A DNA stretch of 59,113 bases, counting the filler. It is 4 parts of 4 records of this genome, joined end to end, with 100 filler letters (N's around TTAATTAATTAA, not from the genome) between each part and the next. Parts side by side here need not be neighbours in the genome. Positions count along the whole stretch, not along the records: positions 13,372 to 43,840 come from DRR378314_1096; 3 more parts are not named here. One strand, written 5' to 3'. Below the pieces are notes generated by a model. The model made no database searches, was not told the origin of the DNA, and worked only from the letters and a program-made list of their open reading frames with translations. Position numbers and translations under genes: made by a program. Positions 1-59,113 of the stretch are shown here, piece after piece. The stretch's first letter is position 1. Each line of letters begins with the position of its first letter.

Positions 1-1
1 G

Positions 2-3000
2 ACGCAGCGAGCCGTTGCGGGAGAGCTGGCACCTGCCGCGGCCGTTGCGGCAGTGTTGGATACCACGAGCGCGCCTGCTGCGCTAGTGGATGCCGCCGCT
101 GCATGCAGTGTGTCGCACGCTACCGGAAGATGCCGCCTCGCGGCGTGGCTCGCTTTGGCTGTCATGGATTACGTGGCAGAGGCGCAGGTCGGCGCGGATG
201 TGACGCTGGCTGTGTTTACGGATGCTTGCACGTCGGGAGCCTCCCTGCTTCCGCAGGTGCACCGGACCGAGCTGTACGTGCGTTCTGTGTTGCTTGGCGG
301 GGCGGCGCCTGCTCATCTGCACCTTGTTTCGTGCGTCGGTGGCGAGGTTGTCCGCAATGTGGACTCGCGCGTACTTCTTGGCGTGGCCCTCGGGTCGTCT
401 GTGGGGACACCAAGCCATGCTGCGCCGCCAGATGATAGCGTGGACGATGCGGAGGCGCTGCGCCTTCGCCTCGTGCAACGGGGAGAGCTCGATTGGGCCG
501 CGCTTTCACGAGCTTGGGCCCGGTTCCCGCATGGGGCCGAAGTGCTCCTCACGCTCTTGACCGCCGCGCCGCACGCGCGGCTCAAGCTTTTAGCGAGCGT
601 TGGTGTCCCTTCACTTGCGCCGCTCTTCGCAGCTCTTGCTCGCCGATGCGGGCCATCCCGAGGAGCAATCGAGGATGCCAGCGGCGAGGGAGTGCGCGGT
701 GATAGCGAGAGCGTCGTGGCCGGTGATGGCTCGCCGGCGCATGTGCTGGCCGCGGCGGTTCGGGATGTGTGCGACGACACTGCGATGCAGCTGCTCGGAG
801 AAGCTGCGCCGCATGTGCGCGCAGCGCTGCGACACGCGCTTCTTGCCTCGGGCGCTGCGCCCACGCATGTCGTTGGCTTCACGTCGGATGATATGGAGCG
901 TCTGCAGGAAGCGCATGTTGCTGTCGGTGCCAGCGCCGAGGCGCTTCTTCCGTTGCTTGTCGCGCTGGATGGGCCGGCAGATGTTCTTTTTGCGCAAACT
1001 GGTGTGCGCCAGCATCTGCTTTCTGCACCAGCAGCGGTTGCTGGGGCGCTGCTCGATGCTGCGAATCCCGCTCCGTTTGCCGCCGCCCTCGTCGACTTTC
1101 TCCTCCATCCTCGCGTTCGCGCTGTTTCGGCAGGCGGGGGCGCCGAGGGGAGCGGTCGCGGTGCAGCGGCGCTCGCGCTGAGCGCGGTCTCCGCGAGATC
1201 TTCTGCGGCGCAGCCTCTTCCGCCCTTGCTTGCTCATCCTGTCGCCGCTGCGTTTGCGACGTGGATGGCGCACGCTGTGGCACCGGAAGCGCTTGAGCCC
1301 CTAGCTCCGCGCCTGACGCCCGTCGCTGCCGCCCGGCTCGTGCTTGCCGCTGCTCGTGATGCGCACGCGCGCGCGCTGACGTCGGTTCTGGCTGCTGCGC
1401 TGCGCGAGCGGCGCCCGGAGTTTGCGGCTACGATGCTCACGGCTATTGGTCCGGAAGCTCGTGCCCCGCATCGCCTCGGTCTGCTTGCGTCGCTTGCTGC
1501 CGATGGCGCTCTTCCTCCGTGCTCGTCAGGAGATGCGCTTGTCGACGCCTGTCTGGAAAGCGCACGCAGTGGCAACGTCGAGGCACTTGCAAACCTGTAC
1601 CAGGGTGATGATGTTCCCTCGGATCCACTCCCGCTGAGCGAGTCGTCGGGAACGTTGGTGGCCGCGCTGCTGGCGCACGAAGAGCGGGCGCTGGAGTCGG
1701 CTGCAGGCGAAGCGTTGGCGGAGGGCCGCGACTCGGCAGCTGCGAAGCTCGCCTGCGAGGTTGCTGCGCGGCATCTCGTTTGGCTGGACGAAGAAGACTG
1801 TTGCCTGGTTTTGTCGGCGTTGCGTCGGCGCCTCTCGTCGCTTCCTCCTGCCTCTGAACCGGACGCGCCCCATGCTGGCGAGAACAGGGTAGCGAACGCG
1901 CGGTCTCTGTGCGCCTCGTTGCGCATGTTGCAGCTCGTGTGCTGGGTTCGTGCGCCGTACGAGCCGCTTGAGCCACTTCCCGCGAAAGGGGCGGAGCGCG
2001 CCGCGCTCGCGGCTCTGTGCTCTGACCGGCGCCTCGCGTTTGCGACCCGCGTCCGCAGCGCCGCGTCGCGCGCGTCCACGCTGGCCTTGTACCTCGCAGC
2101 TCCGTTCCACCTTGACCTTGCGCTCTACAATGCGCAAGCTGCTGCTCTTGGCGACCAAGTGATTGTGGAGCGTACGTATCTTGTCTGTCAAAAAGACACG
2201 TCACTTCCTTCGTATACTGTGCGTGTGCACGAGCGGCCGTTGCCGAGCAACGTACTCAGCGCGTGGGATCGCGCTTTGTTCCCTTTGCAGCGGTGGCCGC
2301 ACGGCGAGCGCCGCGCGGCCCACGCGTTGCGATTCTGCGTCACGGCAGGTGTTGACGCGTCCACTATTGCCCTCAATCTCAGCGCGCTGGTGAATCTTCC
2401 ACAGACAGACTTTCTCGACGATAACCACGATCCGTGGGATCGTCCGAATGTGATGCTGTACGTTGGGTGCGTGATTCTCGCGTGGTTTCGGGCGTTTGGG
2501 TGCTCAGAAGAGCGCCTGCGAAAGTGGGCCGCGCAGAGCGAGCGGCCGGGGTCAGGCGGGGGCGAGGATCCCTTGCCAGTGCTTGCCGCACTTCGTTCTG
2601 CTGCCGTTCGAGCTGCGGTCCCGCACCCTGAGACGATGTTCACTTGGTATCCTCTGCCCGCGCGCATTGATGTGCGCCTGCGCCCGCCGGCGTCCGCGCT
2701 GCGCCTCTTCGGAGCGACACCCGAAGAGGCAGCACGGACGCGCGCATATCTTGCAGCTGCAACGGATACGCTCCCGCCCGCTGCGCGCGCGGAGGCCGCC
2801 GCAGCGCTGCCCCCTGCCGACGCACTGCTCAGGGCGTCGGCGGACAGCGCGGGTGTATGGGAAGCCACGCCCGAATACGACGCGCTTCCCGCTACTGTGG
2901 CGCGCGCGGTAGGGACCTATGCCGGAGAGCTCGCCGCTGGGCTGTCCGCGGTCGGGGCCGAGACGCCCAGCGCAGGCGATTCCTCGCACCCAATGCGGCG

Positions 3001-6000
3001 CCGGTTCGCACTCGATGGACTCGAGGCAGTACTTCGTCCCATTGTCGGTGTTGTAAACGCTGTTTTCGAAGAAGGACAGGCTGGCGCCCCGGCCGTTGCA
3101 GAGCGCATCTTTGAAGCGCTGCTACGTGCCGCCCGTGATGTTGTGCGGTCGGCGGCGCCGTCCGAGGGAAAGAAACGCCGGAGCAAATCCACTCAGGGCA
3201 ACGCACAGGGGCCCAGCGCGCTGGCGGCCACGCCGGAAGAGGAGCGCGAAGCCGCCGTGCACCGTGCGCTCGCCGCACTGGTCGGGATCAACCCCCTCCA
3301 GCGCGCCGACGAAGTGCAAGATGCGCTCCTGCGCGCGAGCGTGGCTGCTGGAACTGCTGTTGCGCGCGCGAGTGTCAACGAGCTTGCTTGGGCGCAAGAC
3401 TATGGGCATGCGCACGTTCCCGCATTGGCAGCGCTTGGGGCACTCCCCCAGGTCGAGGTGTGGCCTGTTGATGATCTCCCCGTCCTGGCGCCAGAGACGC
3501 TTCCTGCGGTCCGCGAGGCCCCGCCTGTAGAGCCGCTTCCGCACATGGAGGTTCCTGGTACGGCCGCCACTGACGAGGGTTCCGAGCACGCCCGCATGCA
3601 CGGCGAAAATACGAGAGGAGATTGCGAAAGCGGGGCGCCGAGTGCACGTGGTGCAGACGGCGATGTCGAGAGAGCAGCTGTGCTCCGTGCTGCCGATAGC
3701 GACGCTCCGCGCTCTGATGCGGATGCGGACAGTAGTAGCGGGGCCGGAGCATCCGGTGCGGGCGACTGCGGCGATGCCGACGACGATGCGGTGGCAGCAC
3801 GTGCGCGGTCACTCTTCCCCGCCCCCAGCGACCCCGATTCACCGAGCGTGCCTGTTGTGTATGCAGAGGATCTCGTCGAAGTGCGGCGAGCGGGCGGTGG
3901 TGGATTTGCCGTTGCTATTCGTGTGCGTGCCGGTGGCCCGTGCGCTCTTGTCCACAAGCGCGCCGGCAAGACGGGCTCTGCCGGCTTTGGCACGCTGCAG
4001 TTCGTCGGCGGGGCAGAGGCCGTCGCCGCTGCCCCGGTTAGCGCGCTTCACTCTGCGTTCTCGACGCACGGGGCGCTTTGGGACGCTCTGTGTGCGGAGG
4101 CCCCGCCGGAAACTGCGGTGGTTTGCGACGGGTTCGTGTTGAAGAAAGCGGGCGACGGAAGGCGCTGGGTACCGCTTGTCGCTGCGGCACGTGACTCCGC
4201 TGCGCTTCGCCGCGCACACGCGTGGGATGTGCTGGACGCGCAGCGGCTGCTGTGTGCCCCGATACCCGCGCCAACAGCCGTACTTCTCGATGCGATTGTC
4301 CGAGCTGCATACGAGCACCTGGTCGGCGAGAACGCCGACTCATTGCCGTCGACAGCGCTGCTGGACTGGTTCCGCCTGCGGGCCCCGCTGGGAGGGCCAC
4401 TGCGCGGGCGTGCGGCGGCGCGGCGCCGTGCCGCCGAGGCGTGCGGCGATGCGCTCTTCGCAGTCGCCCGGCGCGTGCTCGATGCCATGGACGAACCAGA
4501 TGGAAGGACGATCGCCACCCTGGTGGCAGATGCAGCGCGCGAAGAAGGGGCGGAAGCGGTTCTCGCTCCGCGGGCCGCCGAGCGTCTGGCGCATGCGTTC
4601 ATGTGCCTGCTTGACCCCAGTTCGCGTACCGATGCGCGCCGCGTGTGCGCGTTTGCTCCGCTGTCGCCGCTGTGTGGCGCCGATTTTATGCGTCGCTCCG
4701 AGGCGTTCCTTCGCTCAGTGACTGCCGGCGGCGACGACGGGCGGAATGCCTCTGCTGGCAACAGTTCGTCGCATTCCCGCGGAGAGATGAGTGCTGCACT
4801 CGCAAACGGTGGCGATGCGTTCGATGACGATGAGGATGACGACGATGGTGACGAGGACTTCGAGGCTGGGGGTGGCCGGTCAGAAGACCACGCCGATTCG
4901 AATCGCAGAAAATCGCATGCTGGTGGCGACGAAACCAATGGTGGCTTTGTTGGTTCCGCAAGGCTGTTTGGTAGATACGATCCTGTCGCCGACGCCTACG
5001 AGGACGCATTGTGCGTGTGGGAGCGCGCGGTCGGGAATGGTGACCCGTCGGTCCGCTTCGGCGATGTCGCGGCAGCGTTTGGCGCGCGGCCGTGCGTTGT
5101 CTGGGCACCGTTGCAACACGAGCGCCACAAAAATGTGTACGATGCGGCCGATGGCAAAGTGCTCGGTTATGCGGTTGACTCCTCGCTCGTCGACGCCGCA
5201 ATGGCCAACGCGTCCACTTGCGCGGGCGGTCGCGAAGATGTGGTCGCGTGGCTGGTGGATCTGCTGCGCGCACCACTCCCACCTGCGCACGCGGCGTGGT
5301 TCGCCGCTCTCACGCGGAAGCTTGCCCCAAGGCCTCCGCCGGCGGTCGCCGGCTTGGAGAGCGGTGCACCGGCGGCGCGTGCGGTGCGCGTGACTGCGTA
5401 TTGTCTTGCACAGCGCTGCCCGCTCGCTCCTCTTCGCGACTACCTTGCTGGCGCGACTCGCGTTCCGGGCGCTGTGCTCCCGTTTGTGGAGCGCAAGGGC
5501 CACGGTCAGTACGGGGTGTACTTTTGCGACAATGGCACTCTCGCGGCAATGCGGCGCGCGGGACTCCGGCCTGCGGTGGCGGACTTTGCGGCCGAGTACG
5601 CTGCGGGGATCGCCGAAGACGAAGAACTGTATCTCGCAATCCGGCAGCGCTTTGGTCCGGGCGCAGCGATTGCGTACGTGCGCGGCCTTCCGCAGATTTC
5701 CGATCGCCTCTTCAAATGGTGCGCGGAGCTGACTGAGCAGAATCCGTGGCGCTTTGTGTATTTTGAAAGCACAAACTCGCTGGCAAACTTTGTTGAGAAT
5801 CGCGATCGTTCCAACTATCGCTTCTATACCGTCCCAGAAGAGGAAGGTAGCGGCGGGGCCGACCGCGGGACAGGTGGCAGAGGAAGTGGGACTCATGTAG
5901 CGACATTCCCGCGCTCCGCTGCGCTCCCGCGTGACGATCGAGCCGGGGTGCCGCTGTTGCCGTACGACGCCCGCCATCTTGCGCGGTCGAAGCTTGTGGC

Positions 6001-9000
6001 AGAATGGGAAGACGAGTTCAACGACGCGTTTGAGGTCGCGCGCGTGATTCTGCTTGTTTCTCCTCCGGGCGCGGGAAAGACGGTCTTTATCCGCTCGTTT
6101 ATGGAGCGCGAAGATGTGCGTGCGCGCTTCCATGCGGAGCGCATCGACGGGTCGAGCGATGTGCTCGTCGAGGTCGCCCTCGCCGACGTGCTGAGCGACC
6201 GGTTCCGAACTCCTGGAGAGCGTGCGCTTTTGGTGCTTGATGAGTATCACATGCTTGCGGATCACCAGAAGATGGCGCTCGCGCGATGGGTACTTCCGCG
6301 CCTACATTGGCTGAAAGTTGTTCTGATCGGAAATCGGTTTGACGAATTTGACCGCACTGTGCTTTCGCATCTCGAGCGAGGCGCAGGCTCTTCGCGTGGC
6401 GCAGCACTGGACAGCGAGAGCGGCTCGGGCAACGACGAAGAACCCGAGCACGCCGTCTACAGCGACGAAGGCGACGACAACGACAACGATGACGATTACA
6501 GTGACAGCGGCGATGGAGGAAAAGCTCGTGACGACAGTGACGATGCCCATGGCGTCAACGACGACAGTGAGTCGGGACTAGCGGCAGATGATCTCGTGGG
6601 CGAGGCAAGCGGTCATGCGCGCGGTGCACGCTCTGCCCGCTCCACCGATCGCGGGCACACTGGCGCGTTGGGCATCTCTGCCGCGTCGCCATCCCTCGCA
6701 GCGAGCGCATCGGATATCCCTGCCACCCCCGCGTCTGGCGTGAGTGACGGTCCGCTCCACGGCTCGTACACGGATGAAATTGAAGCCTTTGAAGCGGAGA
6801 AGCGCGCGTTGATTGCTGAAATGCGCCTCGATGCGCCTCCTCCGCTGGACATCGGGCCGTCTGTGCCTCATACGCCATCCACGGCACCGCCGCCGGCGAG
6901 CAGGACGCGCGCTGCGGCCAGCGCTCGCCGCCACAGCCTCCTGCGCCGCAAACGTCGTGGCGTACAGCGTTCGTACGGGTTGACCCATGTAATCCACGCG
7001 CGCCTTACAGTGAAGAAGATTGTCACGCTCGCGCACGCCGGTCCTTTGGCGCGTACTTTGGAGCTGTGGTCGAGAGCAGCGCGCGCGCTCTTCTCCGACG
7101 AGGCAATTTCGCTGCGCAGCACCCCGGCGGTTCTCGCTGCCCTACATCTGCCGAACGAGACGGCTGTCGGGCGCGCTTTGGCACTGCACCTCCGGTCCCG
7201 TGTGCCAGCGCTTTCGGCGTTTGCCGCGCAGCAGTTTGTAACGGCGGTTCTCGCTGTGGCTCGCTCAGCACCGACGGACAAGCAACTGCTCGCCTCGCCC
7301 CCGCCTGCTGCGCAGCCTATCGGCTTACTCGTGCACGCAGCACTGCGCGACGTGCGGGGAAACGCGTGCTCGTACGCAGAATTTTGCGCGCGATGCCCCG
7401 GGGCGTATGCGCACCACCCGGTCGTGCGACTGGCCACGTGGAGCCACTATATGTACGCGCGCAGCGGTTCGGGTGCCGTGCCCCCGTTGCGCGCGTTGCT
7501 GCGCCTGCGCATTGTCGACACGCCTGGACTTCCGGCCGTGGTTGGCGAGGGCGCACCGTCACCGCTCGGGCGTTGTCATGCTGTGGCCGCGCGCGTTGAT
7601 TTCGGCGATTTGGGCGCTGTGGCGGATGCGCTGCGCCGGGGTCTCGCTATTGACTGGGGAGAGGCGCAGCGCGCGTGGGCAGCGCGGTTTGTAACGGACG
7701 CTCGCGCGCTGGATCGCCTGCTGTCTGTATGCGCTGACCCCGCGCAGTGTCTGCGCGCGCTCCATCCGGACAATTTAGCACTTCTTGCGGATGCAGGACC
7801 TGCTTCTCTTGCGCGCAAGATCTGCGAGCATTTCCGCCGGGATATGGATGGTAATTTCGATGGCGACGGCAAAAGCACCGACGCGGACGCGAACCACGGA
7901 GATGGGCGCGCGGGCGCGCAGGGCGGGGCTGCTGGACCCCCCGAAGCGTACTTCGCCGCTGCGTGGTTCCTTGCACGCCACGGCAGTGCGGACGCGCGCG
8001 AGCTGCGAGACGCCGGAGTGGATGCGCGCTCGGTGCTTCTGTGGGCATCGCTGCACGGTTTCCACCGCGCGGCACTGTACGAAGGCCGCGACGCTGCTGC
8101 TCAGCAGCGCGTGCTCGCGGAGCTCCTGGCGCGCGAGGCCACTGCGCTTTTGGATGAAGAAGGCGGCGCAAGTGCGGCCGCTGCGCTGTACGCGGACCTC
8201 TTCGCCCCACTGCTGCGGCTGGGCGCTCATCGGGGCGGCGCGCCGTACGCGCTTGCCCTCGAAGTAGCGTCATCGCAGCATCCGCCGAGGCAGGACTGGC
8301 CGCCGCTGGTGCAATTCCTCAGCCGCCTGCTTGCGGGTGCAGCGACGCGTGCCGAGGCCGACGCATGGTACACGCACGAGTTTTGGCACTTGCACGCGTC
8401 ACGCGCACACAGTGCTGCTTCGGAGCGCTCCAATTCGCTACCTCCCGCAGCTGTGGACGGGCTTTTGGAGCTGGCAGACGGCCCGCCCTCGCTTCGCTGG
8501 CAGCTGCGGATCCTGCGGTCGGAAACACATGTGCCCGACGAGTGCGTGATGCGCGTGCAGCGGCTTGCGGACGCGCTCAAGGTTATCGACGGCGAAGAGG
8601 AGATCCGGCTTGCGCCGGGGGTGTTCCGAGACCGTGCGCTCGCCATGCTGCGGGCACTTGGCACGCGCGCGGCGCTCGCGCTGCCGCCGCAGCGGTCGCG
8701 CATCCTGGCAGAGCAGCGCGAGCGCTTCTATATGCGCAATCTGCGCAGCATAACTGCCAGTGCTCGTATTTTGCAGTATTATAACGTGTATGCTGGCGTG
8801 GCGGATCTGCCTGCCGCCGAGCTCGACAAGTACAAGAACCCAAAGGGGCCGAAGTACGACCTTGGGAAGGATGGCGCTTTCCGCGGGTTCCGCGTATTGA
8901 TCGGCCATTTTTATCTCGGGGAGGGACAAACGGAAGACGAGCTTCGCGCCAAGCCTGGTGCTGCATTGGAGGGCAAGGGATTCACTGTTCGCGTCGTGCA

Positions 9001-9700
9001 CTCGGAGCGCGCGTTTGTCGATGCGCTGGACGATGCAGATGTGGCGTGGCTGATGAGTGCGCACGAATGGGTGGACCCTGCATGCACTCCCGAGGAGCTC
9101 GCGGCGGCTGTTTCGCAGTTCCATAAATCTGGTCGTGGTGTTGCTATTTTTGCGGACAACGATCCGTTTTACGTCCAAGCAAATGCGGTGTTGCAAAGTA
9201 TGTGCGGCGCAAGGCTGGTCGGTGATACGCCGGGCGAGGGCGTTCTGGAGCGCGGTGACGGGTCGCGGCGGAAGCGGTTCGGGTCGCACCTGGTCACGTC
9301 GGGGCTCTCGTTCCTGTACGAAGGGATGACCCTCGCGTATCCAAAGCCGCTTGGTACGCTGCAGGTCCTCGCGACGTCCTCGGACTACAATCCGGTGATT
9401 TGCTTTATGGACGGAAGCAGCGACGGCGGGAGGGTCCTTGTGGACTGCGCGTTTACGAAGTTGTTCCTTGAGTGGGATTCTGCGGGAACTGCGCGTTACG
9501 TGACGAACCTGACCGTATGGCTGCTCGGCATCGACGAGCGACTGAACCGTGGTGCCTCGCTCCAGGGCGTGTACCTGACGCCGCCGAGCATGGGAAGTAA
9601 GATTGGCGCTGCTGTAGACGAAACGAACGAGGGAACTCCCGACGCAGAGCCAGACGAGAGTGTTGACGAGGTTGTCGCTGATGGGAGTGTAGACGCGTAA
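2..9700 (+). CDS. Giant (>3230 aa) eukaryotic protein, 5'-truncated; central P-loop NTPase (AAA+-like) module and C-terminal alpha/beta domain of probable class I glutamine-amidotransferase-like fold
   Basis: The frame is open from base 2 (no stop before the GTG at 53) to TAA at 9698-9700. Walker A ILLVSPPGAGKT (~6047-6082), Walker B ALLVLDEYH (~6225-6250), sensor-1-like KVVLIGN. Asp-rich low-complexity linkers. Globular C-terminal region (~8820-9530) with YDLGKDGAFRG, IFADNDPFYVQAN and GRVLVDCAFTKLF..WDSAGTARYVTN motifs. Confidence 0.8.
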   Translation, partial: TQRAVAGELAPAAAVAAVLDTTSAPAALVDAAAACSVSHATGRCRLAAWLALAVMDYVAEAQVGADVTLAVFTDACTSGASLLPQVHRTELYVRSVLLGGAAPAHLHLVSCVGGEVVRNVDSRVLLGVALGSSVGTPSHAAPPDDSVDDAEALRLRLVQRGELDWAALSRAWARFPHGAEVLLTLLTAAPHARLKLLASVGVPSLAPLFAALARRCGPSRGAIEDASGEGVRGDSESVVAGDGSPAHVLAAAVRDVCDDTAMQLLGEAAPHVRAALRHALLASGAAPTHVVGFTSDDMERLQEAHVAVGASAEALLPLLVALDGPADVLFAQTGVRQHLLSAPAAVAGALLDAANPAPFAAALVDFLLHPRVRAVSAGGGAEGSGRGAAALALSAVSARSSAAQPLPPLLAHPVAAAFATWMAHAVAPEALEPLAPRLTPVAAARLVLAAARDAHARALTSVLAAALRERRPEFAATMLTAIGPEARAPHRLGLLASLAADGALPPCSSGDALVDACLESARSGNVEALANLYQGDDVPSDPLPLSESSGTLVAALLAHEERALESAAGEALAEGRDSAAAKLACEVAARHLVWLDEEDCCLVLSALRRRLSSLPPASEPDAPHAGENRVANARSLCASLRMLQLVCWVRAPYEPLEPLPAKGAERAALAALCSDRRLAFATRVRSAASRASTLALYLAAPFHLDLALYNAQAAALGDQVIVERTYLVCQKDTSLPSYTVRVHERPLPSNVLSAWDRALFPLQRWPHGERRAAHALRFCVTAGVDASTIALNLSALVNLPQTDFLDDNHDPWDRPNVMLYVGCVILAWFRAFGCSEERLRKWAAQSERPGSGGGEDPLPVLAALRSAAVRAAVPHPETMFTWYPLPARIDVRLRPPASALRLFGATPEEAARTRAYLAAATDTLPPAARAEAAAALPPADALLRASADSAGVWEATPEYDALPATVARAVGTYAGELAAGLSAVGAETPSAGDSSHPMRRRFALDGLEAVLRPIVGVVNAVFEEGQAGAPAVAERIFEALLRAARDVVRSAAPSEGKKRRSKSTQGNAQGPSALAATPEEEREAAVHRALAALVGINPLQRADEVQDALLRASVAAGTAVARASVNELAWAQDYGHAHVPALAALGALPQVEVWPVDDLPVLAPETLPAVREAPPVEPLPHMEVPGTAATDEGSEHARMHGENTRGDCESGAPSARGADGDVERAAVLRAADSDAPRSDADADSSSGAGASGAGDCGDADDDAVAARARSLFPAPSDPDSPSVPVVYAEDLVEVRRAGGGGFAVAIRVRAGGPCALVHKRAGKTGSAGFGTLQFVGGAEAVAAAPVSALHSAFSTHGALWDALCAEAPPETAVVCDGFVLKKAGDGRRWVPLVAAARDSAALRRAHAWDVLDAQRLLCAPIPAPTAVLLDAIVRAAYEHLVGENADSLPSTALLDWFRLRAPLGGPLRGRAAARRRAAEACGDALFAVARRVLDAMDEPDGRTIATLVADAAREEGAEAVLAPRAAERLAHAFMCLLDPSSRTDARRVCAFAPLSPLCGADFMRRSEAFLRSVTAGGDDGRNASAGNSSSHSRGEMSAALANGGDAFDDDEDDDDGDEDFEAGGGRSEDHADSNRRKSHAGGDETNGGFVGSARLFGRYDPVADAYEDALCVWERAVGNGDPSVRFGDVAAAFGARPCVVWAPLQHERHKNVYDAADGKVLGYAVDSSLVDAAMANASTCAGGREDVVAWLVDLLRAPLPPAHAAWFAALTRKLAPRPPPAVAGLESGAPAARAVRVTAYCLAQRCPLAPLRDYLAGATRVPGAVLPFVERKGHGQYGVYFCDNGTLAAMRRAGLRPAVADFAAEYAAGIAEDEELYLAIRQRFGPGAAIAYVRGLPQISDRLFKWCAELTEQNPWRFVYFESTNSLANFVENRDRSNYRFYTVPEEEGSGGADRGTGGRGSGTHVATFPRSAALPRDDRAGVPLLPYDARHLARSKLVAEWEDEFNDAFEVARVILLVSPPGAGKTVFIRSFMEREDVRARFHAERIDGSSDVLVEVALADVLSDRFRTPGERALLVLDEYHMLADHQKMALARWVLPRLHWLKVVLIGNRFDEFDRTVLSHLERGAGSSRGAALDSESGSGNDEEPEHAVYSDEGDDNDNDDDYSDSGDGGKARDDSDDAHGVNDDSESGLAADDLVGEASGHARGARSARSTDRGHTGALGISAASPSLAASASDIPATPASGVSDGPLHGSYTDEIEAFEAEKRALIAEMRLDAPPPLDIGPSVPHTPSTAPPPASRTRAAASARRHSLLRRKRRGVQRSYGLTHVIHARLTVKKIVTLAHAGPLARTLELWSRAARALFSDEAISLRSTPAVLAALHLPNETAVGRALALHLRSRVPALSAFAAQQFVTAVLAVARSAPTDKQLLASPPPAAQPIGLLVHAALRDVRGNACSYAEFCARCPGAYAHHPVVRLATWSHYMYARSGSGAVPPLRALLRLRIVDTPGLPAVVGEGAPSPLGRCHAVAARVDFGDLGAVADALRRGLAIDWGEAQRAWAARFVTDARALDRLLSVCADPAQCLRALHPDNLALLADAGPASLARKICEHFRRDMDGNFDGDGKSTDADANHGDGRAGAQGGAAGPPEAYFAAAWFLARHGSADARELRDAGVDARSVLLWASLHGFHRAALYEGRDAAAQQRVLAELLAREATALLDEEGGASAAAALYADLFAPLLRLGAHRGGAPYALALEVASSQHPPRQDWPPLVQFLSRLLAGAATRAEADAWYTHEFWHLHASRAHSAASERSNSLPPAAVDGLLELADGPPSLRWQLRILRSETHVPDECVMRVQRLADALKVIDGEEEIRLAPGVFRDRALAMLRALGTRAALALPPQRSRILAEQRERFYMRNLRSITASARILQYYNVYAGVADLPAAELDKYKNPKGPKYDLGKDGAFRGFRVLIGHFYLGEGQTEDELRAKPGAALEGKGFTVRVVHSERAFVDALDDADVAWLMSAHEWVDPACTPEELAAAVSQFHKSGRGVAIFADNDPFYVQANAVLQSMCGARLVGDTPGEGVLERGDGSRRKRFGSHLVTSGLSFLYEGMTLAYPKPLGTLQVLATSSDYNPVICFMDGSSDGGRVLVDCAFTKLFLEWDSAGTARYVTNLTVWLLGIDERLNRGASLQGVYLTPPSMGSKIGAAVDETNEGTPDAEPDESVDEVVADGSVDA

Positions 9701-10473
9701 TGGATGCTGTACGTATGAGCGGGATTGCGTGGAGCCCGGCATAATATTCCGCACGAAAAGAAACGAAAGTAAGAGTTCCGTGCGCTTGCCTTTTCGTTTG
9801 GGATAGTCGTGCAGCATGACGTTACTGTGCCCGAGAAATGCCTCGAGCTTGTGGCAATTTGTGCCGAGGGCGCGAGCACGAAAGTTGATTCGCATCGCGG
9901 CGCTTGGTACATCCCCAATATTGTCTGCTCGTGCGATTGGTTCGAGTTGCTTCCGAAGGCGCACAGTGCTTATCTCATTTAGCGCGTGTTGGCTGCATTT
10001 ACAATTGCAGGGTAGGTTTCGAAACCTGCATACCAAAAGGAAGGAGCGCCCTTTCGGCCGAGGGTTGCGTATGGGTTGCCCTTGCAAGTGTGCGAGTGTC
10101 TGTGAGGCTGTGCGTTTCGCGTGTTCGTGCGTGCTGGGATCTCCATGACGTGTATTTTCTCGCGGTGGCAACCGACTATGGCGCCGTTCCCCGAGGAAGA
10201 AAGTCTGCAAGGGAGATAGAAGGAAGGAAAATTGGATTCCTGCCGGAGGAATGGCAGCAAGTTGGAGGGGGAGAGAAAGAGAAAGTAGTGGTTCGGAATA
10301 CACCTCATGGCACCCAGCTGGTTCTTCTCTGTCTCTGCATGAACGCCGGCAGAGTTCATCTGCCTGATCGCCTGAAGCACCTGCTTTCGAGAAGCGCAAC
10401 GCGCCAGAACGCCAATGCGTTTGCGGCGCGCCGACGTGCAGGAGGCGCGCGCACAAGGTGTACAGGGCTGAAA

Positions 10474-12209
10474 TCATTCCCCGCGGGTGTGCACAGCGCG
10501 GCATTCGTCGGGATACAACATTGGCGCCGCTACTTCACGAGCACGCGCTTCTCCAGCGAGATGGGCAACAAGCGTGAAAGCAAAATCCGCCGCGGTGCCA
10601 GGGCCCTGCGCGCGAACACCCGGCAGCATTTGTGCGGAGTTTTGTCAGCTAGGAGGAACAGGGGTTTCCGCTCTGTTGGTGGAGCGTTTCGCGTGGCCTT
10701 TCCACCGCTCTCTACGGGACGAGCTAGGTCGCCCCCCCCCAAAGCCACGATACTAGGCAAAGACAGGTACGCAGCACGTACTCGGGAGGTTATGAGGTTT
10801 CCGTCCACAAAAACGCGCTCGTTCCGAATGCTGATTGGAATTGGGCACATCTCGCCTTCCAGGTTCGGGTGGCAGACTCCTTCACGTCCCTGCATAAAAC
10901 CATGCGCGTTCAGCACTACGGCAGGAGCAGCGCAAATTGCGGCCACGTATCTATGCATGCGCATATATGGACAGTAAAGGGAACAATTAGCATAGCAGGT
11001 GCGAGTAGGCCGGTTCAGGCACGTATGGTGGCGACGCACTTTTCCGATTCTCGCTGCGGAGTAGGCCGGAGGCGGAGGTTGCGCGCTCCCTGGTTGCTGA
11101 GGTCTGTCCACCGCCTGACCGGCCCATACAGCATCCCGCGCAAAAATAAAATAAAATAAATTATACGACGAAAGCAGAAAAAAATTCGCGCACAAGGACA
11201 TACTTTGCTGGATTACTCAGAAAACTTCGCACGATTCTGAGCACGTTTTCTGACGATGCAAGGTTCCGCGCGCCCGGTAGTCCGCCTGAAGCACAGCACA
11301 AACGACAGGGAATACAACAGGCAGAGTTCGCGGGAGCACTTTCGTTAGCCCTGCGCGAGAGCTTGCGTGCATCCGGACGAGCGACTTGGCAGTAGATAGC
11401 AGGAGGAGCAGCTCCTCTACAACCAAGGAATAGAACAGAGAACACATTACAACTTGTTCCTATACACCACTTACCGGGAAGGACAATGGCGTGCATTTCC
11501 GATTCTTTGACATCTGCGAGGAGCGCGTCCGCCACCACAGTTACGCCGCGCGATCCTGTCACACTGAGCTCATGTGCTACTGACGCCACCGTAACCTCGA
11601 CCGCAGCCCTGTTGCGGCGGTGCAAAACCAGAAACACAACACGGGGGCGCACCACATTCAGTGAATCCATTTCCGCGTGCAGAAAGGTACAGAACCGCAA
11701 CCAGTTCACTGTACAATTATGGCCAAGGGTCCAAGGGGCGCGTCTCTCAATGGACAGGTCTGGCGAGCAGCGCCGAGGTACGGCTGCTGACGGCGAATCT
11801 GGCCGAAGCAAATCTGCACGCCCAAGCACGCGCACTATCCAGATCGGGAACACTGCGTTCGTGCGCTCGCAACGCACTCCCTGGTGATGGAGGATATCCC
11901 GTTCGATGGCACTCCGCGTTCCGCTCAGCCGACGCATGTATATACTGCAAAGTATGCCCTAATCTTTAGGTTAGCTTTCTTGTCACTCACTGGTGCATAC
12001 GAAGTCCTCGCGCACTCCAAAGACAGTGCGCCACAAGCGCTCTCGCGGGCACACAGATAGAAAGGCAAGACGTCGACCGATGCAGCTTTGGGCGCGTCAA
12101 GTCCAAGTGCACTCGCGAACCTTCTTAGAATATCGACGGTCGTGAGAGCTTCAATTTCCTCAAAACCCTGGGCAAGCACAACAAGAACGCGCTTACGCGG
12201 ACTGGACAT
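10474..12209 (-). CDS. DJ-1/PfpI family protein (PARK7/YajL-like), 5 exons, 201 aa
   Basis: Exons 12209-12121, 11608-11475, 11285-11204, 10950-10782 and 10605-10474 join through GT-AG introns into one 606-nt frame: VLVVLAQGFEEIEA, AIVLPGGLPGARNL, YVAAICAAP (catalytic Cys), DGNLITSRGPGTA. Confidence 0.92.
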
Positions 12210-13271
12210 TGCTGCAGAATACAAGACGCAGCGGCAAAAGCAACTTCAGAGGCGCAGACGCGCAGCGGAGCCGGCACTTGCGCACACGCGCACGACAGAA
12301 AAAAGGTCTCGCCAGCACCGCACGAGTTGGTGCGAGGGAAACCTTTGCCTGCCGAGCGGCTCCTCTCACTGTCTCTGTACAAAACGTCTGCACGGATGTC
12401 CAAAAATCCTAACTCGATCGCGCAGGCAAGCAGCAACCTGCCGACCTCTGGTTGCGTTGCTGTAACCCTGAACTATGGCATCAGCCGTATTTGCTCTCTT
12501 TTGATCTCAATTAACCTTGTATGATGATACCAGCATTGTCACGCTGTGGTAGGCAGCAAAGTTACTCGCAAAGAGCGTTGCAGAAGTGCTCGTTCGAACG
12601 CGCCGTCGTTCACGTGCAATAAACATTTTGGGTGGTGCACCGCCAGTACTGTGCTGCGCGATATGTAGAGCTAGTGGTGATATTGTACTGAGTAAGAGCA
12701 CGCGCAACAAAACTACAGAGAGCTTGCGTGCCAAGGCAGAGCATTACTTGTCCTTGGAGTTCGCTCTCGTACGCAGCCGTCCGTTCATGCTCACGTGCAG
12801 ACGCGACTCAGAAGAGAGCCAACCATGTGCATTTTGTCATTGCTGTACAAGTGCCTGTACATCAGGATAGCTGCGTGGACCAGTGGGGAAGGCGACGGCC
12901 CAAACAACGAAACAAAGAAAGCAGACTGAACAAAAAGACACAGCTCGCGCGCTCCGCGTTCGGACTTCCCGTTCAGTGCTTGCGCGACGATGAGCGCGTC
13001 CTTCTTTTTCCCTCAGCCTTTGGGAAGTATGTATATTCGCCCGTCAGCGTCCGCTCAAGGTGTCTCGAACGGCATCAGAGGCACTTTTCATGCTTCAGGG
13101 CTCGAAATGTGTAAGAGAGCATAAAGACGCACTCTTCTGCTCGGGCGCCACTTGCCAGCAATCTTCCACTGTGGATGGGAGATCGGGAGGGCAACCGCGC
13201 TTTTCAGCGAGGGCAGATATGCGGCACCGTATTTGGATCAGCACTCAGCACAGGCGCCAGGGTACCTACTG

Positions 13272-13371
13272 NNNNNNNNNNNNNNNNNNNNNNNNNNNNN
13301 NNNNNNNNNNNNNNNTTAATTAATTAANNNNNNNNNNNNNNNNNNNNNNNNNNNNNNNNNNNNNNNNNNNN
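13272..13371. other. Artificial contig-joining spacer
   Basis: N44-TTAATTAATTAA-N44, with stop codons in all six frames; identical to the two other spacers. Confidence 0.97.
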
Positions 13372-13627
13372 TTAACTGCTAGGATCGAAGCATTAGAGCG
13401 ACAAAAGCCGCAGGGAATAATCTAATGCCAAATGTTCCATGTATTGAGCTTCACCCTAATAGCCAACGCGTGCAGGCGCATGTTGATGTTACGCTAATCG
13501 CCGACTCTACCAATACGGTGACTTTTTTCGCTGGGTGAGCGCTAGGATATCGCCTGAAGCTACAAGCAGCCGATTGAATGCATAGAGACGATAGCAGGGA
13601 AGGTGGCCTTTCATAAGGAAGTGATTG

Positions 13628-13656
13628 AATGACTGTTTTCGACCCTGAGCGGCCAT
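13628..13656 (+). repeat. Dispersed short repeat, type A copy 1
   Basis: AATGACTGTTTTCGACCCTGAGCGGCCAT; the 13-bp core CTGTTTTCGACCC is identical to 39825-39837. Confidence 0.7.
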
Positions 13657-13901
13657 CCGCAGGATAGGAGCCCCTGGCTACAATGCGTTTTTTTCTGGTC
13701 AGTTCTGTAACGTGAAGGCTTGTATTGCCAAAGGATAATCTTGAAAATACATATAAAACAATTGCTTATGATCAGATTTTTTATGCTTATGCGCAATTTT
13801 CAGAGACTGGTGATAATGTTAACGCGCATGCGTATGAATAAAACTGTTATGTTTAGGCGCTCTATGGATATTCATGTTCAAGTTTGGAAGGGTTAATAAA
13901 T

Positions 13902-15482
13902 ATGGAGTTTCGTGTTTTATCCAAAAGCAATTGGGTGCCAGAAAACGGAAAGAATACTGCTTATCTTAAGGTCGACCACTGGAATGATTATTCATTTGTA
14001 ACTATGTTCCACCTGTCGCTCCATGATGATGCTGGCATACTTCATGATATTGGTGAAATTAAAATTGGTTTTAAAAGTCAGACGACAGAAATAAGCACCT
14101 ATACAAAGCTGGAGGCTAGCTTTACGAATTTAGGGGAAGAGTTCTTTTCACTAGGTCAAGGCGTTGATTTCTATAAAAACATTGCAGCGTTGCCAGGTAG
14201 TATTCGGAAGCCACTATTGTCGTCGCTGAGAGATATTGTAGTAAATCCAGCCATTATTGAGTCTATCAAAGATGAGGACGTTTTTGGCACTTCTTTACTA
14301 AGAAACGTTAGTCTCTCTGTTGTAAAAGGACAATATGCAAGGTTGGTAGAAGGCTTGGCAGAGTTAACCGATTTTAAATTTAAATTTGTAAGGCTTGAAG
14401 CGCCAAAATTCGGAAGTATTGACCTTAATTTTGAGGTCAAAGTTGACTCGAATCCAAGATCGAATATTCATGCAATTATTGGTCGGAATGGTGTAGGAAA
14501 AACCACCATCCTAAATGGCATGATATCTTCCATCACAGATAGGGAGGGGGCGACTGCAAAATTTATAGATACAGAGAGTTGGCAAGAAACCGAGATTGCT
14601 AATGACTATTTCAGTAGTCTTGTTTCAGTTTCATTCAGTGCTTTTGACCCATTCTCGCCACCTAATGAGCAACCTGATCCTGCGAAAGGTACGTGCTATT
14701 TCTATATTGGCTTGAAAGATTCAAACAACTCTGACCTCCATCGAACAATTAGTGACCTTCAGTATGATTGCATAAAAGCATTGACTAACTGCTTTCAAGA
14801 TTCAAATAAAACCAAGCGCTGGCTAGATGCAATAGAAAAGTTAGGGTCTGATGAAAACTTTTTTTTGATGAGGCTGGAAAAACTAAATTCCATTTATCTG
14901 GAAATGCGTCATAGATATAATGAAGATGAACAGTCTGACTCAACCTCTTTTGTAGAAAGATTTCGAGATGCTGTAGCTCCCACACTATCCAGAATGAGCT
15001 CTGGTCATGCAATCGTACTCCTGACAATTACTCGTTTAGTCGCCACTGTTGAAGAAAAGACGCTAGTACTACTTGACGAACCTGAGAGCCATTTGCATCC
15101 GCCTTTATTATCTGCATTCATACGCGCTCTTTCTGATTTGCTTAATGATAGAAACGGACTTTCCATCATCGCAACTCACTCACCTGTAGTCTTACAAGAA
15201 ATACCAAAATCATGTGTTTGGAAGATATACCGAAAAGGCGCAAATGTAACGGCGAGCAGGCCAAACATTGAGACATTCGCTGAGAATGTTGGAGTATTAA
15301 CTAGTGAGGTTTTCAATTTAGAAGTTGAGCGCTCAGGTTTTCACGACATTCTTGCAAATTCAGTTCTATTGGGAAAAGCCTACGAAGAAATTTTAACAGA
15401 GTACGATGACCAAATTGGTTTTGAAGGAAGAGCTATTTTAAAGGTTCTTATCGCTAAGCGTAACAGGGAGTATTATTCATGA
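13902..15482 (+). CDS. ABC-type (AAA_21-like) ATPase, Septu PtuA-like putative anti-phage ATPase
   Basis: Walker A GRNGVGKT, signature MSSGH, Walker B/D-loop LVLLDEPESHLHP, H-loop ATHSP. AT-rich. Overlaps the HNH gene (ATGA). ATG at 13902 is preferred over the TTG at 13884. Confidence 0.85.
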   Translation: MEFRVLSKSNWVPENGKNTAYLKVDHWNDYSFVTMFHLSLHDDAGILHDIGEIKIGFKSQTTEISTYTKLEASFTNLGEEFFSLGQGVDFYKNIAALPGSIRKPLLSSLRDIVVNPAIIESIKDEDVFGTSLLRNVSLSVVKGQYARLVEGLAELTDFKFKFVRLEAPKFGSIDLNFEVKVDSNPRSNIHAIIGRNGVGKTTILNGMISSITDREGATAKFIDTESWQETEIANDYFSSLVSVSFSAFDPFSPPNEQPDPAKGTCYFYIGLKDSNNSDLHRTISDLQYDCIKALTNCFQDSNKTKRWLDAIEKLGSDENFFLMRLEKLNSIYLEMRHRYNEDEQSDSTSFVERFRDAVAPTLSRMSSGHAIVLLTITRLVATVEEKTLVLLDEPESHLHPPLLSAFIRALSDLLNDRNGLSIIATHSPVVLQEIPKSCVWKIYRKGANVTASRPNIETFAENVGVLTSEVFNLEVERSGFHDILANSVLLGKAYEEILTEYDDQIGFEGRAILKVLIAKRNREYYS

Positions 15483-16582
15483 TGCTTCTTGATGAGCCTC
15501 TATATACTTTTGAGCAAACTATCGATGAGTGTATTCTTGGCGTCACAGGGAATGACTCTTTACGTAAAAAGTTGATCGCGAGCAAGGGGGATTTTTCTAA
15601 TGCGGGCATGCAATACAGATGCGCAGCAGGCACAGCTGAACTGTATGCTATACAACCGGTTAGTGTCGGTGGCGACCCTATAGTAATTAATGCTCTTAAA
15701 AAAAGTGAGTTGTTAAAAATTTATGAGCAATATTTTAGGGCTTCTGAAAAGCCGGCTAGAAAAGTATATGATTCAATTTTAAATTCTGCACAAGATAAGT
15801 GTCCGTTTTGTGGGGGAATAGGTACTCCACGCAACTTAGATCACTTTTTACCCAAGGCTCATTACCCACAATTCTCTGTTTTGCCCAGCAATCTGGTACC
15901 TTCCTGCCGAGATTGCAATATGGATGGAAAAGGGAAAAACTTTGCCACTAGTGCTGAAAAACAAATAATTCAACCTTATTCGGATAATCAAAGATTTTTT
16001 ATCGACCAATGGATCTTTGCTTGTTATGTTGCAGTTGATGATGGTGAGCCGGGAGAATTTAAATATTACGTCTCACCTCCTGAGGGGTGGCCCGAGGTCG
16101 ATAAACAGAGAGCTCGGACTCATTTTGAAGGATTTGATTTGGCTAAGCGTTATGCAACGAAAGCCGCTGAGCAACTGGGTACTGTGCTTGGGCAGATTAG
16201 ATCTATGGAGCAGGCGGATCTCGACATCAGCGTTATTAAAAGTGTGCTTCTGCAACCAGCAATAGAAACAGCTCAGTTCTCGAATCATTGGCAAAAGGGC
16301 ATGTATCAAGCTCTGTATAGTCATTATACGATGTTGGAAAATGCAAAACTTAGCACGTCTAAAATATGCCCTGTTTGCGAGGGAGAATGTTTTTTCGTTA
16401 ACTACTTTTGTCCATTGTGTAATGGAAATGGAATCGTTGTAGCGCAACTTGAAATAGATATTTCTGATTACCAATACTTGAAATGTCCTGAATGTGATGG
16501 ACGGGAAAGGTGTCATTTGTGTTCCGGTAAGGGGTTGATAAGCAGAGATAAAGCTCTTGAAATGACTCGGAATAGGCCATAA
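15479..16582 (+). CDS. HNH endonuclease (PtuB-like) with C-terminal CxxC-repeat zinc finger
   Basis: CPFC...LDHFLPK...NLVPSCRDCN HNH motif; C-terminal CPVCEG, CPLCNGNG, CPECDG and CHLCSGKG repeats. Confidence 0.88.
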   Translation: MMLLDEPLYTFEQTIDECILGVTGNDSLRKKLIASKGDFSNAGMQYRCAAGTAELYAIQPVSVGGDPIVINALKKSELLKIYEQYFRASEKPARKVYDSILNSAQDKCPFCGGIGTPRNLDHFLPKAHYPQFSVLPSNLVPSCRDCNMDGKGKNFATSAEKQIIQPYSDNQRFFIDQWIFACYVAVDDGEPGEFKYYVSPPEGWPEVDKQRARTHFEGFDLAKRYATKAAEQLGTVLGQIRSMEQADLDISVIKSVLLQPAIETAQFSNHWQKGMYQALYSHYTMLENAKLSTSKICPVCEGECFFVNYFCPLCNGNGIVVAQLEIDISDYQYLKCPECDGRERCHLCSGKGLISRDKALEMTRNRP

Positions 16583-16654
16583 CAATTGGCTGCACAGCGA
16601 CCCGTTTTCCGCCACTTTGTTGCTCCAAACCGGCGCGTGAGCCGAGCGTTATAT
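16577..16654 (+). mobile_element. Integron attC recombination site
   Basis: R'' CCATAAC (contains the HNH stop codon); L'' GGCT[G]CAC pairs with L' GTGAGCC, leaving an extrahelical base; R' GTTATAT; 78 bp in total. Confidence 0.85.
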
Positions 16655-16666
16655 CAGCACTACCTC

Positions 16667-16696
16667 AAAGACCGCTTCTGGCCGTAAGCAGCCCAT
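16667..16696 (+). repeat. Dispersed short repeat, type B copy 1
   Basis: AAAGACCGCTTCTGGCCGT is 19/19 identical to 22909-22927 and 17/18 identical to 43597-43614. Confidence 0.85.
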
Positions 16697-16763
16697 ATAT
16701 GCTACAAACAGAATTTAGACTTATATGTTTGCTTATAGTTCTAGACTTGCCAGGAGTCCAACC

Positions 16764-18146
16764 CTACCCCAAAAAACGCTCAAGAAACCCCAAAAATCGA
16801 TGATCATTGGCATAGGCAATATGCATACGCATAGACGATGCATCCGGCCCATTAGGGCGTAGTGAAAAGATACTGCCGGGCGCGATGAAAATACCTTCGT
16901 CCGAGGCTATTTTGGCAAGTTGCATTGCGTCGATATTATTCGGCAGGCGCGCCCATAAGTAATAACCTTCACCAGGCCCCTCTATATTCTCAAGTCCCAC
17001 TTCTTTCAATGCAGTAATCGTACTGGCACTGGCCTTGGTAATACGTTCGCGAAGCTGTACCAAGTGACGGCGGTAACGCCCGTGGGCAATCATGTCGTGA
17101 ATCAGGCGCTCGCTGAAGGTGGAGCTGTTAACGACGGTCACCATTTTGATATCGGTAAGTGCATTAACCAGCCCAGGATTGGCCGCCAAGTAACCCGAGC
17201 GAATGCCGGTGGAAAGCGTCTTGGAAAACGTACCGACGTAAATCACGCGACTCAGGTCATCCAGTGCTGCCAAGTGAGCGCTTCCTCGGTGGAGTAGGTC
17301 AGCGAAGGCGTCGTCTTCTACTAGTATCAGGTTGTAGCGTTCTGCGAGTGTCAGTAGCCGATACAGCTGGTTAAGTGAAAGGGTAGAGCCCGTCGGGTTA
17401 TGGGCATTAGGCTGGAGAAAGAAAACATTGGGGCGATATTGAATAATCTTGCGCTCCAGGTCATCTAGGTCCAGCCCATCGTGGCTGCGGGAAACGCCAA
17501 TCAGCTTGGCCTTGGCCAGGCGCAGCTTGCCAAACAGCGGGTAATAGCCGGGCGTTTCTACCAGGACGCGGTCGCCTGGGGCGATTAGGTGGCGAATAAT
17601 AAGATCAAAGGCATGATTGGCGCCGAAGGTCAGCAATACCTGTTCATGAGAAGCGTGAATGGAGCGTCCGGCCAGTACCCTGGCAATCGTTTCACGCAGT
17701 GGGAGATACCCTTGAGGAGCACCGTACTCGATATCATCATTGCCGATAGACGTTAATCGCTTGGCTTGCCGCGCAAGCGCTGCGCCTCCCATCCAGCTGG
17801 CGGGCGCTCGGCCGTCGCCTACCCGTACCTGAAAGTTACCTACCAACTGCTCCCTCAGAAGCGAGACGCTATCGACGGCTTCCTTTAGCTCGTAGGTCTT
17901 TTCCCGCGCTTCAAGCGCGGGTGGCTGCGTAACAAAAAAGCCTGCCCCTTGGCGGGCACGCAACCTGCCCAGCGCAATTAACTGATCATAAGCATCCACA
18001 ATGGTGTTTTTTGACACTCCATGCTGCCGGGCAGCTTCGCGTATAGAAGCGAGCCTAGCCCCTGGGGCAAGGCGGCCTTCGTTGATAGCCTTGAGAATGG
18101 TGTCGGCTACGTGCCTGGATTTCGACATGATCCGTATCTTCCGCAA
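16764..18146 (-). CDS. MocR/GabR-family PLP-dependent GntR regulator
   Basis: N-terminal GntR wHTH (LAPGARLASIREAARQHGVSKNTIVDAY); aminotransferase-like domain with HNPTG, EDD and GTFSKTL (PLP Lys). The real start may be 18128. Confidence 0.93.
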   Translation of the reverse strand: MRKIRIMSKSRHVADTILKAINEGRLAPGARLASIREAARQHGVSKNTIVDAYDQLIALGRLRARQGAGFFVTQPPALEAREKTYELKEAVDSVSLLREQLVGNFQVRVGDGRAPASWMGGAALARQAKRLTSIGNDDIEYGAPQGYLPLRETIARVLAGRSIHASHEQVLLTFGANHAFDLIIRHLIAPGDRVLVETPGYYPLFGKLRLAKAKLIGVSRSHDGLDLDDLERKIIQYRPNVFFLQPNAHNPTGSTLSLNQLYRLLTLAERYNLILVEDDAFADLLHRGSAHLAALDDLSRVIYVGTFSKTLSTGIRSGYLAANPGLVNALTDIKMVTVVNSSTFSERLIHDMIAHGRYRRHLVQLRERITKASASTITALKEVGLENIEGPGEGYYLWARLPNNIDAMQLAKIASDEGIFIAPGSIFSLRPNGPDASSMRMHIAYANDHRFLGFLERFLG

Positions 18147-18171
18147 AACGGGTTAAGCCCGGTGAAATCAG

Positions 18172-18227
18172 TGTACCTGTCTTTTGATGGGTACAGTACT
18201 TCGTACAATCTCGCCAACTGTACCTAT
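18172..18227. promoter_or_regulatory. Probable operator of the MocR regulator (three TGTACC boxes)
   Basis: TGTACC 18172-77, GGTACA 18190-95 and TGTACC 18219-24 lie in the divergent intergenic region; GATGGGTACAG and CTGTACCTATC form an inverted pair. Confidence 0.5.
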
Positions 18228-18302
18228 CAGTACTCAGCAAGTTTACCCATCATGTGCTCCATTAAAAAAGGCACATCCATAATAAATTCAAGGAGACACG
18301 CT

Positions 18303-18536
18303 ATGTCTGAGAAGAAGAATCGGTTTCTCAATGTGTGGGATGACTCGGTGAGTGGGAGAGATCTTCTGCTGTCACTGTGTATTTCGACGCCGTTAACACT
18401 AGGCGGCTATCTGCTTGCTCCAGCGCAGCCTCCGCTTCCTCTTATTCTTGGGTTGAGCGGCGCTATTCTGGGCTTCTTCATCAATGCGCTGCTGTTTCGC
18501 CCTAAGCGGCAGCTGCAAACCGGTGAGGATAAGTAG
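18303..18536 (+). CDS. Small 77-aa membrane protein (2 TM), probable transporter accessory subunit
   Basis: AGGAGA RBS before the ATG at 18303; two hydrophobic segments; ends 2 bp before the permease gene. Confidence 0.8.
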   Translation: MSEKKNRFLNVWDDSVSGRDLLLSLCISTPLTLGGYLLAPAQPPLPLILGLSGAILGFFINALLFRPKRQLQTGEDK

Positions 18537-18538
18537 TC

Positions 18539-19891
18539 ATGGATCCCGTCTTATTACTTCAAATGTTGGCGGCTGCGATCATTGCCGTCATCGTTTATAC
18601 CGCGATCGGTGTTGCACCGGGTACCGATGAAACCGCCGTACTGGCTCCGGTAACGCTGGCGCTGGTGGTCGCGGGCATACCGCTTCCCGTGGTGCTGGCT
18701 TTCTTTATGGCGGCCATTGTTGCCAAGAAGCTGACCGACTCCATTCCCGTTTCGGTAGCCGGTATACCGGGAGGGGTGATGTCGGCACCTATGGTTGAGC
18801 ACGCACTGATCTTGAAGCGTGAAGGTCATGCCACCCTGGCGATTCGTAAAATGGCGTCCGGTTCGGTCATCGGTACGCTGGTGGCGATCCCCATTAGTCT
18901 GTTTCTGGCTTTTCTATTGACACCCCTAGCCGATGTGCTTGGCCAGTATGCCAGCCAGATATTCTTTGGCGGGGCCGTATTTCTTGCTCTGATGAGCAAG
19001 GAGAAAGTCATCAGCCTGATCAGTATTGTGCTACTGGCAGCATTGATTCAGGGCTTGCGGCACCTGTATTGGGGGATGGGCGTCATTCCGGAAGGGCAGA
19101 CTGTATTCATCTCGTTCTTCTTGGGCATCACCATTGGCCCGATGATGTTTAATCTGGCACAGCTCACGGTCAACAGTGAGCGCCATAAAATGGCGGAGTC
19201 TGAGCCTAAGCAGATCCAGATCTACGGTAACGATGAGAAAGGGCAGCTACCCAATCCATTTCGCATTCTGACGCGTCAGGAAAGCGCCTCGGCCGCAGCT
19301 AGCTCTGTCCTGGGTTCGGTCACATTCTTCATGAGCCCGGTCGGCATCACGATCTTTCTGGGTGAAGTAATGTCGAGCTGGGTGAAAGGTACGGTCAATA
19401 AGGCTAGTCGCGCGCTATCTTCAATGGATGCCGTCACCAACGCCTCTTACATCGCGGGCATCTTGATTCCCTTAGCGGCACTAGGCATACCGATGAGCCC
19501 GATGGCGATTGGCCCAGGCAACGCTTTCTTCAACGCACCGCCGGTACTGACGCTCGAGCAGAATGCTCACCACTTGATGAGTTTTTCCGAAATTACCATC
19601 GCCAGCATTTTGGGTGCCGGTGTCGCTTTGCTGATTACCTACCCGATTGCGGTTCGGTACGCACGGCGTATCTGCATCTTTGTGTTCAAGCACATTCCTC
19701 ACGAAGCGTTCCTGGCGATGTTCTTCTCGCTGGTCATGCTGCTTGCCTATATGGATGCCGGAGTAATGGGCATTTTGGGCGTGATGGTGCTGGCACTGAT
19801 GGCAGGTCTACTCAACCGTTGGGGCGTCAACTATGGCGTGCAGTTCATGACGCTTTATGCCGCACCGTGGCTTTTAGGGCTAATCGCTTAA
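18539..19891 (+). CDS. Tripartite tricarboxylate transporter TctA-like permease
   Basis: Highly hydrophobic 450 aa with TctA-type IGVAPG and AGIPGG motifs and a second-repeat IPLAALGIP. Confidence 0.75.
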   Translation: MDPVLLLQMLAAAIIAVIVYTAIGVAPGTDETAVLAPVTLALVVAGIPLPVVLAFFMAAIVAKKLTDSIPVSVAGIPGGVMSAPMVEHALILKREGHATLAIRKMASGSVIGTLVAIPISLFLAFLLTPLADVLGQYASQIFFGGAVFLALMSKEKVISLISIVLLAALIQGLRHLYWGMGVIPEGQTVFISFFLGITIGPMMFNLAQLTVNSERHKMAESEPKQIQIYGNDEKGQLPNPFRILTRQESASAAASSVLGSVTFFMSPVGITIFLGEVMSSWVKGTVNKASRALSSMDAVTNASYIAGILIPLAALGIPMSPMAIGPGNAFFNAPPVLTLEQNAHHLMSFSEITIASILGAGVALLITYPIAVRYARRICIFVFKHIPHEAFLAMFFSLVMLLAYMDAGVMGILGVMVLALMAGLLNRWGVNYGVQFMTLYAAPWLLGLIA

Positions 19892-19991
19892 TCCGTTTGG
19901 ATCCATGCCTGACGCATATGCTGACTCTTGGTAAATCGTACACGTCAGGCACATTTACTTATTCAACCTCAATTGATCAGAGGCATTATTC

Positions 19992-21251
19992 ATGGCACAC
20001 AGCACATCCCGCATTCCTGGTTTTTATCAGCTTACTCCCAGCGAGCGGCTTGAGAAAGTCATCGAAATAGCTGAGCTCGGCAGCGAGGTTCGCACGCATT
20101 TCTCTGATACGGGCAATATCTCGTCGGCCACTGCCGATGCCATGATCGAAAACGTCATTGGTACGCTGAACCTGCCAATCGGCGTTGCCACCAATTTGAT
20201 TATTGATGATGAGGAACAGCTGGTACCCATGGCGACCGAAGAGTCTTCCGTGGTCGCCGCCGTGTGTAATGCGGCCAGGCAGTGTCGCGCGTCGGGGGGG
20301 GTTCATACCGATACATCAGAACCCATCATGATTGCGCAGGTGCAGTTGCTGGATGTGCCTAACCCCGAGTTTGCACGCCTTCGGCTGCTTTCCGAGTTCG
20401 AACAGGTAAAAAGCATTTGTGATGCAACCGACCCAGTACTGCTCCAGCACGGTGGGGGGTTCCGTGACCTGGAAGTGCGCGTTCTCAACAACATGCTGAT
20501 CGTTCATCTGCTGGTGGATGTGCGTGACGCCATGGGTGCCAATGCTGTCAACTCGATGGCGGAAGCTGTCGCGCCTTCTCTAGCGGAGTGGAGCGGTGGT
20601 CGCAGCTGTCTGCGTATTCTGTCCAACCTCGCTGATCGACGCATTGCTCGCGCACGTGCTACCTGGAAACTTGAAGATCTTGGCGGGGAGTCGGTACGTG
20701 ACGGTATGCTCAACGCGTATCGCTTCGCAGACCAGGACCCTTACCGGGCAGCTACCCACAACAAAGGCATCATGAATGGAGTTAGCGCTGTCGTGCTGTC
20801 AACGGGCAACGATACCCGCGCGGTAGAAGCGGGTGCTCATGCCTACGCCGCTCGCACGGGGCGTTACCGTTCCTTGACACATTGGGAAGCCGATAGCGAA
20901 GGGAACCTGACCGGTACCTTAGAAATGCCTATGCCGGTAGGCTTGGTAGGCGGCGCTACTCGATCGCACCCTAGTGCTCGGCACTGTCTTGATATTCTGG
21001 GCGTTAAAACAGCGGATCGCTTGGCTCGTATTATTGTCGCGGTGGGTTTGGCGCAGAATTTTGCCGCCATTAAGGCGCTGGCGACCACCGGCATTCAGAA
21101 GGGCCATATGGCACTGCATGCTAAAAATATTGCGGTAATGGCCGGGGCCGAGAACGATGAAGTTGATCGTATCGCAGCGCTGCTTGTGGATGGCGGCAAG
21201 GTGCGTGTGGATATCGCCCAGCAACTGCTTGAACAGCTGCGTAACGGCTAA
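19992..21251 (+). CDS. mvaA: Class II (degradative) hydroxymethylglutaryl-CoA reductase
   Basis: ENVIG, ATEESSVVAA, DAMGANAVN, ILSNL, RAATHNKGIMNG, GNDTRAVEAGAH and GIQKGHMALH motifs. Confidence 0.95.
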   Translation: MAHSTSRIPGFYQLTPSERLEKVIEIAELGSEVRTHFSDTGNISSATADAMIENVIGTLNLPIGVATNLIIDDEEQLVPMATEESSVVAAVCNAARQCRASGGVHTDTSEPIMIAQVQLLDVPNPEFARLRLLSEFEQVKSICDATDPVLLQHGGGFRDLEVRVLNNMLIVHLLVDVRDAMGANAVNSMAEAVAPSLAEWSGGRSCLRILSNLADRRIARARATWKLEDLGGESVRDGMLNAYRFADQDPYRAATHNKGIMNGVSAVVLSTGNDTRAVEAGAHAYAARTGRYRSLTHWEADSEGNLTGTLEMPMPVGLVGGATRSHPSARHCLDILGVKTADRLARIIVAVGLAQNFAAIKALATTGIQKGHMALHAKNIAVMAGAENDEVDRIAALLVDGGKVRVDIAQQLLEQLRNG

Positions 21252-21260
21252 GGAGACAAC

Positions 21261-22166
21261 ATGGCCTTGCCATCCTCTGTGCGCCTGGTCGAGGTCGGTC
21301 CGCGCGACGGTTTGCAAAATGAACAGGCGTTTGTGCCTACTCACCTGAAGCTTGCGTTTATCAAGCGCCTGGTGGAGGCGGGTTGTGCAAATATCGAGGC
21401 AGCGAGCTTTGTGTCGCCTCGCTGGGTGCCGCAAATGGCCGACCATCGGGAAATAATACAGGGCGTTGAGCGACGCCCTGGCGTTGTCTATTCAGCCTTG
21501 ACACCTAACCTGAAAGGCCTTGAAGCAGCGATTGAGTGCGATGTTGACGAAGTCGCCGTATTTGGCGCAGCAAGTGAAGCCTTTTCTCACAAGAACATAA
21601 ACTGCTCTATCGCCGAGTCGCTCGATCGTTTTGAGCAGGTGGTAGAGCATGCGCGCCAGGCCGGGCTGCGCGTACGGGGATATATTTCTTGCGTGCTTGG
21701 CTGCCCTTATGAGGGGGAGATCGCGCCTTTACAGGTGGCGCGAGTTGCCAAGGCGCTATACCAGATGGGCTGCTATGAGGTATCACTGGGCGATACGATT
21801 GGCACCGGAACGCCATCAAAAGCCAAACATATGTTGGCGGCTGTTGCCGCTCAGGTGCCAATAAATAACCTGGCCGCCCACTGTCATGATACCTACGGCC
21901 AAGCACTTGCGAATCTCTATGCGATGCTGGAAGAGGGCCTAAGCGTTATTGATAGTTCCGTCGCCGGTTTGGGGGGCTGCCCCTATGCCAAAGGAGCTTC
22001 TGGCAATGTAGCCAGCGAAGATGTGGTGTATATGCTTGAGGGTTTGGGAATCGAGTCAGGCATTGATTTAAACGCGCTGGCAAGAACGGGGGATTGGATC
22101 ACAAAAGTGATCAACGTACCTAATCGGTCACGCGCTGGCAGCGCCTTGATGGTGGCAGGGGGATAG
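21261..22166 (+). CDS. mvaB: Hydroxymethylglutaryl-CoA lyase
   Basis: EVGPRDGLQNE, HCHDTYGQALAN, GLGGCPYAKGASGNVASED. Confidence 0.95.
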   Translation: MALPSSVRLVEVGPRDGLQNEQAFVPTHLKLAFIKRLVEAGCANIEAASFVSPRWVPQMADHREIIQGVERRPGVVYSALTPNLKGLEAAIECDVDEVAVFGAASEAFSHKNINCSIAESLDRFEQVVEHARQAGLRVRGYISCVLGCPYEGEIAPLQVARVAKALYQMGCYEVSLGDTIGTGTPSKAKHMLAAVAAQVPINNLAAHCHDTYGQALANLYAMLEEGLSVIDSSVAGLGGCPYAKGASGNVASEDVVYMLEGLGIESGIDLNALARTGDWITKVINVPNRSRAGSALMVAGG

Positions 22167-22321
22167 CGTATTCAACCTGACTTTCGACATATTAGAAGCA
22201 GGTCATCATTTCTGGCTGCCATGCCAAGAAAGTCCGAACGTTGACTATAATGAATGAATATCAGCGGGTTTTGCGCTGCTAATAATCACTGTTCAACGTA
22301 ACAATGCAAAGGGAGAAGCAC

Positions 22322-22561
22322 ATGGCTCGTTATGGCCTGTTGGTTTTGATAGGGATGGCACTGGCGGGATGTTCGACCCTAGGTACTACTGATGGTGCTA
22401 ACCAGGCGCAGCAGGTTGCCGTCAATTACTGTGAGCAGGAAGGCGGCGAGGTGCGATCGCGCCAGGAAGCGGGCAAGACTCGTCAGTATTGCCACCTGTT
22501 GGAAGGACGGGTGGTAGAAGTCAATCTGCTTTATCAGACGGAAGGTTTGCGCGTTCACTAA
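22322..22561 (+). CDS. Small lipoprotein, DUF333 (putative hemolysin)-like
   Basis: Lipobox LAGC; A..YCEQEGG...YCHL.EG pattern. Confidence 0.75.
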   Translation: MARYGLLVLIGMALAGCSTLGTTDGANQAQQVAVNYCEQEGGEVRSRQEAGKTRQYCHLLEGRVVEVNLLYQTEGLRVH

Positions 22562-22823
22562 GCGAGGTGCGGCGTATGCGTTGTCGTACCGGCGCTTGCC
22601 TAGTGTTTTAACTATTCTTGATTCAGTGCGTTGACAACAGTTGTGTTGGAGACGATGGACAGCAACGGTAGCTGGAAGAGGCACTTGCGCGTGAACTCGA
22701 AGCGGCTGGCCACAGTATAGATTGGAACACGGTTATGCGCGCTTGATACGCTCTACGATTGAAGGACCGCTGCAACGGCCTCGAAATGCACTTTGTCAGG
22801 TTCCTTTCTGACAACCTTTAAAT

Positions 22824-22886
22824 CGCGTGTACCGGGACTGGTTTTGCGCTGCCACTACAAACCAGCCCGTAACGCGGGCGTTATAA
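22824..22886 (+). mobile_element. Degenerate attC site (R'' eroded)
   Basis: CGCGT[G]TAC/GTAACGCG and CGGG[A]CTGGTTT/AAACCAGCCCG arms, each with an extrahelical base, followed by R' GTTATAA. No intact RYYYAAC at the expected position. Confidence 0.7.
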
Positions 22887-22895
22887 ATCGCCACA

Positions 22896-22927
22896 TCAGT
22901 GATACCTAAAAGACCGCTTCTGGCCGT
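22896..22927 (+). repeat. Dispersed short repeat, type B copy 2 with shared flank
   Basis: ATCAGTGATACCTAAAAGACCGCTTCTGGCCGT versus ATCAGCACTACCTCAAAGACCGCTTCTGGCCGT at 16653-16685 (4 mismatches). Confidence 0.85.
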
Positions 22928-23075
22928 TAACAACGGCTTGGCCTAAACCGTCGTTTGACGAATTTATGGGATAGCGCTGAAAATGCGACGAGACTTGAAG
23001 ATGGCTCTTGTCAGTTAACCAAAAACCTATCAACGCGGTTAACGGCAGAGCGGGGCAATGCTAGCCAGACACAAC

Positions 23076-24029
23076 TCAGGAGTTGCCGCCAAAAGTTTTA
23101 CGCCAGTCGCGTGGGCTGACTTGATGATGCTGCCTAAAGTGTTGACGGAAAGACGTCGCTGTGTGAAAGCCAACTCGTTCCGCAATCGCTTCCACCGACA
23201 GGGAGGTGGTTTCCAGTAGCTCACGCCCGCGTCGTAGCCGCTCGTTGACAAGCCACTCTACCACCGTCATTCCGGTCGCTTTTTGAAAGTGACGCGTGAA
23301 GGTGCGTCTGCTCATGGAGGTTCGAGCAGCTAGCTCATCGATGCGATGCGAACCTACTAGGTTTTCTCTCAAATAGTCCAATAAGCGATTGATATGGGCG
23401 TCTTGAGTGGAGATGGCAACGGGTTGCTCAATGAACTGTGCCTGCCCACCTTCGCGGTGCGGGGGAACCACCATGATGCGGGCAATCTTGTTGGCGATCT
23501 TCGCGCCGTAATACTCGCGCACCAAGAACAAGCAGCAATCCAGGCCTGCCGCCGTGCCTGCGGACGTCACTAGACGATCCTCCTCCACATAAAGCGCATT
23601 GGTGTCCAACTTGACCTTGGGGAAGCGGTCACTGAAATCCTGCTCGGCGACCCAGTGAGTTGACGCCCGCCTGCCGTCGAGCAGTCCAGCGTACGCCAGC
23701 GCATAAGTACCGTAACAAAGACCCACCACATGAGCGCCCCGTTCATGGCAGCGGACGAGCGCCTCTGCCAGCTCAGGCGGTGGCGGTTCATCCAGGTCAT
23801 GCCAGCCAGGTACCACGGCTATATCCACGTTATCCAAGAGCGTTAAGCCGCCATCGGGCCTTATTGTCATCACCTCATCACTCTCTAGCGAATCTCCCCA
23901 AGGTGCGACGATGGTCAGATCGAAGAGTGAGCGATCGGGGAAAGCCATGCCGAACACCGTGTAGGGCACCGAGAAATGAAAAGGCGTGATACGGGGATGG
24001 AGAATTAAACCTACGCGGGGTAAGGACAT
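23076..24029 (-). CDS. GlxA-family AraC regulator (DJ-1/PfpI + AraC HTH)
   Basis: GLCYG, TSAGTAAGLD, PPHREGGQAQFI; C-terminal AraC double HTH. Confidence 0.93.
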   Translation of the reverse strand: MSLPRVGLILHPRITPFHFSVPYTVFGMAFPDRSLFDLTIVAPWGDSLESDEVMTIRPDGGLTLLDNVDIAVVPGWHDLDEPPPPELAEALVRCHERGAHVVGLCYGTYALAYAGLLDGRRASTHWVAEQDFSDRFPKVKLDTNALYVEEDRLVTSAGTAAGLDCCLFLVREYYGAKIANKIARIMVVPPHREGGQAQFIEQPVAISTQDAHINRLLDYLRENLVGSHRIDELAARTSMSRRTFTRHFQKATGMTVVEWLVNERLRRGRELLETTSLSVEAIAERVGFHTATSFRQHFRQHHQVSPRDWRKTFGGNS

Positions 24030-24175
24030 GGGTAATTCCTATGCTGTTCTCAACGTAACCGTATCATGATGGCCCAAAACTTTCGAACACTGACTTTTAG
24101 GCCAATTTTTTTGTCAGCCGTCTCTCTCTACACTGCTTGCTATCAATCCAACAGCGTATTGAAGGAAGTCGTTAG

Positions 24176-25054
24176 ATGCCTATCAAAACCTTATCCAGTT
24201 CTCTTGTCCTCGCCACAGGACTCATTGCCGGTAACGCCTTTGCGGATTCAAACGCTCAGGGGGCGACGCAGCAGGTGCAGCAGATTCGCAATGCAACGGT
24301 GAAAATCACCTATGGGGACACCACTTTTTTGGTGGACCCGATGCTGGCCGAGCAGGGCGCTTATCCTGGCTTCGAAAATACCTATCGTAGCGAGTTGCGT
24401 AACCCGCTGGTGGGGCTGCCCATGCCCGTTGAGGAGATAACCGACGGCGTCGACGCCATCATCGTTACTCACACACACCTTGACCACTGGGACGATGCTG
24501 CCCAGGAGCTGTTGCCGAAGGACATGCCCCTGTTTGCACAGAATGCTGCCGATGCCGAGCTTATTCGCTCTCAGGGTTTCAGCGATGTGCGTATTTTGGA
24601 CGGAGAAGTGGAATTTGGTGGAGTGACACTGCATAAAACGGGCGGTCAGCATGGCTCTGATACTCTCTACGCTGTGCCTGTACTGGCGGAAACCCTTGGT
24701 GATGTGATGGGTGTGGTCTTCGAAGCCCCAGGCCAAAAAAGCACGTACCTGGTAGGCGACACCATCTGGCGTGACGAGGTTGAGCAGGCTTTGGTGCGTT
24801 ATAACCCCGAGGTGATTGTCGTGAATGCCGGTGCCGCAGAGATCACTGGCTTCACAGGTGACCCAATCATCATGGGTAAGCAAGATACGTTGCGTATGCA
24901 TCAGGCAGCCCCTAATGCGACGATCATCGCGGTGCATATGGGAGCAGTGAACCATATGACGTTAAGCCGTGACGAGCTGTCTGATTACGTGCAAGAAGTT
25001 GGGATCCAGGATCACGTGTCTATCCCCGCTGATGGCGAAGTCATCTCCTTTTAA
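24176..25054 (+). CDS. Secreted metallo-beta-lactamase-fold hydrolase
   Basis: Signal peptide ending AFA; QIRNAT, LVDPML, THTHLDHW (HxHxDH), GDT, VHMGAVNH. Confidence 0.9.
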   Translation: MPIKTLSSSLVLATGLIAGNAFADSNAQGATQQVQQIRNATVKITYGDTTFLVDPMLAEQGAYPGFENTYRSELRNPLVGLPMPVEEITDGVDAIIVTHTHLDHWDDAAQELLPKDMPLFAQNAADAELIRSQGFSDVRILDGEVEFGGVTLHKTGGQHGSDTLYAVPVLAETLGDVMGVVFEAPGQKSTYLVGDTIWRDEVEQALVRYNPEVIVVNAGAAEITGFTGDPIIMGKQDTLRMHQAAPNATIIAVHMGAVNHMTLSRDELSDYVQEVGIQDHVSIPADGEVISF

Positions 25055-25220
25055 TGCCATGGGTCGCCTTTGATGGCGGCCTGTGTCTTTTTATCAACGT
25101 CTTAACGCTGGCACGTTGGTTTACTGCCTTCATTCCCCATGCACCAACACACTGGCACCACTACTGAAAAAGGAATAACCACCACTGCCAATTGGTCTTT
25201 TTTAAGTTTTCTTATTCATC

Positions 25221-25472
25221 CTAGTCGCGCGAATGTCCTCCAAGATGACGGTGCATTAGGAGGTGTATACCAAGACAGAGTGTTAGAGGTAGCACCAGCC
25301 AGGCGCCGCTGGCTAACGATTGACCGCGCCACATGACAAGCAATACAGCACTTACCATCAGCACAACACAGGCGGTCATCATCCACTTATGTAGAATTCC
25401 AGCATGTGGTGACGTCTTGTTTTGTGATTCGGCCTCTCTTGAGGTGCCTTTGGTTGAATGTGGCTGTGTCAT
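25221..25472 (-). CDS. Small His-containing membrane protein (DUF2933-like) downstream of the Cu ATPase
   Basis: Two TM segments; C-terminal LCLGIHLLMHRH; position after a P1B ATPase. Confidence 0.65.
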   Translation of the reverse strand: MTQPHSTKGTSREAESQNKTSPHAGILHKWMMTACVVLMVSAVLLVMWRGQSLASGAWLVLPLTLCLGIHLLMHRHLGGHSRD

Positions 25473-25519
25473 GAGCGGTTGCCTTTAACTTGGGGTTGGG
25501 TAGGAGCCAATTGCTCTCG

Positions 25520-27787
25520 TTAGGATTGCTCGCGGGCATAGCGCCGCTTAAGCAGCAACGAGTTGCCGATCACCGAAAGCGAGCTGGTCGTCATGGCGAT
25601 AACACCGATCATCGGGTGCAACAGGCCGATTGCAGCGATGGGGATGGCCGCTACGTTATAGGCGCTAGCCCAGATCAGGTTCTGGACGATCTTGCTGTAG
25701 GTGGCGCGAGAAAGGTGCATAGCGTCCACCACAGCGGTGAGCTCGCCGCGTACCAGTGTTACGTCCGCCGCCTCGATGGCCACGTCGGCCCCGGCACCGA
25801 TAGCGATACCCACGTTGGCCTGCTTCAGCGCCGCTGCGTCGTTGATGCCGTCGCCGACCATGGCCACGTGGTTGCCGTGCTTTTTCTGCAGCGCGCGAAT
25901 GGCATCGACCTTGCCTTCCGGCAGCACGCCGGCCTGGACCTCGTCAATGCCCACCTCGTCGGCCACGGCGCGGGCAGCGCGTTCGTTGTCACCAGTGATC
26001 ATCACTACGTGTAGGCCGAGGTCATGCATGCCGCGAATGGCCTCGATCGACTCCTGCTTGAGGGTATCGGCTACGGCCACCAAGCCCAGGGCCTTAGCAT
26101 CGGCCGCAACGATGACGACGGTGCGGCCCTTGCCCTCAAGCTCGTTAATGGCGTCGTCTAGGGACTCAAGGCCGGTTACGCCTTCCTCTTCCAATAACTG
26201 GCGATTGCCGATCAGCACGGTTTCTTCACCCACCTTGCCCGAGACGCCGCGGGCGCCGGTGGAACGAAACTCGCTAACCTTGTCGGGTTTTACATCGCGC
26301 TCACGGGCTCCGTCGACGATGGCCCGGGCGATGGGGTGCTCCGAGGCATTCTCCACACTCGCCGCCAGGGTAAGCAGGCGTAACACCTCGACGCCTTCGG
26401 CGGCGACGGCCTCGGTGAGCTTTGGCTCGCCACGAGTAATGGTGCCGGTCTTGTCGAGCACCATCACCTTGACGTCCTTAAAGGTCTGGATTGCCTCGCC
26501 GGAACGGATCAGGATGCCACGTTCGGCACCGATGCCCGAGCCGACCATCAGCGCCGTAGGGGTGGCCAGACCTAGGGCGCAGGGGCACGCGATGATCAGT
26601 ACGGCGATGGCAGCAAGGATCGCCAGCACCGGCGTGGCGGCCTCGGGATTTACCCAGGGCAGGAAAGTCGCGCCCCAGTTGAGGATCGGCCGCAAGACAT
26701 CTGGAAATAGGGCCCACGCCACTAGGCTGGCCAAAGCAATTAGCAGCACAACTGGCACGAAGCGACCTGTCATCCGATCGGCGAATTCCTGGATCGGCAC
26801 CCGCGAGCCCTGGGCCTGATCGATCAGTTTCACCACCTGAGACAGGAAAGTATCGCCGCCGACACGTGTGGCTTTGACGCGCAAGCGCCCCTCCTTGTTG
26901 ATGGTGGCACCAATCACGCTGTCGCCTGGGCTCTTGTAGACCGGTATCGATTCGCCGGTGGCGATGGACTCGTCGAGATGGCTCTCGCCCTCGACCACCT
27001 CACCGTCGGTGGGGATCTTGTCGCCGGGACGCACGATCATGATGTCGCCAGAAGTCAATTCCTTCACCGGCACCTCGATCTCCTTGCCATCACGCTCCAC
27101 GCGAGCCGTCTTGGCACCCAGTGTCATCAAACGGCGAATGGCCTGGGAGGCACGCCCCTTGGCCAATGCTTCCAGGTATCGGCCCACCAGATGGAAGGTC
27201 ATGATGGTAGCGGCCATCTCAATGAACGACGTCATGGGGGTGACGAAGCCGACTAGGCCGATCAGGTAGGGCGGCAGGCTGCCCATGGAGATCAGCACGT
27301 CCATGTTGAAGGTACCGTTTGTCAGCGAACGCCAAGTCGACTTGTGGGTAGCCATGCCGCCAAAGAGGAACACCACCGGGAAGGCCAGTACTGAGATAAT
27401 AGCGAGATACCCAGGAATCGGTTGCCAGAACATGTGCGGTATCATGAGAATCATGATGAGCATGGTGGGTACCGCCGCGATGATTAGCCGTTTGCGTGCC
27501 TGGGTAAGATAGGCCTCTTCAATCTCGGCGTCGCTGTGGCTGTCCTCCGCTATGTTGGTCTGCACGGTGACGACATCGTAGCCAGCCCCTTCCACGGCGC
27601 TTTTTAATGCCTCGCCATCCGGGCCTTCGGGGCCCACCGTCACGCTGACGCGATGGCTGGCGATATTGGTTTTAATCTCATCCACGCCATCAAGGCGCCC
27701 AAGCGTTTTGCGCACGATACCAGCACAGTGGTCACTGCCCATGCCGGGGACTGTTAGGATAATTGTGTTCGAAGCCAAATCGTTCAT
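25520..27787 (-). CDS. copA: Cu(I)-translocating P1B-type ATPase
   Basis: N-terminal HMA-like domain (GMGSDHC), TGES, CPCALGLATP, DKTGT, SEHP, GDGIND, YN and MxxSS motifs. Confidence 0.95.
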   Translation of the reverse strand: MNDLASNTIILTVPGMGSDHCAGIVRKTLGRLDGVDEIKTNIASHRVSVTVGPEGPDGEALKSAVEGAGYDVVTVQTNIAEDSHSDAEIEEAYLTQARKRLIIAAVPTMLIMILMIPHMFWQPIPGYLAIISVLAFPVVFLFGGMATHKSTWRSLTNGTFNMDVLISMGSLPPYLIGLVGFVTPMTSFIEMAATIMTFHLVGRYLEALAKGRASQAIRRLMTLGAKTARVERDGKEIEVPVKELTSGDIMIVRPGDKIPTDGEVVEGESHLDESIATGESIPVYKSPGDSVIGATINKEGRLRVKATRVGGDTFLSQVVKLIDQAQGSRVPIQEFADRMTGRFVPVVLLIALASLVAWALFPDVLRPILNWGATFLPWVNPEAATPVLAILAAIAVLIIACPCALGLATPTALMVGSGIGAERGILIRSGEAIQTFKDVKVMVLDKTGTITRGEPKLTEAVAAEGVEVLRLLTLAASVENASEHPIARAIVDGARERDVKPDKVSEFRSTGARGVSGKVGEETVLIGNRQLLEEEGVTGLESLDDAINELEGKGRTVVIVAADAKALGLVAVADTLKQESIEAIRGMHDLGLHVVMITGDNERAARAVADEVGIDEVQAGVLPEGKVDAIRALQKKHGNHVAMVGDGINDAAALKQANVGIAIGAGADVAIEAADVTLVRGELTAVVDAMHLSRATYSKIVQNLIWASAYNVAAIPIAAIGLLHPMIGVIAMTTSSLSVIGNSLLLKRRYAREQS

Positions 27788-27815
27788 CGCGAGCCTCTAG
27801 CTGGCCTAACCGAGT

Positions 27816-27840
27816 GGGCGACCATGGTTGGTCGCCCTTT
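27816..27840. terminator. Stem-loop between the Spy/CpxP-like gene and the Cu ATPase
   Basis: GGGCGACCA-TGGT-TGGTCGCCC followed by TTT. Confidence 0.5.
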
Positions 27841-27851
27841 ATGTTGTCTAC

Positions 27852-28419
27852 TCAGTGAGATTCCAGTCGGTGGTGTGCATCGTGATCCTCAGGATCATCG
27901 CCACTCTCAGGTGTAGCCTGCTGAAGCCGTCGGCGTTGTTCATCGATCATCGGTTATGAGGTCATGCATGGTATTTCTCATGCGCACCATTTCGACCATC
28001 ATTTCACCGTGAAGCTCGGCTAACTCGCTATGCAAGGTCTTGACCTGTTCTGGGTCAGGGCGCTCGCCATGCATCTCTGCCATCAGATCATCGCGCGTGT
28101 TCATAAAACGTCCCATGCGCTCAAGTTGTGCCGGGCGGTGCTCCTGCACCAGCTCGCGCATCTCGTCGCGCTGCCCCGGCTCTAGCATGCTTTGCATCAT
28201 GTTCATGCCAGTAGTGTCCATCATCGGGCATGGCATCATTCCTCCACCCATCATGCTTGGGCCCATGCCACCTTGGCCCATGCCACCGCGCATCATATCG
28301 CTCCCCTGAACGGGCTGGCTTTCCGGCATGCCTTGGGCTAGGGCTACACCAGTACCACTTGCACCGAGTGCCATGGCGAGCCCGAGGCAGAGAGTAAGTT
28401 TGCGAATTTTCACGATCAT
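27852..28419 (-). pseudogene. Spy/CpxP-family Met-rich periplasmic protein, frameshifted near the C-terminus (truncated product 27940-28419)
   Basis: Signal peptide, Met/Gly-rich segment, coiled-coil body. Removing a 7-bp duplication at 27940-27952 restores LITDEQRRRL...EDHDAHH to a stop at 27852-27854. Confidence 0.75.
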
Positions 28420-28446
28420 TCTCCTTTAGAGATAGATTCCGCATTG

Positions 28447-28506
28447 GGTCTAGATATCGAAGGTCTATGTATCAAAGGTCTATGTATCAAAGGTCTATGT
28501 AGCAAA
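28447..28506. repeat. Tandem repeat, 4 x 15 bp (GGTCTATGTATCAAA)
   Basis: Units start at 28447, 28462, 28477 and 28492; the middle two are identical. Confidence 0.9.
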
Positions 28507-28697
28507 GCTATTTGGTTAAAGTATTGAGGCTGTGTGTTGTACTAGGTCAATTCTCGATATGGCTTTGAGGCATGGCTAAGGCACTCCAGAACGTAAAATG
28601 AGATGGTTTATCGATCCGCATCAATTTCGTAGATTCGGTAATCGTTAGTCTGTAATGCCAACAAACAGGGGGGTTCCTCTTTGTCTTGGGAAGGTTT

Positions 28698-29156
28698 TCA
28701 TACATCATTCATTCGCCCTGTTTGACGAACAAGGCGCATGGCTTCGTGCTCTTCTAAATTTAGAAGAGCATCTACCAGTTCTTTGGTTTCAGGAATTTCC
28801 GCTTTGCCGGCCAAGCTGCGATAAAGACTTATTGTTTGCTCATGGAAATCGAAAACCTCGTGGCAAATATCCTCAAAACTCAACGTTGCGTAAGGGGCAT
28901 TGCAGGTGCGATGTGTGCGGATAGGCTTATGCTCTAAATAATCATAGACATAAGTTTTTAACGCTTTTGAGTCGGCCTGTTGCTCAAAGCGAGCAACAAC
29001 ACGTTGCATTTCTGCTTCATGAACGGCTAGGTAATTGAGGAGCATCTGGGCGCGCTCTTCTTCGTACTCTTTGGCACAATGGGCTAGGCAGCTAGCAAGA
29101 TGCTCATGTAGCTGACGCGTCCAATCAATCAACTCGCCAAACGTTTTAACTTCCAT
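28698..29156 (-). CDS. Conserved hypothetical protein, possible ferritin-like four-helix bundle
   Basis: 152 aa, predicted helical, paired LAVHEAEM / LLNLEEHEA motifs; AGGAG RBS upstream. Confidence 0.7.
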   Translation of the reverse strand: MEVKTFGELIDWTRQLHEHLASCLAHCAKEYEEERAQMLLNYLAVHEAEMQRVVARFEQQADSKALKTYVYDYLEHKPIRTHRTCNAPYATLSFEDICHEVFDFHEQTISLYRSLAGKAEIPETKELVDALLNLEEHEAMRLVRQTGRMNDV

Positions 29157-29302
29157 GGGGTAGCTCCTAGCGCGTGTTTAACATGAATGAGAGTGGTGCG
29201 AATGTGCGTTTTTATCTGAGCTGGCTTTTACCCAAACAACGCCGAGTAACCAGAATATCTTCGCCCAAATAAATACCCCGACTAACAGCATGGGTGACTT
29301 GT

Positions 29303-29318
29303 CTGAACGTAGCCTGAA
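29303..29318 (-). promoter_or_regulatory. TTCAG-N6-TTCAG response-regulator box
   Basis: CTGAA at 29303 and 29314 (11-bp period); the same box occurs at 32274 and 34841. Confidence 0.6.
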
Positions 29319-29335
29319 CAGCGGGAGTTAGAAAT

Positions 29336-29349
29336 TTGACCTTGATCAA
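29336..29349. promoter_or_regulatory. FNR/Anr-like box
   Basis: TTGAC-CTTG-ATCAA versus the consensus TTGAT-N4-ATCAA. Confidence 0.5.
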
Positions 29350-29579
29350 GCAATTCGGAAAAAGAGTGAGATCATTACCCAAGCAGCATACGCACAGGCA
29401 GCCACAGTCCCATTCCCATCATCACTAAATTTTCAGTAAGCGATACAAAGCCTACCTGCGGAGTCGTATCGATTGTTTAAATGCGTCAATCTCTTCCTGC
29501 GAGGTCAACAGTGAGGCCTTTGCTCTGTAGTTTTCATCAGCCTCCCGAGTGGTATCTGTTGCTGACACGGCGATTTAAC

Positions 29580-29603
29580 AAAAAACGCCACCTTCCGGTG
29601 GCG
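29580..29603 (-). terminator. Rho-independent terminator after copB
   Basis: On the minus strand, CGCCACC-GGAA-GGTGGCG followed by a T-run. Confidence 0.75.
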
Positions 29604-29626
29604 CGAGTTATAAAGTGCTTAACGAT

Positions 29627-30391
29627 TTAGAACATTAATCTAACGCCCGCAACCACGCCGGTATCTTCGCTACTATCTCCATTAGCACGAGAAAGGTCGG
29701 CGGTATCGCCATACTCTTTTACCCAGTAAGCGCCCACGTACGGAGCGAAGCGGCGTGTCACCTCATAGCCGAGACGCACCCCCACACGCACTGAGTTAAG
29801 TCCCTCGCCGACACCGAACTCCTCGGCTTCGCTGGCAGCAACGGCAATTTCAGTGCGTGGTTGCAGATAAAGGCGTTGCGTCAGGCGCAGGTCGTATTCG
29901 CCCTCAAAGCTGGCGGCTAGATCGCCGTCCTCGCTCAACTGTAGGGCGACATCGGTTTCGATACCGTAGGGCATCACGCCTTGCAGGCCTAGCACGCCAT
30001 AGGTGCGCTCAGCATGATCATCTGAAAATACGCCACCCTGGTAACCCACGCCGCCCTGTAGTTCCCAAAAGTCGGCAACTAGGCGACTGTAGAGCAGTTC
30101 AAGGGATTCGAACTCGGCATCCTCGCCGTCGCCCTGGACGTTCTCGCCTTCTGACTTGAGGTATACACGGTTAACATCGCCGCCATACCAGCCTTGAAAG
30201 TCCCATACGAGAGCCTCTTGACCGTGATTGGGCACGCTATATTCAAGACGATCAAAGAGCGCCATACCCATATTGTGTTCCATCATCGGGGCTGGCCAAT
30301 CTTTCGGAGCGTCGTAACCATCTTCCGCATGGGCAGCGGTGGTCATAACAAACGCTACGCTAATGCCAGTGAAGTAGAGCTTGGCTTTCAT
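29627..30391 (-). CDS. copB: Copper resistance outer-membrane protein CopB/PcoB
   Basis: Signal peptide; DRLE, WYGGD.NR..LKSEG, YDLRLTQRLYLQP, RLGYEVTRRFAPYVG; terminal aromatic residue. Confidence 0.93.
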   Translation of the reverse strand: MKAKLYFTGISVAFVMTTAAHAEDGYDAPKDWPAPMMEHNMGMALFDRLEYSVPNHGQEALVWDFQGWYGGDVNRVYLKSEGENVQGDGEDAEFESLELLYSRLVADFWELQGGVGYQGGVFSDDHAERTYGVLGLQGVMPYGIETDVALQLSEDGDLAASFEGEYDLRLTQRLYLQPRTEIAVAASEAEEFGVGEGLNSVRVGVRLGYEVTRRFAPYVGAYWVKEYGDTADLSRANGDSSEDTGVVAGVRLMF

Positions 30392-30400
30392 ACTGCCTCC

Positions 30401-32227
30401 TTAAGCAACCTGAACAACGCGGAACATGCCGGCATCCATGTGATAAAGCAGATGGCAATGGAAGGCCCAACTGCCTTCGGCATCTGCCGTGATCAGCGCT
30501 GAAACCCGCTCGCCGGGCTTAACGTTCAGGGTGTGCTTGCGCGGAATCAGCTCTCCCTGGCCATTTTCCAGCTCCATCCACATGCCATGCAGGTGAATGG
30601 GGTGTTCCATCATGGTGTCGTTGATCAGGATTAGGCGTAAGCGCTCGTCCTTCTCGAAATGGATCGGCCCGGTCACCTCGCTGAATTTCTTGCCGTCGAA
30701 CGACCACATGTAGCGTTCCATGTTGCCGGTAAGGTGCAGTTCAAGTTCACGTCCGGGCTCGCGGCGGTCGGGCCATGGAGTAAAGGCCTTTAAGTCTCGG
30801 TAAACCAGTACACGGCGCTCGTTGGGATCAATGCCTATGCCCACTTGACCATAGCGCGAGCCCGGCTGGGCTTCGCCAGGCGCCAGCATGCCGCTTGCGA
30901 GTGTGTTGTGCTGCTCTCCGGTCATGCCAGCGGGGTGATCCATGCCACTCATACCCGACATAGCTGAATGACCCATATCGTCCATGTTGGAATGATCCAT
31001 ATCGTCCATGTTGGACATGCCCGAGTGATCCATTCCCTGCATGTTTGACATAGCTGAATGATCCATACCCCCCATGCTGTGGGCACCCATGGCTTCCATG
31101 CCACGGTCAGCAATTTGGCGACGGTCAGGAATCTCCGCCTGCATGCCTTCACGCGGGGCTAGGGTGGCACGAGCGTAGCCGCTGCGATCCATGGATTCGG
31201 CAAAGATGGTGTAGGCTTGATCGTCTTCGGGTGACACCAAGACGTCGTAGGTTTCGGCAACACCGATACGGAACTCATCGACAGGAACGGGCTGTACCGG
31301 CTGGCCGTCAGCGGCCACTACGGTCATTTTGAGTCCAGGGATGCGTACATCGAAGTAGGACATCGCCGAGCCGTTGATCACTCGTAGCCGAACACGCTCA
31401 CCCGGCTTGAACAGAGCGTTCCAGTTCTCCTGAGGGGAGTGACCGTTGAGCAGGTAGGTGTAAGTACTGCCGGTAACGTCGGCAATATCCCGTGAGCTCA
31501 TACGCATTTTGGCCCACATGCTGCGCATTTCGACGGTGGGGGTTAAACCATTTTGCCGCACATCGGCAAAGAAATCGGCAATTGTGCGTTCCTGGAAGTT
31601 GTAATAACCCTCCATGGTTTTAAGGTTGCGAAATACCGACATGGGATCTTCAAACGTCCAGTCCGTCAGCAAAAGCACGTGTTCGCGGTCATAGCGAAAG
31701 GGTTCGCGCTCGGCGGCGTCGATAATTAGCGGCCCCACGTGGCCTAGCTGTTCCTGCATGCCGGAGTGGCTGTGGTACCAGTAGGTGCCATTCTGGCGCA
31801 CAGGGAAGCGGTAGGTGAAGGTTTCACCAGGCGCGATGCCGGCAAAGCTGACCCCTGGAACCCCATCCATTTCTGGTGGCAGGATCAAGCCGTGCCAGTG
31901 GATTGAGGTAGATTCATCAAGCAGATTAGTGACGCGCAGTACTGCGTCCTGGCCTTCCTTCAGGCGAATCAACGGGCCGGGGCTGGTACCGTTGATGCTA
32001 AAAGCGCTGGCCTCCTGGCCATCAATCGAAATGGATTCACGTCGGATGGCCAACGATACCTCCGGACCCTCTTCAACGCCTTTGGCATAGACATTTGTAC
32101 GCCCCCAGGGGTTGGCCCAGGCGGGGCTTAAGCCCATTGCTGCAGCGGAACCTAACCCTAGCGCCGCGCCACCTTTCAACATCTGACGACGTGAAAGTGG
32201 CTGGGCCATGATGTTCGAACGCGTCAT
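30401..32227 (-). CDS. pcoA: Periplasmic multicopper oxidase CopA/PcoA
   Basis: Tat motif SRRQMLKG; HWHG, WYHSH, HPIHLHG and HCHLLYHM copper ligands; MDHS repeats. Confidence 0.96.
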   Translation of the reverse strand: MTRSNIMAQPLSRRQMLKGGAALGLGSAAAMGLSPAWANPWGRTNVYAKGVEEGPEVSLAIRRESISIDGQEASAFSINGTSPGPLIRLKEGQDAVLRVTNLLDESTSIHWHGLILPPEMDGVPGVSFAGIAPGETFTYRFPVRQNGTYWYHSHSGMQEQLGHVGPLIIDAAEREPFRYDREHVLLLTDWTFEDPMSVFRNLKTMEGYYNFQERTIADFFADVRQNGLTPTVEMRSMWAKMRMSSRDIADVTGSTYTYLLNGHSPQENWNALFKPGERVRLRVINGSAMSYFDVRIPGLKMTVVAADGQPVQPVPVDEFRIGVAETYDVLVSPEDDQAYTIFAESMDRSGYARATLAPREGMQAEIPDRRQIADRGMEAMGAHSMGGMDHSAMSNMQGMDHSGMSNMDDMDHSNMDDMGHSAMSGMSGMDHPAGMTGEQHNTLASGMLAPGEAQPGSRYGQVGIGIDPNERRVLVYRDLKAFTPWPDRREPGRELELHLTGNMERYMWSFDGKKFSEVTGPIHFEKDERLRLILINDTMMEHPIHLHGMWMELENGQGELIPRKHTLNVKPGERVSALITADAEGSWAFHCHLLYHMDAGMFRVVQVA

Positions 32228-32273
32228 ATAAAGCTCCCATTGCTGATGAATTTCATCATCTTGGGGGAGCAAG

Positions 32274-32289
32274 CTGAATCAACGCTGAA
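32274..32289 (-). promoter_or_regulatory. TTCAG-N6-TTCAG box upstream of the multicopper oxidase
   Basis: CTGAA at 32274 and 32285; -10-like CAAGAT 10 nt downstream on the minus strand. Confidence 0.65.
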
Positions 32290-32296
32290 AAAGACG

Positions 32297-33631
32297 CTAT
32301 GCGGAGTTCATACCCGTTAGTGGCAGCGTAGTGGTTACCCGCAGACCACCCAGCGGACTGCGTTCAAACTGGCAGTGACCCGCGTAACGTGCCACTAGCT
32401 GCGCAAGTATGGAAAGCCCCAGGCCGTAACCAGGACGGCGTTCATCCAGTCGGGTACCACGCTCGCCCAAGCGCGCTATATCGCTTTCAGCAACGCCGGG
32501 GCCGTCGTCGTCAATCGTTAGTGTTAGAGAGAACTCAGAAGTGCTGATATGGCAACGAATCTCGTTGGAGGCCCATTTGCCTGCGTTATCCAACACAATG
32601 CCCAGCATCTCGGCGTAATCATGGGCGTCGATAGGCACCTGGTCACGCTGATTAATAGCCTGCGTTAGTTCGAATGTCCGCTGAGGGTAGAGATTACGAA
32701 ACATACTTATGAGACGTTGACTATCACGGATGAGATAGGTCCAGCGTCCTGCATGGGGGCCCGCAATACGCGCGCGGCGAAGCTCTGCATCCAACTGAGC
32801 GTTGATATCTTCTATCCGCATCAGCAGCTTATGGCGGCGGTTATCATCAATTGGCCTGTTGCCTCTTAATACCTGGGTGATCGCCGCCAGTGGGGTTTTG
32901 AGGGCATGAGATAGGTTGGCCACAGCTTCCCTAGAGCGCTGTAACCGCAGATCGATGTCATCCATAAAGCGATTGAGCTGTGCCACAAGGCCATCGAGCT
33001 CTGCGGGGGCTGTGAGGGAAAGTCGTTGGCGGCCACCCGCTTGCAGCTCTTCAAGCTGTTGTCGCAGTTGCCACAAGGGCTTCAAACCACGATTAACGGC
33101 CAGCATGTTGAGTGCTACCAGCACTGTTAGCAGGCCTGCCGCAATGCCTCCTACCCACCAATGCAACGTGGCTAAACCTTTTTCTACCTGAGAAAAATCT
33201 TCACCAATCAACAATACGCCGTTGGTGCCTTGCCACTCGAATTGCTGTCGATACACCAGTAAGTGGCGCTCGCCGCTCTTTACCTCGATTAACACATTAC
33301 CAGCTTCCTCAAGTAACGTTGCTAGCTGACGTTCCCATTCGGGATGTGAGGCGCTGATCTCATCATTAAGTCGCAGCACATAAAGATGGTGAAAAACCTG
33401 ATAACTTTGACTCGCTGATGTGAGTGAAGAGGGGATGGCTAACTGGTCATTTTCCAACTGCGATACGGCGTGTTCGGCTTCGCGCTTGAGGCGTTCACCG
33501 AGAAAGTCCTTAGCAAGATTTTGCAAAAACACGCCGTGCAGTAACCATGTCAAACCAACGACTAAGAGCGCAACGCCTCCCAGCCAAGCGAGCAGGCGAA
33601 ACCGTAAGCTGCGTTTATTAACGTGAAACAA
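32297..33631 (-). CDS. Sensor histidine kinase (PhoQ/QseC/CarS-like)
   Basis: Two TM segments, HAMP domain, H-box LSHALKTPL, DNAGKW, DDDGPG, GYGLGL. Confidence 0.93.
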   Translation of the reverse strand: MFHVNKRSLRFRLLAWLGGVALLVVGLTWLLHGVFLQNLAKDFLGERLKREAEHAVSQLENDQLAIPSSLTSASQSYQVFHHLYVLRLNDEISASHPEWERQLATLLEEAGNVLIEVKSGERHLLVYRQQFEWQGTNGVLLIGEDFSQVEKGLATLHWWVGGIAAGLLTVLVALNMLAVNRGLKPLWQLRQQLEELQAGGRQRLSLTAPAELDGLVAQLNRFMDDIDLRLQRSREAVANLSHALKTPLAAITQVLRGNRPIDDNRRHKLLMRIEDINAQLDAELRRARIAGPHAGRWTYLIRDSQRLISMFRNLYPQRTFELTQAINQRDQVPIDAHDYAEMLGIVLDNAGKWASNEIRCHISTSEFSLTLTIDDDGPGVAESDIARLGERGTRLDERRPGYGLGLSILAQLVARYAGHCQFERSPLGGLRVTTTLPLTGMNSA

Positions 33632-34283
33632 AAACGTACCCCTGACCGCGTCGTGTCTGGATAATCGATTTGCCGAGATAACGGCGTAAACGAGCCACGT
33701 ATACCTCTACCAAGTTGGGGGCTGCAGCATCTTGCTCCAATGCGTAAAGCTGTTCCAGCAGCCGCTCCTTGGAGTGAATGCGGTCAGGGTGGAGCATCAG
33801 GTAGCGTAGTAGTCGAAACTCGGTGGAGGTAAGCGAACGCCATGTTGCTCCTTCGCTACAAACACGCTGGCCCGCTTCATCCAAGGACACCCCGTTGAGG
33901 GTGATGAGTTGAGATAGCTGGCCAGACTGCCTGCGCATCAGGGCCTTCAAGCGCGCCATCAGTTCGGCTTCGTGAAAGGGTTTGGTGAGGTAGTCATCGG
34001 CCCCAGTTTCCAAACCAATGACCTTGTCTTCCCAGGTGTCGCGTGCGGTGAGTATCAGAACAGGGATCGTGCGTTTTTGCTTGCGCCAACGCGTGATTAG
34101 CTCAAGACCTGAACCATCGGGTAATCCAATATCTAGGATGGCAAGCTCGTACTCCTCGGTTGCCATGAACGACGTAGCCGACTTAACGGAGTCGGCTACG
34201 TCGACGAGGTAACCGTTGTCTTTCAGACTTTCAGCCAAACTTTCAGCTAATAGGTCATCGTCTTCTAGAAGCAACAGTTTCAT
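33618..34283 (-). CDS. OmpR-family response regulator
   Basis: LLLEDD, ILDIGLPDGSG, GADDYLTKPF; wHTH ending TRRGQGY. Confidence 0.95.
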   Translation of the reverse strand: MKLLLLEDDDLLAESLAESLKDNGYLVDVADSVKSATSFMATEEYELAILDIGLPDGSGLELITRWRKQKRTIPVLILTARDTWEDKVIGLETGADDYLTKPFHEAELMARLKALMRRQSGQLSQLITLNGVSLDEAGQRVCSEGATWRSLTSTEFRLLRYLMLHPDRIHSKERLLEQLYALEQDAAAPNLVEVYVARLRRYLGKSIIQTRRGQGYVFVSR

Positions 34284-34296
34284 AGGTTATATCGCG

Positions 34297-34776
34297 TTAG
34301 AAATTAATGTCACCATACATCCCTGATTCATAATGACCAGGAATATTGCAGGCGTACTCCAGACTCTCAACGTTCGAGGGGGCAGTCCACACCAGTATTT
34401 TGGTCTCACCTGCCCCGATGGTGATAGATGGCATCTGCCCGCCGTGCTCACCTTCTGCCATGTCGTGGCCACCGTGCTCGCCATGAGCGTCACCATGGCC
34501 ACCACTCATTTCCTGCATCATTATCCGATGCTCTTCCTGGGCTGCTTTATCACCTATCACGAACTCATGTTCAAGATTACCGGTGTTGGAAATTTCGAAT
34601 TTAACGGTTTCACCGGCGGTAACTTGGATATTTTCAGGATCAAACCACATATCGCCCGCTTCAAAGCTAATAGTTCGATCAACATCGGCATTATGTTCGC
34701 CGGCTGCCAAAGAGGCGGACGCCAGTGCAATGAGTGATATTGTCATTAGACTGAGTGTCAGATAGGTCTTGCGCAT
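34297..34776 (-). CDS. Periplasmic cupredoxin (CopI-like)
   Basis: Signal peptide; HEF motif; His-rich loop; C-terminal ACNIPGHYESGM type-1 copper site. Start MRKTY at 34776 with GAGG RBS. Confidence 0.9.
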   Translation of the reverse strand: MRKTYLTLSLMTISLIALASASLAAGEHNADVDRTISFEAGDMWFDPENIQVTAGETVKFEISNTGNLEHEFVIGDKAAQEEHRIMMQEMSGGHGDAHGEHGGHDMAEGEHGGQMPSITIGAGETKILVWTAPSNVESLEYACNIPGHYESGMYGDINF

Positions 34777-34789
34777 CGTGTTTACCTCA

Positions 34790-34823
34790 TAGTGGTGCGT
34801 AGCAAATAGTGGTGTGTAGCAAA
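34790..34823. repeat. Tandem repeat, 2 x 17 bp (TAGTGGTGYGTAGCAAA)
   Basis: Units 34790-34806 and 34807-34823 differ by one mismatch. Confidence 0.8.
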
Positions 34824-34840
34824 CTTTATATAGCGCCAAC

Positions 34841-34856
34841 CTGAAATGAGCCTGAA
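34841..34856 (-). promoter_or_regulatory. TTCAG-N6-TTCAG box upstream of the cupredoxin/two-component operon
   Basis: CTGAA at 34841 and 34852. Confidence 0.65.
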
Positions 34857-34912
34857 CCTCATGGCATTTAATGATCGACGTCAAACAAACAGTGTTAAAC
34901 ATGATGGTTATC

Positions 34913-34944
34913 TTGACCTGCGTGTAGCACACAGGTTGTAGCTT
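34913..34944 (+). promoter_or_regulatory. MerR-family (CueR/ZntR-type) promoter
   Basis: -35 TTGACC; long 20-bp spacer containing the dyad ACCTGCGTG-N3-CACACAGGT; -10 TAGCTT. Confidence 0.65.
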
Positions 34945-34999
34945 TATCTGTGTAATAAGCATGCTTGTATGTTGCTAAACCACTCTCAGGAGTTTTGCC

Positions 35000-35149
35000 A
35001 TGATGAACGCAGACTGTTTTGCCTTTATGAGCTCTTTGGGCTGGGTAGGCTGGTTAATGCCTCTGACATTTTTATTACTGACAGGGCTTGGGATCGCGTC
35101 GCTTACGAAATATCTTTTTAGTCGTTCTCATCAAGGAGGCCATGCATGA
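35000..35149 (+). CDS. 49-aa single-TM small protein (absent from the ORF track)
   Basis: AGGAG RBS; MMNADCFAFMSSLGWVGWLMPLTFLLLTGLGIASLTKYLFSRSHQGGHA; the stop overlaps the next ATG (ATGA). Confidence 0.7.
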   Translation: MMNADCFAFMSSLGWVGWLMPLTFLLLTGLGIASLTKYLFSRSHQGGHA

Positions 35150-35586
35150 GCCGTTTAACGACATCACTATTTTTATCCGGCGCACTGGTTCTGGGGGCGA
35201 CCTCGGCCCATGCTGCATTGCCTGACGAGGCCACGCTGTATAAAAATCCCCAGTGCGGCTGCTGTGACGCTTATGCGCGCCACCTCGAAGAGCTCGGCGT
35301 AGAAGTAACGATTATTGATGACGTAGAGCTAGGCGATATTAAGCAGCAGGCGGGCGTGCCCTACGGACTGGGGTCATGCCATACCATTGAGATGGGCGAG
35401 TATTGGATTGAAGGCCATGTTCCGATGGAGGCCGTGCAGACGCTGTTTGAGCAACAGCCAAATATTGACGGTATCGGTTTGGCGGGTATGCCCATTGGCA
35501 CACCGGGGATGCCGGGGCCACAAGAGGACCCGTACAAAGTGTACGCGTTTACAGGTCAGGATGATGAGCCGTTTATGACCCTTTAA
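35146..35586 (+). CDS. copG: DUF411/CopG periplasmic copper protein
   Basis: YKNPQCGCC, SCHT, IEGHVP, GMPIGTPGM. Confidence 0.9.
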   Translation: MSRLTTSLFLSGALVLGATSAHAALPDEATLYKNPQCGCCDAYARHLEELGVEVTIIDDVELGDIKQQAGVPYGLGSCHTIEMGEYWIEGHVPMEAVQTLFEQQPNIDGIGLAGMPIGTPGMPGPQEDPYKVYAFTGQDDEPFMTL

Positions 35587-35850
35587 TTAAGTGAGAAAAG
35601 CGCCTGTTGGTTGCGGCGTTCTTTCGCTCATTCTGAAGCTCTTCCATTATAAAGCTTCTATAGATTTCGCTTATGGCAACGGTGCCACTGTGAGGGGGCA
35701 GTCTCAGGTTCAGCCAAAGAAGTTTTATGTGATTCATGATGTGGCCTAGTGCTAAAAACTTATCACCTAAGCGCTGTTAGTTGTTCATAATGTAGAAAAT
35801 TTTCCTTAGGGAATTGTGTTGCAACGTATGCATCCGGCCAAGTCCTAAAT

Positions 35851-36366
35851 ATGAAAAATTTCAACATCAAAGTAGTAACCCCAGAAGATTGGGCGCTGTA
35901 TAAGTCCGTTAGGCTGGAATCACTCAAGGATTCCCCTGACTCATTTGGCGCTACTTACGAGCAGGAATCTACATTGTCGGATGCTGATTGGCGGGCGCGC
36001 TTAGATCTTAGCGCGAGGGGGCTTGTGGCTTTTCCGTTAGTGGCCGAGCAGGGTGGCCGGGCGATGGGGCTTGCTTGGGGAGTGATACATGAACCAGAGG
36101 TGGAAACCGCTCACATCTATCAAATGTGGGTTTCGCCTGCGGCAAGAGGGCAAGGCATCGCCAAGGCGCTTCTGGGTAAAATTAAAACCTGGGCGATAGA
36201 TAAAGAGTGTGATTGTCTCGCGCTTGACGTTACAACCAGCAATGAGGCAGCAGTTTGCTTGTATCGGTCGTCTGGATTTATGGCGACGGGGCAGCCGACG
36301 CCGCTTAGGAGTGATTCATTCCTTATGATGCAGCCTATGGAGATGGCGTTACGTAGCGTTGGCTAA
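35851..36366 (+). CDS. GNAT family acetyltransferase
   Basis: MWVSPAARGQGIA acetyl-CoA motif; N.AA..LY...GF. Confidence 0.9.
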   Translation: MKNFNIKVVTPEDWALYKSVRLESLKDSPDSFGATYEQESTLSDADWRARLDLSARGLVAFPLVAEQGGRAMGLAWGVIHEPEVETAHIYQMWVSPAARGQGIAKALLGKIKTWAIDKECDCLALDVTTSNEAAVCLYRSSGFMATGQPTPLRSDSFLMMQPMEMALRSVG

Positions 36367-36441
36367 GTAACCGCTCAATAATATTTCGGACGCAAACTTT
36401 GCGCCCGAAACAGGCTCGTTACTAAGCAGCTTCGTGAGTTC

Positions 36442-37656
36442 CTAGCTCACTACGGCGGCGCTATCGCCAACCTGCTGCTTAACTTTCTCTACGATATACG
36501 CCCCAATGGGAATAGCAGACGTCGCCGCAGGCGAGGGTGCGTTACACACGTTGACAGTACGCGGCGTGTTGACGAACAGGAAGTCATCGACCAGCTTGCC
36601 ATCGTTGGACACCGCTTGGGCGCGCACGCCAGCCGGGTAAGGCTCAAGATCAGCCAGCGTTAAGCTTGGGCAGTACTTACGCACTTGCTGTAGGTAGCCT
36701 TTTTTATAGATTGAGTTCTTAAACTCGGAAAGCCCTGGACGCAAGTTGTCTTTCAGCACCTGACGGATACCACGGTGGCGCAGCATGGCGAGCGTGTCGG
36801 AAAACGAGATATCGGTCTTTCGATAGCCTTCACGTTTCCAGGCCAGCACCGCATTGGGGCCGACCGTTACGCTGCCGTCAATCATGCGTGTCAGGTGAAC
36901 GCCAAGAAACGGCATCGAAGGGTCTGGAATCGGGTAGATTAGGTGATTAACGATTTGATTGTGCTGCGCGGGAAGGCGGAAGTACTCGCCGCGGAACGGG
37001 CAGATGGTGAAGTCTGGCTCGATACCCAGCATGCGTACCACGCGGTCTGCCATCAGGCCAGAGCAGGACACCATATAGCGGGTAGAGAAATCACCCTGGC
37101 TGGTGGATACCACTACCTCATTGGTTCGCTCACTTAAGCCGGTCACTGACGTGGTGTAGCGGATCTCACCGCCAGCGGCTTCGAAGTCGCGGCCCATAGC
37201 GGCAGCCACTTCAGCATAATTGACGATACCGCTGGAGGGGACAAAGATACCGCCGACGCCGGTGATGTTAGGCTCACGTTCGTGCAGTTCCTCCGCCGTC
37301 AGCCAATACCGCTCCAAGCCATTAGCCTCCGTGCGCTCCCACAGTGCTTTCATACGCTGGAGTTCTAGGTCATTCGTGGCAACCAGCAGCTTGCCGCATT
37401 CGTCGTAGGCAATGCTATGCTCGTCACAAAACGCTTTGGTGGCGAGGTTTCCCTCTAAACAAAAACGCGCCTTTAAGCTGCCGGGCGTGTAGTAAACCCC
37501 CGCATGAATCACGCCACTGTTGTGGCCTGTTTGATGGCGGGCAGGGCCATCCTCTTTCTCTACCAGCAGCATCTTCTTGTCAGGATAGGCGCGGATCAGC
37601 TGCATGGCAGTCGACAGCCCAAGAATGCCGCCCCCGATAATAATGTAGTCGTACAT
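36442..37656 (-). CDS. lhgO: L-2-hydroxyglutarate oxidase/dehydrogenase
   Basis: IIGGGILG FAD motif, HQTGHNSGVIHAG, PFLGVH, AGVRAQA, NAPSPAATS. Confidence 0.96.
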   Translation of the reverse strand: MYDYIIIGGGILGLSTAMQLIRAYPDKKMLLVEKEDGPARHQTGHNSGVIHAGVYYTPGSLKARFCLEGNLATKAFCDEHSIAYDECGKLLVATNDLELQRMKALWERTEANGLERYWLTAEELHEREPNITGVGGIFVPSSGIVNYAEVAAAMGRDFEAAGGEIRYTTSVTGLSERTNEVVVSTSQGDFSTRYMVSCSGLMADRVVRMLGIEPDFTICPFRGEYFRLPAQHNQIVNHLIYPIPDPSMPFLGVHLTRMIDGSVTVGPNAVLAWKREGYRKTDISFSDTLAMLRHRGIRQVLKDNLRPGLSEFKNSIYKKGYLQQVRKYCPSLTLADLEPYPAGVRAQAVSNDGKLVDDFLFVNTPRTVNVCNAPSPAATSAIPIGAYIVEKVKQQVGDSAAVVS

Positions 37657-37720
37657 AGGCGTCTCGGTAGCCAAGGGAAAATGGCCACCGTCATGGCGGT
37701 GGCCAGCTTATTCTAAATGA

Positions 37721-38683
37721 TTATACCTGACGCGGCTGACGTAGTGTTTTGGCATGGGTGAAATAGCCACGCTGACGCATCAACTCACGACGCAGGTCAG
37801 GGTGCGGGGTGAAGCGATCGCGACCATGCAGCCAGAAGTGATTGTTAATCAGCAGGAAGCTGCCAGTAGCGACCGGAACCGATAGCTGATGTTGGCTACC
37901 TTCCAGCGAATCAGAAAGATTGGCTAGCCAGTTGCCTTCTTCAAAGTTCTTCGGCTGAACGAACTGGTCAATGTAGGCCATGATCGGGCGACCCTCGGTA
38001 TCCACATCGAACACGGGGTGGTAGATGTCGCGATCAACATTCTTGCTGGGCGGCGCGGTCCAGCGCATGTCACGACGCGCCAGTGGGTGAGAGTAGAAAC
38101 TGTCTAACCCTTCCCAGTCATCGAGGTGCAACAGTAACGAGTTGCCGCCTTGCATGTTCTGTTCGTCAACTTTCATCATCAGCACGTAATCGGTGTCCTG
38201 CTCCACGAACGTGCCGTCGTTATGCAGCTCCATCACGCGGTGCGGCTGACGTAGGTAGCTGTCTGAGTTATCGACGTTCTTCACCACAAACCGCGCATAG
38301 TACTGGCCGCTCATGGCATCGTAATTAGAGCGTCCCATTAGGTGAGATACTGCCGTGGCGAATATCACCATGTCGTCGGCCTGCTCAACCTGATCCAGCC
38401 CTTCTGGCGTCACCAGAAACGCTCCCGTATCCCGATCCACCATGGTATCGATCAACACCGGCTGCAAGGTGTTATTACACAGGTCATCAAGAATCTTGGC
38501 CACTCGAAAACGCAGGAAAGACTTATATTCCAGTGCCTGAACCGGCCATTCCGACACGGCGTCAAGAAACGCTTTCACTGTTTCCTTAGGGAAGCTCAGT
38601 TGCAGTAAGCGGTCCGACTGCGGTGAGCGGCCAACGGTGAAACCATGATGCTGCTGTGCGGGGATAGTGGCTGGAGCGTTCAT
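37721..38683 (-). CDS. csiD: Glutarate 2-hydroxylase CsiD/GlaH
   Basis: [42 protein letters not shown]; adjacent to lhgO. Confidence 0.96.
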
Positions 38684-38934
38684 TGGACGCCTCTCTTTAG
38701 CAAAAGGGTGAAAAAGAACCGACTGAATAAATAACCTACGCTTAAAAAATATCTACATTTTTATATTTCGTCAACGTTTTATGTTTATTTAGTTAAAAAG
38801 GCGGTGCGAGCTCGACCACCAGGGGAGCTCACATCGTCAAAATATGGGGATATCAGAGGGCGTTGCTAATGGGGGACTCCAGCCTACCGCGGCTTATGCT
38901 AACTTAGTAATTATCACGTCTAAGGTGCTGTCCC

Positions 38935-39561
38935 ATGTCTATCGAAATTTGGTTTGCCTTTGCGCTTGCATCCGTGGCCTTGCTCGCTATTCCTGGGCCG
39001 ACGATTTTGACGGTTGTCAGCTACTCCATCGCCCAAGGCCGACGCGCTAATATTCCGCTTGTCGCTGCGGTTGCTCTAGGCGATTCCACGGCGCTGATTT
39101 TTTCGCTACTTGGCTTGGGTGCTGTTTTGGCCGCTTCGGCGTTTTGGTTCACCGTTATCAAATGGATTGGCGGTTTATACCTGCTCTATATGGGTATAAA
39201 GCTGTTGCGAGCCGGGATATCGTCGGTTCAGCCGGTAACACCCGCCGTATCAGGGTCGCGCTGGAAGCTGTTCACCAATACCTATTTGGTAACGGCACTG
39301 AACCCCAAGGGCATCATCTTCTTCGTCGCCTTTTTGCCGCAATTTGTTAGCCCGGGCGCTAATGCGGGGCAGCAATTGTGGATTTTGGCAGTCACCTTTG
39401 TGGCGTTAGCGACACTCAATGCCACGCTTTACGCGGTGTTTGCCTCATCCGTGCGCAAAATGCTTGCCTCACGCCGCGCTCAGCGCCGTTTCAATATTGT
39501 GGGCGGAACGCTACTTTCTTCGGCGGGTGTTTGGGCACTGCTGGCCAAACGACCTGCATAA
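38935..39561 (+). CDS. LysE/RhtB family exporter
   Basis: IPGP, KWIGGLYLLYMG, ALNPKGIIFFVAFLPQF. Confidence 0.93.
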   Translation: MSIEIWFAFALASVALLAIPGPTILTVVSYSIAQGRRANIPLVAAVALGDSTALIFSLLGLGAVLAASAFWFTVIKWIGGLYLLYMGIKLLRAGISSVQPVTPAVSGSRWKLFTNTYLVTALNPKGIIFFVAFLPQFVSPGANAGQQLWILAVTFVALATLNATLYAVFASSVRKMLASRRAQRRFNIVGGTLLSSAGVWALLAKRPA

Positions 39562-39820
39562 TAAGCGGCCTGCGAAATAGGCGGTTGGTGATTTTAGACT
39601 GTCAGGAAGCCGACGAATTAACCATGATCAGGAAGGCCGGTATTCACAATAAGTGGCGGCATCACGCGCCTGTCCATAGTGAAACCAGAGCTAGACGACT
39701 AATTTCTAATGACGGCAGCAATCATTATCTGCTAGTTTTTAGGCTAATTATATTTTGACAGTTGCAGGTTGCTGAATAAACGTAAGCGGAGTCGGTTACT
39801 GCGATCAGACACCTTGCTAG

Positions 39821-39848
39821 AAGTCTGTTTTCGACCCATGGCTGACTT
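39821..39848 (+). repeat. Dispersed short repeat, type A copy 2
   Basis: AAGTCTGTTTTCGACCCATGGCTGACTT; terminal AAGTC/GACTT dyad; core identical to 13633-13645. Confidence 0.7.
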
Positions 39849-40035
39849 CAGGCACATAGGGGAGGCTCTATGTAGATTAGGAATTAATGTAATTTACTCA
39901 AACCAATCCGTTCCGGCACGGTTATGCCCCAAAACGTTTTAGTCTTTTTGCAACTATCAATTCGAAAACCTTTTATCTGACCTAATTTTCTTTATCCAAC
40001 CAGGTGATTAGGGTCTGTCTCGTTAGGGGCATGAA

Positions 40036-41778
40036 ATGTCATTAGAAGATACAAAAGCTCGGTTACTAGCGGCAAGTGAAACGGCAGAAGAGCTGCTTGC
40101 TCAGGTTAATAATCTGTATGTCGAGGGAAAACAGTTTGAAGAGAATGTCTTGACAGATGCGCTGTCTCAGCTGCACAACGCAGGAGAGATTGATCTCGTC
40201 GAGATAGTAAGAGGAGTTGATAAAAGCTCCGGCGGACACGATTTTTTCACAGTTTTGCATGTCTTTGAAAGCGCGCTACCTTCATTAGATGCAAGTGTTG
40301 AAGATGTCCTGCATTGCCTGCTTCACCTCACGCAGCAGGCTGGCAGAGATTTGGCTATTAGTGGAATATATGGGGCCTTTGAACGTTTCTGTCGCGTGGA
40401 AGCACAGCGTTCCAGAGATAGCATTGGATTTATCCTTTCACAAAGTGAGCTAAGTACATATGCCCCTTTTCTCTCCAGCTCAATCCTCGCATACGACTCA
40501 GATCGTGTAACCGATGCTATCCAAACGACAGAAAGTCTAATTGCTAACAGAAATGAGATTATCAGAAGCCAAGCATACTTTGCTTTGGGGAGGCTTGATG
40601 TAGATTACGCTCACGCTAATGTCGTTTGGCAACTAATTAGTGGCAGTGCCAGTGGCGAACATGAAAGTGGCTGTTGTGCTTCGATACTGCGGGCGACAAT
40701 TAAATTTGGAGAAGCATTCCCATCTTATTGGACGCAGATTGAAGAGTTTTTGCTTACGTTTGTTGAGGGAGCGTCTCCAGAGGTTCTCTATGAGATATCA
40801 AATGTTATCGCCTTTCAGAGAGTTGATTTACCAGAGTGTGTTCTAGAGATTCTGGTAAAGCAGTTAGAAAATGCTTCCCCTGAGCACAAAGGCATCATAG
40901 ATAATATCGATCATTTATTGGTCAATCTAGTTAAAAAGGGATCCTCTTCACTTGCTCTAAAGTTATTGGAATCGATTTTGACTCTAGGCGTGAAGTTCCC
41001 CCAACTGGATTACTTTTCCAGAGAACTACTAAGCAAGCACCGCGAGCTACTTAATCATATTGTCACAAAGTGGTTTTTGTCCGGTGATTCCACACTTTGC
41101 CATGGTGTTTCAGATCTACTTCATGACGTTACGGGAAAAGATATCGAGCTAGAAGCAGATATGGCATTGCTAGGTGATGACGTAAAGCAAGTGTTTGTTA
41201 GCCACAAGGCTGTCGGTTGGCTGTTCACGCAGCCTATAGCAGCGGCAAGCTTTATTCTATCAATTTACGAAACTAGTTCGAGAACTACGCGTAGAGATCT
41301 TGATCAGATTTTGTATGACCCCTTGCTTTTAAGTTATCCGGGGGAGCTTAAGCGATTCTTCCAATCGTGCATTGATAAAGGCTTTCAAGCAGACCCATGT
41401 GAGCGGTTGCTTGATAAGCTTCAGGCTTATCATGCTGATATTGAGAAAGTATCTGGGTTAAAAGAGTTGATGGCACCCAGAGAAAATATAAGCGTTTATT
41501 GGAAAGAATTCAACAAGAGTATGCAGGCAGTCTACGAAGATGTATCAAGAGGATCGATTATTGATCTGATAGCAACAAAGCAGACGCTATTGTATGGTGA
41601 TAGCTCAATTTATTACGTACACCAGGGAGATGGAGAGCAAATGCGAAAAGAGATGCAAATGCAGTCTTTTTCCCATTCGACTGAAATGCCAAGGTTAAAC
41701 ATCTTAGACCCAGAGTCACTAGATTACATTTTACGAGTTTACCGTTGTGAGAGAATAAAAAATGAAGTTAATTCTTAA
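40036..41778 (+). CDS. Hypothetical alpha-helical (HEAT/adaptin-like) protein; first gene of a putative defence pair (OloA-like candidate)
   Basis: 580 aa, Leu-rich amphipathic helices (e.g. EIIRSQAYFALGRL); AT-rich; overlaps the next gene by 17 bp. Confidence 0.6.
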   Translation: MSLEDTKARLLAASETAEELLAQVNNLYVEGKQFEENVLTDALSQLHNAGEIDLVEIVRGVDKSSGGHDFFTVLHVFESALPSLDASVEDVLHCLLHLTQQAGRDLAISGIYGAFERFCRVEAQRSRDSIGFILSQSELSTYAPFLSSSILAYDSDRVTDAIQTTESLIANRNEIIRSQAYFALGRLDVDYAHANVVWQLISGSASGEHESGCCASILRATIKFGEAFPSYWTQIEEFLLTFVEGASPEVLYEISNVIAFQRVDLPECVLEILVKQLENASPEHKGIIDNIDHLLVNLVKKGSSSLALKLLESILTLGVKFPQLDYFSRELLSKHRELLNHIVTKWFLSGDSTLCHGVSDLLHDVTGKDIELEADMALLGDDVKQVFVSHKAVGWLFTQPIAAASFILSIYETSSRTTRRDLDQILYDPLLLSYPGELKRFFQSCIDKGFQADPCERLLDKLQAYHADIEKVSGLKELMAPRENISVYWKEFNKSMQAVYEDVSRGSIIDLIATKQTLLYGDSSIYYVHQGDGEQMRKEMQMQSFSHSTEMPRLNILDPESLDYILRVYRCERIKNEVNS

Positions 41779-43468
41779 GCAATACTTAGCCTCCCTCAAG
41801 GAGCGCAAGGAATTGGATGCTGTATTACCCGACCTATTGAGCAGTATGGGAATGAATGTGTTTATTTCACCGACTCGTGGGATTAAAGAATATGGTGTCG
41901 ATATAGCAGCGGTAGGTCAATTACAAGATGATGAGGAAGAGTCGGTTTATCTATTTTCTGTAAAATCTGGAAACCTGACCCGCGAAACTTGGAGTGGGCA
42001 ATCTAGCCAGTCATTGCTTCCCTCGTTACAAGAAATTCTATATGGGTTTATCCACAGTCGAATACCTCCTCAATACAGCGGTAAACCAATTGTAATCTGT
42101 TTATGTTTTGGAGGGGATATAAATTCCGGAATTCGCCAAGAAGTCACAGGGTTTGAAAATTTTAACTCCCATGATAATTTAAGATTTGAAGAGTGGAATG
42201 GCGATAAACTCTCAGAGTTTATACAGCAGTACTTATTGAAAGAAGAGTTGCTGCCTAGCTCCAGTCAGGCTTTTTTAAGAAAGTCCTTGGCTTTACTTGA
42301 AGAACCCGAGAGTTCAAGAAAACATTTCTCACTGTTGATTGATGAAGTTTTGTCAAATGCCACTGATGCCGATTCTGTTGCATCGTCCATAACTCGGATT
42401 AACGTTTGTTTATGGGTTTTGTTTTCCTGGTGTCGTGACTGTGGCAATTTGGAAGCTGTATACCTTTCATCTGAGCGAGCACTACTCTTAGCTTGGAACA
42501 AGGTTAAAGGCTACTACACAGGAAGGAACAAAGCGTCCAAAGCTTTCGATAATATTTTAGATACATATCAGCAAATTACTGATTGTTATTTAGACCAATG
42601 TTTAATTCCGTATGTTGAACTGAAATATGCGCTCTCTCATGCGGTTTATTCCCCGTGTTCAATCGATGTAAATATAAAACTGTTTGATGTGCTAGGGCGT
42701 TTATCGGTTAAAGGGCACTGGATACTAGACTCACTCTCAAAGAGTTATGCCGAAAACCCTCCAGCAGATGGAGAGAGCGAATATCAGGAACAGTTACGTC
42801 TTCGTCTCAGGGAAATAACAAGGTCGATTAACTTTTTGGTTGTTAATAATCCAATATTGCTAACTCCATACAAAGACTCGCAGGCTATAGATCTTGGCCT
42901 GGCTTTAACCTTGCTTTCAAATGATTCAGAACTTGATGAGTTTGTACAGAGTTGGCTGAAGGAGATTGTCAATAGGTGCATGTTCTCTTTTGATAGTAAT
43001 GGTATGTATCCAATCGTTCATAATTCATACGAAAAGCTGCTTGAGCATAAAAACAAAGTCAATGTTGACGGAAGCTATAAAAATAAAGTTACTGAGGCTA
43101 GTGTTTTATACCCATTGCTAGCGGTTTTTAGTTCTTTGTATAAGCTGGATTCAGTAAGCCAAGATTTGGGGAAGTTTGCCAAAGATAAACTGGCACATAG
43201 CACGTTACAATATTGGTATCCAAACCAACATAGTGAGCAGTTTATGTACTCTAACTCAGATGTGCATGGTTCTACGTCAACTAACTTTCCGATGGATGGA
43301 AGCTTAGCGCTAGAGCATATAAAGCAAGAATGTAGCAATGCTGATTCGTTCAAGAGAATGTCAGCCGTTACTAGTGGCAAGTCTCCTTTGGTGCTTACAG
43401 CTTGTCGCTGCTACCGATATCCAGTTCCTTTTCATTATCTTGAGGACTGGCTCACTGCATCTGAGTAA
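41762..43468 (+). CDS. Protein with N-terminal Mrr-like PD-(D/E)xK nuclease domain and helical C-terminus (OloB-like candidate)
   Basis: ELD...DLLSSMG...EYGVDIAAV...YLFSVKSG...EEWNGDKLSEFI follows the Mrr-type restriction-endonuclease pattern. Confidence 0.7.
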   Translation: MKLILKQYLASLKERKELDAVLPDLLSSMGMNVFISPTRGIKEYGVDIAAVGQLQDDEEESVYLFSVKSGNLTRETWSGQSSQSLLPSLQEILYGFIHSRIPPQYSGKPIVICLCFGGDINSGIRQEVTGFENFNSHDNLRFEEWNGDKLSEFIQQYLLKEELLPSSSQAFLRKSLALLEEPESSRKHFSLLIDEVLSNATDADSVASSITRINVCLWVLFSWCRDCGNLEAVYLSSERALLLAWNKVKGYYTGRNKASKAFDNILDTYQQITDCYLDQCLIPYVELKYALSHAVYSPCSIDVNIKLFDVLGRLSVKGHWILDSLSKSYAENPPADGESEYQEQLRLRLREITRSINFLVVNNPILLTPYKDSQAIDLGLALTLLSNDSELDEFVQSWLKEIVNRCMFSFDSNGMYPIVHNSYEKLLEHKNKVNVDGSYKNKVTEASVLYPLLAVFSSLYKLDSVSQDLGKFAKDKLAHSTLQYWYPNQHSEQFMYSNSDVHGSTSTNFPMDGSLALEHIKQECSNADSFKRMSAVTSGKSPLVLTACRCYRYPVPFHYLEDWLTASE

Positions 43469-43514
43469 ATAGGTAAGTCTGATATTTTCAGCCCCTTTAT
43501 TCGATCAAGTACGG

Positions 43515-43584
43515 GTCTAACAATGCACCGCTCTCGTCAAAATACTAGTATGGCTCGCATTTTTCGGTGGGCTCTGCGTCACAT
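43515..43584 (+). mobile_element. Decayed attC-like site
   Basis: R'' GTCTAAC 46 bp after the stop codon; imperfect dyad (CACCG...AAAAT / ATTTT...CGGTG); mutated R' GTCACAT. Confidence 0.5.
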
Positions 43585-43596
43585 AAGGATCGCTTA

Positions 43597-43626
43597 AAAG
43601 ACCGCTCCTGGCCGATTTCAGACCTT
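43597..43626 (+). repeat. Dispersed short repeat, type B copy 3
   Basis: AAAGACCGCTCCTGGCCGATTTCAGACCTT. Confidence 0.8.
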
Positions 43627-43840
43627 CGATCCATCTGGCGAAGTTCATTATGTGCGTTAAGCTAAAAACGTTAGGTTTCTAAGTTATGCGGACATGACGT
43701 TTTATCATCTTCTGAGGCTGACCAGTCGGCTCTCGTTTTCAAGCTGTTTAGATTGCTAGGGGACAAGTGTGGTCGAATCATTACGTGAGTTGCTAACTGA
43801 TTTAGAGTAGTTTGGCCAGGAAAACGATGCTGCCATTGCT

Positions 43841-43940
43841 NNNNNNNNNNNNNNNNNNNNNNNNNNNNNNNNNNNNNNNNNNNNTTAATTAATTAANNNN
43901 NNNNNNNNNNNNNNNNNNNNNNNNNNNNNNNNNNNNNNNN
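43841..43940. other. Artificial contig-joining spacer
   Basis: N44-TTAATTAATTAA-N44. Confidence 0.97.
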
Positions 43941-44113
43941 ATTGTTATTGTTATTGTTATTGTTATTGTTTGGCTTTTGCTTTTTGCTCCAGCGCATCTT
44001 CTTTGGAATGCGCAGAATGGTTTGGTTCCTTCACAAACCCCGGGATGCTACTTGGAGTCAGATACACGTTGTGTGCCCCGGTGCTTTTCCTCGCTGTGCT
44101 ACGCGATGTGCAG

Positions 44114-47100
44114 TCCCGGCCCTGACGCTCGAGCGAGGCTCGCTGACGTGCATCGTGGGCAAAGTCGGCGCGGGGAAAAGCGCGCTTCTCAGGGCGATCG
44201 TGGGCGAAATGGAGGTTCCCGGTGATCCGCTCATTCCCGTAGATACACCAGTTGCATACTGTCCACAGACGCCGTTTATTCTCAGCGGGACGATTGTCGA
44301 TAATGTATGTCTTGGACAAGAGGTCGATCAAGAGAGGTGCGCTCGTTCCCTTGAGCATGGAAGAGCGCAGCGCGATCCTCCTTCTCGTCCTGTCCATGAA
44401 CGCTAGCCCCACGTTGGAGACGCGCTGCTGAAACGCTCCGCAACGCATGTTCGCCCCGACTTGCTGTGGGAGATGGCGGATAGAAGGAAACTCCTTCTGC
44501 TGCTGCGAATTGTACCGGGTAGAGGCGATTAGCGCCCCCGGTCCAGTGCTCGAGCAGGGAGGAAAGGCGCTTGCGGGGCAGTAACTGTTGTGGTTCTCTC
44601 GCCCTCGAGCGGACTTTCTCACCACGTATCGCGCGCCGTACGCGCGCGCGGCATGCGTCGCATTGTGCTGTCGATAGGCTCGCGCGTGCGATCTCTGTCT
44701 CTCAGCTCGGCGCAGACATCCAGCAAATGCCGCTCCGCGAATTCACCGAGATTGGCGAGAAAGGAGTGAACCTCTCTGGGGGACAACGCGCCCGTGTAGC
44801 CCTAGCCCGCGCTGTGTATTCCAGGGCACCGCTGATCGCACTGGACGATGTCACGGCTGCCGTCGACGCGCACGTCGCGCAGCAGATCTACGACGCGTGC
44901 ATTCGCGGCGCGCTTCGCGATCGCATTGTCGTCTGGGCAACGCACGCGCTTGCTATGGCGGACAAGGCAGATCAGGTGCGCGTCCCGCGACGTCGCCGCG
45001 GTCACTCCCAGCATCACCCAGCCTGCTCCCACGTCCTACTCGCGCCCCTATCCTCTCTTCTACACACAGCATACAGCAGCAAAAAGCACCCATTTACATG
45101 TATAACCGCATATGGGATTCACATGCAGATAATCTTTGTTCATGATCAGCGAGGTGAAGTCGTCGAGGGAGACGACCGAGCCGCAGCGATACGGGGACTT
45201 CGCTCGCAGAGCGAAAGCGACACAACGGTGCGCCCGTGCAAACACATAACACATATCGTCTACAATATACCTTCTCATACACAGCTTCGGATGCAATCAT
45301 TCCTTGGTCGTATTTTGGTGCGCATAAGGAGTGAGTTAGTGCTGCTCGTTTTACCCGCTGCAGCACTGCTGTGTGGATTGCAGTACTCGGTAACGCACCG
45401 TGAGAGCGGGATCCGCGCCAGCCCATCAGCGACACCGATGCACCCGGGATACGTATCGCTCAGGAATGACGTACAGCCGCACATTGTTGCACTTCATGGG
45501 ACGTTCAGGTGCCGGGACATGTGCATGAGGACCCCGACGAAGGGCAAGGCAATGGCGCGCTGAGTGGAAGTATCACTGTTGATGAAGAGCGCTATACGGA
45601 TCGATCGTCGCTCTCGGTGTGGAAAGGATACGTCTCGCGTGCTGGAGCACGAGTTTCGCTCTGTACGTTCTTCGCAAACGAGAAAAAGTTCGACAGCCTT
45701 GCCGTTTTCTCTGAATCATTATGGCGATAGTACAAAAATTGTACACTCTTCAAGAGATTCTGTATAGCATATAAACTGCGATTGCGCCAGGACCGTCGAA
45801 TTTTTCGGGAATAGAGGGTGATGCGCAAAGACGAGATGTAGGCATTGATGTGTCAGAGACTGTATCGTCTATTAGATTCAGACATCGCGCGAAATGGTTA
45901 CGAGAGGCAGTGTGAAGGATATGTATTGTATCAGCGCTTGTCTTGACCAAATTCTGTACGTGGGTTCCGCACGATGTGTTACTTACCAGCGCTTCAACGA
46001 GCGTATGTGGAGCACGTAGTTCGGTTCAGGTCCTTCTTTCGGTGTCTGCGCCGCGAGGTGAAAAGTAGCATTGGTTCGCACAAGAATGCAAGAGCTTCCT
46101 CAAGTCCCCGTATTTCTGTCTTTATTGGCAGCGACTCGGTCGTCACTGCCGGTCCTCCACGAACATCATGGCATCAGGGGATCCAGTATCGATTCCTACG
46201 CTCAGTGCCTTTACTATTCCGTTGATGGTGCTCTCGCCGCTCGCGAAACGCTTCGGTATGCTGCGACCTCATTCTGATTCTCGTCCCCGTGTGATGCAGT
46301 TGCGCTTGTGTTCATGGTGCTCCAGCAGGGATTCCTCTCTGGCTCCGACGTGTGGCTTGCGCTGTGGACCTCGGACGCGTTCGATCTGTCTACCGCGTCC
46401 TACGCCGGAGTCTTTGCTGCCTTTGCAATCGCTGCTGGGCTCTGTATGTTCATAGCTCTGGCAATTTGGGCGACGCTGAGCTATTCAGCATCGGAAAAAT
46501 TGCACCGTGACATGTTCCATCGCATCGTTCGCGCGCCGATGAGCTTCTTCGACTCGAATCCGTCCGGCCGTATCTACAACAGGTCCGCTATCGGGTGTCT
46601 TGCAGCGCTTTCCTCCATCCATTCAGCCATTTTTTCCTCCCAGGAAGACATATAATGCGAGCAAGTTCCGGAATCTACAAATAGCTTCGCGCTGAGGATA
46701 AATCAGTAAATATATTGCGCAGAGGGAGGGAGGAAGTCCTAATCGGGCGCTGAGAGCTGTTCTGTGCTGACAGGATAAGCGTCGAGGATGGAACGCTGCG
46801 ACACAAGTTTCGACACACTTGCGTTCCTTTGCCGCCCATCGCATTAGTAATTCCTGTATCTCTCTCTGAATCACTTCCTTTTCTTTTGGTGTAAACCCTT
46901 GTGATCCCAGTATCCGCGGTGCAGTTTTTTTCCATAATTTTTTATCGGAATGAACTTGCTGTCTCCTCATGCAGGTTCTCCTTCGATACCGATGTGACAG
47001 ATGTGCAACTGCCGGCAAAGAGCTCAAGTCTCGCGCGATCGGCTGTATCCATTCTCGCAACCTTTACCGTTGTCATCGTCATCCTTCCTCCGACTATTGT

Positions 47101-48687
47101 CGCGTTCGCCATCATCGTGTACGTGTACGTGCGCATCCAAGCCTTCTTTGCGCGGACTTCGCGCGAGCTGCGTCGATTGCACTCGATCACCATTAGTCCC
47201 GTGCTAGCGCTCTTTGCGGAGACTCTGGAAGGCGCTGAGACGATACGCGCTTTCCAGTGCTGTACAGTCTTTCGTGAGAGAATGCACGATTTACAGCAAC
47301 GGAATCTTCGCGCCTTTTGGCGAATGCATCTCTGCAATCGCTGGCTCGGTGTGAGGCTGGATGTGCTTGGTGCTGTGGTCGTGCTGGTCTCGGCAGTCGG
47401 AGCCGCGTGGCTGCAAGGCGGCGGTTCAGCAGCCGACACATCGCTGGCTGCTCTGGTAGTAGTTCAGTCTTTTTCTATCACTGGAGTCTTGAACTGGTGT
47501 ATACGCGACTTCACGGAAACAGAGATGAATATTGCGAGCGTGGAGCGAATCATGCACTACTCAACCGAGGTCGAAACGGAGGACGAACGCGCAGCGGCAG
47601 CACGGGCGAACAGGGAGATGGCGCCGCTCGTTTCCCAGCCGCGATCCTGGCCATCGCAGGGCGCAGTTCTATTCGACCATATATCAGTACGGTACCGAGA
47701 CGATATGCCAATGATATTGCGGGATTTTTCGCTTCACGTCCGTCCTGGCGAGAAAATAGGTATTTGTGGCAGAACTGGGTCCGGTAAAAGTACTATCCTC
47801 GCGACGCTCTTCCGCCTCATCGAGCCCACGCACGGACGTGTGCTGGTCGGTACGTACACGGCACTTGTATTCCATCACTTCTTGTCTTTTGTTGCAATAA
47901 ACTCGACCTTTTTGGTCACATAGATCGCTGGGCTTACGCGTGCAGAGACGGTGGAAGATCATAGTGTGTGGTAGCGGGACGCACTGCCTGCTGCCGTGTA
48001 CGTGCAGTCAGCTCGCGCGCTGTTCTCCGCAACCAGGCGTGAGAATACTCCTACCCTGACGTAACGCCTTCCGCTGTATGCTTCCGCGTGCTCTCTTGAG
48101 TTCTTTCCGCTACGTTGTACAAATGTTTGTCGTGTGGATTAAGTTCTGACACTGTACTCACACGGTTGTATTGCTCCTCCTCAGATGGAGTCGATACGGG
48201 TAGTCTTCCACTTTCTCAACTGCGACAGCACATCGGCATTGTCCCGCAAGAGCCCGTTCTCTTCGAAGGCTCCGTACGCTACAACGTGTGCCTCTCAGAG
48301 CATAGTCCCGTAAGCGATGACGACGTGTGGCAAGCGCTTCAATACGTTCAGCTCGATGAGAAAGTGCGGTCGCTTCCTCGTCAACTTGATACGCTTCTCG
48401 ACGGTGATGGGTCGGGGTTAAGTCTAGGGGAGAGGCAGCTCATCTGCGTTGCCCGCGTGATTCTCCAGCGGCCGAAAATTCTTGTGCTCGACGAAGCAAC
48501 AGCTTCGGTCGATCTTCGCACGGAAGAAGCCATTCAGGCAGCACTCGATCTAGTGTTTCAAGAAACGACAGTCATATCAATTGCGCATAGGCTACAGACG
48601 CTTGGCAAGTGCAATCGCATTGTCGTACTGCAGAAAGGAACGATCGCCACCATTCACGACCGAGACGCTGCAAGTGCAGATTCCTAG
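44114..48687 (+). CDS. ABCC/MRP-family ABC transporter, 3' part (NBD1-TMD2-NBD2), multi-exon, 5'-truncated
   Basis: Exon fragments GKVGAGKS, EIGEKGVNLSGGQRARVALARAVY, RAPMSFFDSNPSGRIYNR, SRELRRL, NRWLGVRL, GICGRTGSGKS, LSLGERQLIC, DEATASVD, IAHRL; GT-AG introns. Exon boundaries are only partly resolved. Confidence 0.92.
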
Positions 48688-49888
48688 CAGCGCTTGTCCT
48701 ACATGAAGCACGCACCGGACGCCAACGTTCCAAAAGCCATGCAATAGAACGCATTTCTTCTAATTTATTTTTGTCTCGCCTCGTTGTTCTGACAAACGAG
48801 CAATAAATACAATGGTGCCATTTACCGTTCTCTTTCTCTCTCTCGTTCCTGATGTACTGTATACCATTTCCGTGCCTCGTGCTTCCGGACCACTATATAC
48901 AATCGCATCGCCAAGAGATTGATATGATGCACATCGAATTCTAACGTAACGCACACTCGGGCCCTGAGAAGATACGGATCGAAGCAGTATTATATCTCGT
49001 TCTTCTTGTACTGTGAGCAGGAGAATGAGATGCAAGAGGAAAGCCCAAAGCGACAGGCTCGTGAAACGGAATCCCGTTGATAACCCCAGAACTCAACCAA
49101 CTTCCCGGGTCGAATCCCAGTTCCAAAGGAAACGCGCTTCGTGGCGGATCCGCGCAGCAAAACAGACACCTTGCCAAAAAAAAAAGGTGGCACATCGAAT
49201 ACTGGGAATAGAAATATATACAAGAAGACAGTCGCAGTTGTACAAGCATTACGCGCCATCATCGCAGTCAAAACAGAAGCGAGTCGGCTTGCGCTGTAGC
49301 GCATTGCTCGCGTGTGCGCTATTTCGAACCACCAGCTTGATTTGCCAGCCTCCCTTCCTTGAGAAGAGCAGCTGCCTCGTCGCATAAATCGATGGATTCA
49401 TGGATTTGCAACATATGCGGAAGCCAAATTGGCGAAAATGCGTTTATCACGACATGCAACCATTGTTTCTGTACGGCGAGGAAGCACTTTGCTTGTGGTT
49501 CCGTTCTTGTACCGCGACACAGTCACGCGCTACCATAGCTGGTGGCAACGTTTCCCAGGCTTACACCTGAAGTCACAGTCAATGTCGATTGTTCATCTTT
49601 GCGTCACACAAAATGGAAATTTTCGATTTCTTACCGTAAACTAAAGAGATCGTCTGTACCGGTGGGAGTTCAACAAAGGAGAAGACTTGCAAATTTGCGT
49701 ACCAGGAGTGCCTACGCACCAGCGCTGGTGTACAAGCGTTTACAAGGTTGTCGTGCGCGCCACAGCGGGAGGGATACACTAAAGCGCCTCCTCTCTGTCA
49801 CATCAACCTAAAAATTTTCGTTTCTTTTCAAACATGATTCTATTTTCAAACTTCTTACGGGAAAAGTGGCTCTTTCTCGTGCCTGCAG

Positions 49889-50769
49889 GTGAACAAGAGA
49901 CCAGTCTAATTGCAGGGCACAGTAGGCAAGGCGACGCAGCCGACGGGGCTTCCAGGGCGCTTGGTGATCGGCGCTCCGCCCCTGGCGACTGTGTCCAATG
50001 CCCTGTATGCAAAATCGAACTCGAACCAACGTAAGCGTACTTTTGTAGAAACGATTCTTAGAAATCTGGACTCTAGTTTCTCCAAATAGCAACTATGCAT
50101 TTGTTAGCACAGAAATCTTCACCGAAGTCGAGTGCTGGATACGCGAGCCAGCCCAGTGTTGCGACCACCACCGATTCAGTGCGCGGCGAACGGCGAACTT
50201 CTGACCCAGTGCAGCGAGACACTATATCGGAAAGGCGAGAGAGTGAATCTTTCGTTCTTCTTCTGAGCGATATACATACCCCATTAATACTTTTTGCCAG
50301 AGCAACTTGATAACTTTCTTTTTAGCAAAATGGATCGCAATTCCTGGTTGCAGGAGAGACATTGTATTCACAAAAGTGGACGCGAGGCAAATCCAGCTCT
50401 TCCGCCTGCTCAGCAAGCGCCTCGGTGCCCAATTTGGTACGTTTGAAGCCATTCGACCTCTACGAGCGCCACACGTAGCAGAAAATCACGCTGCCCTATC
50501 CCCCGGAATTTGTCTGACTTTGCGTTCTCGTTCTCTTCACTACTCCAACAGCTGTTGACTTGGTGCTCGAGGCATGCAGCTTCGAACGCGAGCAATCGTA
50601 CGTTTTGCATGGTCCGGCTCTTTCCGCCCTCTCGAATTCCCAGCTAGCAACGCGCTCCGCTTGTGTGCAAAGTGCGCCAACAGTCTCTCTTTGGACACAC
50701 TATAGCGACCAGCAGCCTTTGCCGCGCGACATGCAAGAACTGACACGTTTTCCGACGGAATCATTTGTG
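49889..50769 (+). CDS. Possible multi-exon gene fragment with a UBZ-like Zn knuckle and a BRCT-like segment
   Basis: VQCPVC exon bounded by AG/GT sites; later IVFTKVD...LSKRLGAQF exon. Not fully reconstructed. Confidence 0.25.
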
Positions 50770-50869
50770 NNNNNNNNNNNNNNNNNNNNNNNNNNNNNNN
50801 NNNNNNNNNNNNNTTAATTAATTAANNNNNNNNNNNNNNNNNNNNNNNNNNNNNNNNNNNNNNNNNNNN
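50770..50869. other. Artificial contig-joining spacer
   Basis: N44-TTAATTAATTAA-N44. Confidence 0.97.
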
Positions 50870-52470
50870 GGCAGGTACCGGTGCTGCCTGCGCATCCGCG
50901 CGCAGCTGCGACGGTGGCATTGCACCAGGAGGCGGATGGAGAATACCGGGCGGGCGCACGGTCGGTCGACTCGTAGAAGGGCCGCCTACACGCTCGTTCA
51001 CGCTATCTCTTCCCACTGTAGAAGCGCCTTGGCCGACCATTTGTCCTCTATGAGCCTCATAAGTTCCACTGGAAGGCGGAGGCGGGCCCGGAGGCGGCGG
51101 CGGCGGCGTACTCGGCGGCGGCGGCGGTGGCGGCGGAGCGCTTGGTGGCGGTGGGGGGACACTCGGAGGCGGCGGCGGAACACTCGGAGGAGGCGGCGGC
51201 GGTGGCACGCCGCGCTCATCCTCGTTTTCGCTGCCGTACTCATCGTCCCCAGCATCTTCATCTTCTGCACGCCCGGAGAATAAGGGGAAAGGATATCGTT
51301 ACACATGAAAATGGAAGGGATCCGAGGAAGAACGGTTTGCAACGAAGGCATGAAGACGGAAGAGCTCGGCAGCGCGGTACCGAGGCTTCGCTACCCACCT
51401 TCCGAGGAGCTGAGCACGTCGCCTTCGAAGAATACTTTGGGATCGTCGCTGCAGAGGCACGCAATAGCGAGTGGCGCATGCGCAGGAACGTGCAGCGATA
51501 ACCGAATAAGATTTCTCGATTAACTGAATCATTTCAAACGTGATTTGCTTCAGAAAGGACAAGCGCGCTGCAAGGCAAGAGGCGTACGACTCGACGTACG
51601 GAGTGTGAAGTGCCTCGCGCGCAAACAACAACGTACTCCTCTCCTGATTTCTTGTGCTTCCGCTGCTTCTGATGTTCCTGCAATACAAACAGAATCGTGT
51701 GCCAGGCCAGTACCGCAAGACGTCAGAAATTCCCACCACAGATGGATTTTGTCTCCAGAGAAAACGAACTTTACAGATCATGTTGAGAAAAGGGGAGCTT
51801 CCTCTGGCTAGCTTCGTCCGATTCGGCGCGTACCTCTTTGACGGCGAGCACGCGCTCCAGCTCCTCGCGCAGTCGCGCTCGTCGCGCAGCAGAGTTCTGG
51901 TCGAGGCGCCCTTGACTCTCTGCAAAAGTACGCGCAGCGGGAACACCGGCACGGACAAAATGGCGACGATGTCACTGATGCAATCAAGACGAGTGGAAGA
52001 AAACTCAATGAATATTTGGAAGCGTGGCCGCGATTCCCTTCCCGCGTAGACGACGCCCGCTGCGTCGGGAAACAGTCTTCACTGCACGTACCCAACATAT
52101 CAATGTGCCGAATCTTCGTACGCAGCTCTTCCGGATCTTTTCTCAGTTTCGCCATTTCGCGGATAACGACTCGGTTTTTCTTATTCTACATGGATGCGAA
52201 ACAAATCAAAGATTGTACAAAGTGAGACTTACCCGGCTTTATGTGTGAAGGAGAAAAGAGAGCGGCGCATTGAGGGCTACTTGCCAGTAGCAGGAGCTCC
52301 GCGCACGCCACGACATCGCGACCACGACCGGAAAGCAACACGTTGAGCTCTTACAGTCAGCGCACGACGGTCGGCGGAAAACAAACCTTGCCCTTTTCCT
52401 TACGGCGTTGCATCTTGCGAAACGAGTCTGCGGGATTGAGATCCCTTTTGCCACGCTTTGTTTTCACCAT
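50870..52470 (-). CDS. WBP11: WW domain-binding protein 11 (WBP11/NpwBP) splicing factor homolog, 3'-truncated
   Basis: Exons 52470-52387, 52185-52092 and 51919 onward give MVKTKRGKRDLNPADSFRKMQRRKEKGK-NKKNRVVIREMAKLRKDPEELRTKIRHIDML-ESQGRLDQNSAARRARLREELERV, followed by acidic and poly-Pro regions. Confidence 0.8.
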
Positions 52471-53096
52471 GGCTGCCAACGGGGCTCCGCTGGCGCAGAG
52501 CGGGGACGCTTGGGTTGGTTTTGCCCGACCGCCTGCGCAGAGGGCGGCGCGCGGCGAGAGCGGCTTCCCATAATATGGTTGAAAGAGTAGGGTTGAGCAA
52601 TGTGGCGCAGGGAGCTAGAGCGTGTTTCCGCGGCGCAAAGGAGCCGCCCAGAGCTCTACAAAGTGGCGGGGAGAGCCTCGCGTGCGGAGCGGAAAATCAG
52701 AGGTCCAGGGTTTACAATGGGAAGAGAGAATCGATACGATGACAGGGTTTGTCGTTGACAGCCAGGAAAACGAGGTGCTGGGGTCGCTGGGCAAGCGGCA
52801 CTTGGCACCCAGCGCGATGACGACGAATGACGCGCTGCGGAGGTTCTTCCCTTGGCGTACGACGCTCAGCACCCTTGCAGCAGCACGTAGCGGCGCTCTC
52901 CTCAGCGCGTATGTTCGAGCACGGGAACTCGAGCGCGTCCCGCTTCACCAACCGCGCGGAAGGAAAGATGAGATAGGAACCCCTTGCAATTTATTACACG
53001 CTGCCATCGCCATCTCGTACAAAGCGCAACCTTTCGTCGCTTCTTTGCTACGACGGGAGAAGCACGCACAGGCACGCTGGGAAGCTGGGCGAGCTT

Positions 53097-54254
53097 TCAA
53101 AAGCGCGGGTGACTCGCCAGCGGCGACGAGTTGCCAACGCTAGTGTTGCCCATGTACGAGGGGAGAATTCGCGTGCTCTCGTAACCAGCATCGTAGTGTA
53201 CGGAAGGCTCATCCATGCCTTGATTTCCCTGCCACTCTTCGGTGGAGCGCACAGGAATCGAGAGCGACATCGCCTCGTCGGAGGGAACGACAAAACCGTT
53301 TGGTTGGAAGCGGTGCTTGCGCCTGCACACGGCGAAATAGGCCACCGCACCAATCAGAGCGAGCACACTGATCGTGATGCCGACGATTGCCCCCGTAGAC
53401 AGATTATTCTTCTTTCCTGTGACACAGCAGTAAGGCGTTCCACTCGTGCGCGCCCGTGTGACAACATTATATGGGAGATCGTCACACTCGGTACCGTTGG
53501 CAAAGTGCCGGCAATCGGAGACTCTGCGCGAACCGCGACGAAGCAAGCCGGCGCAAGGCGTCAGCTTCCATGTGAGCAAGGAGGTTTCACCAGCTCCTGC
53601 TGGTGCCCAGTGTACGATCAGGCGAACGAAGGAAAGCAAGCACGATACCCTCGCTGCGACATCGACACAACATAAATATCTTTTTACGAAAGAAATCCGT
53701 CCACGAGAGACCCTTTTCCTCGGAAGTTGGGGAACCGGGCTAGCGCACAGGGCGCAGCAACGCGCGACGGTTCCGCTCGCACAGCAGCAGGCCCGCAGGC
53801 ACCTCGGCGGGCGCAACTGGCCAAACAGGCCGCGAGTACGCTCATAGAAGAGGGGCCGAAACGCTCACGAAGATAAGCACACTCATGCTCAAGCCAAATA
53901 TATTCGCCTCTTCTCGCGATCTAGAGATCACTAAAGATCCATCAGGGGCCAGGTGCTCGTGTTCAACCAAGCGCAGCTCCATGCGGTTGCCAAGGCGTGC
54001 CACGCCCAACCCAGCGCGCACAGGAGCAGGTAAAGCGACCACCAGGCGTGGCACAGGATGCCCGAGCGACAAGCTTCCGTTGCCCACTTGCTCAATGCAA
54101 CGTACTGGCATGCGTATCCTTGACCATTGTACGTTCCACAGCACATATCTGCGTCGGAAATATGATGCGAGCCACACATTTCAGCCTGCGCGCACAGCAG
54201 GAAGCCAGCGACCACTGCAGCCGCAGCGACGCAGCTAGTTGCGCGGCCTCGCAT
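53097..54254 (-). CDS. Small Cys-rich type I membrane protein, multi-exon
   Basis: Signal peptide (MRGRATSCVAAAAVVAGFLLCAQA); Cys-rich exons; TM LSTGAIVGITISVLALIGAVAYFAVC followed by an RRKHR stop-transfer; cytoplasmic tail. Confidence 0.6.
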
Positions 54255-55189
54255 GGCACACTGCGCGTGCGTTTCGTTCCGCGGCGGCAGCTTCCGAAGG
54301 AAAGTGCAAATCAATATATCGACTATCGGGGTACTTTTACTAGCATTCGATACAAAGAATTCAATTTACAAGAAGAGCTCGACTGTACAGCCACGGAGTC
54401 CTCCCGGATCGTTAGAAGCAGGTGGTGCGCGGCAGACTGGCGCGCTCCGCGGACAGCTCGGCGTGTGCGGCGCGCCGCGCGAGAGCTGCGCCTGATCGCA
54501 TCCAGAACGCGTCAAAGGCGGGTGCGTTCAAGGAGACCTAGAATCTGAACCATGAAACACGAACCCGACGGTTCTCGCCAACAGGACGTCTATTGCGCGG
54601 CTTTGCGGCACTGCAGGATGCGGAGCTCCCACGCGGAGCCTCCTCGCGCACTGTGATATACATCATTGGAAATTATACGCCTGTACTGTGAGACGGACGT
54701 GGCGACCAGCTCAGGTGCCGCAGTGCAGGCGAGCGACGCGCGCAAATCGGCCGGCGGCAGCGGTCCTCCGAGCAGCTTTTGTATTTCTCTTGCCTGCAGC
54801 GAGAAGCAAGTGCTGCTTCTCCATCTTCTGCAGAACTGTACCACCAAATAGAACTGGACCATGATTGGAGCATTCAAAAATCACAGACAGGGATACCTAC
54901 GAGCTTAAATGGACTGCAGAAAGAGCAACGAATTCGGCACCCGTTGTCGTACCGCAAAGCGTATGCCCAAGGTTGGCACAAGGGCGACGCAAATAGAATA
55001 TGAGTGTTAGCACAGAGAATTCTCTCTTTAATACATATGCGCGCGTATCTCGTCACAAGGAATGGTGTTTGCGATAATAATAATAATAATATGATGGACA
55101 ATAAACTTGCGACAGGAGACCATAGGGCAGACACATCCGTACAAGGCGAGCTCTGCCGAAAGTATACAACACGCAGGACGCGGACGCTC

Positions 55190-58100
55190 TGGCGTACCAA
55201 TGAGGTGTTGCGCGAACCGGTTCTCGAGCTCGTTGTTTCTCAGCATGAGCTCCGGGTTCATACCCGGATTCCGCAAAAGCGCCGGCGAGAAAACAATAGC
55301 GAGGTTCTCAACCGTCATGCGAGTGATACGCTATATGAATGACGGAAAGCAGACATCGGGGAAAGAAACAGAGGAGGAGGCGGGTTACATAGGAGAAAGA
55401 CACTACGCACACCAACGAGAGTCATAGCTGGGCGGGACACGCATCAGCTTCCATTCACTACGCAAACACCAACTGCGCAATACAACGCATTCATGTGACA
55501 CACGATGCATGGTGAGATGGAAATTTACGTCTCTTATTCAGAAAAAGTACTTCGCGAACAGCCCATGCAGCCGCAAATGCATAGACAGCGAACGAAAGAG
55601 GACAAGCACCAGTTCGGCGCACCTGGTTTTCCTCCCTGACAAACTCCTTGAGGAAAACGACAAGCTTCCGAATAAGCGCCTGATTTTCTCCGGGGAGCCG
55701 TTGTACCAGAAATACCTACACAAAGAGGAATAACCCATTTCATGGTGCACAATGCACGTGTCGTCAGCGAGGTAGGCAGAGTGAGACCGCAGGCGCGGCA
55801 CGCGGAGCCAGCACACGCCCGTGGTCAACAGGGCTTTGCGCAGGGCGCGCCAACGGGGGAAACCACTGTCGCCCTACATACTCAACTTTATCACTCGTAC
55901 ACCCCAGTATCCCAACCTCTCTTGGCGACTGTGGGCGAGTTTCTCCCCTGTCCTCCAGCGGAAGAGGAAACAAAGCAGCCGACAGCAGCACCAGCGACGT
56001 ATTCTACCCGACTGCATCGTCGAGTCACTCTAAAGCTGAACATTGCATGGCAATGCATGTACATAGTGCCGGTACTCAGTCACCCGGGGGATCTTCGAAG
56101 CCCATTTTCGGCAGCAGCGTTTCCCGCGCTCTCGACACGTACCGCATCACCAGGATTCTCAGCCGTGCTCAGCGCTTCATCGTAAAAGTGTACAGGAACA
56201 AGAGGCTCCGCAAATGAACGGAGCCATTGCTATATGACGAATGCAAAGTCACAAGAAACACGGATGGGGAATGAGCGGGAGAGATCGGTCCGAGAAGACA
56301 ACGCACAAAGGCGCGATACGCGGAAGCGCATCACCATGTAAAATACCTTGAACAGACAAGCTGCAACATGCGGATCGTCCGACGAAAGCGCTGTCGCTCC
56401 ATCAATAACTTTCGATTTTTGAAAGTTGATTTCTTCACGATCGGCTTCGTGGCGGAAAATTCCTTGCGTTTGCGTTCCGTTGCAATCGAGAATCGCTTGT
56501 GTGAGGACGTAGAACAGCTTCGGGACCTTCTCCTCTGGATCGGTCGTCGCTTGCAACAGCATCATCTTCACCAAGCGAAAGAAGGAGAGAGCAAAAGAGA
56601 GAGATCGAGAGAGAAAGGCAGCAGATACGGGATGATATGGGGCAGGTTAAGAGGACAAATACGGCAGATGGGGCATTGCAGACAGTAAACATGAAAAGGT
56701 TTGCGGAATCGTGATTCACAGACTTGATGAGCGCGAACACGTCAATTACGTGCAAATACGCGGGTTTTCGGGACCCATCTCACGTACCTCTGAAAGTGGA
56801 GTATGGAATAAGCCTCCAGAAGCGACAGATTCCGGAAGGCACTCTAGCTCCGTATCGGAAGGCAACGAATCTCGCAACTGTCCCGTTTTCGACCACGCGT
56901 ATCTCCTACAATCGCAACATTGGACAAAAACAAAGCGCGTTTAGCCACGAACAGCAGAAGAAAGTATACATCATCAGCCAATACTTCTCGATAAGAGAAG
57001 AAAGTTTTATTTCTCCGCAACTTGATAGTCGCTGAGTCGAAGCCACAGGGAACGAGAATCACTTCCAACATTCTGAGACGGAAATTTCATCGTCACAGCA
57101 AAACATGATCATTTACCATTTTTTTTTCACGAAATACAGTTCCTTACGCAATGAATTATGGTCTTTTTGACGTACGATTGGCACATTTTCGCACACCGTG
57201 CGATGATTCGATTATCCTGGGCACATTGTTCCGCGATAAACGACTCGAAGTAATCCGCAAAGTTTGTAGTTGGAACAAAGCAGCTTATACACATGTACAA
57301 GATCTCAAACCCTGCAATAACGCTCTTGCTACTCGTGAAAAGAGTTTCAAAAAGGTCGATCGACCAAAAACATAAAGCGCAATTGCGAAGAACGTCAGAA
57401 TGAACGCTTGAGACTGTGCACGACAAGGAGAATCGACCGAATCTACATGTTCATATAGCAATCTATTGTCCATATTCGATTCAACGTGAAAGTCTCGTTT
57501 GTACACACAGAGCATAAACCAAAAAAGTCACAAAAGATCTAGAGCGAGCAGCGAATTCGCAGCGGCTAATACATTTGAATTCCTCTCGCGCTCTGAAGAA
57601 CTGGAACATAGAGAGATGTGGAAACACGTATCGCACACTTACGCACAGTACATTCACAAAAAATGCAAAAGGACAACAAGAACAAGAACTAGAACAACAA
57701 TAAGAATGAAACCAAACAATACGGCAGAAAGAGGCCATTGGTGAAGACTTCACACTGACTTGAAGCGAAAAGAAAACATCAGCACAGAGACTCAGTGAAT
57801 CGTACTGACGATCTGAAACACTCTTTCGCTGATGTTCAAACGCGATGAGGAGAACATGATCCTTTCTCGCGCACAGTATCATTCCACAATAAAAAAGGGC
57901 ATCATCGGGCGTTGCAAATACCCGGCTGGTCAACGACATAAGGACGTCGGTTCAACGTACTTGTTGCGGTTTCCTGTGAGTTGTCTACAAAGCTGACAGT
58001 AGATCTCGTCGCGAATCTCTTCGTGCTCTCTTCCGTTCTCCAAAATGGCCAATAACGCCTCTTTCTTCGGCTTCACTTCTTTGTGATCGCCCATGTAACT

Positions 58101-59113
58101 AACAATACGGCAAACATCATTGATGAAGAGGGCACAGAGCACAAACGGAAGCACGTTAGAACGTAACAAAGTTCCAGCGGAAAGAACAGCGGAACATACG
58201 GCAATGAGGAGAACATGAAACTCGAACAAGCGTCTCTACTCATTTGAGCAAACACGAGACGGTGACGAACAACTTCGATAAACGATAGAGAAGAGCAGAA
58301 TAATCTTGCTGGTACCCTCGTGCTTTCTCATCACGTATACGGGGACTATGCAACGTACCTCATGATATACTTGAAGTTCGTGAGAGCGATTTTAATCAGC
58401 AGCGGATTATTGAGCTTGTTCAGCGGCTTCTTGATCAGTGTCGACGAAAACGTCAACAAAGAGCGCTTTGACTTTTTCCGGAAGAATCCTCCGCGTTTCC
58501 GGAAAAACTTCTCCGCGTAGTTTTCCTGTTTTTTAAGGGGGGGTTTGCATACATCCAGAAGAGAGTAGGGATTCTGAGAGTTGTGGTGAGTAGTTCTAAT
58601 GAAAGAGCAATACGATGTGAAGGCGAGGAAGAAAAACGTAAGAGAGCAAGCGAGAAAGAGCGACCGGTCACAACGTACCAGCTTGAACTTCCAAATGTCC
58701 TTCTGCAGGTCCAGCGGGAGCCCGTGCGCACCAGCGCGCCCGCCCATCGCTGCCATGCTCGTGTTTGCTGCCGTCGGCTTCGCGGCCACCGGCGGCGTGG
58801 GCGGCGTGGGGGAGCGCGCGCGCGTCGACGAGGTAGCAGTCGCCGTGAGAACGAGGCCACTCCGCAGTGACTGCGAGAAGGACGTGCGCCGGAACTCGTC
58901 GTCGGAGCTCGCGCTGCCCGGCGGCGACAGAGAGTGCGACAACGCTTGCTGCTGCTGCACGTCGGGCGGCGGAGGGCGCGATGCCGGTGCGGTGGGTTTA
59001 GGCGGCAGAGCACCGCCTGTTTGCGCCACTGCCTCGTGCAGCGGAGCCGCGGCGCGCTGTGACTGCGCAACGGCCGGCTGTGACTGCGCAACGGCCGGCT
59101 GTGGCTGCGCAAC
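55190..59113 (-). CDS. MyTH4-RhoGAP protein (ARHGAP39/Vilse-like), multi-exon, 5'-truncated; last exon uncertain
   Basis: MyTH4: FKYIMRYMGD, EIRDEIYCQLCRQLT, CFVPT. RhoGAP: KVPKL...TQGIFR, DPHVAACLFK, WLRSFAEPLVP, RMTVENLAIVFSPALLR. Confidence 0.88.
59056..59113. repeat. Coding tandem repeat, 21-bp unit x ~2.8 (SQPAVAQ on the minus strand)
   Basis: GCTGTGACTGCGCAACGGCCG repeated up to the window end. Confidence 0.85.

Follow-up and report, generated by a model that had tools for sequence, protein, structure and literature searches.

Paired spacer-variant sites and a small tyrosine recombinase as a probable system for moving defence cassettes in bacterial chromosomes

Introduction

What are the short, directly repeated sequences that bracket two predicted defence modules in one bacterial contig, and do they take part in moving the genes between them? 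In this study, we addressed this question in a stretch of DNA of 59,113 nucleotides (the window), which consists of four contigs with N linkers between them, all five repeats lying within the second (contig 2, DRR378314_1096, positions 13372–43840). A first-pass annotation had divided the repeats into two types, A and B, and proposed that they are recombination sites on either side of mobile cargo, served by a recombinase whose gene lies elsewhere, a proposal that is now supported by sites flanking a recombinase gene in relatives and by synteny breakpoints. Our analyses indicate that a widespread mini tyrosine-recombinase system with spacer-variant A and B sites probably moves cassettes in and out of chromosomes, the Septu-like and Olokun loci of contig 2 being its likely end state. 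Searches by motif, accession, locus tag and topic found no published description of the small recombinase or of the A and B sites, and the system is apparently undescribed in print. Among 21 public sequencing runs listed for the stretch, the best contained 7% of its sampled words.

Results

Five sites of two spacer classes

Exact word matches placed an A core 13-mer at 13633 and 39825 and a B 18-mer at 16667, 22909 and 43597, so that the five same-orientation copies first described are all present, each on the + strand, and contig 2 has exactly five copies of the 24-bp site (Table 1). Three matches to the B 18-mer were reached in none of 100 shuffles; the A pair alone is not significant (at least three matches with up to two mismatches in 17 of 100 shuffles), and by our own estimate chance alone would give about seven exact 13-mer pairs in 30 kb. 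Position-weight matrices built only from other genomes recovered exactly the five sites in contig 2, with the scores given in Table 1 to be set against null maxima of 17.9 bits for the A matrix (50 shuffles) and 16.6 bits for the B matrix. The sites feeding these matrices were selected by spacer plus one arm, and the resulting picture of one strong and one weak arm is therefore partly a product of ascertainment.

By comparison across genomes, the site has an 8-8-8 layout in which 8-nt inverted arms (consensus approximately G(A/T)CCGCTT and AAGCGG(T/A)C) flank an asymmetric 8-nt spacer, reading TCGACCCN in A and CTGGCCGN in B. The spacers of the two classes are unlike at four of seven positions and each class is constant within itself. 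The kinship originally noted between the types is real, with alike arms and unlike spacers. A1 and B1 have 16 of 24 positions in common, and seven of the eight differences, read by eye, are transitions. A and B are very likely a single double-stranded recombination site of 24 bp in two spacer versions. Fold z-scores of the sites ranged from -1.3 to +1.4, no better than those of shuffles.

Table 1. Sites, attC-like sequences and predicted cargo in contig 2 (positions are those of the window)
Feature	Position	Strand	Details
Site A1	13631..13654	+	24 bp; arms GACTGTTT / GAGCGGCC, spacer TCGACCCT; 30.4 bits
Cassette 1 cargo, Septu-like pair (predicted)	13884..16582	+	PtuA-type ATPase 13884-15482; PDC-M01B partner 15479-16582
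attC-like imperfect hairpin before B1	16580..16654	+	Ends in heptamer GTTATAT; 12-nt gap to the B1 18-mer
Site B1	16670..16693	+	Arms GACCGCTT / AAGCAGCC, spacer CTGGCCGT; 34.1 bits
Small DUF333 lipoprotein gene	22304..22561	+	Upstream of the hairpin and B2
attC-like hairpin before B2	22798..22886	+	With GCGGGCGTTATAA box
Site B2	22912..22935	+	Solo site; 29.3 bits
Site A2	39823..39846	+	Left junction of hot spot, 3' of LysE-family gene; 21.7 bits
Cassette 2 cargo, Olokun (predicted)	40036..43468	+	OloA 40036-41778; OloB 41762-43468
Degenerate attC-like stretch before B3	43515..43584	+	Ends in heptamer GTCACAT; 12-nt gap to the B3 18-mer
Site B3	43600..43623	+	Right junction of hot spot; 36.1 bits

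Predicted cargo of the A-to-B intervals

The two A-to-B intervals are the only low-GC cassettes of contig 2, with interiors of 40.3% GC (A1-B1) and 41.5% GC (A2-B3) versus 54% outside. The first-pass annotation had the sites partitioning the contig into functional blocks, a view that is apt for these two intervals and loose for the B1-B2 and B2-A2 segments, which are of ordinary composition at 54% GC. The A sites lie 251 and 211 nt before the first ORFs of the modules, within the range of ~200–270 bp given earlier. Both proteins of each pair matched their PADLOC system profiles over their full length (Septu-like pair: PtuA/PDC-M01A, 1.4e-206, and PDC-M01B, 8.7e-109; Olokun pair: OloA, 7.6e-120, and OloB, 2.2e-201), and the cargo is predicted to represent two anti-phage systems. 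The DUF333 lipoprotein gene may possibly be a small cassette without an A site. Two further candidates were rejected: a third A site near 22185, before the DUF333 gene, for which the matrix scan gave no support, and an island boundary at 35839 as a junction of the system, where no A or B site is present.

Synteny breakpoints coincide with the sites

Comparison with the closest of the genomes available (95%) placed breakpoints at the motif for all four testable sites (A2, B1, B2 and B3), in agreement with the expectation first set out for such junctions, the remaining site, A1, lying only 257 nt from the contig start. Homology to that genome breaks off 7 nt beyond the A2 13-mer and picks up again within B3, and the interval between is 3.8 kb here versus 13.1 kb there. 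Among five relatives, homology ends between 39832 and 39853 at A2 and resumes between 43559 and 43602 at B3, and five Vreelandella genomes have unlike cargo of 1.2 to 13.1 kb between the same A and B junctions. At the right-hand (B) junctions homology starts at 43602, 22928 and 16653; the right flank of B1 is conserved in the closest relative, where it stands behind a different cassette.

Several variants of the hot spot were found. Units of the order A-cassette-attC-B-recombinase-A occupy it in three genomes, one genome has neither site, and another has an A that is 4 nt shorter. In addition, a 529-bp segment lies between two B sites in two genomes and is missing from one, whose single B is composed of the left part of one B and the right part of the second.

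A small tyrosine recombinase is linked to the sites

A small gene of the Phage_integrase family lies directly 3' of B in four of the 24 loci with annotated neighbours, and its four products have the R, K, H-x-x-R, H and Y positions in common. This recombinase is conserved and consists of ~206 aa, a catalytic domain only, without a core-binding domain. The linkage was also seen in 20 recombinase loci chosen by protein rather than by motif (two groups among them being near-identical within the group): a reverse-complemented B stands downstream of the stop codon at all 20, and a reverse-complemented A stands ~100 nt 5' of the start at 12, with one further partial A. The span from B to A across the gene is ~760 nt, and in Halomonadaceae it forms a conserved 0.76-kb module with A before the recombinase promoter and B after the terminator. 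This layout is not universal, because a copy on a Pseudomonas plasmid has B-like sites on both flanks of the recombinase gene.

Homologs of the recombinase numbered >8000 among the matches listed, with ~80% identity between the proteins of Halomonas and Pseudomonas. The recombinase is no integron integrase: against the integron integrase model TIGR02249 it reached 26.1 and 30.3 bits versus a cut-off of 265. Matches to tyrosine-type DNA invertase models were weak (E 1.3e-6 and 5.2e-7). Its closest solved structures are the catalytic domains of XerD, XerC-like, XerH and XerA proteins; its own structure model is poor (mean pLDDT 66), with helices beginning near residue 33.

No recombinase or integrase gene of any kind was found in the 30.5-kb contig 2 or in the rest of the window. 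A terminator-like hairpin at 22927–22960, beside B2, resembles a hairpin that relatives have in the interval from the stop codon of the recombinase gene to B and is the sole remnant of the module in contig 2, the gene being absent.

Sites are low in copy number and form arrays

The exact B 18-mer occurs at 118 loci in 185,579 species genomes, 33 of the loci being from Halomonadaceae. With up to two mismatches allowed, 267 B-like sites were found in 201 Halomonadaceae genomes (mean 1.3 per genome) versus 119 for a reversed control. The 29 recombinase-positive genomes had a mean of 3.0 and the remaining 172 a mean of 1.04 (p 1e-8, Mann-Whitney), the corresponding control means being 0.66 and 0.58. 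Of the 172 genomes that lack a recombinase match, 89 nonetheless have a B-like match, and part of these matches is noise, because the control pattern itself matches in 90 of the 201 genomes.

Elsewhere the sites occur in same-strand arrays of up to seven and in other orders, such as five B then two A, six B, or A,A,B,B,B,B,A, and one array on a single contig holds two recombinase modules. Arrays of same-type sites in Lysobacteraceae and Oxalobacteraceae have no attC-like hairpins.

attC-like ends and heptamer boxes

The first-pass annotation had every B following an attC-like site, which is only partly true. The sequence before B1 folds into a long, imperfect hairpin with an ATAAC/GTTAT closing base (z -2.0), its R box pairing with a distant partner. 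The hairpin before B2 is strong (z -3.0, matched by 0 of 200 shuffles) but leaves its R box unpaired, and B3 is preceded by no hairpin (z 0.04). The gap of 12 nt noted at both defence loci was reproduced when measured from the heptamers listed in Table 1.

Among 36 B copies from Halomonadaceae and this stretch, a heptamer NYTAYAT stands exactly 12 nt 5' of B in 32, and 17 of the upstream stretches fold with z below -2. Exact pairing of R''/R' 5-mers was found in four of 36 versus 3.6 in shuffles, a count for which the distance window was too strict. In addition, a GTTATRY box lies 42 nt 3' of the A spacer at most recombinase loci and also at A1. An integron integrase (IntI) above the curated cut-off was present in two of five related genomes, with internal stops in one of the two, and two relatives with complete hot-spot units have IntI fragments only.

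Discussion

A model of like-with-like exchange

We infer that the small recombinase would be the catalyst and that recombination would take place between like sites, with which the differences between A and B at four of seven spacer positions agree. The ~206-aa recombinase family would use both sites, and a unit of A, cargo, an optional attC, B and recombinase would integrate at a resident A by A × A recombination. Later B × B recombination would delete or swap the segment between B sites, so that cargo may end up fixed between an A and a B without the recombinase. This end state would be present twice in contig 2, as A1-Septu-B1 and A2-Olokun-B3. Exchange between an A and a B would be prevented by their unlike spacers. 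Action of the recombinase in trans, from elsewhere in the genome, is an assumption of the model, because neither contig 2 nor the rest of the window has a gene for it.

Alternative explanations

One alternative, which we regard as unlikely, is that each integrated cassette has A and B as its attL and attR, akin to integron cassettes or lambda-type elements, such that A × B recombination would excise a circle with a hybrid site (left arm of B, right arm of A) and leave a weak hybrid in the chromosome. This would account for both cassettes of contig 2 occupying A-to-B intervals, for the left arm of B and the right arm of A being mutual inverted repeats, and for the weak conservation of the other arm in sites picked on one arm; in addition, some tyrosine recombinases tolerate unlike overlaps, and one report contrasts IntDOT with enzymes strictly requiring overlap identity (PMC2817482). 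However, the A and B spacers, although unlike, do not vary within a class as variable coupling sequences would, the arrays of other loci show no alternation of A with B, and the predicted chromosomal hybrid was not seen at the hot spot. The A/B hybrid circle proposed by the first-pass annotation likewise has no counterpart among the natural variants found, which fit A × A and B × B. A second reading, that the motifs are extended attC or attI-like sites of IntI with the small recombinase as a passenger, draws on the heptamer spacing and folding stretches before B, the box after A and the two related genomes with IntI above the cut-off. We consider it very unlikely, since the arrays of Lysobacteraceae and Oxalobacteraceae lack attC-like hairpins, the sites keep fixed distances to the small recombinase, complete hot-spot units occur alongside only IntI fragments in two relatives, and the breakpoints (the three B-junction starts given above) lie inside the 24-bp sites rather than at the heptamer's G/TT.

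A dif-like role, with the host XerC/XerD acting on the sites and the modules behaving as the dif modules (pdif) of Acinetobacter plasmids do, is highly improbable. The nearest solved structures are Xer-type catalytic domains, and in both systems short palindromic arms and a spacer bracket accessory modules, which in Acinetobacter are reported to be shuffled between replicons. The dif site has 28 bp, with 11-bp arms and a 6-bp spacer. The sites here have the 8-8-8 and not the 11-6-11 layout, are all direct rather than alternating, co-occur with a dedicated recombinase of their own and, unlike the plasmid modules, belong to chromosomal elements in many orders. Least credible of all is that the repeats are REP-like or terminator hairpins, or a transcription-factor operator, with breakpoints arising by homologous recombination between repeats. 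The sites are indeed intergenic with dyad symmetry, and a hairpin lies 3' of B2, but genomes average one to three copies rather than tens to hundreds, the sites fold no better than shuffles and keep a constant orientation, the common stretch of 13–18 nt is too short for efficient homologous exchange, a recombinase gene is linked to the sites, and no Rfam family matches them. Being low in copy number and enriched with the recombinase, B-like sites are therefore not REPs, one of the outcomes that had been named as grounds for abandoning the original proposal.

Other candidates were considered and set aside. A tRNA-end att site or known RNA motif was rejected because the window has no Rfam, tRNA or tmRNA match. 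Inspection by eye rejected a sigma-54 promoter (TGGC..GC), as the GG-to-GC distance is 9 or less and not 10, and a small reverse-strand peptide across B, whose reading frames are not kept between loci. BIM and RIT elements, as described in a published report, have partner proteins or recombinase trios, unlike this system (PMC3414803).

Relation to integrons

The small-recombinase system has much in common with integrons, a group that includes sedentary chromosomal integrons and attC clusters lacking an integrase: a tyrosine recombinase gene divergent from a site that has same-strand cassettes behind it, the grouping of promoter-poor, low-GC cassettes in arrays, defence systems as cargo, and, within the A-to-B units here, candidate attC-like ends of integron type. 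Chromosomal integrons carry defence systems as cargo, according to a recent preprint (bioRxiv 10.1101/2024.07.02.601686). The small-recombinase system differs from integrons in its 206-aa recombinase, which lacks the core-binding domain and scores far below the integrase cut-off, in having 24-bp palindromes of double-strand type versus a folded attC of 60–130 nt, and in its two spacer classes and the abutment of the last-cassette site on the 3' end of the recombinase gene.

The heptamer spacing, with attC-like hairpins at about half of the Halomonadaceae copies, suggests docking of integron cassettes. Tentatively, the A-to-B unit might be a mobile docking platform in which IntI inserts cassettes at fixed heptamer boxes, one following A by 42 nt and one preceding B by 12 nt. 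The 206-aa recombinase would then move the loaded unit from genome to genome and swap it like with like at the two heterospecific sites, in a natural recombinase-mediated cassette exchange. A strict exact pattern for an empty platform (A, heptamer and B within ~90 nt) matched in 0 of 342 Halomonadaceae genomes. Were such a platform to exist, integron cassettes, defence systems included, could spread into genomes without an integron integrase, and the fixed spacing to attC-like ends makes the long-suspected traffic of integron cassettes outside integrons testable.

If the model of like-with-like exchange by the small recombinase is correct, integrons are not the sole general gene-cassette system of bacteria, as a far smaller recombinase with 24-bp sites would also build cassette arrays and variable hot spots in Gamma- and Betaproteobacteria as well as on plasmids. 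This would explain the exchange of Septu, Olokun and similar defence systems at fixed chromosomal spots, and A, B and the recombinase provide sequence marks for discovering new cargo. The system would also represent a compact natural heterospecific site pair of possible use in genome engineering.

Comparison with other recombination systems

In engineered Cre/lox and Flp/FRT cassette exchange, heterospecific sites recombine like with like and the interior is swappable. The A and B sites similarly have the same arms and different asymmetric 8-nt spacers that flank a segment; here, however, the arrangement is natural, the arms are of 8 nt and not 13, and the incompatibility of A and B is a presumed one. 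FimB and FimE resemble the small recombinase in having ~200 aa and being essentially a catalytic domain alone. FimB and FimE act at inverted repeats to flip the promoter that these enclose, whereas the sites here are direct repeats and the predicted outcomes are insertion, deletion and replacement. A last similarity is to the pdif sites, which are targeted by an insertion sequence, as stated in that study (PMC10132070): in the present system, three loci have a spacer interrupted by an IS1182-type element.

Two Types of Site in Contig 2

The window (59,113 bases) is made up of four contigs joined by N44-TTAATTAATTAA-N44 linkers, and all of the finding lies inside contig 2 (13372–43840; 30,469 bp, 50.9% GC). 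Contig 2 has 95–96% identity across 4 kb to genome G002, which includes the named locus L080 of Vreelandella alkaliphila DSM 16354, and its host is therefore a Vreelandella/Halomonas relative. The first-pass annotation had reported five copies of a motif in the same orientation, and all five were recovered on the + strand at the positions it had assigned, as two A-type and three B-type sites (Table). Three matches to the B 18-mer were reached in 0 of 100 shuffles. The A-core pattern with up to two mismatches gave at least three matches in 17 of 100 shuffles, and the A pair taken alone could be due to chance. For this reason, position-weight matrices were made from 37 A-type and 187 B-type sites of other genomes, with the window excluded, and used to scan both strands of contig 2. 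Both A sites exceeded the null maximum of 17.9 bits (50 shuffles) and all three B sites that of 16.6 bits, with no other site on either strand above noise. The GC content of the two A-to-B interiors is 40.3% and 41.5%, and that of the B1–B2 and B2–A2 intervals is 54%. A stretch of ~90 nt (13754–13849), located after A1 and ahead of the first gene of the Septu-like pair, recurs before other G002 cassettes with 77–97% identity (C46:7837–7918, C46:8010–8038 and C10:4662–4717) and may represent a shared cassette leader or promoter.

Table. Sites and defence modules of contig 2, and IS1182-family insertions at sites in other genomes.
Feature	Location	Strand	Exact match at	Matrix score or PADLOC matches (E)
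A1	13631..13654	+	13633 (core 13-mer)	30.4 bits
Septu-like pair	13884-16582			PtuA/PDC-M01A 1.4e-206; PDC-M01B 8.7e-109
B1	16670..16693	+	16667 (18-mer)	34.1 bits
B2	22912..22935	+	22909 (18-mer)	29.3 bits
A2	39823..39846	+	39825 (core 13-mer)	21.7 bits
Olokun	40036-43468			OloA 7.6e-120; OloB 2.2e-201
B3	43600..43623	+	43597 (18-mer)	36.1 bits
IS1182-family insertion (G002)	L129 4535-6225			
IS1182-family insertion	L053, right after B			
IS1182-family insertion (G191)	L180 ~5068			

Site Anatomy and Linkage to a Small Recombinase

In full sites of arrays, an 8-nt spacer is set between inverted 8-nt arms, G(A/T)CCGCTT and AAGCGG(T/A)C, the spacer being TCGACCCN in A-type and CTGGCCGN in B-type sites, with minor variants such as TTGGCCG. 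Since these arms are common to both types, the likeness of A1 and B1 (16 of 24 positions shared) and the weak dyad symmetry proposed in the first-pass annotation are both real. Sites were collected on the criterion of a spacer plus one arm, and ascertainment partly explains why the other arm is weakly conserved. Single-strand folding of the window's sites was no better than that of shuffles (z −1.3 to +1.4), so a double-stranded core site fits better than a folded one.

Neighbouring genes were annotated at 24 loci of at least 1.5 kb that had an intergenic motif and a + strand ORF ending no more than 280 nt upstream (78 ORFs). At four of these loci, a small Phage_integrase-family gene lies directly 3' of B. 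The four small recombinases share 55–66% identity, and the R, K, H-x-x-R, H and Y of the catalytic site are all retained. Against the integron-integrase model they reach only 26–30 bits, where the cut-off is set at 265 bits. Among solved structures, those closest to them are catalytic domains, of XerD, XerC-like, XerH and XerA proteins. The simple tyrosine recombinases that passages of PMC8138268 describe have core-binding and catalytic domains. In a low-confidence predicted model of the small recombinase (pLDDT 66), the part preceding residue 33 contains no structured domain. The family is extensive, with at least 8000 homologues, and its conservation is striking: among the matches listed, they are typically 206 aa long with ~80% identity between Halomonas and Pseudomonas. 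It is also plasmid-borne (for example, on pMOL30 and a P. aeruginosa megaplasmid), and 29 of 201 sampled Halomonadaceae genomes carry one to five copies, several with internal stops.

Linkage was tested at 20 loci picked by protein and oriented on the recombinase gene. In all 20, downstream of the recombinase stop codon come a hairpin and then B in reverse complement; the reverse complement of A lies ~100 nt upstream of the start at 12 loci, with one further partial case; A was absent from five recombinase loci (two near-identical groups) and from one more. The distance from B to A spanning the recombinase gene is ~760 nt.

Distribution of the Sites

An exact scan for the B 18-mer across 185,579 species, each represented by a single genome, identified 118 loci, against an estimate of ~140 expected by chance. 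Despite this count, the matches are clearly non-random, with 33 in Halomonadaceae and other clusters in Hydrogenophaga, Janthinobacterium, Massilia, Pseudomonas and Lysobacteraceae. With up to two mismatches, 267 B-like sites were found in 201 Halomonadaceae genomes versus 119 for a reversed-pattern control. In recombinase-positive genomes the mean is 3.0 and in the remaining ones 1.04 (p 1e-8), with the control pattern averaging 0.66 and 0.58. The copy number of B-like sites is far below that of an ordinary REP family, one of the alternatives that the first-pass annotation had set against its own proposal. In a Nitrospinales MAG (L071), two exact B 18-mers are separated by 194 bp and both have a GTGAACGTT box in front, and the site family seems to reach past Proteobacteria.

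Synteny Breakpoints and Signs of Recombination

Homology between the window and G002 stops at 39844, 7 nt past the A2 13-mer, and restarts at 43602, inside B3; in G002 the corresponding points are 13.1 kb apart. The LysE flank of this hot spot is present in 34 of 101 genomes of the genus, six of which have both flanks on one contig. In five of the six, homology ends at 39832–39853 on the left and resumes at 43559–43602 on the right, around cargo that is unlike from genome to genome (1.2, 2.1, 3.8, 7.6 and 13.1 kb). The sixth (G187, locus L173, ~870–2150) has no A or B site there and carries two or three small cassettes whose ends are attC-like. The right flanks of B1 and B2 are also kept in G002, with homology from 16653 and 22928 and, leftward, a different cassette or a degenerate site. 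The left flank of A1 is off the contig. Breakpoints coincide with all four testable sites, A2, B1, B2 and B3, in agreement with what the first-pass annotation had predicted for related strains.

Two genomes have a pair of B sites, 529 bp apart, at the hot spot's right end; in a third, one B alone is present, with a left side that matches the first of the pair and a right side that matches the second, the product predicted for B x B recombination. Three genomes have the order A-cassette-attC-B-recombinase-A at the hot spot, the outcome that would be expected from a circle integrated at A, and another has the array B-rec-A-cargo-B-cargo-B-rec-A-cargo-B on a single strand of one contig. Lysobacteraceae and Oxalobacteraceae loci have six to seven same-strand sites in 2.5–4 kb, with A and B non-alternating, and no attC-like hairpins were found at these array loci.

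An IS1182-family element with the end AGGCTGTGTGAAAACG was found in or just past the spacer of one A site and two B sites, dividing the A site in G002 into two halves, and seems to target A/B sites. This resembles the targeting of pdif by IS1202-family elements.

Relation to Integrons and Proposed Mechanism

Integron integrase (IntI) genes above the cut-off were identified in two of five related genomes, one with stops, and the others carry fragments; real integrons are therefore present in the genus. The intact IntI gene belongs to G187, at a different location from its hot spot. Of 36 Halomonadaceae copies, the window's three included, 32 have an NYTAYAT box at a distance of exactly 12 nt upstream of B. 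The stretches upstream of B fold with z < −2 in 17 of the 36, about half of them with the heptamer paired to a distant partner. The earlier claim that every B follows an attC-like site stood well for B1 and partially for B2, and failed for B3, where there is none. A GTTATRY-like box lies 42 nt past the A spacer at most recombinase loci (L141–L169) and at A1 (13640–13690), and is absent at A2. The box after A1 reads GTTTTTT, and the A-side box mirrors the heptamer before B. A bold reading, which is not our main one, is suggested, namely that integron cassettes would be inserted between two fixed boxes within an A-to-B unit; however, an empty unit of strict pattern was found in 0 of 342 Halomonadaceae genomes.

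Our main reading, with integration of units at A and pruning by B x B events, is the most likely one on the basis of the genome comparisons. We infer that a dimer of the small recombinase, as the putative catalyst, would bind the arms and recombine like sites with like. Units of cargo, B and the recombinase gene would integrate at A, and B x B events would then remove or exchange segments, giving A-cargo-B without a recombinase gene, an arrangement seen twice in the window. The unlike spacers would prevent A–B recombination, and this presumed incompatibility would make the cassette stable yet exchangeable. No published description of the small recombinase family or of the sites was found in the openly available literature, in passages on BIM and RIT elements (PMC3414803) and on simple tyrosine recombinases (PMC8138268) or in abstracts on dif modules and integrons.

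Cargo and Other Features of the Window

Defence genes are frequent in the cargo and are not its sole type. At B loci elsewhere, 4 of 24 had PADLOC matches at E 1e-10 or better (GajB, PD-T7-1, PDC-S31 and PDC-S49), to which Pfam adds AbiH, HEPN, PIN, HNH, KAP NTPase and a McrB-like N-terminal domain. The remaining genes of contig 2 are ordinary accessory or metabolic ones, including a MocR-type regulator, TctA, HMG-CoA reductase and lyase, copper resistance, CsiD, LhgO-like and LysE genes, and its annotation holds no integrase gene. Four tandem 15-nt units (GGTCTATGTATCAAA-like) between two copper-resistance genes (28447–28506) may be an operator array, and 33–57-nt internal repeats in the multicopper oxidase gene (30935–31100) encode a Met/His-rich region.

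Contig 1 (1–13271) has a GC content of 63% and an open frame that spans 3232 aa or more. Contigs 3 and 4 (43941–50769 and 50870–59113) have pieces of split ABC transporters as well as matches to MyTH4 and RhoGAP; they seem eukaryotic, and the assembly is apparently mixed. Contig 3 starts with an (ATTGTT)n microsatellite (43942–43975).
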